This document shows positions 1 through 64,000 of a stretch of DNA of 64,000 nt, in pieces (position 1 is the first letter of the stretch; the number at the start of each line of letters is the position of its first letter). The position numbers were made by a program, and so were the translations under genes. The DNA comes from Zootoca vivipara. Lineage: Eukaryota. The notes beneath the pieces are model-generated. The model did no database searches. It worked only from the letters and a program-made list of their open reading frames with translations, and was not told where the DNA came from. The DNA lies in the NCBI RefSeq assembly GCF_963506605.1, contig NC_083276.1, forward strand, positions 82,274,001 through 82,338,000, in the 5' to 3' direction.

Positions 1-543
1 AGATTGCTCACCGGGGCAAGATGGTTTGAGCACATTACACTGATCCTGGGCCAACTACACTGGCTGCCAATTAGTGTCTGGGCCCAATTCAAAGTGCTGG
101 TTTTGACCAACACAAAACCTTAAATGGCTCAGGACTGCAATACCTCAAGGCCTCTCTCCATTTGACTCAAACTGGACCCTGCAATCATTCTCTGAGGCCC
201 TTCTTTGTCCTCCTCCTCCAAGAGGGGTCCAGATGGTGGCAACACAAGTTTTCTGCAGTAGCTCTCCAATTGTGGAATGCTTTCCCAGATAATTTCCACT
301 GGTGCCATCATTACCTTTAGGCACCAGGTGAAAACGTTCCTCTTTAACAAGACCTTGGGGGAAGGGTTTTGTTTGTTTATTCTTTGTTTTTGTTCTTGTT
401 TTTATTACGTATTTTGTGTTTTTATCTTGTATTTTTATGCTGTGAACCTCTCTGAGATCTACAGATGAAGGGCACTATGCAAGTTAAATAAGTGAGTAAG
501 CCAGTCAGTCAGTCAGTCAATCAATCAATCAATCAATCAATCA
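1..543 (+). mobile_element. L2 LINE 3' fragment ending in a (TCAG/TCAA)n tail
   Basis: Degenerate L2 ORF2 C-terminus (LHWLPI...QFKVLVLT-like), T-rich 3' UTR and tetranucleotide tail at about 503-543. Confidence 0.65.
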
Positions 544-1054
544 TGACAACCATCTGGCCAGAAACAGACAAGGATTCCTTGGATCAAAATTTCTTTTTAT
601 GCATGTGATTCATAAATGAGATTTATATGCTCATAAATAACAAAAAGTTCTCTGAGAAATGTCCAGGAACTTTGGCATCTCATTGGCATCAGCTGTCTCG
701 CCAGAACATATTTCACATCCTTGCACCTGATTGTGAGTCACAGAGTCACATTGGGGATGCTGACACCTTTATAATAACATTTATTCATTTTTCAAGCAAA
801 ACAAACAAACAAAAACATTTCATATAAATTCATAACTTTTATTAATCAGTGGTATGTGACTCCCCCCCAGTCCCCTCCATCTGAATTTCATATCAAATCA
901 TCTTTGGCAGTTCCAAAATCCAATGCCTCATCAAAATCTAACTATATAAACTTAACCTATTCTCTAAACTTAACCTGTTCTCTACCTTTGACACCTTGTC
1001 CCTATCTGATTTAGTGAAGGTGGTCTTCAGCATGGTGTTGGAGAACCCTAGAAC

Positions 1055-1192
1055 CAGTGCTATTTTTCTGGTAAAAGAGGTGCTAGGACTCACCATGAAC
1101 AACTCTCTTGTTCTCTTAGAATGGCAATGGTGCCCCTCTGAGAGGTGCTAGAACTGTGTTCCAGTGATTCTCAGCAGGAAAAAAAAGCCTTG
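1055..1192. mobile_element. hAT MITE
   Basis: Degenerate TIRs CAGTGCTATTTTTC / GAAAAAAAAGCCTTG; 8-bp TSD cctagaac/actagaac. Confidence 0.6.
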
Positions 1193-1279
1193 ACTAGAAC
1201 TGTTGACTATTGTCTAGGCCTAGGGGACTTCATTGTCATTGTGTATGCTGATGACCAGCTCTCACAGCTCTAGCTTGGG

Positions 1280-1935
1280 CCTTCATGACCACCATAATAG
1301 GCTGATGAAAGGCACTCTGTGCCAATGAAACCACCTGAGCTTCAAGCAATAGCAAAGGGTCCAGAAGTACCCCCAAGCTATGTAACCCACTCCTTCAGAA
1401 GAAGTGTAACCCCAGAGCAGGCAACCTCCCATCCATCCAGCCTAGGGAACCACCCAGAAACAGTGCCTCAGTCTTGTCTGAATTGAGCTTCAGTTGTTGC
1501 CTCTCATCCAATCCATTATCAAGGCAAGACAATGGTCCAGCACATCCCCAGCCACACCTGCAGATGTAAAGGGGAAGTAGAGCTATGTGTCATCAGCATA
1601 TTGCTGACAACATACTCCAAAACTCTGGATAACCCCACTCAGTGGTTTCATGTTAAACAGCAAAGGGGATGAAATTGAACCCTGAGGAACCACACTTTGA
1701 AGGCTCCATGGGGCTGAAGAGCACTCCCCAAGCATCACCCTCTAGAAATGACCATTCAAGCAGGACTGGAACCACTTCAAAGTGGAACTAACTCAGATAC
1801 CCGCTCCAGAAGTGGCTGATGGCATTGAAAGCTACTGAGAGGTCAAGGATAATTAACAGGGACACATTTCCCCTGTCTCTCTCCTGGCAGAGGTCTCCAT
1901 ACAGGGTGGAACCTGGCTTAAATCCTGATTGACAT
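1280..1935 (-). mobile_element. Old L2 LINE reverse-transcriptase fragment
   Basis: Minus strand carries TATGCTGATGACAC (YADDT, about 1587-1600) and a GTTCCTCAGGGTTCA (VPQGS) RT motif; degenerate, boundaries approximate. Confidence 0.6.
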
Positions 1936-2008
1936 GTCCACCATTCATTAGTGAGATTTATATGCTGCTTTATAAGAAAAAGTTATTTCTGGGGTCAGAA
2001 AAACCCCA

Positions 2009-2944
2009 TCATCTTATTAGCACCAATGGTCTCTTCAGAGCATGTTTCACATCCTTGTTCCTCAGGCTATATATCAGGGGGTTAAGCATGGGCATTATAA
2101 TGGTATAAAACAAAGCAATCACTTTGTCCCCGTCTCGTGAGGACTTTGACCTTGGTCGCATGTACATGAAGATGGCTGTCCCATAAAATATGGCGACGAC
2201 AGTGAGGTGGGATGCGCAGGTAGAGAATGCCTTGGCCCTTCCTTGGGCAGTTTGTATCCGCAGCACAGCTAAGAATATGTAGGTGTAGGAGACAATAATT
2301 AACAGGAAGGGAATGAAGACTATGATGATGCTGAAAACAAAGACAACCATTTCAGCAAGGTAAGTGTCGGTGGAAGCCAAAGACAACACTGCTGGCACCT
2401 CACAGAAATAATGGTTCAAGACGTTGGGACCACAGAAAGGCAATTGTAAGGTGAAAATGTTAATAATCATGGAGCTCATCAAACTGCTGCACCAGCAAAA
2501 AGCAGCCAGCAGAGCACAAAGCTTCCAGTTCATGATGGCTGTGTAAAGCAAAGGCTGACAGATGGCCACATACCGATCATAAGCCATGACGCCAAGCAGA
2601 AAGCACTCTGTCATGCCAAACGCCAGGGAAAAATACATCTGGATCGCACAACCCCAGAATAAGATAGTTTTCCTTCTGGTCACAAGGTTCACCAGCATCT
2701 GGGGGACATTGGTGGAGACATAATAAATGTCCAAGAAAGACAAATTGATAAGGAAGAAGTACATGGGGGTATGAAGCCGAGGGTAAACTCTGACAACTGA
2801 GATGATGACGACGTTCCCAAACACTGTGAGCAGGTAACAAGCCAGAAACACCACAAAGAGCACCAGCTGCACCCTTGGATGATCGGAGAACCCCAAAAAT
2901 ATGAACTCGGTCACAAATGTTTTGTTGCAGCCAACCATTTTCAT
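2009..2944 (-). CDS. Olfactory receptor, family 2/13-like (positional candidate for OR2AH1 ortholog), intact 311 aa
   Basis: [27 protein letters not shown] and [12 protein letters not shown] motifs; N-terminal NKT sequon; acceptor ...cctcctcacag at 2956 and donor AAG/GTAAGT at 3141 suggest a 5' UTR intron. Confidence 0.96.
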   Translation of the reverse strand: MKMVGCNKTFVTEFIFLGFSDHPRVQLVLFVVFLACYLLTVFGNVVIISVVRVYPRLHTPMYFFLINLSFLDIYYVSTNVPQMLVNLVTRRKTILFWGCAIQMYFSLAFGMTECFLLGVMAYDRYVAICQPLLYTAIMNWKLCALLAAFCWCSSLMSSMIINIFTLQLPFCGPNVLNHYFCEVPAVLSLASTDTYLAEMVVFVFSIIIVFIPFLLIIVSYTYIFLAVLRIQTAQGRAKAFSTCASHLTVVAIFYGTAIFMYMRPRSKSSRDGDKVIALFYTIIMPMLNPLIYSLRNKDVKHALKRPLVLIR

Positions 2945-3677
2945 TCACATTTAATCTGTGAGGAGGATAAGGGAAAACAGCTGATTAAGTGAAGTGCAGA
3001 ATCAGCACCCAGTGACATATATTGTTCTGGGTCTTTGATGCTCACTGAAGTGATGAGAATGGCAACCCTTGCAAATTTCCTTGTACTCTATGGATGTTCC
3101 ACTGCAGGGGGGACGGGGGACAGACGGTGATGATGACTTACCTTTCCGTGAGAAGAAAACACAATGCAGCTCTGTGTCTTAATGATAGTGTTTTAAATGG
3201 AGACCAGGAAGTAGCGTTTCAACGATGGGGTGGATGCTAAATTTAACTATTATTGATGTTCCAAGACCTCTCTTCCAATTTCTTGGCAGTTTTCTTTCTC
3301 TGCAAAAGAGACTTCTGTTTTTATGTCTCATTTGCAGGTGACTTTAGAATGCTTTTATGCTTCCAGTAAGTATGGGGTTCCACCCCCCACCCCCCGATTA
3401 AATATTTCTCCACTGCTCTGTTGCTTCCATGTTCTGCTTCCTAATCTGAAAAAGTGCAAGGGAGGAGCTGCTCTATGATGTCTTCCCTGTATGGAGAAGT
3501 GTAGGAAACCAGGAATCAGGTTACTAAGAGCCTCAGAATTTTGGTGTTATTTTTTATTATTAAAAAAAAAGGAAGTCCTTTCTTTCATCTTTCAAAATTC
3601 CCTCCCCTATTTCTTTAACAGTAGAAGAGACTTCATTTGAAAAACAGCAACAATGTATAGCTGTCAGAAGCATGGTG

Positions 3678-3771
3678 AAATAAAAAAATTCCTTCAGTAG
3701 CACCTTAAAGACCAACTAAGTTTATATTTTGGTATGAGCTTTCGTGTGCATGCACACTTCTTCAGATACCA
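3678..3771. mobile_element. Short Penelope-like retroelement stub
   Basis: GTAGCACCTTAAAGACCAACTAAG...GAGCTTTCGTGTGCATGCACACTTCTTCAGATAC motif; flanked by the 12-bp direct repeat agaagcatggtg (3666-3677, 3772-3783). Confidence 0.6.
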
Positions 3772-4204
3772 AGAAGCATGGTGGACAGCTTCCCCACCTT
3801 CCAGCACTTACAGGAAAGCTGAACCAAAGATATTATGAGATTTTGAGGAAGCAGCCCCCCCCCCGGGAAGGCTGCAAGCCACTAGAGAGATGCTTTGTAC
3901 AATGAAAGAAAGGAAAGCCATACAAACACCCCTTGAAAGTAAGACAAGCACAACAACCCCACACCTCAAACTTTTCTCTCCCCTTTGATAATTTTCAAGT
4001 GTAATTTCTTTTCTGGTTAATTTATAGGATGCTCTGAAAATCAGAGGAAAGTGTTGGTACAGCACAAGTTTCTAGGTCCTAGCCATAAGTCAGTTGACTG
4101 CAGGAATTCATTAGTAAGGGAAAGGATGAGCGGACAGGCCCTGCAAAATTCCAGACTGTATTTCATGAATACTTATGCAGTAATCAGTATGTTAGTTTTT
4201 AAGG

Positions 4205-4294
4205 CATAGCTGTCAGGTTTTCCCTTTTCTCGCGAGGAAGCCTACTCAGCATAAGGGAATTTCCCTTAAAAAAAGGGAGAACTTAACAGCTATG
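4205..4294. mobile_element. 90-bp hAT MITE
   Basis: TIRs CATAGCTGT/ACAGCTATG; 8-bp TSD ttttaagg; second copy in opposite orientation at 35665-35754. Confidence 0.8.
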
Positions 4295-5078
4295 TTTTAA
4301 GGTACTACAAGACTTTTTGTTAGTGTGCTGCAACAAACCTAACACAGCTATCCTTCTGGAAATTGTTGTATACGGAACTAGTTCCCAGTAAAAAACATAG
4401 TGCACATTGGTGACTTCCTGTTGTTATTAAAGGAGCAAACTAAATAAACTAAAAGCATTAGCATTTTGCCCCATTTTCGCAACACAGTTAGGAAGCAGTT
4501 ATATTACCTGGAGTTCTGTAATTGCCCTGCTGCTTCCCAGAAACACACCCCACAAAAAACCCCCAAAAACCCACAACCCAACCCAACAAGCTCTGAGCTG
4601 AAAAGTTACTGCCAAGGATCCTTTCTTACTCCTCCATTATGTTACTGCAGAGAAAGAAAGAAAAAACCAGGATGGAAAGCAAAGGTTATAGAAAAGTAGG
4701 AGAAGCACTGGGGATTTGATGTCTCTGAAGAGTCACCTCACATTAGTCTGTTACAGCAAACACATACAAAATATTGTGACACAATAAAAGAGGGGGCTTG
4801 GAACCTCTGGTTGTGAGCCAAATAAGGCCTGGTGGGGGTTCCAGTTTGGCCTGCCAGGCCATTTTCTCCAAACCACATCCACTTGCCCCACACCTGATGT
4901 CATGTGCACAGCAGGTAGAGATGTGATAGCAGATTGGGGGCCAAAAAGTGTGCTTCCAATTGCTTCTTTGCAAATGAGTCTAGTTGTCAGTGATGATCAG
5001 TGATGATGACAACAAGCCCCCTGGGTTCCTCTCTGAAATTTAGAAATACTTAAGCCGCTTCTCTTCAGAGAGAGGCAG

Positions 5079-5809
5079 GGTTGCGCATGGGCCTTGTGCT
5101 TTCCGCCTTTCAGCTGGGGACGTGTTTAGGCCCCCGCATCACAGGGAGCCCTGGTGCGCATCATGACCACAGCTGGCCAATCTGGCTGTCTGGGGTATGT
5201 GGCTTGCCGCATCAAAGCGGCCATGCACTTAGGAGATCTCCCTCTTTAATCTGGGCTTCCACGGATCTCCTGCCCTCCTGCCCTTTTTTCTGCCATTCTT
5301 CACCTTGACCTTGCTATGGACTTCGGTTGGTCGCCTGGTAGGAGTTTTTCCACTTGGCAGATTGGCATCAGCCACTTGGTTTTCACCTACCTTGTAGCAA
5401 ATCATCACAACTTTGTAAGGTTAGGCGGTTAGGTATTGGAAAAGCTTGGTTTTTGGGAGGGGAGGTTGTGACCATCACCTACCCCTCCCCTTTAAGGGTA
5501 TTCTGTTAAAGGAATCCAGGGGTCGTGGTTCCTGTCCGGAGCCTGGGTAGTGGCTAGGGCCATGACATGATCTTTCCGGTTACCCTGGGGGAGCTCCTAG
5601 TTGGTGTACATTAGCAGGGCTCCCCCTACAGGTGGTTAACCCTTGTGAGACTTCCTGCATGGTGGACAAAGGTCAGATATAGTCGGTTCGGGTCCAATGC
5701 CTAAAGCCAATACCACTCACATTCTGTAACCGGTAAAAGTCGTGGCCTTCTTTTTGCCGATTAACCTAAAATATCAGTGTCCATGTGTTTTGGGCCTTGA
5801 CGTGCAACA
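5079..5809. mobile_element. Probable solo LTR (Gypsy-like)
   Basis: About 730-bp GC-richer block with termini GTTGCGC...GTGCAACA; no clear TSD. Confidence 0.4.
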
Positions 5810-7997
5810 ATAGTTTAAATAGAAATACATGTCAACTTAGAGAAGCTGTGTGCCAGGTGACTTGAGTGCGCACTCATTCTGCTGCCCAGGTGCTAAGGAT
5901 CTTGGGCAATTTCAAGCCCCTTTTCTCTCTTATTTTCTCTCATCTTAAAATGGGCTTGGGTTGGGGAACCATTCAAATAGAAGACTCCATCAAATAGTAT
6001 TGATTGATTGATTGAATTTATATACCGGCCTATACCTGGTGGTCTCAGGCCAGTTCAGAGGTCTCAGGCCTTCTGAGGGTTGCCTTCTGACTTCAAATAT
6101 AGGAATGCCCTCTGTAAATTAGTACACATGGCCACTATATTTAGTAGTAGGCCTCTTTGTGGAGCAGGGGTTGTTTGAGGATCAGGCTTGGCTAGTCTTA
6201 TAGCTATGAGCATCTTTCTGTCACCAATGGTAACTAATGTGGTGCCCTCCAGATGTTGTTGGACTACAACTCCCATCATCCCTGACCATTGGCCATATTG
6301 GCTGGGACTGGAGTCAACAATATCTGGAGAGCACCATATTGGCTACTCTGGGGAAAATTCCCCTTGAGGGGTTCAAGTATGGAGGCCCACACCAAATTCC
6401 AAATCAGGCAGACTTTATTCAGTAATGCACAATTACAGGACAGAATCCTAAGAATCTTCAATGTATTGCCACTGGGATCCACACTATGTAGGCAACTATA
6501 GACATCATTTTAGTTGTTCACCCTCTACCCAACGACCTGATGCTACCCCAGCACTTTGTCATCTTTCATCCAGCCACAGTCCATGAAATGACCACCTCAA
6601 AACATTTGCAGGAGCAAACAGTATTGAAAGCAGGATTGTGTATGACTGTCTTGAGAGCATCATGAGCACAAATCATCAGGAATGTGTGTAGAATTGGTCT
6701 TTTGAGAAGCAGCCGTACCTTTATCTCAGTGACTGTTGTTATGCTGCATCTTTATGAGGATGCAGAACATATAACTTTACTATGCATTTTTAGCACCATT
6801 TCCCACCACTGGGCTACCCTCCATTTTTGATGCAAGCCTCACATAACCCAGAGTCACATACCGGTAGATCTCCCATAAGTAGCTTGGGAAATAAACCCAA
6901 AAACTTTTAGTGAGTGTAATGTAGTAAGTAGAACTTAAATGATTACTAAGGCTTCAATCCTACACACATACCTGAAAGTCTCATTGAGCTCGATGAGACT
7001 TACTTCTGCATAGCAAAGGATTGAGCTATTAGCTCACCTCTTGATGTAATTTTTCTGGAGTGTTTTTTATAGTTCTTTTTTCTGTCCTGACATAGTCCCT
7101 AATATATTTTGACGAATGAAAGGAAACCATAAAAATTCTTCAGACATTTTTGTTGGCTCCAGACCAAGTTAATCACACTTAGTCCCACTAAAATAAATGT
7201 GAAAGCTTTGTTATGACCATCTTCAGTTCCATGAATACCAACGAGACATAACTGTAATTAATTTTCTCAGACTCCAACTCTTTGGGTACAGAAAAATGTG
7301 AATCAATATAATACTCTCTTAAACTGTTTGCTTTATGTATGGCTCCTCATCGCTCTGCAAGAAAAATTGAGGTAGATAAAAAATTCTAATAACGTTTTTC
7401 ATAAATAAAAACATTTGAAAGTAAAATATTATCATTAACTCTTTTTTGTTTTGAGAATAATTGTGTGTGTGTGTGTGTGTGTGTTTAGTGGAAAATATTG
7501 GGAAATATTGTAATTATTCCAAAACTTGCATTATATTCATAGAGCCACATACATGGAAACAAATATCACAGCTCGTAATGGAAACAAGTCTTCTTCCTTC
7601 TCTTTCTTTAGTATCATAAAATAGCTATTATTGTGTCCTGTAAACCTCTATAGAATCTTGCACAATATTATATTGCAGCATACGACATTGAATGTTTCCC
7701 TCCTCGTAGTGTTTTGAACTTAGCATGTCACCACTGAAGGCTGCCCTGCCGCTTCCCCCCAGGGAAACTCAACATTTAGCGCTGAATCAGAACAAACAGC
7801 AATTGAGTTTTCCACAGGTTACTGTTTGTTCAGATTTAGCACCAAAGAGTGGTTTTTCTGGAGGACAGCGGGAGGCAAAGGCAAAATCATTTGGACCCAT
7901 GCCTATAAAGTCTGGGACAAGTGGAAAACTGCCCAGACCTGTGTTTTCTAGGCAGAAGACAAGCAGAAGTGACTAGAAAGAGCACTGAGAGAAGATG

Positions 7998-8865
7998 TTA
8001 CTGGGATAAAACTTTCTTGCTGACAACTCTTCTAAAAGCTTCCTTCACATCTTTGTTCCTAAGGCTGTATACTAGAGGATTGAGCATAGGAATCACAACC
8101 GTGTAGAACACAGAGGCCCATTTGTCCTGATCTAATGAGTAACTGGATGTTGGTCTCAGATACATAAACATAACTGTCCCATAAAAGAGGGTGACTCCAG
8201 TGAGATGGGAGATAGGAGATAAGGATGATAAGGATGGTGCTGAACTCGATGAAGCCACAGAGGCTGAAGAGGAGGATCTCACTCATGTAGGTGTCAGAGC
8301 AAGACAATGCAAGGAGTGGGGGGATCTCACAGAAGAAATGATTGATGATATTGGAGCCACAGTAATCTAAGCTGAAAGTCAGGCTAGTATGGGACACCAG
8401 GCTTATTAGACCTGCTACGTAGGAACCAATAGCCAGTACCAAACAAACCTGCTTTGACATGACTGTGGTATAATGGAGAGGACGGCAGATGGCCACATAG
8501 CGGTCATATGCCATGGCAGCCAAGACATAGCATTCAGCATCCACAAAGCCTACAAAAAAGGCAAACTGTGTGGCACAGCTGGAGAAGGAGATAATTTTTC
8601 GCTGGCGTAAGAAGTCAGCCAGCATGCGTGGGGCAATGGCAGTAGAGTAGCCCAGGTCCACGAAGGAGAGGTGGCAAAGGAAGAAATACATGGGTGTGTG
8701 GAGTTGCTCATCTACGGTGATCAGGAGGATCATGCCCACATTGCCTACCACATCTGCCAGGTAGATGAAAAGAAAGACCACAAAGAGAGCCATTTCTAGG
8801 CGTGGATTATCTGTGAAGCCCAAGAAAACGAACTCCGTCACCTGGGTATGATTGCCCTCAGCCAT
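7998..8865 (-). pseudogene. OR5AR1: OR5AR1-like olfactory receptor pseudogene (~71-bp frameshifting deletion at 8210/8211)
   Basis: ATG at 8865 just after acceptor ttgtcttcag; N-terminal frame ends ...ILISY and the C-terminal part [11 protein letters not shown]...[10 protein letters not shown] is in another frame; the 24-codon TM5-ICL3-KAFSTC segment is missing; [29 protein letters not shown] and [20 protein letters not shown] match recalled mammalian OR5AR1. Confidence 0.9.
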
Positions 8866-9878
8866 CGTGGCTGAAGACAAATGGGGGGGGGGGTCTTTGG
8901 ATCCAGAGAGAAGACAGAAGACACTACTTGAGTCAGAAGAAATGCTTTGTAGTGTAGAGCATTAGAATGGGAGAAGAGGCAGTTTGCCCCGCTGGACAGA
9001 GAATATGGCACTCCTTCTGCAACTGGGTCCACCAATCACTTCAAGTCCCCTTAGTCAATGTTATGAAATGAACATAAACTATCACTTTCGGTGTTTCTTC
9101 CTAAAGAAAAGAAAGCAGTTATTTTATTATATGGGACCACACTATATAAAATGGAGGATAGTATAATAGTTAAACATTTTTATTCATGAGTTTCCTAGAT
9201 TGGAATCAAAGCATGCCTTAGTTAAAGCCACAGATAGAATATGCTGCTTTAAAAGGTCTTGACCATTATTTGCTCCATTTCTTACAGGATCCCAATAGAT
9301 TGAATAATTTTTTTCATATACTTTGCATGTGGATCTAGAAAAGTGTAGCCAGAGAGTGCAGTAAAAAGGGAAACACATCCAGCGGCACATTTGTGCAGCT
9401 GGTGCAGTTGATTGAGGATATGAAGTTTCTGCAATCATTTCCACCATGGCAGATAGGATTAGGCTAAAGAATGGGACTTCTGGGTGAATAGCTCCTATAA
9501 GACACTCCCTCTCCTCTTTTCCTGACATAGGAGGAGTCTGGTGTTATGAGAGATCTTCCACAAATTTCCCTCAAATCACTAATCTGTGGGAGAAGGGGAG
9601 AAAGCATCTATACTCTCCTGATGTTACTCTTCTCCTGCTACCATCTCTTCTTCCTGAGAGCTAATTGATCTTCTAGTCTTCTGCCCAACCTCCCCTGAGA
9701 GAACCATGAGAACAGCACAGGGCCTGGAACTTTCCATTCTCCTACTAGTTCACTTGGTTATATCCATGGTCTCTGTAGCACCCTGTTTGCCTGACTTATT
9801 CCAGATTCCATTTTATATTTTGGCTCTTCAACTGAAGTAAATATTCCCTGTGCAGATCCCTCTGAGTTGTTAGCTGTG

Positions 9879-10411
9879 CCAGGTGGCGCTGTGGTTAAAC
9901 CACAGAGCCTAGGGCTTGCCGATCAGAAGGTCGGCGGTTCGAATCCCTGTGACGGGGTGAGCTCCTGTTGCTTGGTCCCAGCTCCTGCCAACCTAGCAGT
10001 TCGAAAGCACGTCAAAATACAAGTAGATAAATAGGAACCGCTACAGCGGGAAGGTAAACGGCGTTTCCATGTGCTGCTCTGGTTTGCCAGAAGCAGCTTT
10101 GTCATGCTGGCCACATGACCTGGAAGCTATACGCCGGCTCCCTCGGCCAATAATGCGAGATGAGCGCGCAACCCCAGAGTCGGTCACAACTGGACCTAAT
10201 GGTCAGGGGTCCCTTTACCCTTTACAGCGGGAAGGTAAACGGCGTTTCCATGTGCTGCTCTGGTTTGCCAGAAGCGGCTTTGTCATGCTGGCCACATGAC
10301 CTGGAAGCTATACGCCGGCTCCCTCGGCCAATAATGCGAGATGAGCGCGCAACCCCGGAGTCGGTCACGACTGGACCTAATGGTCAGGGGTCCCTTTACC
10401 TTTACCTTTAC
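9879..10411 (+). mobile_element. Sauria SINE with tandem-duplicated 3' half
   Basis: tRNA-like head (GGTGGCGCTGTGG...GGTTCGAATCCC) and (ACCTTT)n tail; 181-bp duplication 10042-10222 / 10223-10403. Confidence 0.9.
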
Positions 10412-10459
10412 TATAAAAGAAGATAATGACCCTGAGATTGTCCTGATTTTGAATATATA

Positions 10460-10745
10460 AACATTAAGAAGCTAAGCAAACCCCTGCTGGATTAGGATGA
10501 AGTCCTCTTAAATTCAGCATTCTGCTCTCACAGCAGCCAAGCAGATGCCTATGGAAAGTCCAAAAGCAGGACATGAATGAAATAGCACTCTCCTCACTTG
10601 TGATTCACAGCATATAGTATTGCTGCCTGTAACAGTGGAGGTAGAACATAACCACTGTGCAGAGCAGCCACTGATAGTCTTTTCTTCCGTAAATTTGTCG
10701 AATCCTCTTTTAAAGCCATCCAGGTCAGTGGCCATCACTGCATCT
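10460..10745 (-). mobile_element. CR1 LINE 3' fragment
   Basis: Minus ORF MATDLDGFKRGFDKF resembles the CR1 ORF2 C-terminus, followed by 3' UTR. Confidence 0.6.
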
Positions 10746-11812
10746 TACTCACCAGGCATTTTAATCTGACTACCCTTGGAAGAGCACAGCATTGTGGGTT
10801 GTTAAATATTGTTGTGCCCATCTGTTGCCCATTTCTAGCAGTAAAACAAACAAACAACAACAACAACAACAACAACAACTGCTTTCAGGAGATTCTTGCT
10901 TGGATTTCAATGTCAACTTGAGTAAGAATTATAAGCAAGATGGAATCTCTAGCATGGACGATGTTTGCTAGGGGGTTCCTCAAGCAGAAACCTTGACTTC
11001 TTAAATTTCCAAAATTCCCTCATCTACTTACACAACCTTGAACCCCTCCTGCTTTGAAAAGCTTTATCCCACCTGGAAGTCAGATGCTCAGTCCGTACTT
11101 TTGCCCCCTCCTCTGCTTCTTAGCTATTGTAAACTGGCAAGTCAGAAAGGTGGTATTTATTTATCCAGCTTAGATGGCTGATGCAAGGATTACATAGCTC
11201 CACAGGAACCCATTAAAAATACTTCTCAAGGGTACCCCTCCCCTTGTCACTTTCTCCCTTCCATCCTTACAGAGATAATTAAAGATGTTAATTGAAGTTC
11301 TTTCTCTTGAACCTTTCCTCAGCAACACAAATTTTGTGCTGTTATACAGAAAATTATACCTAGAATTGACTCAGTCCCCCCAATATGTCCTAGTATCCTC
11401 CTCAGCCAAATGTGGATGGTGCTTCCTTTGAAGTTCCTTTTCTGGAAGTAGAGTATCTCATAATTAAAACTGTCATGGATTCCTCCAAAGATCATTGAAA
11501 TTATATTTTGAGTGGATACTTAATGAGAAGTCATTGTTAGACATTGATGTTCCCCACCTCACAGAACTACAACTTCTTCCATGATTCTCTGGAGAAAGGG
11601 AACGACTACCTAAATACTTTAAGTATATGATGTTATATACCATAGCCCACCAGCCTATTTCTTTTAAACCTAAAGTTGGAAGCTTAGTCCTATGCCGTAG
11701 TCCTCCTGCATTTCTGAATATATCCACTGAGGGGTGAGAGACTCTGTGTTGGCCAGCAGGTACTGTAATGGCTTTTCCACCTTTGTCCCATCCTCAAGCC
11801 CTAGGAACTTTC

Positions 11813-12005
11813 NNNNNNNNNNNNNNNNNNNNNNNNNNNNNNNNNNNNNNNNNNNNNNNNNNNNNNNNNNNNNNNNNNNNNNNNNNNNNNNNNNNNNNNN
11901 NNNNNNNNNNNNNNNNNNNNNNNNNNNNNNNNNNNNNNNNNNNNNNNNNNNNNNNNNNNNNNNNNNNNNNNNNNNNNNNNNNNNNNNNNNNNNNNNNNNN
12001 NNNNN
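11813..12005. other. Assembly gap
   Basis: Run of N. Confidence 1.
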
Positions 12006-12236
12006 GACCCTGTTTGCTATCAGGAGTTGGTTGGTTTCACCTTTGCCACCCCACCTCTAGCCCGAGGAACCTTCAGAAGGGAGTTGCTGCTGCAGGCATT
12101 ACGTATGTGTATGTGTATTCTAATGAGCTGAACAGAGTGAAAGATTATGAGTCATAGGGGTGGGAGTGTGTGTGTGTGTGAACATAACAGTGCTTAGTTT
12201 ATTTTCTGGTTGCTATTTTGTTAAGTGTTCTGACTA

Positions 12237-12428
12237 CAGTGGTACCTTGGGTTACCGACGCTTCAGGTTACAGACTCCGCTAACTCAGAAATAGTACCTC
12301 AGGTTAAGAACTTTGCTTCAGGATGAGAACAGAAATCGTGCTCCTGCGGCGCGGTGGCAGCAGGAGGCCCCATTAGCTAAAGTGGTGCTTCAGGTTAAGA
12401 ACAGTTTCAGGTTAAGAATGGGCCTCCA
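12237..12428. mobile_element. Tc1/mariner-type MITE, one end truncated
   Basis: TA + CAGTGGTACCTTGGGTTAC terminus; same family as 14270-14510 and 15691-15915. Confidence 0.75.
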
Positions 12429-12542
12429 TCAGGTAACATACATACACTCATATTGAAAGACATTATGACAACAGTTCTTTATTAGCTAGCCTATGTACCA
12501 TTCCTTATACATTTCCTCCTTTAAATAGACTTATTTGGTATA

Positions 12543-12793
12543 CAGTCATACCTTGGTTTTCGAACAGCTTAGTTCACAAACAACTAGGAACTCGAACGTC
12601 GCAAACCCAGAAGTAGGTGTTCCGGTTTGCAAACTTTGCCATGGAAGCCAAATGTCCGGTACAGCTTCTGCAGCTTCCAATTGGCTTCAGGACGCTCCTG
12701 CAGCCAATCAGAATTCACGCCTTGGTTTCTGAACATTTCAGAAGTCGAACGGACTTTCGGAACGCATTCTGTTCGAAAACCAAGGTACGGCTG
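12543..12793. mobile_element. Tc1/mariner-type MITE
   Basis: TIRs CAGTCATACCTTGGTTTTCGAAC / GTTCGAAAACCAAGGTACGGCTG; TA TSD. Confidence 0.8.
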
Positions 12794-13253
12794 TATAGAT
12801 AACCAGGACTTCACAGAATACCTCTGCTCTACTAGGTACACAGTGTTAGCATTTTCACCCCTCCCATTGTGGGAATCTAGTGATCTGCTGTTATGAGAGA
12901 GGAGAGGCGGGAACTATTTCTTTGTTCTTTCATTCCTGACTCTGTCTGCTGTGTGGTGGTGTTATTTTAGCTTTATCTCTGCTGTAGATAAGATGGCTAT
13001 GTGAGAACACTCATGACACCAGTACATTTTGTAAATATGCAGCAGCTAGTAGAAATAAATGATGAATGCTTTTAAACCTCTGCATATGCTTCCGCTGTTT
13101 ACTGCTGATTTGGTGCTCATAAAGCCCAGTTATTAGTCCATGATTTCCGGGTTTATGCTGAAGGTGTTCCAGACGCCCTGCCCAGGCATAGGGGCTTAAG
13201 AAGACATGCAGGCTCAACCTGTGGCCCCACAGTAAAGGATTGGAAGGAATTAT

Positions 13254-13589
13254 GAGCCTAGGGCTTGCCGTTCGGAAGGTTGGTGGTTCAAATCCCCATT
13301 ACGGGGTGAGCCCCCGTTGCTCGGTCCCAGCTCCTGCCAACCTAACAGTTTGAAATCACATCAAAGTGCAAGTAGATAAATAGGTACCACTCCGGCGGGA
13401 AGGTAAACGGCATTTCCGTGTGCTGCTCTGGTTTCGCCAGAAGCAGCTTAGTCATGCTGGCCACATGACCCGGAAGCTGTCTGCAGACAAATGTCGGCTC
13501 CCTCGGCCAGTAAAGCGAGATGAGCATTGTAACCCCAGAGTCGGACACGACTGGACTTAACTGTCAGGGGTCCTTTACCTTTATCTTTA
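13254..13589 (+). mobile_element. Sauria SINE (5' truncated)
   Basis: Matches the other Sauria SINE copies in the window; ACCTTT tail. Confidence 0.88.
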
Positions 13590-14269
13590 TGACTCTGACA
13601 CAATAGGAAATTACATTTCTCAGGGATGCTGGCATATCTGATGCAAACAGTCTAGATGTCAGAGATGGAGGAAGAAGAAGAAAGGGAGGGAGGCGTCTCA
13701 GACCTCCAGTTTTCCTTCTCTTTGATTGTTGCCAGTGCCTCACCCACTGGCAGCAGGAAGGAAGGAATTCTTCTCCATATCAGACTGAGCCAGGGAACTT
13801 TGGAAATGAAATCAGATCACATGGTCTGATTTCAAGATAGTAACTCTACTTCAGAAAAAGTCACTAACATGTTCCCCCACCAATCTGAAGTCAATATCTT
13901 CAAAAATAAGCATTATAAAGACTTGAAACAAAATCTGCATTAAAAACAGAGGTCTGTGAAATTATTTTACCGGTAATACCATGGAGGTGAGAATACCTAA
14001 CCTTCAGTTAATGTACAAAGTTGTTGAGAATCATGAAAAAAAGTTTTCCCTTCAGATAAAAATGTGTGTCATTTAGAAGGGTTTTTATTTCATCAAAATA
14101 TGCTAGGAAATTATCTGAGCAACAAATTTTCTCTTGTTATGGTCCATACCACTGACTACTTATTAGTCTATTTATTATTTGAGGCCTTTATATACTGCCT
14201 TTAAAAAATACTTATTCTAGTTGATTTTCAATGCATTTTGAAATCCAAAGCAACAACAGTAAAGAGATA

Positions 14270-14510
14270 CAGTGGTACCTCGGGTTACAAACACCTCGGA
14301 TTACAAACACTTTGCGTTACAGACTCCGCTAACCTGGGAGTAGTACCTCGGGTTAAGAACCTTGCCCCTGGATGAGAACAGAAATCACATGGTGGCGGTG
14401 CGGCAGCAGCGGGAGGTCCCGTTAGCTAAAGTGGTATCTCAGGTTAAGAACGGTTTCAGGTTAAGAACGGACCTCCAGAAAAATTAAGTTCGTAACCAGA
14501 GGTACCACTG
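14270..14510. mobile_element. Tc1/mariner-type MITE
   Basis: TIRs CAGTGGTACCTCGGGTTAC / GTAACCAGAGGTACCACTG; TA TSD. Confidence 0.85.
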
Positions 14511-15690
14511 TACACTGAAACAAAAATCTACAAAACACACAATTGCAGGTTTATTTTGATGTCATGTGGATGATTGCATGTGTGATTTGACATCGCTGTG
14601 CGTATTTATCTTGGAAAACAGTGCTTTGTGTTCAGTATTTTTTAAAAAAACAAACAAACAGTAAACTTAAAAACAAACAATCCCCCCCCAACACAACTGA
14701 ATAATCAGCCAGATAAAAGCAGCATAATAAAATTGTCCTGCCCACATGGCCTCTGCCTGGAGTTCTGGAACCACTTTTGTTTCTCAGTGGCTGTGCACCT
14801 AGCTAGAGTGGCCAGGCTGGTTTGCATAAGTTAACCCACGAATTTCTTATCCGCCACAGTTCTGCAGCTTGTATTTCCCCTTCATATCCCAAATATTATC
14901 TAAACACTACCATTTACTAATTTATTCCATTCACTAACAGAGTCTGATACCCTGGATCTATGATGTACACAGGCACACACATTGCTATAGTCTCTGTAAA
15001 ATGGATGAATTGGGAAACTGAATTTTCTATTCTGGCTTAGGTAGATTTTTATTATTGCTGGCTCATTGAGCTTTTAGTGCCTTGAAACCTGTAGGAATTG
15101 TTTTGTAATTATATTGTCTCCTGTATTTCTACTCATCCAAACTCCACATGTACACTTTTAAGATGCATTTTGCATCATATCATTCCATAGCGTGAACAAT
15201 ACTCCAAGGGTTATTTTGTTATGGGACAAACACAGCGCATAGGGAATAATTATAGACTGTGCTACGGAGTTCTGTATGTTGCAATTAAAAATAATAGGAC
15301 ATTATCAGCAAAGAATGCCAACACTTATATCCTCCTAATAATGTCCTTTGTACACAATTATTCATTCATTTGCTTGTCTTCTCTGGGGTGCAGAATCCAG
15401 TAAAATGTTTGTTTTAATAAAGCCTCACAGGGCTAGCCACAAGTCATTGAAGAAGTTACTAATTAGAATCAAGATTGTTAAGTAAATGAGAATCATTTAA
15501 TCCTACAAGTGAACCAAGGCCAGAGCTGTAGCTAATCCATTTACTATATTTGTCAACCTCTGTATCCTGAATATTGTCAATACGTCATGTTCTTGTCTGC
15601 ATGCCATTGCCTGTACTCTGACATCGCACACATCTCCTAAATCAGTATGGAAACTATACAGTTAAGGTGGCATAACACCAGTGGTTTATA

Positions 15691-15915
15691 CAGTGGTACC
15701 TTGGGTTACAAACACCTTGGGTTACAAACACTTCAGGTTACAGACTCCGCTAACCCAGAAGTAGTACCTCGGGTTAAGAACTTTACCTCAGGATGAGAAC
15801 AGAAATTGCGCACTGGCGGCGCGGCAGCAGTGGAAGGCCCCATTAGCTAAAGTGGCACCTCAGGTTAAGAACGGACCTCTGGAACGAATTAAGTTCGTAA
15901 CCAGAGGTACCACTG
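15691..15915. mobile_element. Tc1/mariner-type MITE
   Basis: Same TIRs as the 14270 copy; TA TSD. Confidence 0.85.
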
Positions 15916-15956
15916 TAGTTTTCTGCGTTCACTAGTGTCGCAAATAGCATGTAACA

Positions 15957-16059
15957 CAGTGTTTCCCAGACTTGGGTCTCCAGCTGTTTTTGGACTACAA
16001 CTCCCATCATCCCTGAGCACTTGTCCTGCTAGCTGAAGACTGGAGTTTGGGAAACACTG
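15957..16059. mobile_element. hAT MITE (URR1-like)
   Basis: TIRs CAGTGTTTCCCA / TGGGAAACACTG; TSD atgtaaca/atgtaata; GGACTACAACTCCCATCATCCC core. Confidence 0.7.
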
Positions 16060-17159
16060 ATGTAATACTACTGGGAGAGTGAAAAGTTAATAAAAAAGGA
16101 AATAATTTAGAATAGACAAGTAAGAGATATAGAAAAAAAGAAAGAATAAAGAATAATAATTAACAGCAAGATTATTTAAATCCTCGAACACTTCCACTGC
16201 TTTCGACACAGTAATTTTATATTTTACTGTTTCTTTATACTGTCTCATAATAATACACTATCTTATATCCATAATAAGTAATCTGATTTTTTTTAAATCT
16301 CTTGTGTTTCTTGTCCTGCAGGGTTATTCCAAACATAGCCATGTTTTATTTCCCAAGCCTATTTTCTTTAAGTAATCATTTAAGCATTCCCATTGTTTCT
16401 TAGTCTTGTCTTTCGGTTTTTGTCATATTAAGTCTGTTAATTTATCTAGCTCCAGGTATTCACATAGTTTATCTATCCATTCCCCTTTTGTTGGTATAGT
16501 GGGCGCCTTCCAGGTTTTTGCAATTGTTACTCTGGCCGCTGTTGATGCGTATAAAAAGATGTTAATTTTTTTCATATGGAATGTCATTGCCTGTTTGGTT
16601 CTTTGTTGCTTCCAGAAAATACTGTAATTTATAAGGCAATTCTTTGCTCTCCCTGCAATGGTTTTCTTAATTTATGAAATTTGGCAAGTGTAAAAGCAAA
16701 AAAAATGGAAGTCCAACAATATAGAATGAGGAGTCTTCCAAATGAATTTATAAATTATTCTTTGCTTTCATGATATCCCCGAAGCCAACCAAAGTTATGA
16801 GATCCTCTAGAAAATGCTTTAGAATGAGAATGGACTGATTCTCAATTTCACTGATTTTGTAGTTATCTTGTTCTTTCTTTGTCTCCTCCTCCTCCTCCAT
16901 TGCTCAATCCTTTACCTGTCTATGGACTAGCCACACTCAACCTGCTGCTAGGGGAAACCCATCAACCCACTGTTTTGAAAGCAAGAGTACCTCTCTTTTT
17001 CATTGACAAGGTCATGGATCCCTTGGACTGAGTGCATTCTGCACCCTTCCCCACCATCCCATAAATAACCTTTTATATGTTATTTGTCCACAAATAAAAT
17101 ATAGAGAACCAATACTAATGTGGAGGGGTAAGCTGTGTGAATTTCCCCCATACTTACTA

Positions 17160-17495
17160 TTCCGATACCAGTTACAATTTTGCTCCCAACCTGAAGCCAA
17201 CTTTCCCATTGAAAGTAATGGAAAGTGGATTAATCCATTCCAGACGGTCCATGGAGTACTTAAACTGAAGCGCACTTAACCTGAAGCGAACTTTCCCATC
17301 GAAAGTAATGGAAAGTGGATTAATCTGTTCCAGACGGGTCCGCGGTTACTCAACCTGAAGCGTACTTAACCCGAGGTATGAGTGTAATTGGTTCCGGAAG
17401 TCCATACTTAACTTGAAGCGTACTTTCCCATTGAAAGTAATGGAAAGTGGATTAATCCGTTCCAGATGGGTCTGTGGAGTACTTAAAACTGAAAA
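17160..17495. mobile_element. Rearranged Tc1/mariner MITE remnant with three internal repeats
   Basis: CTTTCCCATTGAAAGTAATGGAAAGTGGATTAATC repeated three times; internal TIR-like CCGAGGTATGAGTG+TA at about 17371-17386. Confidence 0.55.
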
Positions 17496-17515
17496 TACTG
17501 CAGCAATGCTTCTTG

Positions 17516-17687
17516 ATGTCTGGTCCATTCACTAAATAGTTCACCCAGTTTTATAGCCTATGTTTTGTTATTTGAGCAAGTAGACAAAAGAGCACTCTTT
17601 ATGCTCAGCAAATTTCTGCAGTGGGTACAAGGACACACTAACTGCATTGACACTGCAATAAGTCTCTTTCAATAGATATTTGGCCAA
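17516..17687 (+). repeat. Left arm of 172-bp inverted repeat
   Basis: Reverse complement of 18931-19102, four mismatches by eye. Confidence 0.92.
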
Positions 17688-17749
17688 TGGTTCTTGATAC
17701 GAAATAACTGCCTTGAAAAAAAAGGGGGGGATACTACTGTCCCTATATA

Positions 17750-18116
17750 GGGATGCGGGTGGAGCTGTGGTCTAAACTACAGAGCCTAGGGCTTGCCGAT
17801 CAGAAGGTTGGTGGTTCAAATCCCCATGACAGGGTGAGCTCCCGTTGCTCAGTCCCTGCTCCTGCCAACCTAGCAGTTCGAAAGCACATCAAAGTGCAAG
17901 TAGATAAATAGGTACCATTCCGGCAGGAAGGTAAACGGCATTTCTGTGTGCTGTTCTGGTTTGCCAGAGGCAGCTTAGTCATGCTGGCCAGATGACCCGG
18001 AAGCTGTCTGTGGACAAACACCGGCTCCCTCGGCCTATAGAGAGAGATGAGTGCGCAACCCCAGAGTCGTCCGTGACTGGACCTAATGGTCAGGGGTACC
18101 TTTGCCTTTACCTTTT
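17750..18116 (+). mobile_element. Full-length Sauria SINE
   Basis: 15-bp TSD tactgt(c/t)cctatata at 17735-17749 and 18117-18131. Confidence 0.92.
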
Positions 18117-18443
18117 TACTGTTCCTATATACAGAACAGTTTGTGGATTTATCCATATTTAATGTTTTCTTTTTCTTTAAAAAAAAGATGTTAACATCCA
18201 TTTCACTGGGTGAAGTCATAGATCTGAAGACAGTCTTCTAATACTTTACTACCTTTCCAAATGTTTGCCTTATACCTGTAACTATTGCTTTTGTCCTCCT
18301 ACCTATCACCCCCTTTCCTTTTCTGGTGTTCTGTAGTCTGCAAGCCTGGGGTTAAAAACTATTTTACCACTGATATTTATAAGCTGCTCACAGAGACTTT
18401 TGTCAGTTGAAGAATGGGGTTAAAAAGCTCTAAATAAATAAAC

Positions 18444-18927
18444 TTGGATGGTGGATAGAGGGTTGTTCTTAGTGTCTATTTTGAATGTTCTCAAGATGTG
18501 GCAACAAGATGTTTTAATTAGGTCCACAGAGCATTTATATTGTTATGATATCCAAAAAGGACTTCCAAAACCAACTATAAAATCCTTGTTTCTCAATTGG
18601 AAGTCACAGTTTCCCTTGATTCCTTTTAATATTAAACCTTGACCTGCTAAAACTGAAAGATTGAACCAAGAACATGGACCATATCAGAAGAGAGTCACTG
18701 AATGATCTACAAAACCTTTTAATTCCATGCACATCACTGCTAAAGCCAAAAGGTAAGGTACTAACCTTTGTAGAGCTCTCTTGGTTTTTCTGAGAGCTAT
18801 AAATTAGTAGCAGCCCCTGATTCCATTGGGAAATAGCCAAAGGATTCAGTTAAGGCTTTTGTTTTAAGCACACCAAGTGGGGCACCAAGAGACAAATTCT
18901 TATCTCGCATCAGAAAAGCACCTGTTT
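18444..18927 (+). promoter_or_regulatory. Putative OR promoter/non-coding first exon module (paralog of 25419-25983)
   Basis: Colinear with 25419-25983; conserved TTTTAATTAGGTCCACAGAGC (homeodomain-type core) and donor AG/GTAAGG at 18752/18753; function inferred. Confidence 0.5.
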
Positions 18928-18930
18928 AAT

Positions 18931-19102
18931 TTGGCCAAATATCTATTGAAAGAGACTCATTGCAGTTTCAATGCATTTAGTGTGTCCTTGTACCCGCTGC
19001 AGAAATTTGCTGAGCATAAAGAGTGCTCTTTTGTCTACTTGCTCAAATAACAAAACATAGGCTATAAAACTGGGTGAACTATTTAGTGAATGGACCAGAC
19101 AT
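18931..19102 (-). repeat. Right arm of 172-bp inverted repeat
   Basis: Reverse complement of 17516-17687. Confidence 0.92.
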
Positions 19103-20072
19103 TACATATGAAATTGGTTGGGGACATTCATCTTTTGGGGACACTTTACCTCCATTTCCCACCCCAATCTATACCAGCATGTAACTCATTCTTCAGGCAT
19201 CAATCCTTATGTAGCCAAAACGGTAACACCAGCCAGGAACACAAGAGGGGTATCAGCAGGCTTTGGGGGACCTGAAAGATTTGTAGATATAGCAAAAAAC
19301 TAGCAAACCTGGTTAACTTGGGGTAAAATTCAAAAACAGACCAATGAAAACTGAGCATGACCGGCGGCCAGAGAACACTGTTTATTCAGGGAAGAGTGGG
19401 AAAGAGACCGCGGGAATGGAATGGAGTATCCTGAAACAGAACATGAATAAATGTGTGTGTGCGTGCGTGCGTGTGTGTGCGTGCGTGCGTGCGCATGTAT
19501 AATGCATGTACTCACTCCATACAGTTTCAAAGGGACATAACCATCCATCAAGAGAGCTATAGCTGAAAGTGAGGCATACATTGATGAAATACTCTGGGCT
19601 GTGAACTTGCTCTATTCACTTGCTAATCCTCTCTACTCTAACCCATCTTAACTTCCCAGCCCGTACAGGGCTGCACTGCTTTCAGAGGTGGGAAGGAGAG
19701 CAGCAGGAGAACAAAGCCCTTTGTGATCCTCCCACCTTCTCCTTTACGCCATGCTTTGTTGGAGCTGCAACCATGTTCAGGCGCATACACGCACCACCAC
19801 CCTCCCTCCCTCCGATTCTCTGTCGCTCAGAGAATACACACATGACTTTCTCCCTTACAAAAGCCTGCCCAGCAGGGGCGTAGCCAGGATCAAAACTAGG
19901 GGGGGGGGCAAGCCATGGTCGTTCAGGGGCGGGGCCAAGGCACGGAAGGGGAGGGGCCACGAAGTGGGCGGGGCTAAAGGGCCAGCGGGCCTGGTGACAT
20001 CGTGGCAGCGGCAGCAGCGGCCACCTTGTGCTTCTGGGGCTGGTAGCGTTGGCGGCTACCCTGCTTGGCTGG

Positions 20073-21090
20073 AGAGGACAGGAGGGTCGGGCAGGCGAGA
20101 GGGGGTGGCAGGGCGGGCGAGGGCGAGGCAAGACACGGCCGCAGCCACGACGGCTCCGAGGTGTTGCTGCATATCAGCATAATATTTCAACCATGGTTCA
20201 AGCCCCACCTTAGGAAAAAAATCCTGCATTGCAGGGGGTTGGACTAGATGACCCTTGTGGTCCCTTCCGACTACAATTCTACGATTCTATTGATATATTA
20301 CCATACCATATGCATTGTTCTGCTTTCTTGAATTGTCCTACTCCTAGGCATAGCAGCCAACTCCTAGAGGCCTAGGTGCCTCTCCCCCCCCCCCAATTAC
20401 TGGTAAATACCGTATTTGAAAGAGTCATCCCCTCATGTTGATGGGCTTTCTATTTGGGGCTTATCTGCCTCCCCCCGTATTTTATTAAGGATGGAAGAGG
20501 GAGGGAAGGAAGGAAGAAATAGAGAGAGAGATAACTCATATTTGTGGGTGTCTCTGGATGACGCTGTGATGCTGGAACTCTGCAGCAAGAGGACGGGAGG
20601 GTCGGGCAGGCGAGAGGGGGTGGCAGGGTGGGCGAGGCAAGGCATGGCCGCAGCCACGACGGCTCCGAGGCGTTGCTGCATATCAGCATATTTCAACCAT
20701 GGTTCAAGCCCCAGCTTAGGAAAAAATTCCTGCATTGCAGGGGGTTGGACTAGATGACTCTTGTGGTCCCTTCCGACTACAATTCTACGATTCTATTGAT
20801 ATATTACCATACCATATGCATCGTTCTGCTTTCTTGAATTGTCCTACTCCTAGGCATAGCAGCCAACTCCTAGAGGCCTAGGTGCCTCTCTCCCCCCCCC
20901 CCAATTACTGGTAAATACCGTATTTGAAAGAGTCATCCCCCCATGTTGATGGGCTTTCTATGTGGGGCATATCTGCCCCCCCGTATTTTATTAAGGATTG
21001 AAGAGGGAGGGAAGGAAGGAAGAAATAGAGAGAGGGATAACTCATATTTGTGGGTGCCTCTGGGTGACGCTGTGATGCTGGAACTCTGCA
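20073..21090 (+). repeat. Tandem duplication of about 510 bp containing a CR1 3' end
   Basis: Units 20073-20587 and 20588-21090 nearly identical; each has GCAGGGGGTTGGACTAGATGA...ATTCT CR1 tail. Confidence 0.88.
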
Positions 21091-21135
21091 TGTACAGGAG
21101 CCTTGTAAGCAGCTTTCTCTCTGCTTGATTTACAG

Positions 21136-21471
21136 CAGGCACGTCCAACAGGTAGATTGTGATCTACCAGTAGATCACTGGATGTCTGTGGTAGATCACT
21201 GGTAGGTCACTGGCACCCCTAAAAAAAGCTCACCCAAAATTTTCCTCCTCCCTCAAAAAAGTTGAACTATGACCTGAAGCCCTAAACAAAAATGGGCCTC
21301 CCTCCCTCCTAAAAGAAGCTCAACAAGTTTGACCTAAACCCCAAAAAACAGGGCTTCCCTTCCTTTAAAAAAAGCTCAGCAGCTTTGACCTGAACCCCCC
21401 AAAAGGGGGTAGATCACCCCCAGTTTTAAACTCTGAGTAGATCAGAGTCTCTTGGGAGGTGGCCACCCCTG
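21136..21471. mobile_element. hAT MITE nested in the composite element
   Basis: CAGG...CCTG termini; 8-bp TSD atttacag. Confidence 0.75.
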
Positions 21472-22246
21472 ATTTACAGTATACAGATGCAGGAGGAGGG
21501 GCAGACTGGAACACCAATGCTTTTTATAAACATCACTGTGTCTGTCAAAGCTACAGCCTCCCCCCTTTCTTATTCACTTCTTTTTAGCCTTGCAGAGCCA
21601 CCTTAGTCAAATTGAATCCTCTGAGTCTGCACCCTCATTAAATCGCCAATAGAACTCTTAATGCTCCTGAATGCTCATTAACAACTCCCATTTAAGAACA
21701 ATAGGGTGAAATGGTCAGCTATCGAATCTTGCCTGGGGATATATGCTCCATTGTCTTAACTGCTTAACTACTGGTAGCCACTTTGCTTTATTTAATTGAT
21801 GTGTTTTTGTTACTGCTGTGTCCCCCCCCCAGCAAGCGGAGACTTAGCTGCTCTTGCTAAAGCAAAGCCCTTTCCACTTCAGTTTTTGGAGGGGAAAAGT
21901 GCTGGTTATGGTCTGTAAAATACATTAATTTTTTTGCTTCTAGGGGGGGGCAGCTGCCCCCTCCTGCCCCCCCTGCCTACGCCCATGCTGCCCAGGCTTG
22001 CAGACAGTCGAAGAAACAATTACAGCAACCATCCCAACTGCTTCTCCAACACTTCGGTCATTATGTAACAGGAACAAATGTTTTTGAAAAGTATATTTCC
22101 AAATAATGGAAATCACCATTTTAAAATATGGTTTGCAATAGTCCCCCTTGTATTATCTCAGATTTTCACCTTCATTTTCAATCCTTCCCCTTATCTATCC
22201 TAATTTTAGCTGTCACTCCTGACTGAAAGTTAATCATATTGGAGAA

Positions 22247-23194
22247 ATGCAAGAGGGGAACAGGACCCAGGTGTCTGAGTTCGTTCTTTTAGGATTCACA
22301 GATCGTTCTGAAGTGGAGATACCCTTGTTTTTGCTCTTTCTACTAATCTACCTCCTAACAGTGATGGGAAATCTGGGTATGATTGTGTTAATACAGACAG
22401 ATCCCGTTTTGCAATCTCCAATGTATTTTTTCCTCAGCAACCTATCCTTCATTGACATTTGCTACTCCTCCACTATCATTCCCAGGCTGTTGTGTGACCT
22501 CCTTACAGAGAGGAAGGTGATTTCATACAACGCATGTGCCACTCAGATGTGGTTCTTCAGCGTATATGCTACAACAGAGTGCTACCTTCTGGCTGCTATG
22601 GCTTATGATCGCTTTGTTGCCATCTGCAAACCACTGATTTATCCTATTTCCATGGCCAGAAATGTGTGTCTTCAGCTTTTGGCTGGGTGCTACCTGGTGG
22701 GACTTTTTATTGCCACTGTCCACACAAGTGGTGTCTTTAGACTCTCCTTCTGTGGTCCTAATGAAATCAGTTCCTTCTACTGTGACATCCCTCCTTTGTT
22801 GCGGCTCTCCTGCTCAGACAACTATGTTTCCAAGGCTGTACTCTTCGTCCTTTCCACTTTTGTTGTGGTAGGGAATGCAATTATTGTTCTTATCTCCTAT
22901 GGTTACATCATCTCCACCATTTTGAGGATGCAGTCATCCACAGGAAGACAGAAGACCTTCTCAACCTGCGCCTCACACCTGACTGCCATTGTACTGTATT
23001 ACGGGTCCTTGACCTTCATATATGTGCAGCCTGGAGGCATTGAGGCAGTGGAGCATGAAAAGATTGTGTCTGTCTTCTACACCATTGTGATCCCCATGGT
23101 GAACCCCGTCATCTACAGTCTGAGGAACGAGGAGGTGAAAAGAGCCCTGAAGAAAAGACTGAGTAAGAAAATCTTTCACCAGGGGCCACAGTAG
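22247..23194 (+). CDS. Olfactory receptor, family 5/9-like, intact 315 aa
   Basis: [39 protein letters not shown]; NRT sequon; acceptor ...taattttag at 22209. Confidence 0.96.
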   Translation: MQEGNRTQVSEFVLLGFTDRSEVEIPLFLLFLLIYLLTVMGNLGMIVLIQTDPVLQSPMYFFLSNLSFIDICYSSTIIPRLLCDLLTERKVISYNACATQMWFFSVYATTECYLLAAMAYDRFVAICKPLIYPISMARNVCLQLLAGCYLVGLFIATVHTSGVFRLSFCGPNEISSFYCDIPPLLRLSCSDNYVSKAVLFVLSTFVVVGNAIIVLISYGYIISTILRMQSSTGRQKTFSTCASHLTAIVLYYGSLTFIYVQPGGIEAVEHEKIVSVFYTIVIPMVNPVIYSLRNEEVKRALKKRLSKKIFHQGPQ

Positions 23195-23528
23195 CAAACA
23201 TTCATATGGTGCGGATTATTATTATTTTGCTCAGTCCTGTGCATTTGTCTGCCCTCTCACGTACTATCTACGGGTGATACTGGAGCTGAGCCTAAATTTA
23301 CGAGATGTGATTTTTGTAAGGCAATTTCTGGTATTCTTTTTCCGTTTTGAGTGGTATAAAAGCTTGGTGAAATAAATAAATAAATGACAAATCCAGGTAG
23401 GTTTGAGACACTGGGTGGGTAGGTGTCGTGGTGGTGGTGGGGATGTTGGTCAGGCTGCCAGCACAATTACTGCTGTCCAAATACTGGGCATTAATGGAGT
23501 ATTGCTTCTGCTGTTGAGAGTGAAGAGA

Positions 23529-23820
23529 GGAGGAGGAGGAGGAGGAGGAGGAGGAGGAGGAGGAGGAGGAGGAGGAGGAGGAGGAGTTTGGATTTGATAT
23601 GCCGCTTTATCACTACCCTAAGGAGTCTCAAAGCGGCTAACATTCTCCTTTCCCTTCCTCCGCCACAACAAACACTCTGTGAGGTGAGTGAAGCTGAGAG
23701 ACTTCAGAGAAGTGTGACTAGCCCAAGGTCACCCAGCAGCTGCATGTGGAGGAGCGGAGGCGCGAACTCAGTCCACCAGATTACAAGTCCACCGCTCTTA
23801 ACCACTACACCACACTGGCT
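23529..23820 (-). mobile_element. tRNA-derived MIR/CORE-like squamate SINE (Squam3-type) with triplet tail, (GGA)19 on plus
   Basis: Minus-strand head AGCCAGTGTGGTGTAGTGGTTAAGAGCGG; near-identical copy at 46344-46589; (GGA)19 at 23529-23585. Confidence 0.75.
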
Positions 23821-25418
23821 CTCTGAAGAGATAAGGGGTGATGCAGCCACAGGGGCAAAAGACTTGAATTGTCTCTTTGCTGAGGCATCAAAGCACTGAC
23901 TTCCCCATGCCTGAGTCATCTTCTCCATCTCCCTCTCCCTCTATGGAACTGACAGTGACACTTGGCTTTGGGAAGGCATGTGAGCAGTGCCACCATGCCT
24001 GTGCTGCCCCATTGCCTGCTGCAATTGCTATTGCCATTTCCTGTGGCAGCAATTTTTAAATTCATTATTTTTAAAAAATAAAAAGAAGCTGTGCTGCTGC
24101 CACTGCTAATGGCGAGCCCCACTTCTGAGATACTGTGATCCCTGCCCCTGACAGTCCCTGCAGAAATTTAGTAAAATAGCCCACCAATTTGTCTATCTGG
24201 AAATATGGTGGAGAAATTTGAGAGGCTACTTGTGCACAGCCCTAGCCGATATATTGCATGTACTTTACTGTCTATACAACACTATCAGTCGTCAACATTT
24301 GGCAGAATTTCAGAATGCAATTCTGATTATTATTATTTTACTAGCGAACCTTTTCATTTATTGCTCTTTTGGAATTTGAGGACTGTTTTTAAGGAATTGA
24401 TGTAAAGCAGAGATGGAAAATACCCAGATATTATTGGACTACAACTCCCATTATCACTGGTCATTGGCCATTCCAACTGTGGCTGTGGCTTGCTTCCACT
24501 ACCACAATGAGATGGATGGACTAGCTTTGACTGGAGGCATACCAATCTGGTCAGTGGTGCTTCTGCTATTGCCAGCACCCCCCTCTGCCCCTTTTGACTC
24601 TGTGAACCGTAGCTACACACAGGAGAGCCTGGGCCCCAGGTTATGAGTGCCCAATGGCGCCTGTGACATAACATGACGCCATGATGTCACGACGTCATGA
24701 CTTCATGTTGTGTTGGTGGCACAGCAGTGCTTCTGAGGCCTTGCGTTGTCTTGGAGGTTACACCTGAGGCCTCGCGAGACCTCGGATGAGATTTCCAGTT
24801 TCTACTCATGTTTCTAGTCATGTTCAGAGGCTGGAAGGGCCTTAAACATCGCTTCTGAGACCTCGCAGGGTCTCAGAGGTCACATCTGAGGCCTTGTGAG
24901 GCCTCCGAATGCAACTGCCAGTAGAAGGTCTTATTTTATGGCCTGTGTATTGAGTGCTGCAGCACTGATTGTTTGTGCTGGATGTACTGACATAAGGCTT
25001 ACATGGAACAAACACAATAAAAAAAAAACTAAGACTGCGGCCAAAATGGAGGGTGGAGGGTGCACTAGCCAACTAAGCCAGCTAAGATAAAACATGGGCA
25101 ACAAACAATGTTTACTTATTTATTTACCTGTTTACTGACTTTAAGGAAGGGAATGATTAATTGGCAAAGGACAGACAAATGAACAGATGGCTGGATACCA
25201 GTAGGCACTGGATGGGAAAACATGTCAACATAAGTAATATAAATAACCAGTAATGAATTAACCACTGATATTAACTAAAGCCAAGTAGGGTACTACTGCA
25301 AAGAGTCACACATTATACACACGTGCACACACATCACAAGATGAAGTGGAACACAAAATTGTTTTTTTTTTAAAAAAACTATCTAAAAAGCTTTAGATTA
25401 AAAACAAACTTTGGCTCC

Positions 25419-25983
25419 TTGGATAGAGGATAGAAGATGGTTTTCAGTGTCATGCTCTATTTATGAGCTGTATTCTATTTACTGTTTTGAATTTTCTCAA
25501 TATTTGACAACTCAGATTTTAATTAGGTCCACAGAGCTTGTATATTGTTATGACATCTCAAAGGACTTCCAAAACTAACCACAAAATCTTTGTTTCTCCA
25601 TTGGAAGTCAGCGTTCCCCTTGTTCCCTCTTTATATTTAGCCTCAACCATTTAAAACTGATGAAAGACTAAGCCAGGGACATGGGTCATATCAGAGGAGA
25701 ATCACTGCAGGATCTGCGGATTTATTTTTAACATCATGCACTTAACTGAAAAAGCCAGATTTCTGTGGGACTACTTTGCATGATTAACCCCTTGGCTTGG
25801 CAAACAACAAGAGGTAAGGTGCTGATTGTGGACCTTTGTAGACCTCTCTTGATTTTTCTGAGAGCTTTACATGAGTAGCAGCCCCTGATTCAGCTGACAG
25901 AAATTTGGAAATAGCCAAATGATTGTTAGGGTGTGTGTTTTTTAACCAATTCTGCTTGTCCCATTACTAGAAAGCACATGTCT
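25419..25983 (+). promoter_or_regulatory. Putative promoter/non-coding first exon of the OR5AP2-like gene
   Basis: TAATTA core, TATA-like TTTATATTTA, donor GAG/GTAAGG at 25813/25814 pairing with acceptor ...ccccaatattctag at 26284. Confidence 0.55.
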
Positions 25984-26318
25984 GAGTGCTTTTCCACTTG
26001 ACCAATGCTTTCTAGGCATGGATCCAAGTGATTTCCCCCTTGCCTCGCCCCTTTCCCAGGGAAAACCTGCTCTTTAGCTCAGAGCAAACAGCAATCAGTA
26101 GAAACCTATTGGGAAGTAGCCAGATGACTGAGTCCCAAGAACACTAGAGGATCACGTGTCCCCCAGACCTGTTCTATAGACTTGATATCATGACTGGAAA
26201 GAAAAGGAAGGGAGGAATTGAACATCTGTTTGGTATTCACTCTTATAGCAAGTTCAGGTCCACCATTTCCCCCCAATATTCTAGGATGCGAAAAATTACA
26301 CATGGTGAGGAACTGGTC

Positions 26319-27248
26319 ATGGAGAATTACACCACAACAACTGAGTTCATCCTTCGTGGACTGACAGATCAGCCAGAACTGAAGATTCCCCTCTTTGTGA
26401 TTTTTCTAGGGATCTATGCTGTCAGCATCGTGGGTAATCTAGGAATGATTGTTTTAATAGGAATTGACTCTCGACTTCACACGCCCATGTATTTTTTCCT
26501 TTGCTACCTATCCTTTGTTGACTTCTGTTACTCCACCGTCATCACTCCCAAGATGCTGGTAAACTTTGTAGCTGATGCTAACATCATTTCATTCCGTGGA
26601 TGTGCAGCGCAGTTCTACTTCTTTGGCTCATTTGCGGGCATCGAGGGTTTCCTTTTGGCGGTAATGGCATATGACAGGTACAATGCCATTTGCAACCCAC
26701 TCCTCTACAAGGTGATTATGTCATGGAACGTCTGCAGCTACTTAGTAACTGCCTCCTTTCTAGCTGGATTTATAAATGCAGCAATTCACACTTATTTCAC
26801 GTTCCACCTACACTTCTGTGATTCTAACATCATCAACCACTTCTTCTGCGACACGCCCCCTCTCCTCGCACTCTCTTGCACTGACATACACATCAACCTG
26901 ATCATCATTTTTGTCTTTGCCAGTTTTAATGAATTAAGCTGCCTCATCACAATTCTTATTTCCTACATCTATATCCTCTCTGCCATCTTACGGATCAGCT
27001 CCTCAGAAGGGAGGCGCAGAGCTTTCTCTACCTGTGCTTCCCACTTACTGGCAGTCACCATATTCTTTGGAACGATCCTGTTCATGTATTTGAGACCCAG
27101 CTCCAGCCACTCTATGGACCAGGACAAAATAGTCTCTGTCTTCTACACTGTGGTGATTCCCATGCTGAACCCACTGATCTACAGCCTGAGGAACAGGGAG
27201 GTAAAAGATGCTCTGAGAAAAGCTGTGCATAGGAAAGCTGTGTTTTAA
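26319..27248 (+). CDS. OR5AP2: OR5AP2-like olfactory receptor, intact (alternative in-frame ATG at 26286)
   Basis: All OR motifs present; [30 protein letters not shown] and [16 protein letters not shown] match recalled OR5AP2; the ORF-track 5' extension lies upstream of the acceptor. Confidence 0.92.
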
Positions 27249-27705
27249 CATGTTGCCCACTCGAATACTATCAGTGTGTGCTTTGGGCATGTTGGTAGTA
27301 GACTAGCTTTAGCACAATTTGATAAATATATTGTTAAATGTAAATGTTGTCCGTTGATTTTTACCTAGTTCTGTTTAGCTTATATTTTCATTATGTTGGG
27401 AAGAACAGACTGTTTGGGGTAGAGCTGCAGCTCAGTGGAAGAGAGTTTGAAACCCGGGAGAGTCCCAGCCAGTCAATGTAAATGATATTGATCTAGACTG
27501 ATCAATTATCTGATTCAGTATAAGACAGCTTCTTATATACCTAACTTCATTATAACGGAACCTAATGACTTGTAATTCAGCCAGATATCCAGATTGCACA
27601 GAAATAACTTATGGAGACCTAGAGTTTCATTCAACTAAGTCCTACTCAGAGTAGACTCATTGAAATTTATGAACCTAAGTTAGTAATGTGTATTAACTCA
27701 GGACT

Positions 27706-28386
27706 GGGACACGGGTGGCACTGTGGGTTAAACCACAGAGACTAGGGCTTGCCAATCAGAAGGCCAGCAGTTCGAATCCCCACAATGGGGTGATCTCCCA
27801 TTGCTCGGTCCCTGCTCCTACCAACCTAGCAGTTCGAAAGCACATCAAAGTGCAAATAGATAAATAGGTACCGCTCTGACAGGAAGGTAAACAGTGTTTC
27901 CGTGTGCTGCTCTGGTTCGCCAGAAGCGGCTTAGTCATGCTGGCCACATGACCCGGAAACTGTACGCCGGCCAGTAAAGCGAGATGAGCTGCAACCCCAG
28001 AGTCAGAGCCGTCCTTCCTACTGGGCTGACTGGCACGTTGTGCCAGGGCGCCGGCCTCTCAGGGGTGCCCCAGTGAGTGGGGGAGCTGCACGGCCCACGT
28101 GGAGGTGAAGCCAGGGCACACTGCAGAAAGAGCTCTGGCAGCACCCGAGCCCAGGCGGGGGGTGGGGTGGCGGGAGCAGCGCTCGAAAGGGCTCATTTCG
28201 GTGCATTGTTCCTGCCACGCCCCCTCGCAACAGCAGGCTTGCAAGCCGCCATTCCAATGGTGCCTAGCAAGCCCATGGGGGGGGCGCCGGAGGTATTTTT
28301 GCACTATGGCGCTGGATACCCTTAAGATGGCCCTGCCCAGAGTCGTTCGCGACTGGACCTAATGGTCAGGGGTCCCTTTACCTTTA
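27706..28386 (+). mobile_element. Sauria SINE interrupted by a hAT MITE
   Basis: SINE head at 27706 and tail at 28386; sequence resumes after the insertion. Confidence 0.88.
28004..28335. mobile_element. hAT MITE (332 bp, CpG-rich)
   Basis: TIRs CAGAGCCGTC / GATGGCCCTG; perfect 8-bp TSD cccagagt. Confidence 0.85.
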
Positions 28387-30013
28387 TTCTGAGTAGGGCT
28401 AGCATTGAATGCCATCCATAGGCTTGGGTCCTATTTTCCTTTCTTCCAACAGGAGCTTTCTCTGAGTGGAGTTCCAGCAGCAGCAACAGAGAAGGTGATT
28501 TTTGCCATTTCCCCCTGCAGTCACTTGCCCCCCCCCCTGGAAACCTGCTCAGGAGGGTTCTGGATCCTTCCAGAACAGTGTGAGAGGCTTCAATGGGAGG
28601 GGGTAATTGGCCAAACAAAACAAAACAAAACCCAACCCTGCACCTCTTTCTTTTGATCCTTCAGCCAATCAAAAGCCCTACAGGTACATGAATGAAAGGA
28701 ACCCTTCTGTCTGCATTTAATTCATTTGCTGAATTAAAATATGCTGTATAATTTAGTACAGGAGTATCCTCTGGGTGTTGTTGAACTATATTTTCAATTT
28801 GCCACTGCCAACATGATGAATAATCAGGAATAATAGGAGCTGTAGTCTAACAACATTTGCAAAAGTCTTGTCATCCACAAAAAAAATATCAAATTGAAAT
28901 ACAAACTATTTAAAGGTTTCATAAAGATGATTTATTTTCTCAATTCTAGAAATATACCGGTAATGACAATATTTTTTGATAAAACACAATTGTATTACCC
29001 CCCCCCCAATATTATCGATTTCCAGCTCTAACATGACCTTCAGTGGAAATGAAAAAGTAGGAGAATTCATTTTATAATGGTAATTATTTCATAAAATTTA
29101 TATGCCGCTTGATTGTAGAAAAAGCCTCAAAGTGGTTTACAAAAAGATAAATTTAGCAGAGCAAGATGAATTAAAGATGCAACACAGACTGTATTCACAT
29201 GTGATGTCATGTTAGGGATGCTCCCTGGAAGTTTTTTGGTGTAAAATGGTACTCCACACTGTAGGGCATTGTGAGGTTTTGGTGAGTTAGACTTGAGAAA
29301 ATGGGGGGGGGCAAAGGGGGGAATGATTCATTTGCATAAAATACCTGGTTTGTTTATTCAATAAAATACCTTACATTGAATGTATGACAAATATACATAC
29401 TGCACAGAAAAAAGTATCATTGTGTACAATGCTACACCATTTTATCATTCTGCTGGTAGGCCTGGAATACATATTGTATTATGAAAATACACAGGGATCC
29501 TGCCCATTTAGGTTGCTGTTGCAGACATCAGACGGAAGATGGAGCTCTGAGAAAAGGAAGGAAAAGAAGATGTTGTTTCCCATTGATGAATGTAAGCCTG
29601 TTCAGGGTGCTTCAGAGCTCCTTCTGAGCAATAAATGTCCTTTTAAAAAAACCTCCATGATGCTCAACAGTCGAATATTTGGCAACTCAAATCCATGCTG
29701 ACTAGCTCACCTAGGGATTGCATGAACCAACTACCTCCTCCCCATCTGAGCATTTGCAGGAGAAAGCATTCACACATACCACTGTATGGAATCATACGTA
29801 TATAAAGGTTCTGCCCCTGCAGACATTTGCACTGTACAGGCTGATGTTAGACAGGCACATGGCAGGTGCAAGGCCTGTCAAAGCAGGCCCACTCTCTTCT
29901 CATGCACTGGCCCAATGTGTGAGGGATACTTTTGAAAAGAACTTCAGTATGGAGGAAACTGAGCTGAGGGGATCTTCTCACACCCTTTGAGATATAGACT
30001 TACAAAGCCACTG

Positions 30014-30348
30014 GGGCATGGGTGGCACTGTGGTCTAAACCACCAAGCCTCTTGGGCTTGCCGATTGGAAGATCGGCGGTTCGAATCCCTGCAACAGGGT
30101 GAGCTCCCGTTGCTCTGTCCCAGCTCCTGCCAACCTAGCAGTCTGAAAGCACACCAGTGCAAGTAGATAAATAGGTACCACTGCAGTGGGAAGGTAAACG
30201 GCTTCCTAGCAGCAGTTTAATCATGGTGGCCACATGACCCAGAAAGCTGTCTGTGGACAAACACTGGCTCCCTCGGTCTGAAAGTGAGATGAGCGCCACA
30301 ACCCCATAGTCGCCTTTGACTGGACTTAACTGTCCAGGGGTCCTTTAC
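30014..30348 (+). mobile_element. Sauria SINE
   Basis: 15-bp TSD cttacaaagccactg (29999-30013, 30349-30363). Confidence 0.9.
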
Positions 30349-30773
30349 CTTACAAAGCCACTGTAACATATGTAACAAAAGGTGAACAAAAGGTCAATCA
30401 CTGTAGGATTAAAAACTTTACTGGACAGTATCAATGTCATTCTTCGGTATTGGCTCAGTTTTATTTCTACTATAATCACTTTTAGTTTAACAACAAATCA
30501 ATTGCTGTTGTGAAATTCCTGCACATCTTTGTCCTTTTATTCTACTAAATGAAGACAGATATTGGGGTCTTCAGGGAGGGGTAGTACATCATGCTCCTTC
30601 TGGGGTAGTTTGTCCACCCCACTCGGCTCTCACCTGTAGCTTCCAGAAGTTGTCAGCACAGCATACAACACATCCTGGAAAATAGTTTCAATTGACTGGA
30701 TAAACCAGGTGAGAGTAGCCAATGGGTCTTAAACCCTAAGTGTGTTAGGGACTAGTCTGTCCTCTGCAGGTGA

Positions 30774-31169
<396 letters not shown>

Positions 31170-31237
31170 GGATTGAGTGGACAAGACCAATAGCGGCTCC
31201 AACGGTCAAGAAGGCGGTTTCTGCACATGGTGTAGAG

Positions 31238-31670
31238 CAGGGGTCCCCAGACTTACCGGCGTTTGGGCCGGTTCCCACCGCGCCAATCGCGCGGCGGGCC
31301 GGAGGACGGGGGAGCGCGCACCTGTGCGGGCTGGCGGACGGGGGAGTGCGCGCCCGTGCACATGCGCACGGGCGCTTACTGGCGCGGCGACGCGCTTCCA
31401 GGGTGGAAAAAGCGCCGAAAATGCGTTGTGCGCATGCGTATGGGCCTCCCCCGACCCGGAAGTGCACCAGAAATGACCTCTTCCGGGTCGGGAGAGGCCC
31501 ATACGCATGCGCACAAAGGATTTTCGGCGCTTTTTCCCCGACCCGGAAGAGCGCTGCCGCGCTGCGCGCCGTAAGAGCGGGCGGCGGCAGGCGGCGGGGG
31601 TTGTCGCGGGCTGGATTGGCAGGCCAATTGGGCCACATCCGGCCCCGGGGCCGTAGTCTGGGGACCCCTG
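31238..31670. mobile_element. Young hAT (Charlie-type) MITE, 433 bp
   Basis: Perfect 16-bp TIRs CAGGGGTCCCCAGACT / AGTCTGGGGACCCCTG; perfect 8-bp TSD gtgtagag; CpG largely intact. Confidence 0.92.
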
Positions 31671-32330
31671 GTGTAGAGGCATATGGGGCTCATCAACCTG
31701 AGAAGGTTGCCCATCTAGGGGAAGGAAAATTCTGATCCTAAACCTCTGCTGCCTTGTGGAATATTTTCCAGCCATGGTAAATCCTACAAAAATCTGGAGT
31801 GGAGTCCCTAAGGTGGTTGGAAAGTGCCTTGTATGCTTCCTTTCAGCAACTCCTCCATGTTATTAGAGTTTGCTATGGTCTCAAACCTACATAGATGTGT
31901 GAAAAGTCTATGAGCAGTGAAGGCTCTGGATAGCACCTTCCTTTGCCCATGGCTTCCCATCCCCAAGTCTGCCAGACATGCATACATTGGATGTCATGTT
32001 TGAATAGCTACACACAGCTTTAAAATCATAATGGCTATTCTATACAATACATGTCCTTAATATCAGAGATAATAATGGGGTGGGCAACTCTAATTTGAAC
32101 AAAAGTGCACTAGGCTGCTATTTTTCAGTAGCAGTCCCATTTCATTTGTAATGTCCACTTCTGTCTTTAGACTATATAAATGTACAATGTAAGAGCAAGC
32201 CAGCTTCCCATTTTATAAGTATCAGCAAGTGCAGGTGCCGTAAACTGCAATATTAATTTAATCTGAAACTAGCTCTGATCAACAACGATCAAGAGCTGAA
32301 CCCATTCTGCTGCAGTAGTTGACCAACATG

Positions 32331-32772
32331 GTTGTTGTTGTTTAGTTGTTTAGTCGTGTCCGACTCTTCGTGACCCCCTGGACCAGAGCACGCCAGGAAC
32401 TCCTGTCTTCCACTGCCTCCTGCAGTTTGGTCAAACTCATGTTCGTAGCTTCGAGGACACTGTCCAACCATCTCGTCCTCTGTCGTCCCCTTCTCCTAGT
32501 GCCCTCAATCTTTCCCAACATCAGGGTCTTTTCCAGGGAGTCTTCTCTTCTCATGAGGTGGCCAAAGTATTGGAGCCGCAGTTTCAGGATCTGTCCTTCC
32601 AGTGAGCACTCAGGGCTGATTTCCTTCAGAATGGATAGGTTTGATCTTCTTGCCGTCCATGGGACTCTCAAGAGTCTCCTCCAGCACCTTAATTCAAAAG
32701 CATCAATTCTTCGGCGATCAGCCTTCTTTATGGTCCAGCTCTCACTTCCATACATCACTACTGGGAAAACCA
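32331..32772 (-). mobile_element. BovB (RTE) LINE 3' fragment
   Basis: ORF VFPVVMYGSESWTIKKADRRRIDAFEL...KLRLQYFGHLMRREDSLEKTLMLGKIEG; (CAA)n tail. Confidence 0.92.
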
Positions 32773-32898
32773 CATTACAAGCAGAAGATAAACACACAGC
32801 ACTCACAACAGTTCTTTATATAAGCATAGACTTCACACAATTTATGGCAATAAATAATAGTGGATATTAACCTTTAGATAAGGAATTAATGGACATTA

Positions 32899-33846
32899 TC
32901 ATTTACGGTGTATATTAGTAAAATACTTCCCTACCAGTCTCTTCATGGCATCCTTGACCTCCTTGTTCCTTAGGCTATAGATCAGTGGATTCAGCATGGG
33001 AATCACCACTGCATAAAACAAAGACACTATTTTGCCCCGTTCTGGGGACAGGCTAGAAGGACGCCTGATATACATGACGAAAACTGTCCCATAAAAGAGG
33101 GTGACAGCCATCAGGTGGAAGCCACATGTGGAGAAAGCTTTGTACCTACCCTCAACAGAGGGTATCCTCAGGATCGTAGAGAGAATGAAAATGTAGGAGA
33201 TTAGAATAACAACAAGGGAGCTGATGAGGTTGAAACTGGCAGAAAGTAACATTAGGGTCTGTTTGACATGGGTGTCAGAGCAGGACAGTTTCATGAGAGC
33301 TGGGTCAGCACAGTAAAAGTGGTTGATGACATGGGAGCCACGAAAGGTCAGGCGGAAGGTGAATATGGTCTGTATCATGGCATCTAGGAAAGCATATGCC
33401 GAGGGAACTGCCACCAGCCACATGCAGACCTTCCATGTCATCTTCGTGTGATACATCAGTGGGTTGCAGATAGCTGCATACCGATCATATGCCATGACGG
33501 CCAGGATGAAGGATTCTGTGAGACCCAGAGCAATGAAGAGATAACACTGTATCAAGCATCCAGTAAATGAAATGTATTTGTGGCCTGTAACTAAATTTGC
33601 CAACATCCGAGGTGTGACATTGGAGGAATAGCAAAAGTCTATAAAGGACAAGCTGCTGAGGAAGAAGTACATGGGGGTGTGGAGTTGGGGATCCATCTTG
33701 ATTACTGTGATTGTCCCCAGATTTCCCACAACAGTAATCATATAGACCAGCAGGAACAAAACAGAGAGTGGGAGCTGCAATTTAGGATACTCTGCAAATC
33801 CCAATAGAATAAATTCAGATGCTGATGTACTATTCCCTTTCACCAT
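32899..33846 (-). CDS. OR5M-like olfactory receptor, open 315-aa frame with eroded motifs
   Basis: [15 protein letters not shown] and HFYCADP are OR5M-type; ATG at 33846 downstream of acceptor tgtctttcag (33910); atypical FRGS, CADPAL and STCGFHL. Confidence 0.9.
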   Translation of the reverse strand: MVKGNSTSASEFILLGFAEYPKLQLPLSVLFLLVYMITVVGNLGTITVIKMDPQLHTPMYFFLSSLSFIDFCYSSNVTPRMLANLVTGHKYISFTGCLIQCYLFIALGLTESFILAVMAYDRYAAICNPLMYHTKMTWKVCMWLVAVPSAYAFLDAMIQTIFTFRLTFRGSHVINHFYCADPALMKLSCSDTHVKQTLMLLSASFNLISSLVVILISYIFILSTILRIPSVEGRYKAFSTCGFHLMAVTLFYGTVFVMYIRRPSSLSPERGKIVSLFYAVVIPMLNPLIYSLRNKEVKDAMKRLVGKYFTNIHRK

Positions 33847-35392
33847 TCTGCTATGCTTTTTTCCTTTTGAGATACAGGAATTGAAATGCAGGCAGTCTAA
33901 GTGCTTTTCCTGAAAGACAAAACAACCCAGTTTATGTTTCTTCCTTCCTTCGGGCAGATGCTGGCACAATATACTTCCCTCGCAGGAGATAAGAGCATCA
34001 TTGTCATCAGTAAGTTTATTGTTCTAGCTGAAGGCCATGGCAATTGAGTAGAATATCTGTGGAAGAATAAACATGAAAACATGCTGAAGGCTGGCCTAGA
34101 ACATACCATGCAATTGGATTCTGGAGGAAATATCCCAAGCAGGATCTTTCCCAGTCTTTTCCCAGTCTACTCTTCAAGCCCATCTAGGCACAAACAAGCC
34201 CCAGATATTTCCCATCGAAAGAATAGAGGAAAGTAGGAATCCCATGTGTAAGTTTATGCCACAATCACTGGGTCAGGTGCCATTTGCACAGGTGGTTCAC
34301 TATTTGAAGTGCTGCCAGCTGACAGTCCTCAATTTGAAGACATCTTCTGTTTGAAGGGCTGTCTGGTCCAAGTCCTGTTTTAAGATAAAGAGCCGTAAGA
34401 AGAGATAGCAGAAGCCTAGAACTTGCTCATCAGCAATTAGCCCCTGGACTGTAGACTGAGCAGAAACAAAAGTCATCCACTCACATACTTTCCCATTATG
34501 GTGAGATATATTGCATTTCTCCTTAAATTATCAAAATTCTTTCAACCTATACATATAAATTAGGATGTGCTAATTACATGCCAACCCTAATCACAGGAAT
34601 GTTTTGCCAGCACAGTCTTGCCATTCTGTAGAGTGAAACAATCCCCCCATAAGGTATAGTGCTGTACAGAATTACAAATAATCACTGTTCCTGGGACAAA
34701 TCATGAATACTTTTTACAGCCATGTTCAGCCTACCACTTCAGGAAATGTTGGAGACATTTCCACCCAGAGTCCAGAGCAGGTAATCTTCGGTAGTATGGC
34801 ACCCTGAATGAAGCCAGAACTTGGTGCCCCCAAATGAATCTTCTCAATGATGGATCTTCTCAATTTTGTGCCCCTTGGGCTCAGCACCCTGTGCAGGGAA
34901 ACTGCCCTAAATCTGGCGCTGTCCAGAGCACTGACACTGGAGCTAGGCAGAAGAATAGTTTTATACTGTACTGTCATCCTTAGCTCTAGGACATGTGACC
35001 AATAACATTTTCCTGAACTCCCCTACTAGCATGGATCCCCAAAGATATGACACAATCATTATTTTAGCACAGCCTCAGAAGTCAATTAAGAATATTCTGA
35101 GAATTTCTTTCCTCCAGAGTTGCTGAGAATAGAAAAGCATATTTATGTTTGTGATTCCTGTGGGGTTTTGAGTGAGCGGAATACAACCTCTTTCTACAAC
35201 TGCCATAGCCTGTTTGAAAAGAGGCATTTAATTATTTGTTTTCTTTCTTTATTTACAGCATCTATAGAGTGCTCTTTGTGAATGCTTTCAATCCCAGAGG
35301 GGGAACAAAGTAATAAAAATAAGCAGAGAAAAGCAAAAAAATATATATGCATGGATCATATAAACAGGACCAATAAACAACTATACAATTCT

Positions 35393-35497
35393 TGTTGTTG
35401 TTTAGTCGTGTCCGACTCTTCTTGACCCCATGGACCATAGCATGCCAGGCACTCCTGTCTTGCACTGCCTCCCGCAGTTTGGTCAAACTCATGTTCA
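35393..35497 (-). mobile_element. BovB 3' stub
   Basis: Matches the BovB 3' end; 11-bp TSD tatacaattct. Confidence 0.85.
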
Positions 35498-35664
35498 TAT
35501 ACAATTCTATTGTAAGTTAAACAAGCAAAAATACAATGCAAATCAATATTTCCAATTTAACAAAACACAAGCCTCCAGGTTAGCAGGGCTGTCAGATAGA
35601 GATGTGGAGATGGATTTGCTGCCCCGCCATCTCTCTTCTCCTTACTTGTTGGCACCGACAGCAT

Positions 35665-35754
35665 CATAGCTGTCAAGTTCTCCCCTTTTTTAAGGGAAAT
35701 TCCCTTATGCTGAATAGGCTTCCTCAAGAGAAAAGGGAAAACTTGACAGCTATG
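35665..35754. mobile_element. 90-bp hAT MITE
   Basis: TIRs CATAGCTGTCAAGTT / AACTTGACAGCTATG; 8-bp TSD gacagcat. Confidence 0.85.
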
Positions 35755-37696
35755 GACAGCATTCAGGGTCTTCCAGGGTCTCGGGAGGATGTCTGTAGCA
35801 TTTCTCCTTAAACAGGGAACAAACACAGTTTCTTCATGGTATGGAGATAGAAGCATAATTGTTAGGAATCCAGGCATGGCCACACCTTCATTAAGCAGCA
35901 TTTGGGCTAATGGCTTGGCATGGCTGGGAAATAGTTCCTCATTACCTAGGGATGTTTTGAATGCAGAAAACTATCACTTGAGGGCAGGTGTATGTGTTTG
36001 ATGGAACAATCACACTCCCACTCTAGGGTGGGGGCAGGTTTGCCATACCCTACTCCCTCATAAAAGAAAACTCAGGTTGGGTTTTCTTCTTCCTCAGCTG
36101 TGGTGAACGAGGCCAGTGTGGGGATGGCCCAGCTTATAAACCAGCTCCTCCCCAAACTGAATCAATCAGTCAATTATCAATCAATCAATTTATTACAGTC
36201 ACAGACCAGAACGGCCTCAAACTGTGTGGTACACACCCTTCCTGCCTTTGTACAGTGTGAACTTTGCTAGATGCTTGTTGAAGGGACTGAGTAGCAGTTC
36301 TTGGTAGAGCACTAAATTGGCCTGGGATTTGGCCTCGTTTTCACCTACTTTACTCTGCTGGGAGTTCCTTGTTTGGAGTGGAGTTCCTTCTTTGGTTTAA
36401 TCTGGCCTGTAGTCTAGGCAGCAAAGTGGAATTAAGATCTTTTTGAGTAAATTCCTGAGGCATTATGCAAGGCATTATGGTTAAATGCACTCCTCGGTCT
36501 GCTTCCATTGCAATTGCTTTGTGGGTTATTGAGGGTGTCATGTAGCGAATGTACTAGGGAGAACATCAAACCAGTGGGCTGTGATGCAATGTTTGGCTCA
36601 AAAACCCAAGGCCCTGGTAGCAAGGAGGAAGTGTTTCCTCAATATTTGCTGTGGGGTCATAGGTCGTACCTGACGATATGCCCAGGAGCAAGGAGGGATA
36701 TGATCTCTCCATCAATGAGGAACTTTCCTGCTTGGATTATTTGATTTGGTTGATCAGTTCAATTTTCTATTTGGTTATTGCAGATCCTCTTGTTGTTTTC
36801 ATATTTTAATAAATATAACATCCCCCCACTTTAGTATTGTGCCCTGAGTCTTCTTTTGGGGTACAATGGCAATAGGAGCATTTTTGGAACAGAAGATGGG
36901 GAATGGGAAACACAGGACAGAGAAGCAGAAACTCACCTTTGAGCTCTAGAAGCTCATTTGCATTGCAAGTGTCTCTGGTGATTGAAATGAAATTCTGCCC
37001 TGCTAGAAGGATGAAAGCTGCCTGCCTCCAGCTATGTTCTATTTGTATATTTCCACATATACTTTTTATTTTTTATCTTCTTTTTTTTAACAAAAAGTCA
37101 TAAGTTTTCAGTGGTCTCATCTCCCGAACTCAGGTAAGTGCTTCTGCTTGGAAGCTCTAACCATGTGAGGAAGTAGGGAGCATATAACAATATATAAACC
37201 ATCTCTATTTTGTCTTGATTAGCAAGCTTAGGAAGAATGTAGGCTCATGTTCATCTCAGCTTTCTGTCCCCTAGTTGTGCAGTACTGCAGTTATGGTTAA
37301 CATTATGGTCCATAGCCACTCAGATATCATTTGTATCATCTGGTTATTTGATGTAGGTGGATATGGCATGATCTAGTAAGACTCCACTTCTGGCTCCTCA
37401 TCCCCAATTCAGAACAAATCTTCATCTCTACATTATGTGCTGCAGGGGTTGCCAGCCTTTTTGAACCAATGGGTACATTTAAAATGTTGAGAGTTCTGGA
37501 GGCAATGGTAAAAAAAACAACTGTTATGGCATAAGACAAAATGGCTGTCATGGGGAGCGTAGCCAGAAACAGCAAAAGAGATATGGCTACCCCTCAACAA
37601 AGTTATGCTTATTATGGACAATCAGCTACTGCATGTTGTGTTGGTTTTGATTCTGGAAATCACACAATATTGGTTTTACATGTGTGTGTGTGTGTG

Positions 37697-37733
<37 letters not shown>

Positions 37734-39243
37734 GTCCCGTCGCTGTCTAATGGCAACAGGGGACATTCTTCAGTAGGAAAAATATACAGTATATACAATG
37801 TAGCCACACCAACACTCACTGTACATTTTGTCCCATAACTTTCATTTTTGGAGGGCTACAGACTTACTTTTTCAAGAAATAAAGTATGAAAGCTCAGAGA
37901 CAGCAGTGAACCCTTCGAAGGCATCATGGCTCCTGTACGTTCCAGGATGGCAAACTCTGATCTTCTGATTCATATTAGTTCAAAAGGCCATACCACTATA
38001 GTCTAATTAAACAGGAAAGGGGGCACATTTTCATTGTCAACAACAGCTGCCATGAATCCGATGGAGAGCAGTAATTTGACTCTCAGGGCTCTAGAGGACA
38101 ACAAGTGGAGCAGAAGAGCCATTCCAGAGACAATCTCCCTGGGCTCATAGATGAATATAAAGCCTTCTGCTTCATTCAGCTGCCGGTGCTCTTGGGAGTC
38201 TGTGGAATTGCCTCTTTCCTCATTCAGGTAGGTTTTACCAGCATCCATTGCCTATATTTGGGTGTGGGACATCTTATATCAATGGAGGCATTCAACCTAA
38301 CATCCATTGGACTCTATTTCTATAGCATGGTGTGTTGAGAAAGACTGCCACTGTGCAGTGGTCCCATCTGTTTCTGAAGTAGCTGCAGTTAGATGTGTCC
38401 ACCAACAGCAAGATTTAGCTTGGACCCTGATTCAGAACTGTGGGAAAACAACAGACCTCAGTCTGAAGTAGTTTGTAGAGTTGGCGATTCAGTCAGAAAA
38501 AATATACCTTTTAATTATTATTTTAGGGTAGGAATGGATGAGATTTGCAGGCAAAGTCATCTGCTAAAGAGGGCACAGAACCTGTCAAATTTTAGTGTGG
38601 TGTGGTTTTCCCTGCAGCTTTACTGTTTGAAAGTGGGTAAAAAATAATCAACCTCGTCTGGGTTTTTTGAGTAGTTGGTCTGAAATGACCGCTCCCCACA
38701 TCAAATGGGGAGCGCCTTTTGCCTGGTCGTGCGCAGCTCCCCAGATACCTCTGATGATCAGATGTTGGAGCTAAACAAGGCAGAATAGCATTCACACGCT
38801 TTTTTTAGGTCACATTCTAAATGCATCTGTTTGGCTAGTGTGAGAAAGAAAATACCGAACTAGATGGTGCTTTTTGTGTTCTTATTCTCTGTGTAGTCTC
38901 CTCCCTCATATAATACTAACCTTTTCCAAATTTATAAGTTTGTGCATGTGTGCATTTTAACTATGATTCTATTATTCATTCCCTTTTCATTCAGGTAGCA
39001 CAAAGTCTATTATGAAACAAAATGTGTTGTCTTCAAGCTAGTTCTGTTGTGTGTTAAAACAACGGAGATAAAAAGGACTCCAATATCCTCATTCGAATCA
39101 CACACAAAAGCAGAAGAGGTTTGAGACCACAGAATAAAACCAGAGAAGAATATTGCTTCACCAGCACATCAAATAATAAGTCTGCTTTCACATTCTTTGT
39201 GTGTATGTTCCTTTCGTTTTCAGAAGATATTATAAATGTGTGG

Positions 39244-40181
39244 ATGGCTGAAAGAAATAACACAATTGTATCTGACTTCATTCTTTTGGGTGTCACAAAT
39301 CGTAGAGAGCTGCAGTTTCCTCTTTTCATGGTGTTTTCAGTTGTTTACATTATCACCCTTCTGGGGAATCTGGGGATGATCACATTAATAAAGATGGACT
39401 CCCAACTCCACACTCCCATGTACTTCTTCCTCAGCAGCCTGTCCTTTATAGACCTCTGCTATTCCTCCAAGTCACACCTCGGATGCTGGCCAATTTTGTA
39501 GCAGACTATAAAGTCATTTCCTTTACTGGATGTTTGATACAGTGTTATCTCTTCATTGCACTGGTGCTTACGGAGTCCTTCATCCTGGCCATCATGGCAT
39601 ATGATAGGTATGTAGCCATCTGCAACCCGCTGCTCTATACCACAAAGATGTCATGGAAGGTTTGCATGTGGCTGGTGGCAGTTCCCTCTGCATATGCTTT
39701 CCTAGATGCCATGATACAGACCATATTCACCTTTCGCCTGACCTTCTGTGGCTCCCATGTCATCAACCACTTTTACTGTGCTGACCCACCTCTCATGAAA
39801 CTGTCCTGCTCTGACACCCATATCAAATTGACCCTGATGTTACTTTCTGCCAGTTTCAACCTCATCAGCTCCCTCGCTGTTATTCTGACTTCCTACACCT
39901 TCATCCTCTTCACTATTCTGAAAATTCGCAATGCCGGAGCGAGGTACAAAGCTTTCTCCACATGTGGCTCCCACCTGACAGCTGTCACCCTTTTCTATGG
40001 GACACTCTTCGTCATGTACATCAGACGTCCTTCTAGCCTGTCCATAGAACAGGGCAAAATAGTCTCTGTGTTCTATGCCGTGGTGATCCCTATGCTAAAT
40101 CCGTTGATCTACAGCCTAAGGAACAAGGAGGTCAAGGGTGCCTTGAAGAGATTATTGCAGAGGAAAGTGTTCTTGCATTAA
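39244..40181 (+). pseudogene. OR5M-like olfactory receptor with a single 1-bp frameshift (39470/39471)
   Basis: Reads TCC TCC AA- GTC ACA CCT CGG ATG where the paralog has TCC TCC AAT GTC...; restoring one T gives a complete OR with canonical motifs. Confidence 0.9.
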
Positions 40182-40804
40182 ATGTCTATTCGTTCACTAG
40201 TTATGAAATGAAAAGATCCATGAGGCAGATGTTTCCACCATATGGCAAAGAAGAGGGAATATGAAATTTTACAGCTTATGAATGTTTAATATGTGGTAGA
40301 TGAGTTCTTGCACCTTGCTGTCAGGTTTCTTCCTTCCCTCCCCACTTTTCTGATTCAATTTTGGTTGTTGGTTTCTATCTCCATAAAATATTGACAGTAT
40401 GCCCCAAATATAACATAGTATGTCTCACTCATCATCAGCATCTAATTTTCAGATCCACCAGTTCTTCAAAACTGAAACAGGGTGATTGGGTGGACGTATT
40501 GCTTACACACTGCAATGGCACCTAATGGGTGGGTGAAAGGCTCTTTGCAGCCTCTTCTGAAACTTCTGACTTACATTTTAACCCTCAAATTGTGAATCTC
40601 CTGGGGAAAAGGAGAAACTTGGAGTCAGCCCCTGGTATGGAATCCTCCTTACACCTGCAAGGAAACAGTGATGCTCAAAGTCTAGCCTGGTGTCTTTTTC
40701 TCCATGAGCCCCTAACTTCATGAGACCATCAACTACAATGAAGAAATGAGTATCTTTATCCTATCGGTGTTACTTCTCATCAATAATTTATCATTTTGGT
40801 TGTA

Positions 40805-41051
40805 CAGTGGTACCTCTACTTACGTTACGTTCTGAACGCACATTCGTAAGTCGAAAAAAATTGTAAGAATTTGTAAGTCGAATCCCATAGGTATGCATTG
40901 GGAGAAAAAATTCGTAAGTCGAAGCAACCCTATCTAAAAATTCATAAGTAGAAAAAATCCTATCTAAACCGCATCCAAGATGGCGGACGGAGATCCGTTC
41001 GTAAGTAGAAACATTCGTAAGTAGAGTTATTCGTAAGTAGAGGTACCACTG
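40805..41051. mobile_element. Tc1/mariner-type MITE
   Basis: TIRs CAGTGGTACCTCTACTTACG / CGTAAGTAGAGGTACCACTG; TA TSD. Confidence 0.88.
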
Positions 41052-41842
41052 TATATACACTAATCTTTATTTGGCTCTCCAAGAAATTCATCTCATGGTG
41101 TTAATGTGAGGTGGTATTAATGTTACAATTGGCTGATTAGATTTTACAATGTTCAGGGAGGGCAGACAGCTTTTCCCTTTCCATGGTCTTATGAAAAGAA
41201 TGCTCCTTCTATTCATGTGGATATAGAGTTTCCCTCCGCCCCACCCACAGACCATTTGTTTGCACCACAAGTTCCTTAGTCTTTCTGAGGATGCTTGTTT
41301 AGGAATGATAGGGGCTGGAGTGGGAGGGAGTAGTTGGGGATGTGGAATTTGTAATAGAACACACACGTTATATTTTAGTGATGGCCCTGGGCCTGTATAT
41401 CATTATGGAATTCCTCTTTTGTCGTGGCTGATGTCTATAGTGTTTCACTGAAGGTACAAGGCTTAGATGATGTAATCAAGCAATGGAGGAACTCTGAGTA
41501 CATTAGGAGGCAGAAGCCCTATATTGGTTTGTTTTTTCCTGCAGGAGACACATGATGCATCTACAAGCAGTAGCCTCTTATCCTACTCATACCTTAGCAA
41601 ACATTATATGGCTCCAGGTAATAAGCAGTCCAGAGGTGTTACTAAAACCATGTCCTAATCTCATGTTCCCCAGTTACCTAAGTACTGTGGACCCCATATT
41701 TTTCAAAAGCCAAGCCACAGACCTCCTACTTTTGAAAACTGTGATATCTTTATGGTAGTTGTTGTTATGTGAATGGTGCCACGGACCCCCTGGGTGGGTT
41801 ACATGGACCCCTTGGGTCTGCGGACTACCATCTGGGAACCAC

Positions 41843-42322
41843 AGTTCAAGAAGGATACTGATGAGCTGGAACGTGTCCAGAGGAGGGCAACCAAAATGGT
41901 CAAAGGCCTGGGAACAGTGCCTTATGAGGAACGGCTTAGGGAGCTGGGTATGTTTAGCCTGGAGAAGAGAAGGTTAAGGGGTGATATGATAGCCATGTTC
42001 AAATATATAAAAGGATGTCATATAGAGGAGCGAGAAAGGTTGTTTTCTGCTGCTCCAGAGAAGTGGACACAGAGCAATGGATTCAAGCTAGAAGAAAGAA
42101 GATTCCACCTAAACATTAGGAAGAACTTCCTGACAGTAAGAGCTGTTCAGCAGTGGAATTTGCTGCCAAGGAGTGTCATGGAGTCTCCTTCTTTGGAGGT
42201 CTTTAAGCAGAGGCTTGATAGCCATCTGTCAGGAATGCTTTGATGGTGTTTCCTGCTTGGCAGGGGGTTGGACTGGATGGCCCTAGTGGTGTCTTCCAAC
42301 TCTATGATTCTATTATTCTAAT
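41843..42322 (+). mobile_element. CR1 LINE 3' fragment
   Basis: ORF LERVQRRATKMVKGL...YEERLRELGMFSLEKRRLRGD; ATTCTATG-like tail; 10-bp TSD tgggaaccac. Confidence 0.92.
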
Positions 42323-43006
42323 TGGGAACCACTGTCCCAATCGTTTAATTTTCAGGACCTATGGGGAAGGGTTTTATGTGTTGCTGGAATGTTAGGTACC
42401 CCCACTCTCTTATTTGCATCGGTTTAAACACTGGTTCTGTTTTACAAACACAATGGAAACCATTTGTTAGGCAATTGTTTGCATAACAAGTCAATGATTT
42501 TCACTGATTCCTATTAGAAAAATTCTAATACACTTTTGACTATGCAATCTGTAGTGCATATAGTGAGGCATGGGTACTAATTCATTTGTTCAGATAAGTG
42601 AATTTTCGCATAGCAAGCGTTTGTAAAATGGGACCTGAGTGTTATCTTCAAAACAATTTTTGCAGGCAATTTGAATGCTATCTGTAGTAAGCATTTGGAT
42701 AGACTTCCCAATGTGTCTCTTGGCAGCTATTCTGGAAATAAATGTATATTTCCACTCTTAAACAGATACAATCTAAAAATGGATGGTGTCAGATAAATCA
42801 GGGAGCAAGCTTTCACACATATTTATCTCTGAAATTTCATTCTTATTCAGGAATGAATTTTCTTTTTGATCTCTGTCTCCCTAATTTTGATTTTATTGAA
42901 CATAGAACCCATGACTCTATCTGATCACTCCCCTATAAGGCCTCTTTACAAATACAGGGCCCCATTATCCCTGACTCAATATGGTGGTTGCATACATTCC
43001 TGCTGT

Positions 43007-43465
43007 TGTTGTTGTTTAGTCGTTTAGTCGTGTCCGACTCTTCGTGACCCCATGGACCATAGCACGCCAGGCACTCCTGTCTTGCACTGCCTCCCGCAGT
43101 TTGGTCAAACTCATGTTCGTAGCTTTGAGAACACTGTCCAACCATCTTGTCCTCTGTCGTCCCCTTCTCCTAGTGCCCTCAATCTTTCCCAACATCAGGG
43201 TCTTTTCCAGGGAGTCTTCCCTTCTCATGAGGTGGCCAAAGTATTGGAGCCTCAGATTCACGACCTGTCCTTCCAGGGAGCACTCAGGGCTGATTTCCTT
43301 AAGAATGGATAGGTTTGATCTTCTTGCAGTCCATGGGACTCTCAAGAGTCTCCTCCATCACCATAATTCAAAAGCATCAATTCTTCGGCGACCAGCCTTC
43401 TTTATGGTCCAGCTCTCACTTCCATACATCACTACTGGGAAAACCATAGCTTTAACTATACGAAC
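43007..43465 (-). mobile_element. BovB LINE 3' fragment
   Basis: BovB ORF C-terminus and (CAA)n tail; 13-bp TSD acattcctgctgt at 42994-43006 and 43716-43728. Confidence 0.92.
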
Positions 43466-43470
43466 ATTTA

Positions 43471-43704
43471 CCGTGTTTCTCATATTATAAGACACGTCTT
43501 ATATTTATTTTTTCCTCAAAAAAACACACTATGGCTTATTTTCAAGGGATGTCTTATTTTTTTCCTCCTCCTCCTGCTGCAGCCGGCATTGCTACTGCGC
43601 CTATCACTATGTCTTATTTTCGGGGTATGGCTTATATTCCTTGAATGCTTAAAAATCCTGTATGGCTTATTTTATGGGTATGTCTTAAAATATGAGAAAC
43701 AGGG
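43471..43704. mobile_element. Tc1/mariner-type MITE
   Basis: TIRs CCGTGTTTCTCATATTATAAGACA / TGTCTTAAAATATGAGAAACAGGG (22 of 24), TA on both sides. Confidence 0.8.
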
Positions 43705-43969
43705 TAACTATACGAACATTCCTGCTGTACCACAAGATATTGCAGAGGCAATCCAAATGGCTATAACAAATTACTTTGCTGACAATGTGTAAAGGTGGTG
43801 TTTCTGCTTTGCAGTAACACCTGTCACAGCCAGCGTGGTATTTACAGTCTTTATTACATATATACAAGAAACAGCTACAGTTCAGAATTACGTGTCCAAA
43901 CCCATTGAGTCAGATTCGGGGAGTGGCTTCCTACGATTCCCGCGCCAACAAAGTAGACGTGGGAATCAC

Positions 43970-44215
43970 ACGAGACTGTCTGGAAATGACCATCCACGTA
44001 GTACCACAACCACTGCAAAGTGGTGCTACTCACCCCTAACTTGGACAGCTGCTCCAGAAGTATACCATGGTCAAAGGCATTGAAAGCCACTGAGAGGTTA
44101 AGGAGAACTGACAGGGACACATGTCCCCTGTCTATCTCCTGACAGAAGTCATAATCCAGGGCAACCAAAGCAGTTCCTGTGTCAGAAGTGGGCCTAAACC
44201 CTTATTGAAATGGAT
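43970..44215 (-). mobile_element. L2 LINE RT fragment
   Basis: ORF DRGHVSLSVLLNLSVAFNAFDHGILLEQL resembles the degenerate L2 LLDLSAAFDTIDH motif. Confidence 0.7.
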
Positions 44216-44562
44216 TTCATTTCAAAAGAAATGATCAAAATCTATTAAATGTACACTTTAAGATAAAATATATTTAGAGGCACACATTTGACTGAACATT
44301 TTCTTGCAGATTTTTGAGAAGAAATCTATTAGTATATTAATGGGGAAAGGGAATTAAACGGCATTTTGAGTGAGCACATGTGGAAGTGACATAGACCAGG
44401 AAGAGATTGGTTTTTCTACCCATCCCTACATTGAGGCTCTTCCGTCTTGTCTCCTGTGTTGCTTTCTAGCACCACCTCCTTTTGGCCACTCCAGGCATAC
44501 ACACAACACCTTCCATTCTTTGCTTGAATAAAATACATTAGGAATAATGTTCTAAATATCCA

Positions 44563-45507
44563 TCAGTGGACAACCACTATTCTTTCTGTTGTTCTCTTCA
44601 GAGCATCTTTCACCTCCTTGTTTCTCAGGCTATAGATCAGAGGATTGAGCATAGGAATCACCAGTGTGTAGAAAACGGAAGCTATTTTATCCGTTGCTAG
44701 AGAGTGGTTTGTACTAGGTTGCAAATACATAAAGATCAGAGTTCCATAGAAGATGGTGACAGCAGTCAAGTGAGAAGCACATGTGGAGAAGGCTTTGAGT
44801 CGTCCCTGAGCAGAGCTGATTCTCAGAATGGCCGAGAGGATAAACGTATAGGAGATGAGAACAATGAGAAGGGAGCACAGCATATCAAAGCCAGCAAAAG
44901 CGTAGATCAGTATCTGCTTGGTGCTGGTGTCAGAGCAGGAAAGCGCTAACAGCGGGAGGTCATCGCAGTAGAAATGGTTGATCACATTAGCGGAGCAGAA
45001 GGACAAACGAAATGTAACGATGGTGTGGAACAAGGCAACACAGAAGCTGTATGCATAAGGGCCAGCTGCCAGCTGGAGGCAGACTCTCTGGGACATGACG
45101 GTCCGATAAAGCAGTGGGTTGCAGATGGCCACGTAACGGTCATATGCCATCACCGCCAGGAGAAAGCACTCTGTGATCATGAAAGTAAGGAAGCAGCCCA
45201 GCTGTGCTGCGCATGCATAGTATGAGATGGTTTTCTTAGCTGCTAAGAAGTTTGCCAGCATCTTAGGGGCAATGACAGAGGAATAGCAGAGGTCAACAAA
45301 AGCCAAGTGGCTGAGGAAGAAGTACATGGGGTTATGGAGGTGGCTATCAGTCCGGATTAGAAGGATGATCCCCAGATTGCCCATCACAGTGATAATGTAG
45401 ATCAGGAGGAAGATGACAAAGAGGGGGACTTGTAGGTCCGAGCGGTCGGTGAGTCCAAACAGAATGAACTCCTTCACTGTGGTCACGGTGTGATTGACAT
45501 CTGCCAT
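44563..45507 (-). CDS. OR5R1: OR5R1/OR8U3-like olfactory receptor, intact 314 aa
   Basis: Canonical motifs; [32 protein letters not shown] and [16 protein letters not shown] match recalled OR5R1 (OR8U subfamily); candidate acceptor at 45527 and donor at 46094. Confidence 0.9.
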
Positions 45508-46256
45508 TTATTCCGCATCAGATCATCTGATAAACAGGGCATGATTAAATCAGGGGATAATTTCACTTATCTCTGACAGGCAGAAAACATACAGTAGTGT
45601 TATCTCAGCATATGTGGATGGTAATTTTTTCTGGTGGGTACTTAAAAAAAAATACTGCCTTGTTCCTGCAGGTGTTCTATTTTCAGTTCTGATGTAGTGA
45701 ACATTGTCATGCAATCACAATGTCGTCACCACCTGAAATTATTCTTTAGGAAATGTTACGTGTTTCTGATCTGCATGACCACCACCACCCCAACCCAAAG
45801 AGTTTGCCTGGGTTCAGAAAGCATTTCTTGACCTTCTTACAAGATAAACCCCATGACTGAACATGGGAAGATTAAACTCTGTCTCCTTACAGATTGTTTT
45901 TTTTTTGTCATTTGGGGTCAGGAAGGCATTAGAAATGCTGTATGAAATGCTGCCCATTTTGATACATTTCTGTATTTCCTGCTTAGAATTAAGGTGTGTT
46001 ATATATCCATTGTACACAGCAGGGAAATATTCAAACGTAAAAACACCATACAGCAAAAGTGATCAGGGTGGGGGAGTGGTGGCACTTGCCTTACCTTCTG
46101 TGACTGGTGTTGCTGTGGGTTACTGGGAGAGGTGAGGTGGTGAGGAGGTTGGTGTGGTGCAAACACAGCAATCTGGTGCTCCTGTTGGTGAATTTATATC
46201 TTGGCAACCTCTCCTTCTTAGTAAGCTGCACTGATGTCAGTGATGAGAGGTCATGG

Positions 46257-46589
46257 AAGAAGAAGAAGAAGAAGAAGAAGAAGAAGAAGAAGAAGAAGAA
46301 GAAGAAGAAGAAGAAGAAGAAGAAGAAGAAGAAGAAGAAGAAGAGGAGGAGTTTGGATTTGATATTCCGCTTTATCACTACCCGAAGAAGTCTCAAAGCG
46401 GCTAACATTCTCCTTTCCCTTCCTCTCCCACAACAAACACTCTGCGAGATGAGTGAGGCCGAGAGACTTCAGAGAAATGTAACTAGCCCAAGGTCACCCA
46501 GCAGCTGCATGTGGAGGAGTGAGGCGGGGAAGCGAACCCGGTTCACCAGATTACCAGTCTACCGCTCTTAACCGCTACACCACACTGGT
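46257..46589 (-). mobile_element. MIR/CORE-like squamate SINE (Squam3-type) with (AAG)29 tail on plus
   Basis: Same family as the 23529-23820 copy; (AAG)29 at 46257-46343. Confidence 0.75.
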
Positions 46590-48155
46590 GCCACCCCTCC
46601 TCCCCACCAACCATTATGGCCATGCAGGTACACTGAAGAGACTAAATTGGTTGCAGCAACCTTTTGAGTGCACAGGTGACAAAATTGGACGTGCTGCTAC
46701 ATAAAGTGTGAAATGGTCTGTAGCAGCACCTTATTCTTGCCAGCGGGGCAGCTTTTTCAAACTGCCTTTCTAACAAAACTGATACCACATGAACACCACC
46801 TCCCAATCAGGTTTTTGCTCGAACCATAACAGACCTGACACTTTTATGAAGAATCTCTAGGCAAGTAGATCCTTGGCCATATTGTTAGGGGATGCTTGAG
46901 AAATTTCATCTTTTGTGACTTGCTCTGAATTTCTTAGACGGGATAATGTTTGCACTTCACTGAATTTCGCAAGACTGCTCTCTGCAACTTAAGGGTATCA
47001 TACATAGTACATTTAGAAACACACACGAGAGAGAGAGAGAGAGAAGAGAGAAGAGAGAGAGAGAGAGAGAGAAGAAAGAGAGAGAGAGAATACATATACT
47101 AATACACACCAACACATATATAAATGCATTTTTGTGTGGAGTTTCGTTTAAAAGGAAATGGCTGATTAATGAGGACCTATGGAACAGATTTATGGATGAC
47201 ACAAATGAGAAACAGATTGGTTCTTCCATCTCCATATATATCATACTTCTATTCTTATTTCCTGGACAAATCCCGTTTTTCACCATAAGGGTTACTATTC
47301 CACCCTGCGTTGCTCAATGTCTGAAGGATGTACCTAATCTACATATATGAAAATGTTAAATACTAAGATCTCGTATAAAAAATGCACATTCACTCCCAAA
47401 GTGCCTGAATAAATATAGTTATGAACTGAGCAATACTTTGCACTTGTCACTCTTCCTGCAAAGGTAAAATTCACCCTCCCTGGAAGAAAGGTGAGCAAAG
47501 TTGTGCGTGAAGAATGTGACAGTGTCCATCTTTTGCCACCACTAACCATGCTGAAACACTTCTGCACTGATTGTTTCCCCACCTCATGGAAAAAATATAC
47601 TCTCCTCTACCGTTCCAACAGGATACACATTTTTTTAAACATGGAAATTATCCCCTTGTATAACAATGCTAAGTGAGTTGGTTCTTGGTTAAAGTAGTCA
47701 GCTGCCCAACCTACCAGAGTGTCCATTTCCTTGTTCTTTTATGCTCTGAATGGGTCCCCTTGACTGCTTTCAAGCTCTTTATGTGTGCCTGTAGGAGTTC
47801 TGATCCTTAGGGATATCTCCAAATGAGCTGCTGATATAAATAAACATGTGCCATGTAAATGAGCTTCTTTGCATGATAGAATCCTCTTCTTACCAACTGG
47901 TAAGTGCAGGATTCAATCCTGCATGGCATTGCTCCTTCCCAAGGGGTTTCCCTTAAGGGCAGGTGCTTGCAAATAAGCAGCACTGAGCACAATGGAATGT
48001 TTTGCTTATCAGATGGTAAGTGCAGGATTCAACCCTGCATATTGCACTCACAAACATGCAGGACCTTTCATTCAGTCAGGAGAGGGGAAAAGGAGATGCA
48101 GCTTATCTCCCCTGCCCAACCATATGTTTACATAAGTTTTTAAAAATCCTAAGTA

Positions 48156-48716
48156 CAGGGCCGTCTTTAGCACCGGGGCGCAAAGATCCGCCCAGCACCC
48201 CCAAATTTAGTTTAGCTTCTCCCAAATTAACTTTTATTGAGCTTTTCTTGGGACGGGGGAAGCCAAAGTTGTTGACCTTTGGGGGGGGGTTGAACTCAAA
48301 GTTGTTGAACTTTTTTGGGGAGGGGGGAAATCGCTCAGCTATAACAACCTTTTCACTGCCACTGATCAAGAGGGACTGGTATACAGTAGGTACAGTCATA
48401 CCTCGGTTTACGACCGCAATTTGTTCTGGGGAGCCGGCCGCTCCCCGAGTACATCGTAAATGAAGCAGCTCTTCTGCGCGTGCGCGAAGAGCTGATAGAG
48501 CACTTCTGCACATGCGTGCACTGTGCAGATCGCTTCTGCACATCCGCGTGCCGCGGAACCCGGATGTAAACACTTCTGGGTCCACGGCTGTCGCAAACTG
48601 ATCAGTCGCAAACCACGGCGGTCATAAACCGAGGTATGACTGTATATATTTGGTGCCCCCCAGAATTAGGTGCCTAGGTGCCTCACATCCCTTGCAGCCC
48701 CTTAAAGAAAGCCCTC
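48156..48716. mobile_element. hAT MITE containing a nested mariner-type MITE
   Basis: CAGGGCCGTCTTTA left end, degenerate right end; 8-bp TSD cctaagta. Confidence 0.75.
48393..48642. mobile_element. Tc1/mariner-type MITE
   Basis: TIRs CAGTCATACCTCGGTTTA / TAAACCGAGGTATGACTG; TA TSD. Confidence 0.85.
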
Positions 48717-49193
48717 CCTAAGTAGCCCTGCCCCTGAATCAGAGGCACCAGCTTGCAAGGCCAGTGTTGCATGTGTGACATATGTGTGATGTCAAGAGGT
48801 CAGGGGCGGAGCCAAACATGGTGACCATGCAGCTTCAGTGGCTGGTGGCTTCTCCTCCACTTCCTCTTGGTACCACCACTGATGGGAGGCTGCTTCGACC
48901 CTCTTTCCCCTCTGCAACAGCAGCAGGAGGAGAATGAGTCGACCGCTGGAGTCGTGCAACACTCGTCTCTGTGCTTCACCTCTCCTCTTTTTGGACATTG
49001 GGGGAAGCCCAATATAGGGAGGGCAAAAGGGCTCAGCCCCCAGGAGCTTGCACCGCTGGCTTGAATTGATAAGGGACCAGATTTTGGGTGGATGACCCTT
49101 TGGCAGGTCTGCCAAATCCAGGGAATCTGGATTAGGGCCCTGGTGCAGATTCAGAGTTTGTGCGAGTCTGTGCACACCCCTAATATATGGCTG

Positions 49194-49196
49194 AAA

Positions 49197-49247
<51 letters not shown>

Positions 49248-49248
49248 A
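49194..49248 (+). repeat. (AAAT)n microsatellite
   Basis: About 13 perfect units. Confidence 0.95.
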
Positions 49249-49580
49249 TGTGACTTGTCATTCTATTTTGAAACAAGACAAAGCTAGGTAGGAATGTTTG
49301 GTCCTAAGTGCTATCTGTGGCTTTTTTTGTACATACAATGAATGGGTCGAACATATATTTTTGTATTTTTTTTCTATTACAGAGTTTTATAACATTTAAA
49401 TTAAAAAGAGATGCTGCTTTATAATAAATCCGAGCAGCAATCCAGCAGCCCCCTTTTAAGATTCCAAGAAAACTTTGGAGATTCTGTGGTTTAGGCAATG
49501 AGGCAGAACCAGGAAAGCAAAGTGCACCAAAGGGGAGTAGGAAACAGCAGCCGTTTAGGACTACAAGGATTCCCATAGAC

Positions 49581-49716
49581 CAGCATTTCCCAAACTTGGG
49601 TCTCCAGCTGTTTTTGGACTACATCTCCCATCATCCCTAGCTAGCAGGACCAGTGGTCAGGGATGATGGGAATTGTAGTCCAAAAACAGCTGGTGACCCA
49701 AGTTCGGGAAACACTG
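49581..49716. mobile_element. Palindromic hAT MITE (URR1-like)
   Basis: Long self-complementary arms AACTTGGGTCTCCAGCTGTTTTTGGACTACA / TGTAGTCCAAAAACAGCTGGTGACCCAAGTT. Confidence 0.75.
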
Positions 49717-49865
49717 CTGTAGAGCTTGGTGTCCAAATAACTCATTCATCAGTCTCAGCTCTGACTTCACACATTGATTAAAAACATTGAAAGGGAGCCT
49801 GGTTACTCATTTCATAGAAATTGCTTAGAAAGTTGCATGTACATTCTAGAAGGGCTTGGTATTTA

Positions 49866-50066
49866 CAGTGGTACCTCGGTTTCCGAACATAATCCGTTCT
49901 AGAAATATGTTTGAATTCTGCAACGTTCAAAAACCAAGGACTCAACAGAGGCTGCATGGCATGTTCAACTTCTGAAGTGTGCTTGAAAACCAAAGCATTT
50001 ACTTCTGGGTTTATGGCATTCGTAAACTGAAATGTTTGTCAACGTTCGAAAACCGAGGTACCACTG
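49866..50066. mobile_element. Tc1/mariner-type MITE
   Basis: TIRs CAGTGGTACCTCGGTTT / AAACCGAGGTACCACTG; TA TSD. Confidence 0.85.
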
Positions 50067-50124
50067 TACTTTTTATTTTTTAAAAAATGAAAGCTTAGAC
50101 TCTAGGCCCCTTGCAAGTCTGAGA

Positions 50125-50279
50125 NNNNNNNNNNNNNNNNNNNNNNNNNNNNNNNNNNNNNNNNNNNNNNNNNNNNNNNNNNNNNNNNNNNNNNNNNNNN
50201 NNNNNNNNNNNNNNNNNNNNNNNNNNNNNNNNNNNNNNNNNNNNNNNNNNNNNNNNNNNNNNNNNNNNNNNNNNNNNNN
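50125..50279. other. Assembly gap
   Basis: Run of N. Confidence 1.
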
Positions 50280-51068
50280 TTTCCCAAGGCTCGTGTGAAA
50301 TTGATGAGTTTAGTGAGCTGCAGACACCCAAGCTGGGAGGCAGATAGACTAATCCTGGGCCATCCACCGGTGCCTCACCTAGTGTGACTTTCTTTGCTTT
50401 GCAGCAACAGGCATAAAAGTGATTGAGAGCCTATAGGGAATCCTCACAAGAGGATGAATAAATACTCTGTGAGCTCCTCATCCAGGCTCAACCCTCTGAA
50501 TGCTGCTGAGGCTCCATTCCATAGGTAAGCTACTAAAGTATGAAAATGGTGTTCAGGAGACAAGTCCTAGGAATCTCTGGTTTTTGTTGTTGTTGTCATT
50601 TGCAATTCATTGAGTACTTAAAAATAGATATTAGTGGTAGACAGAATGGTGCCGAGAGCTTAGGATTTTGCCCATTCATTACAATTAAAAATGCTGCAAT
50701 CCATAGTTGATGATGCTTGTGGATTCTCAAATGCATATCTTGCATAGATTGGAATTCCAATTCACTTCTGTGTGGGTAGAAGGGAGCCAATTTGTGTGTT
50801 CTGAGGAATATGTGAGTGGCTCAGGTTTTTTTCACTGAAAAGAAAGAGAGAAGTAATTTGGTAGGGAGGATAGCATTATACAGGCACCAGAGTTTCCACA
50901 TTTGGAAAAGATTACAGGAGGGCACTAAGTTAAAATATACCTTTGAAAGGTGTTTTCATACAAAATGTGTAGGATTTTAAAAATTAGTTAGCACTTTATC
51001 TCCAAGTAAAATAAAAAATGAAATATTTACAGGCCTTAGAAGTAAATAACATTGAGTCTAATGTGGCT

Positions 51069-51405
51069 TAAAGGTAAAGGGACCCCTGACCATTAGGTCC
51101 AGTTGTGACCGACTCTGGGGTTGCGCGCTCATCTCGCATTATTGGCCGAGGGAGCTGGCGTATAGCTTCCAGGTCATGACAAAGCCGCTTCTGGCAAACT
51201 AGAGCAGCACATGGAAACGCCGTTTACCTTCCCGCTGTAGCGGTTCCTATTTATCTACTTGCATTTTGACGTGCTTTCGAACTGCTATGTTGGCAGGAAC
51301 TGGGACCAAGCAACGGGAGCTCACCCCGTCACAGGGATTCGAACCGCCGACCTTCTGATCAGCAAGCCCTAGGCTCAGTGGTTTAACCACAGCGCCACCT
51401 GGGTC
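51069..51405 (-). mobile_element. Sauria SINE
   Basis: Reverse complement of the SINE at 9879; AAAGGT tail on plus. Confidence 0.9.
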
Positions 51406-51672
51406 TTACCCCTTAATAAATGGGCATCTCATGAAAATAGAACATTCTGTAATTTGAAGGGAATTCTGAAATGAGATCTCCTCCTGAATTTTAAAAGGGT
51501 GCAGTTCCACCAATCTCATTTGTTTCTAATGACCATATGCAACTGGCAGGATTAAGGAGAAGGAAATTGTCTGACCCCTCCTCCCGTCTTCTTCGCTATC
51601 TCTCAAAATAGTTAGTAGATCCTCAGCCTTTTTCTTTCTTTCTGTCCCAGCAGCTAATCCATTATCGAAAGC

Positions 51673-52608
51673 ATGTCTGTGCGGAATCATTCCAGCACCA
51701 CCGAGTTTATTCTCCTGGGAATCACAAGCCGAATGGAGCTGAAACTGCCCCTCTTCTTTCTGTTCCTTCTGATTTACATTGTCACCCTGGTGGGGAACAT
51801 AGGGATGATCTTGCTCATAAGGAGAGACCCTCGCCTCCACACCCCCATGTACTTCTTTCTCAGTAACTTGGCTTTTGTGGATGTCAACTATTCCTCAGCC
51901 ATCACACCCAACATGCTAGCCACTCTCTTGTCAGAGAACAAAAGCATTGGGCTCATTGGATGTGCAACTCAAATGTTTATGTTTGTTATATGTGGGAGTT
52001 CTGAATGCCTCTTGTTGGCATTGATGGCGTATGACCGGTATGTGGCTATCTGCAACCCACTGCTTTACCCCATCATAATGTCAGGGAAAAGGTGCACATG
52101 GCTAGTCGCTGCTTCCTATTTCCTTGGCAATTCTTACGCAGTTCTACATACAGTCTTTACCTTCACTCTATCCTTTTGTGGGCCAAATGTGATCAACCAT
52201 TATTACTGCGACATTCCCCCACTGCTACAGCTTTCTTGTTCGGATACGCACACCAACGAGACAGTGATATTTGCACAGGTTGGCATAAATTGTGTCAGCA
52301 CGACAGCAATCATCTTGCTCTCCTATGCCTGTATCTTGGCCACCATTTTGAAGATCCGTTCTGCCGAGAGCAGGCGCAAGGCCTTTTCTACCTGCACATC
52401 CCACCTGACGGTCGTCAGCTTATTCTATGGGGCAATTTTCTTCATGTATCTGAGGCCCAGCTCCACGTACGCACCAGAGCAAGACAAAGTGGCCTCGCTA
52501 TTCTACACGGTGGTGATGCCCATGCTGAATCCCCTCATCTACAGCCTGAGAAACAAGGAGGTTAAGGATGCATTTTGGAGAATGCTTGGGAAGACACTGC
52601 CATTCTAA
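51673..52608 (+). CDS. Olfactory receptor, family 5-like, intact 311 aa
   Basis: Canonical motifs; NHS sequon; pyrimidine-rich acceptor at about 51650. Confidence 0.96.
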
Positions 52609-55000
52609 AGGACAATTATGGACTAACAAACCAATACAGTACAGGATATTCAACTTTCATTCTGTTTCCTAATATTCGTTATGCCTTTCAGTTTATTATT
52701 ATTTTTGTATTTATATTTTAAGGGCTTGTTCTAATGGTGGTGCAAGTAGAAGGAACCTTCCCTAACCAATGTTTATCATTTATTTATTTATTTATTTATT
52801 AGATTTATATACCGCCCTTCATTAAAAGATCTCAGGGCAGTTCACAAAACGTTCACATCTCTTTTGCAGCCCCCTCTACCAAGAATAGATGCATTAGTCA
52901 TATTTGCATGTAGGTTCAGAAGTCCATTCCGTCCCATTTCCAGATTAATTTGCAATTTTTACTTTAAAAAATGCAAAAGAATTTTTGCATATAATACATA
53001 CACATACTTTTATTATAAAATAAATATATAAATATTATTTTATCCCAACATCAGTATTTAAATACCTATTTCATCTCATGTTGTGCATTTTAAAGCATAC
53101 TTTATCCTAAAACACACATTTCTTTACTGTTTTTGTTTTTTATGAAGAACTGTATTGCAAAATTCAGAGAAGCAGAAAGAAAATTACACTCTGATCTATG
53201 TATTATTCCGGGAGATGTGGATTAGGTTTGTTCACTTACAAATTCAGACCAAACAAAATTCATCTCCCAGGCATCTTAATTTTTTTTTTTTTACATTTTT
53301 TTAAAATGCCAAAGCAGCCAGTGGGATAGCCATTCTCTACTTTTCAGAGAGCAGTTCTCCATTTGAAGAGTTATCCCAGGACAGCCCTCTAATCTGAAGG
53401 GCTACCAATTACATGCTTAGTATATAAAGAACCATCAAGAAGAGAAAGCAGCAGAAGGCCTTGAGGTTGCCTATCAATGGTTAGCACTTGCACCGCAGTC
53501 TAAGTAGACACAGATGCCACCTGGTCACAGTCTTTGCTACTATGGAGAGATGTATTGTATTTCAATTGTAGTAATTATTTCCAGATTTGCATCTATACAC
53601 ATTAGCACCTGCAAATGTTATGTGAACCTGTGTCCTACTTTATCCTCTTTATTTTTGGCGGTTTGACAATGGGTAAGTCACCACCCTGGCTTTTAGCTGT
53701 GGAATCTGGAGTTGCACAGCCTAAGAATAGGTTTACCTCCTCAACGAGAGACAGGCTAGCAGCAAATACAGTTGAATGTGCATTTGTTTATATAAAGAGA
53801 TATAGTAGGCATGCACCTGCATTTAAGTGTTTATATGCTAATGCTAGAAGTCTCTGAACCTAGATGAGAAAACTGAATGCAGGAGAGGAAAGTTAGGGCT
53901 GCCATACATCCTGTCTTTCCAGAATGTGACTTGGAATTTTTTAAAAAAGCACAAAAACTTTTGTTCCCCTAAAAAAAAACACCCAAAAAACTCTATTCTG
54001 ATTTTCACTTGGAGATATGGCAACTTTAGGAAAGTGTCTACTTGAATGCTGCCCCAGGCATGTAGCTGGCCACTGTGAGAACAGGATGTTGGACTAGACA
54101 TGTCATTTGCCTTATGTTCTTATGCTACATTTACTCCTATCTGAAAGAGCTGGGGTGGATACCACTATAACCACTATAAACAATATTGCTTGTTCAAGTA
54201 GCTGCACACCTAACTAGAAACAGAGTTTGATGTGGTTTTCATACGTGAAACATGAATCTCCAGATTTAGAAAGGATAAAGACTGCAATGTACTTGAACAT
54301 TCTGGCCAATGTAATTTTAAATATATCCGTGAAGCAAAAGCTCCATTAAGCCTTGCGTGTGGGAACTATATTTATCATGGTTTTCCATTGGTGAATTCCC
54401 TGTGATCCACCTATTATGGATACAGGCTCCAGATGGATATGTAAGTTAGTGATGATGATCTGTTAATACACTAGTGGTTATTATAGGTAGAATGTTTACA
54501 AAGATATAATTCCTCTTAGAGACTCATTAAGTCTATGGAAGCAATAATCACTCAAGGCAAATCTTTATTTAGCATTAGGAACAATGCTTCCGAATGGTAA
54601 CAATGATTATGGTCTTAACAAATAATGAGATTGGAGGTCCACAATGGCCTGCGCTTGCCCAGGCAGCTGCGTTATGTGACCCGTGAGAGCAACAAAATAA
54701 CCAGACTGTACAATGGTGATAGGATAAAATCAGGCCAAATCTTTATTGAAAGCAGCAGGCAGGGCAAGGGTTGCCATGGCATTGGGTCCCAAGACCAGTT
54801 CATCATTCCACAAGCCCTATGTTGATGGAATGGATCTGCTGGGTTTGGATTGCTCCAAACCTGTACGATGGGAGTCAGCCTGTGTTGAAACTGCTGTGGT
54901 GCAAGCAAGCCCTCACTGGGGGACCAGGGTGCAGATTCCAACCAGGCAGATACCGAACCCACACTTGGGTTTGCCGTGGTCAATCCTCCCCTCGGGCCCC

Positions 55001-55960
55001 AATCAATCAATCAAGCTTTATTACGGTCATATACCAGCTATTAAAACTAAAAATGCTTTACAAAGCTATGGGAGTTGTCACTCGGGGTGGATATAAGAGT
55101 CTATGAGTTTGAAGGGGCTATGTTTCCAGAGGGAGGGTCCAGCTGGCCTTTCCCCAGGTGCTGCTCAAAGTCCTCAGTTTCATACCTGAACGGAGGAACT
55201 ACTTCCCACAGTCCAATGCCAAGTTTGCTATTCCATTGGCTGTTTTGTTCTGGGGGGGGGGGGGGAGACTGGTCCTGCGGATCTGCGTGCAGAATCTGGT
55301 TACCGTCCGAGTTAACTTTTGCTCCTTTCCTAATAGTAGGGCCTTTAGTTTGGCCTTATCTGGGAGGTCAGCCAGGCTCTCCAGAATGTGGGTGATGGTA
55401 TCTCTGCATGCCTTATCGAACAGAGGACATCTAAAAAATAGGTGTTCAGGGCTGCCTACTTCCCCCAATGGGCAGGAGCAGAGTCTCTGCTCGTATGGAA
55501 TCTTTCCAAAGGAGCCTAACAGCACTGGCGAGGGCAATGCTGAGCTTCGGGCGAGCGTGAAGTCTCTTCTTGAGTTTCTGGATTCAAGGTAAAAGAGATA
55601 CGATGCCAGGGCAGCTACGTATTTCTCGTTTTCAGCTATATTGAAATCCGGGGACCTCATGCTGTCCAGCTGTCTCTCCGTGTCCACAATTCTTTGTCTG
55701 ACCTCAGATCTCGCTTGGTCTATGCCCATGGCCAATAGGGCTTGGGGTGAGAAGCCCAGTTTCCGGAGAGTGGCCTGGACCTCAAACTGCCAGCCGGACT
55801 GAAATTGGTCTCGAAGAATCAGAGGGGCCAGACCTCGAGGGTGTGATTGTAGGGTCAGCCATTTGTATATTGAGGTAAGTCTGATATGAGCCTCAACCTT
55901 CATTTGCCCTGTTTCTAATCTTACCCAGGCGTTCGAGACGCACCTGGGAACCTGCAGTAG
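55001..55960 (-). mobile_element. Non-LTR retrotransposon 3' fragment (RTE-X-like)
   Basis: Open frame with C-terminal zinc knuckle RLCSCP...EHLFFRCP; 3' end GACCGTAATAAAG plus (TGAT)n tail. Confidence 0.7.
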
Positions 55961-58378
55961 GCCCTTATCCCCCCCAATACTATGTTGATCCTGACTAATG
56001 CCATTTCCGCCCTCATACAAACAACATTCTTCCACCTAACAAAGGAAATCCATAATTTCACTGAGGGAAAGGTGAAAAAAGCCCCAACCAAATGCCAATC
56101 AAGTTGAGAGAAATAAATTCATTTCTGGTCCTTTCAACCAATGACCCACAATTGCTATGTGAAGGCTCTAACCCGAGGACAGGCCGGTGTGGGAAGCTCT
56201 CAAAGCAAAATGGCTGTGAGCTTCAGGGGAAGCAGCCTTATATAGGTTTCCCCCTCCCCTCTTCAGCAAGGGCTCATGGGGCAGCTTTTTCACCTGAGCC
56301 CATCACACAGAGAAGATACTAGGCAAAACCTGACCCAGTATTTTGCTCCAATCTATGGGCCACAGCCTCACCGGGCAAAGGGTCCCATGCTTATTGGGCA
56401 TGGAACGGGGCTTATGTCTGCTTGACAATGGAAAGGGTGCTTTGGAAACCTGGGAGATGAAAATTGTGGCCCTACCATTAGACTGAGTGAGATAACCACC
56501 TCAGGGGGAAGATGATGAGAGAAGGCAGCGCTCGTTCTTCCTGAGACTCACCTGGGATGTTCCCAACTTCCTAAGTCAGGGCCCTAGTGATGGTGCTTGC
56601 TCATTGCTGGTCTGGGCTGATTGGCTTTTCCAGTCAGTCACCCTCTCTGATTGTGTCAAAGATAGGACCTTCAGGAAAAGGCAGTCAACGTAGTCCACAT
56701 AGTTCAGCAGGAAAGCACTGCTCTGCATATGTGATGTGTGCTGATGCCATCACTGCTGCATTTGTTTGAGTGGACAGTGAGCATGCACCAAGTATAGAAG
56801 TAAGAGAGTGGCAGCAAAGTGTTGAAGTGCAGAGGTGTGTATCCCATGTGTCCTGTCCTGCACTTCCTAAGCTAACCAGCAGACAATGCTGACCCAGTGC
56901 TGGTTTTGAAGTAAGATTCAGTTTGCTAGTCTGGTTGGCATGGGTAGACATGGGGGTGTCTAGGCAGCAAAATATATTGGGCTGGCCCCACAAGTGTTAT
57001 GTAGATTTCTCTAAAGCCCACAGAAGAACAAGGAAGGAAGAAGAAGATGAGGAAGTGCTATAGAAATGAATAACTCATTCTAGAACAAATGACTATTCAC
57101 AACAGCCCAGACTAATTGGGCAAGTTATCTTCAGCACCACACTAAAAAAGTATACGGTATGTGAAACTTAAGGGAGTTAAGTCCCAGAGGTAACAGCAAA
57201 TAATAAATACTATGAGAGGCTCCTCAGGATAGCAGACAATCATGTCCAACAAGCTGGTGCTTCATCTCACAGGGTAAACTGGCAAGTAATCACTTCTGAG
57301 TATGGTATTTAGGGGGCAATGGTTAGCAATCACAAGCATTATATTGCTAGTGTTAATCACCAATATAGAGACAAACAACATGGTAGCGGCTGTTGGGAAA
57401 ATAGATGTAATATATGCCTGGAAGGCTGGATATTCTACATAGGATAGATAAGGGAGGGTTGATGGGAAACATCAGGAATTGACAATGCACTGCAGGGAGC
57501 AGCAGCAGAAAGTAAATTGATGGTAGAGGAGACAAGTAAAGATGATTTATGGAAAAGGAGCATCTTGAGGGGCAACCTGGAAGAAGGAGGAGGATCCATT
57601 TCTAAATGCATGGAAATAGAGCTGGCTATTAATTAAGCAAAAACTCACCGGGTCCTGATGGGCTCACCACATCTTGCTACAAAATATTTTGATATCTTCT
57701 AACAATACAATGAATGGAGCGGGAGAAAGACGCAGCACTTGAAAATTGCACCCTAGTCTAAGTCATTGATTACTTTCATACTGAGCGCATCACACCGCAC
57801 TATAATCGTCTTATGGAAAACATTTAATAGCTTGACCAAGATTCCATAAGAAATTGACATTTTACCAATGAAGGTTTTTTTCCTTCCTGAGGTGAACTGT
57901 AATTTTATTTAAATCTGCTCTTATTAGAATTTTCAGATTTTCAGGCTACCTCTTTGCCTCCTCTGCCAGGAATGAAAAAAATGAGGCATGAATAAAATAT
58001 GAGGGTGAATAAAACATGCAGCTGAAAGAAACACCCCAACAGCCCTCTGTGTGGGTTTCTGAACTTCAGGTGAGAGTTGGGAGAATAAGCCTACCAATAT
58101 ATAACTGGCATGGGCAATTCCATCCCTGCGCAGTAGAACGGATGTGGGTAAGGGAATCGTCCTTCACCTGAAACAAGGGCAGAAGAGCAGCATTCATTTC
58201 ACTCTTTGAAACCCTTTGCTTTAGAACTCTGGAAGCACATGAAATCTTTGTCCAAAGTCACCTGTTGAAATGATAATGTGTTTTGTTTGCCACACAAAGG
58301 GAACTGATCTGAGAAAATAAAAGATTATATTGCTAACCATTGTTTCTCGTCCCACACAGGTAACTTGTATATGGGGAA

Positions 58379-59314
58379 ATGTCTCTGGAGAATCACACCA
58401 CAATCACTGAATTCATTTTTCTAGGAGTCACAAGCCGAACAGACTTGCAATTGCCCCTCTTTATCCTGTTCCTTATTGTCTACGTTGCCACCGTAGTGGA
58501 AAATCTGGGCATGATCTTTCTGATAAGGAATGACTCACAGCTTCACACTCCCATGTATTTCTTCCTCGGCCACTTGGCTTTTGTGGATCTCTGTTATTCT
58601 TCCACCATCACTCCCAAAATGTTGGTGGATCTCTTGTCAGAGAGAAAGAGCATTGGGGTTTCAGGTTGTGCAACCCAGATGTTTCTGTTTGTTGTATTTG
58701 GGATTACTGAATGCCTCCTGCTAGCTGGAATGGCCTATGACCGTTATGTGGCAATCTGCAACCCCTTGCTCTATTCAGTTATTATGTCCGAGGAAAGGTG
58801 TGCCTGGCTCGTTGCTTGTCCATATGGAGCTGGACTGTTTCATTCAGTTACCCACACCACATTCACTTTTACTTTATCCTTCTGCGGATCAAATAAAATA
58901 AATCATTTCTTCTGTGATATTCCTCCACTTCTCCAGCTTTCTTGCTCTGATACCCACATATACGAGATGGTGATCTTTGCTTTGGTTAGTGTAAACTGTG
59001 TGACCACCACAATGACCATTGGCGTTTCCTATACTTGCATACTGGTTACGGTTTTGAAGATACGCTCCACAGAGGGCAGACACAAAACCTTTTCCACCTG
59101 CACCTCCCACTTGATGGTTGTTATACTGTTCTATGGGACAATTTTCTTCATGTATCTCCGACCCAGCTCTGCATACAGCCTGGATCAAGACAAGGTCGCC
59201 TCCGTGTTCTACACAGTGATGGTCCCTATGCTGAACCCCTTGATCTATGCCCTGAGGAACAAGGAGGTTAAATGTGCCCTTCAACGAGCGATTGAGAGGA
59301 CGTTATCACTGTGA
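58379..59314 (+). CDS. Olfactory receptor, family 5-like, intact 311 aa; close paralog of 51673-52608
   Basis: Canonical motifs; shares [30 protein letters not shown] and FSTCTSHL with the 51673 gene. Confidence 0.96.
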
Positions 59315-59627
59315 AATGAAATAGCGGAACAGCTGGAACAAAGTACAAGGAAAGAACTTTGCAATACAACTTGATCACTGTTATAATGGATCTGTTCTCC
59401 ATGGTTGTTTGTTGCGAGTCCTAGCAGGGAATGAATTTGGAGCAACAAGAACCATGGCTGCATGCTTTTTGTACATGTGAAGAACAATTGCAAAGCCTAT
59501 TGCCTTTATATATATAAAAAATCTCATTCCTCAAAGGTTACTGGAATGACAACTTTGTGATGAAATTGAGAGAAGGCTACTGCAGTGCTAGGAAATGTAG
59601 AAATGTACAGTGGCATTCATAGGGATA

Positions 59628-59981
59628 GGGACCCAGGTGGCGCTGTGGTTAAACCACTGAGCCTAGGGCTTGCTGATCAGAAGGTCGGCGGTTCGAATCC
59701 CTGTGATGGGGTGAGCTCCCGTTGCTCGGTCCCAGCTCCTGCCAACCTAGCAGTTCGAAAGCACATCAAAGTGCAAGTAGATAAATAGGGACCGCTCCGG
59801 CGGGAAGGTAAACGGCGTTTCCGTGTGCTGCTCTGGTTTGCCAGAAGCGGCTTTGTCATGCTGGCCACATGACCTGGAAGCTGTACGCCGGCTCCCTCGG
59901 CCAATAATGCGAGATGAGCGCGCAATTCCAGAGTCGGTCACGACTGGACCTAATGGTCAGGGGTCCCTTTACCTTTACCTT
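59628..59981 (+). mobile_element. Full-length Sauria SINE
   Basis: 13-bp TSD attcatagggata. Confidence 0.93.
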
Positions 59982-60203
59982 ATTCATAGGGATAAGAGCT
60001 CTATATAGATCAATGGTGCAACCCAATCAGTTTCTGTGCTAAGAATGCCTTTCTCATGGTGAAGCACACAATAACCGCTATTCTAGCACAATGTTAGAAA
60101 GTTCAGTATTGTGTAGGTGTCATGGGCCAGAATGTTGCACAATGTGAGGATATTACTGAATTGGCACCTGCCACATATTATTTATATATTTTTATCCCTT
60201 CCT

Positions 60204-60474
60204 GCTCACTGGAAGGACAGATTGTGAAGCTGAGGCTCCAATAATTTGGCCACCTCATGAGAAGAGAAGAATCCTTGGGAAAGACCCTGATGTTGGGAAA
60301 GATTGAGGGCACTAGGAGAAGGGGAAGACAGAGGACGAGATGGTTGGACAGTGTTCTCAAAGCTACAAACATGAGTTTGACCAAACTGTGGGAGGCAGTG
60401 CAAGACAGGAGTGCCTGGCGTGCTATGGTCCATGGGGTCACGAAGAGTCGGACACGACTAAACACCTAGACAAC
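60204..60474 (+). mobile_element. BovB 3' fragment
   Basis: MRREESLGKTLMLGKIEGTRRRGRQRTRWLD; 10-bp TSD atcccttcct. Confidence 0.9.
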
Positions 60475-60639
60475 ATCCCTTCCTTCCTGCAATGTAGCTA
60501 ATATAACTTTCACAGCTTTATCTCAGTTTTTCCAACAAGGTGCGTTAGGCAGAGAGAGGGTGAGAAACCCAAGTTCAAGCCTGAATATGGATTTGAAACG
60601 CATGGCAACCGGTGACATATATGGTCCTATGTACAATAA

Positions 60640-60785
60640 GGGACGCGGGTAGTGCTGTGGGCTACACCACTGAGCCTCTGGGGCTTGCAGATCAGAAGGT
60701 TGGCAGTTCAAATCCCCCCGATGGGCTGAGCTCCCGTTGCTCTGTCCCAGCTTCTGCCAACCTAGCAGTTCGAAAACACACCAGT
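60640..60785 (+). mobile_element. Sauria SINE 5' portion
   Basis: tRNA-like head; truncated at the 3' end against a CR1-like remnant. Confidence 0.8.
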
Positions 60786-61454
60786 CCAGCGTTTTGTTCT
60801 CACAGTGCCCAACTAGATGTCCAAACAAAGCCCAAAAGCAGAGCGAGCACAGGCATTCTACCCACAAGTGAATCCTAGCAACCAGAATTCAAATCCATAT
60901 AAACAATGACAATTGAGATATAATACAGATAAAATGAGATGCAGTCATTGATAGACCTGTCCTCCATTAATTTTGTCTTTTAAAGCCATCCAAGTTAGTA
61001 GCCATCACTACTTACTGTGGGAACAAATTCCAGATTATAACTATGGGCTGTGTGAAGAAGTACGTTCTTTTATCTGTCCTGAATCTTCCAACATTCAGCT
61101 TCATGGGGTGGCAACCTGCTCTAATGTTATTCCATGGCTTCTGACAAAATTAACTGGAATTTTACTAAAAACATATTTCTTTAAATTGTAAAGATTTTAG
61201 TAAAAGCACCCAGAAACTGCATTAGCCATAGTACTTGTTATATTGACACCTCAATTTCAAAGCTCTTTGCTTTGTCTGAATCTATACAAACCTCTGCCCC
61301 ACCAGAACACCCTCCTAGTGCTTTGCCCCAGTGGGAGGTATCTGTTAATGGAGGAGAAGGGGGCCATTTTGACAATTCCCCCACCTGCTGCTGCCCCAAA
61401 TGTCCCTTGAAAATCTAAGCTGGAGGTTTGGGGAACAACCTACCCAGCCCCTGA

Positions 61455-61770
61455 GATCACTTTCTGAGGCCCTCCTAAGTGTGCCTCTTCCACCAGAAAT
61501 CTGGAGGGTGGTAACACAAGAAGAGGCCTTCTCTGCGGTGGCTCCCCATTTGTGAGATGCTCTCCCCAGGGCATGCTCTCTCAGCTGGTACCTTCATTAT
61601 ACATCTTTAAGTGCCAGGCAAAAACGTTCCTCCTCAACCCGACTTTTGGCTGATTAATTTCTATGGACCTTTAAGCATGTCTTGTGGTAGGGTGGGTGTT
61701 GGTGGTTATTGCTTTGTTTTTGTTTTTATTATGTACTTATTAGTTTTATTCTGTGTTGCTATGCTGTGAT
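61455..61770 (+). mobile_element. L2 LINE 3' fragment
   Basis: Similar to positions 190-445 (TCTGAGGCCCT...AAAACGTTCCTC, T-rich UTR). Confidence 0.6.
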
Positions 61771-63762
61771 GATTTTGATAATTTTGATGATTTTGATGAT
61801 GATGATGACATTTCACTCTTTCTCTCTCTGGAATTCTGCTCGACAGCGCCATTTCACCTCATTTTCCATTAAGAGGCAAAAAAATTAATGAGCTGCCTTC
61901 AGGAGGGATTAAAGTCTGAAAAAGTCATGTATGGGGAAGCTCAATATCCTATCAGCTGTTTATCTTACAGCAGCCAAACAAAAGTGCTCCATAATAAATT
62001 GCAAGGTACTGTAGTCTCTTGCAAATTCAGATCAGAATAGACATTCTATTTATGCTAAGAATTCTGAAAGAACAGGACTGCTGAGAGAATAACATTTGGA
62101 GGAAAAGCAATGTTAGGAACCAAGTGTCACTAGAAAGATTGGTGGAGAAAGAAAATGGAACAGAGCTTCTTATGGTGCCCATATAGTACCAACAACCAGG
62201 GGGCCTGGCATTCAGATTAAGGGCACTTTTGTAGCTTATTTTAGAGTTGAGGGGAGAAAACATTATTGCAATTTATCAGATCGCTGTGATTCAACACATC
62301 AAGTTTGCTTTAATATTATTTTACATCTTACATGAACTTGCTGATCTATCTGCCTCTCTCTGACTGCAACAGAGTACCACAGCTGTTTATGCAGAAGCTG
62401 CACAGAGCTTATTTCCAAAGGTATGTAAAAGTATACAAAAGTGCACTTTATGCTGTGCTTTCTTGTGTTAGTATAGATAGAAGTACAGTATGTGAAATGA
62501 AAGAAATGACCTGCATGGATTCTTTGACAGTTCATAGCACAAGAGTAAATATTTCCCAAGTAGATGCAGTGATAATTCAATTTAACAGTCTTAAATACCA
62601 TCCATACTCAGAAATAAGTCCTACTGTGTTCAGTGGGGTTTACTCCTATGTGATCATAGAACTGTAGTTGGAAGGAACCCTGAGCATCACCTAGTCCAAC
62701 TCCCTGCAATGGAGGAATCTCAACTATGCTCTTTTAATACAAATTGGTTTGCAAAGATTCCAACTGGATTTGTTTTTCCAGCACTCACAATTTTAGATGG
62801 TGTTGGGTTTGTTGGCTTTTTAAAGTAGAAGTATGCCTACAGCAGGATCAATGTAAGAGGCACACCCTGTACTAGAAGCAATTCATGATTCTGAGCACTC
62901 ACACTGTATCTAATATAGACAGCTCCCTGCAGAGATTGACAATGCTTCCCCAAATCATCTATGCCTTCCAGATGTCGTTGGACTACAGCTTTCATTATAT
63001 CCTTGTTCACTGACCTCAGCCCACATCTCTAGTTGTGCAGATAGGTAACTTTAAACATGGACTTAGTGGTCTTACAAATACCTCCTCTTTAGATGGTGAT
63101 TTCATTTCTTTAAAATATGACAAGCCCGACTTGGTGCATTTAGGATTCCGCTTGCTCATTCTACTGTGTGGTGCCTTGGACTTTTGCCCCAGACTCCTGC
63201 CCTGAGGAGACTGCTGCCTATCACACCAAAGTTGAGCACAAAACCTCCATCCAATTCGGCAACTCACCTCCAACTGTGGCCCACTCGTTTGGGATGGGGA
63301 GCCCACAAAGAAGGCACGGGGAGGGTGGCCATTCCCTGGTCTTTTGCACAAGCATCTGATAACCAGATACATAATGCTGCTTCTGTAATTGACGTTTCAG
63401 ATTAGCTGCAGACAGTACAATCCTATGAATGTTTAGGAATCCGGAAGTAGGTCTCAGTGCATTCAATGAAATTTGCTCCCTTGTAAGTTTGCATAAGATT
63501 GCAGAATAAAAGCATAGCAAACCTGTTAGTCTCTAAGATGCTACATTAAACTGTTTGTTGGTTTGAGTTCAAGGCTCCAGCAAACTATGCCGGAAGGTCT
63601 TGTCCTTCAAGCATGCATAAAACGTTCAGTTAAAGTAATGCAAGCTCATAGTCACCCCTACCACTGTTGGCAAGGAATTCCATACATTGGTTGTAAAGTA
63701 TTGCTTTACCTGTGCCGTGCTTTGGTATTTTTTTTCAGATCTGGACAATTCACCTGGGTGCA

Positions 63763-64000
63763 ATGTCTGAAGAAAACTCCACAACAGTGGTCAGTGAGTT
63801 TGCCTTTGTAGGATTAACAAACAATCCTACACTACGAACTAGTCTCTTTTTGGTGTTCCTGGTTATTTATATGATCACCTTGGTTGAAAATCTAGGAATG
63901 ATTGTCTTAATAAGGGCCAGTCCCCGGCTCCACACTCCAATGTACTTCTTTCTCAGCAGCCTGTCTTTCCTGGATGTATGCTTCTCTTCTGTGTTTGCTC
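63763..64000 (+). CDS. Olfactory receptor, family 5-like, 5' part only (runs off the window)
   Basis: [22 protein letters not shown]...[38 protein letters not shown]; acceptor tttttttcag at 63738; missed by the ORF track. Confidence 0.93.

Follow-up and report, generated by a model that had tools for sequence, protein, structure and literature searches.

The window analysed is a stretch of 64,000 nucleotides from Zootoca vivipara. Sequence and open reading frame analysis placed seven olfactory receptor (OR) loci within positions 2009-45507, and three further ORs (H, I and J) follow G, giving a total of ten:

2009..2944, minus strand: OR A, intact, 311 aa; orthologue of OR2AH1
7998..8865, minus strand: OR B, orthologue of OR5AR1, with a deletion and frameshift near 8208
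22247..23194, plus strand: OR C, intact, 315 aa; of family-5 type, without a mammalian counterpart in the reference set
26322..27248, plus strand: OR D, intact; its mammalian sister group is OR5AP (OR5AP2/Olfr1020 group)
32899..33846, minus strand: OR E, intact, 315 aa; with F, co-orthologous to the OR5M subfamily
39244..40181, plus strand: OR F, OR5M co-orthologue and inverted paralogue of E, with a one-base frameshift near 39470
44563..45507, minus strand: OR G, intact, 314 aa; nearest to OR8U3/OR5R1 and probably pro-orthologous to the mammalian OR8U/8J/8K genes
51673..52608, plus strand: OR H, intact; paired with I, no mammalian partner in the sample
58379..59314, plus strand: OR I, intact; paired with H
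63763..64000, plus strand: OR J, start only, the gene running past the window end; likely OR5T-related

The first seven loci mapped as the original prediction had read them (a family-2-like OR, an OR5AR1-like gene, one extra OR, an OR5AP2-like gene, two OR5M-like genes and an OR5R1/OR8U-like gene), and the OR5AR1-like and OR5AP2-like genes B and D were, as claimed, divergent, although C sits between them and their starts are about 17 kb apart. ORs A, C, D, E and G match the definition of a class II OR, an intact single-exon 7TM reading frame of about 310 aa, and the PF13853 and PF00001 domains were found in the A protein. Two of the seven loci in the block, B and F, are pseudogenes in this assembly, which the original prediction did not mention. 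In B about 71 bp (about 24 codons, a size estimated from the protein alignment) are missing and the frame is shifted, so that it does not have the intact frame of the OR5AR1 group; its counterparts in Podarcis and Lacerta are intact (309-312 aa). In F the frameshift results from a single missing base. Both breaks may be fixed, polymorphic or errors of the assembly. When sequencing runs were searched with gene B the best run held all of the sampled words, but this run may be from the assembly's own sample and so gives no independent support for the deletion; there was no RNA run among the matches listed.

The identity of the genes was determined from maximum likelihood (ML) trees, a placement that is independent of gene position. 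The main tree (LG+G4) used 59 of 165 rows, and its support is quoted below as bootstrap/SH-aLRT; a further tree used 165 rows, and a quick mixture-model run was also made. The mammalian references (19 in the identity comparison) are a partial sample, being a by-catch of the searches, and the OR5AP references and most of those for OR5M are segments of fused gene models. Against this sample, all five named groups were obtained in the 59-row tree with a bootstrap of 100 and an SH-aLRT of 94-100, upholding the original assignments, and the same five groups were recovered in the 165-row tree and under the mixture model. OR A is 71% identical to mouse Olfr1018 (Or2ah1) and 70% to dog OR2AH1, with at most 52% identity to the remaining references, and these three form an exclusive clade (100/100). 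Orthologues of OR2AH1 carry the automatic labels 2G3, 2B8, 2D3 or 10A7-like. OR B is 81-82% identical to mammalian OR5AR1 (next-best reference, 62%) and forms an exclusive clade with it (100/99), outside which the lizard paralogue Z19 falls. The clades of A and G include turtle, alligator and ratite members and that of B an alligator member, indicating that these three lineages span the amniotes.

For the other loci the relationships were less simple. OR D has 67-69% identity to three OR5AP-group references, above the 60% that serves as the cut-off for an OR subfamily, and the mammalian OR5AP genes are its sister group (100/94); its counterpart may be OR5AP2, OR5AP1 or both. E and F form a clade of their own (100/99; F is 84% identical to E over 227 aa), which is sister to all six OR5M references (100/97) in a many-to-many relationship. 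The identity of E and F to OR5M (54-62%, with 54-60% for E) falls on both sides of the cut-off and is barely above that to OR8U3, so that identity alone would leave E not separable from OR8U3. OR G is 71-78% identical to OR8U3/5R1 and 65% to 8J3, and lies beside the mammalian 8U/8J/8K radiation in a clade with OR8U3 (OR5R1), 8J and 8K (100/99). A clade of G with OR8U3 only was rejected (p-AU 0.02), but was not rejected (p-AU 0.2) when one bat '1044' protein was added; mammalian 8U/8J/8K formed one clade at 97 in the tree used for these tests. Of the one-to-one relationships originally claimed with OR2AH1, OR5AR1, OR5AP2, OR5M and OR5R1, only those of A and B are supported, as close to one-to-one.

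Three of the ten window ORs (C, H and I) had no mammalian partner among the references, and the partner of J was weak. OR C, at most 53.5% identical to the 19 mammalian references, groups with lizard Z36 (94/87); its placement as a second OR5AP, in a clade with D and OR5AP, was rejected (p-AU 0.036), and an ESM Atlas search with C returned generic OR clusters only. J groups with a hamster fragment (SH-aLRT 91), and NCBI gives its sister Z33 the name 5T7-like. The '-like' names of NCBI were rejected as proof of orthology, as Z02 is called '5AR1-like' and the close relatives of I '5AP2-like' or 1020-like, although neither Z02 nor I falls in those clades. References for OR5AK3, OR8H and OR5B had no supported lizard partner in the trees.

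Published tables give the human order as OR8U1, OR5AL1, OR5R1, the OR5M cluster, OR5AP2, OR5AR1, OR2AH1P and OR9G1, and those for mouse and dog give the same order, in agreement with the original prediction. The named groups of the lizard window, five out of five, follow it, confirming that the OR2AH, OR5AR, OR5AP, OR5M and OR8U/8J/8K lineages share their order with human 11q12.1, mouse and dog. The lizard layout runs from APLNR through a leucine-rich repeat (LRR) gene and OR9G to the window, and then to OR5J and OR4. Z20-22, immediately left of A, are OR9G (100/100) and Z46, right of G, is OR5J (97/94); once these are included all seven tree-supported anchors are collinear. A chance match has a probability of 1/120 for five anchors with orientation fixed (1/60 either way) and of 1/5040 for seven. 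The NCBI names 5G3-like, 5T7-like, 5I1-like and 4S2-like also fit the mammalian sequence. Z42/43, which are likely OR5AS1-related, precede Z46 (OR5J), an order opposite to the Or5j1-Or5as1 arrangement of mouse and dog. The clusters share a non-OR flank through APLNR, found at the left end in the lizard (E 1.8e-168); the LRR gene there has LRRNT and LRR domains and is probably LRRC55, and a gene resembling TNKS1BP1 may lie at the lizard flank too. The human 11q12.1 gene list includes LRRC55, APLNR and TNKS1BP1 as non-OR flank (PMC5485587).

Strand was conserved for only part of the block. B, D and F have the strand of their mammalian namesakes, whereas A, E and G are opposite to human and mouse OR2AH1, most OR5M and OR5R1, respectively; G has the same strand as OR8U1/8J1/8K1. 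In the dog, copies of OR2AH1 are found on both strands (published table). The comparison of order and strand called for originally therefore gave agreement in order but only partial agreement in strand.

One way to account for the shared order without common descent would be that slow-evolving, 'generic' family-5 ORs attract best-hit names such as 5AR1 and 5AP2, and that the order arose by chance. The NCBI names are indeed loose, as the cases of Z02 and I illustrate, but for A, B and G the identity to the named group is 6-19 points higher than that to the next reference, the five groups have full bootstrap support, the chance probabilities are as low as those given above and APLNR adjoins the cluster. 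This idea is largely refuted, and we consider it very improbable. It is also unlikely, though less so, that the order is actively constrained, by Greek-island-type enhancers of the cluster or by a control region shared by the divergent OR5AR1/OR5AP pair. The order and this divergence are common to lizard, human, mouse, rat, dog, cow and chimp, and Olender 2020, in the part of the text available, raises a possible link between the shared descent of clusters and shared cis-elements. However, the wide spacing of the lizard pair around C and the flipping of A, E and G argue against such constraint. A scan with three OR-enhancer motifs, a weak test, gave no site within the window, and the cluster was not clearly enriched over its flanks.

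We consider it highly probable that the lizard stretch is the counterpart of the 11q12.1 class II cluster (mouse chr2 85.6-87.5 Mb, dog chr18 39-40 Mb), and that its order comes from the mammal-reptile ancestor and persisted through gain and loss of genes in place. The proposed retention of microsynteny since the amniote ancestor is likely, resting on two lineages, as Zootoca vivipara was the one non-mammalian genome examined. New ORs would be born in place by tandem duplication and lost in place by local deletion or frameshift, keeping the order of the others, while inversions would be small and flip single genes only. By parsimony, the flipped and broken genes suggest passive inheritance of the order, not active maintenance: in addition to the flips in the lizard and the dog, pseudogenes occur among the cluster members in human and chimp (OR2AH1P), cow (OR5AP2P) and lizard. 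We infer an ancestral state, passively retained, with purifying selection acting on proteins. The A, B and G proteins are 70-82% identical to their mammalian counterparts, which makes protein constraint plausible at the sequence level, and long-term purifying selection on OR5AR1, OR8U3 and OR2AH1 is likely, yet each could be lost in a lineage. Thus, of the constraint on receptors or their shared regulation originally put forward, the part concerning proteins is plausible, but the flips, the insertion of C and the pseudogenes lend no support to constraint on order or regulation. It is also, on balance, probable that the whole 11q12.1 cluster, from the APLNR/LRRC55 end to OR4, was laid out lineage by lineage in the amniote ancestor, and that squamates have a version close to the ancestral one, compact at about 0.5 Mb, in which OR5AR1, OR8U3, OR2AH1, OR9G and OR5AP (about 67-82% identity) would be a core of conserved odour channels, and the OR5M and OR8U/8J/8K radiations would each derive from one slot.

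Conserved OR clusters are already known in mammals. The available text of Aloni, Olender and Lancet (2006, PMC1794568) describes such clusters in conservation (CLICs) in five mammals. Only two CLICs, one of them the class I cluster and the other a singleton, included chicken genes. Like the lizard block, CLICs consist of syntenic OR orthologues with kept order and local duplications, inversions and deletions, but they are mammalian, whereas here a class II cluster is aligned gene by gene with a squamate. Under the formal CLIC rule given there, members share a 100-kb alignment chain and have a DNA identity of 72% or more, whereas the lizard match was judged by the order of orthologous groups (proteins) and the flank. 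OR clusters occur in lizards, and mammalian OR families are older than the mammal-sauropsid split (Vandewege 2016, PMC4825420; Dehara 2012, PMC3342882; Steiger 2009, PMC2758906); the available text of these surveys is at family level, without gene-order comparison to mammals, in contrast to the gene-level analysis here, and the term 'synten' is absent from Steiger and Dehara. Deep single-gene OR orthology is also already known, as 29-49 one-to-one ORs are common to marine mammals and marine reptiles according to the available text of bioRxiv 10.1101/2025.11.03.686341, the main text of which does not contain 'synteny' or 'OR5AR'. No description of gene-level collinearity of the 11q12.1 class II cluster with a squamate was found in the literature searched, and the supplements of PMC10820794 gave no matches.

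The result bears on a question left open in the available text of Aloni et al. (2006), whether the other, class II, clusters are younger than the divergence of birds and mammals or disappeared from the chicken; the presence of this order in a lizard favours the second, a loss on the way to the chicken. It also makes orthology by position available where automatic OR names mislead, and singles out a small number of deeply conserved receptors, so that ligands could be compared between lizard and mammal.

Ten OR loci (A to J, left to right) were found in the window, G000:C1:82,274,001-82,338,000 of a lacertid lizard, seven of them inside positions 2009-45507, and both their order there and the divergent arrangement of B and D were as the original prediction had described. 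The feature is real and extends beyond the stretch first reported. The 600 kb around the window held 87 OR-like loci at 82.173-82.666 Mb, and in 69 of these the ORF reached 230 aa or more. ORFs at window 41773-42243 and 55199-55903, between OR genes, resemble retroelement remnants.

Mammalian references came from homologue searches with B, A and G and from three cluster look-ups, and formed an incomplete set. In a careful tree of 59 of the 165 rows, five groups joined lizard and mammalian genes, and a quick tree of all 165 rows and a mixture tree of 87 rows agreed with them.

Lizard loci and mammalian counterparts: protein identity; clade support (bootstrap/SH-aLRT, careful tree); lizard strand; human and mouse strand (OR5AR1 set to minus in every species)
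A, OR2AH1: 70-71% to dog OR2AH1 and mouse Olfr1018, no more than 52% to any of the remaining 17 references; 100/100; -; +
B, OR5AR1: 81-82%, next reference 62%; 100/99; -; -
D, OR5AP: 67-69%, next reference 63%; 100/94; +; OR5AP2 +
E and F, OR5M: 54-62%, overlapping their 54-61% to OR8U3/5R1; 100/97; E -, F +; mostly +
G, OR8U/8J/8K: 71-78% to OR8U3/5R1, next OR8J3 at 65%; 100/99; -; OR5R1/Or8u3 +, OR8U1/8J/8K mostly -

We take OR8U3 to be the newer name for OR5R1; a baboon 'OR5R1' clustered with the 1038/8U3 proteins in the quick tree. Olfr1018, 1019, 1020 and 1038 are listed as Or2ah1, Or5ar1, Or5ap2 and Or8u3 in supplement 1 of Olender 2020 (PMC7160942). A and B behaved as one-to-one counterparts of mammalian genes; E and F were sisters among the sampled rows, with mammalian OR5M a separate radiation. 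G probably occupies the one lizard position that corresponds to mammalian 8U/8J/8K. Grouping sauropsid G exclusively with OR8U3 was rejected (p-AU 0.02), but the test no longer rejected the clade once a bat '1044' protein joined it (p-AU 0.2). For C, H and I no mammalian partner was found in the reference set, which may reflect sampling because that set is incomplete. Locus Z19 (L018:8687-9622; G000:C1:82,252,684-82,253,622) is intact and stands as a paralogue sister to OR5AR1, with 65-70% identity to the mammalian proteins; orthologues of it occur in alligator and in other lizards, but none in the mammalian sample.

Supplement 2 of Barnes 2020 (PMC7055050) gives the human order as OR8K1+, OR8J1+, OR8U1+, OR5AL1+, OR5R1-, the OR5M genes (mostly -), OR5AP2-, OR5AR1+, OR2AH1P- and OR9G1+; mouse and dog have the same order, and the rat, cow and chimp rows match (Olender 2020, supplement 1). 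All five lizard groups follow it. Two further tree-supported anchors, OR9G to the left of A (Z20-22, 100/100) and OR5J to the right of G (Z46, 97/94), raise the collinear count to 7/7; with orientation fixed, chance would give the exact order once in 120 for five anchors and once in 5040 for seven. Among ten looked-up proteins NCBI names were found for seven, one 10T2-like and one mixed; weaker anchors by these names also fit, with 5G3-like at the left end and 5T7-like, 5I1-like and 4S2-like rightward. An LRRNT+LRR gene and APLNR lie left of the first OR, and in mammals LRRC55 presumably adjoins the OR9G/OR5G end. A human 11q12.1 gene list opens with LRRC55, APLNR, TNKS1BP1 (PMC5485587). A GC-rich tandem array of ~143-bp units, seen as repeating ORFs at L002 (G000:C1:82,085,300-82,087,500), adjoins the TNKS1BP1-like gene.

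The layout departs from the mammalian one in places. Besides B, three of the five matched loci are flipped relative to their namesakes, although G is oriented like most members of its mammalian clade; in dog, OR2AH1 is listed on both strands (Olender 2020, supplement 1). Public gene models often fuse adjacent ORs, many records being ~510 aa; Tasmanian devil protein P0313 (654 aa) combines an OR2AH gene with an OR5AP gene, implying that the two lie on one strand there, as in mouse. Z42/43 clustered with a bat fragment whose name is inferred and a turtle '5AS1-like' protein (SH-aLRT 96), and come before Z46, opposite to Or5j1-Or5as1 in mouse and dog. This suggests a local inversion of likely OR5AS1-related and OR5J genes (L026-L029, G000:C1:82.395-82.424 Mb).

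B and F are broken in this assembly. B, whose protein is 98-99% identical to those of Podarcis and Lacerta, matches intact Podarcis copies through codon 220, then lacks 23 codons and part of another before reading resumes in a different frame; the protein comparison would imply a deletion of ~71 bp. F lacks one base near 39470. Few ORs here are as well conserved as OR5AR1 (window 7998-8865), and both Podarcis and Lacerta have intact copies; its break in this assembly probably reflects recent loss, an allelic variant or a fault of the assembly.

OR birth and death consists of tandem duplication and local loss. Both act in place, leaving surviving lineages in their relative order, so that no selection on order is needed for its conservation. 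Vandewege 2016 (PMC4825420) likewise describes these two processes. The flips, the extra gene within the divergent pair and the pseudogenes (OR2AH1P in human and chimp, OR5AP2P in cow, B and F here) are all consistent with this. Enhancer-based constraint may hold the order; a scan for enhancer motifs was blank. The predicted constraint on order or regulation is not supported. For the proteins of A, B and G, high identity across amniotes points to purifying selection.

The feature extends a known mammalian OR cluster to a squamate. Aloni 2006 (PMC1794568) reports conserved order among mammalian OR clusters and just two clusters common to chicken; Vandewege 2016 handles sauropsid clusters at family level, and the main text of a 2025 preprint counts mammal-reptile one-to-one ORs without synteny. 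A term search found no 'synten' in Steiger 2009, Policarpo 2024 (PMC10869828) or Dehara 2012, and searches of openly available full texts, the supplements of Aloni 2006 and of the preprint aside, yielded no account of this lizard-mammal collinearity. Z47-Z62 and Z66-Z77 (L030-L040, L042-L046) are lizard-side tandem expansions within the cluster, with no partner in the mammalian sample. Just past the OR4 end of the cluster lies a non-OR GPCR-like fragment (L055:473-1168; G000:C1:82,678,473-82,679,168), presumably resembling MAS/MRG.
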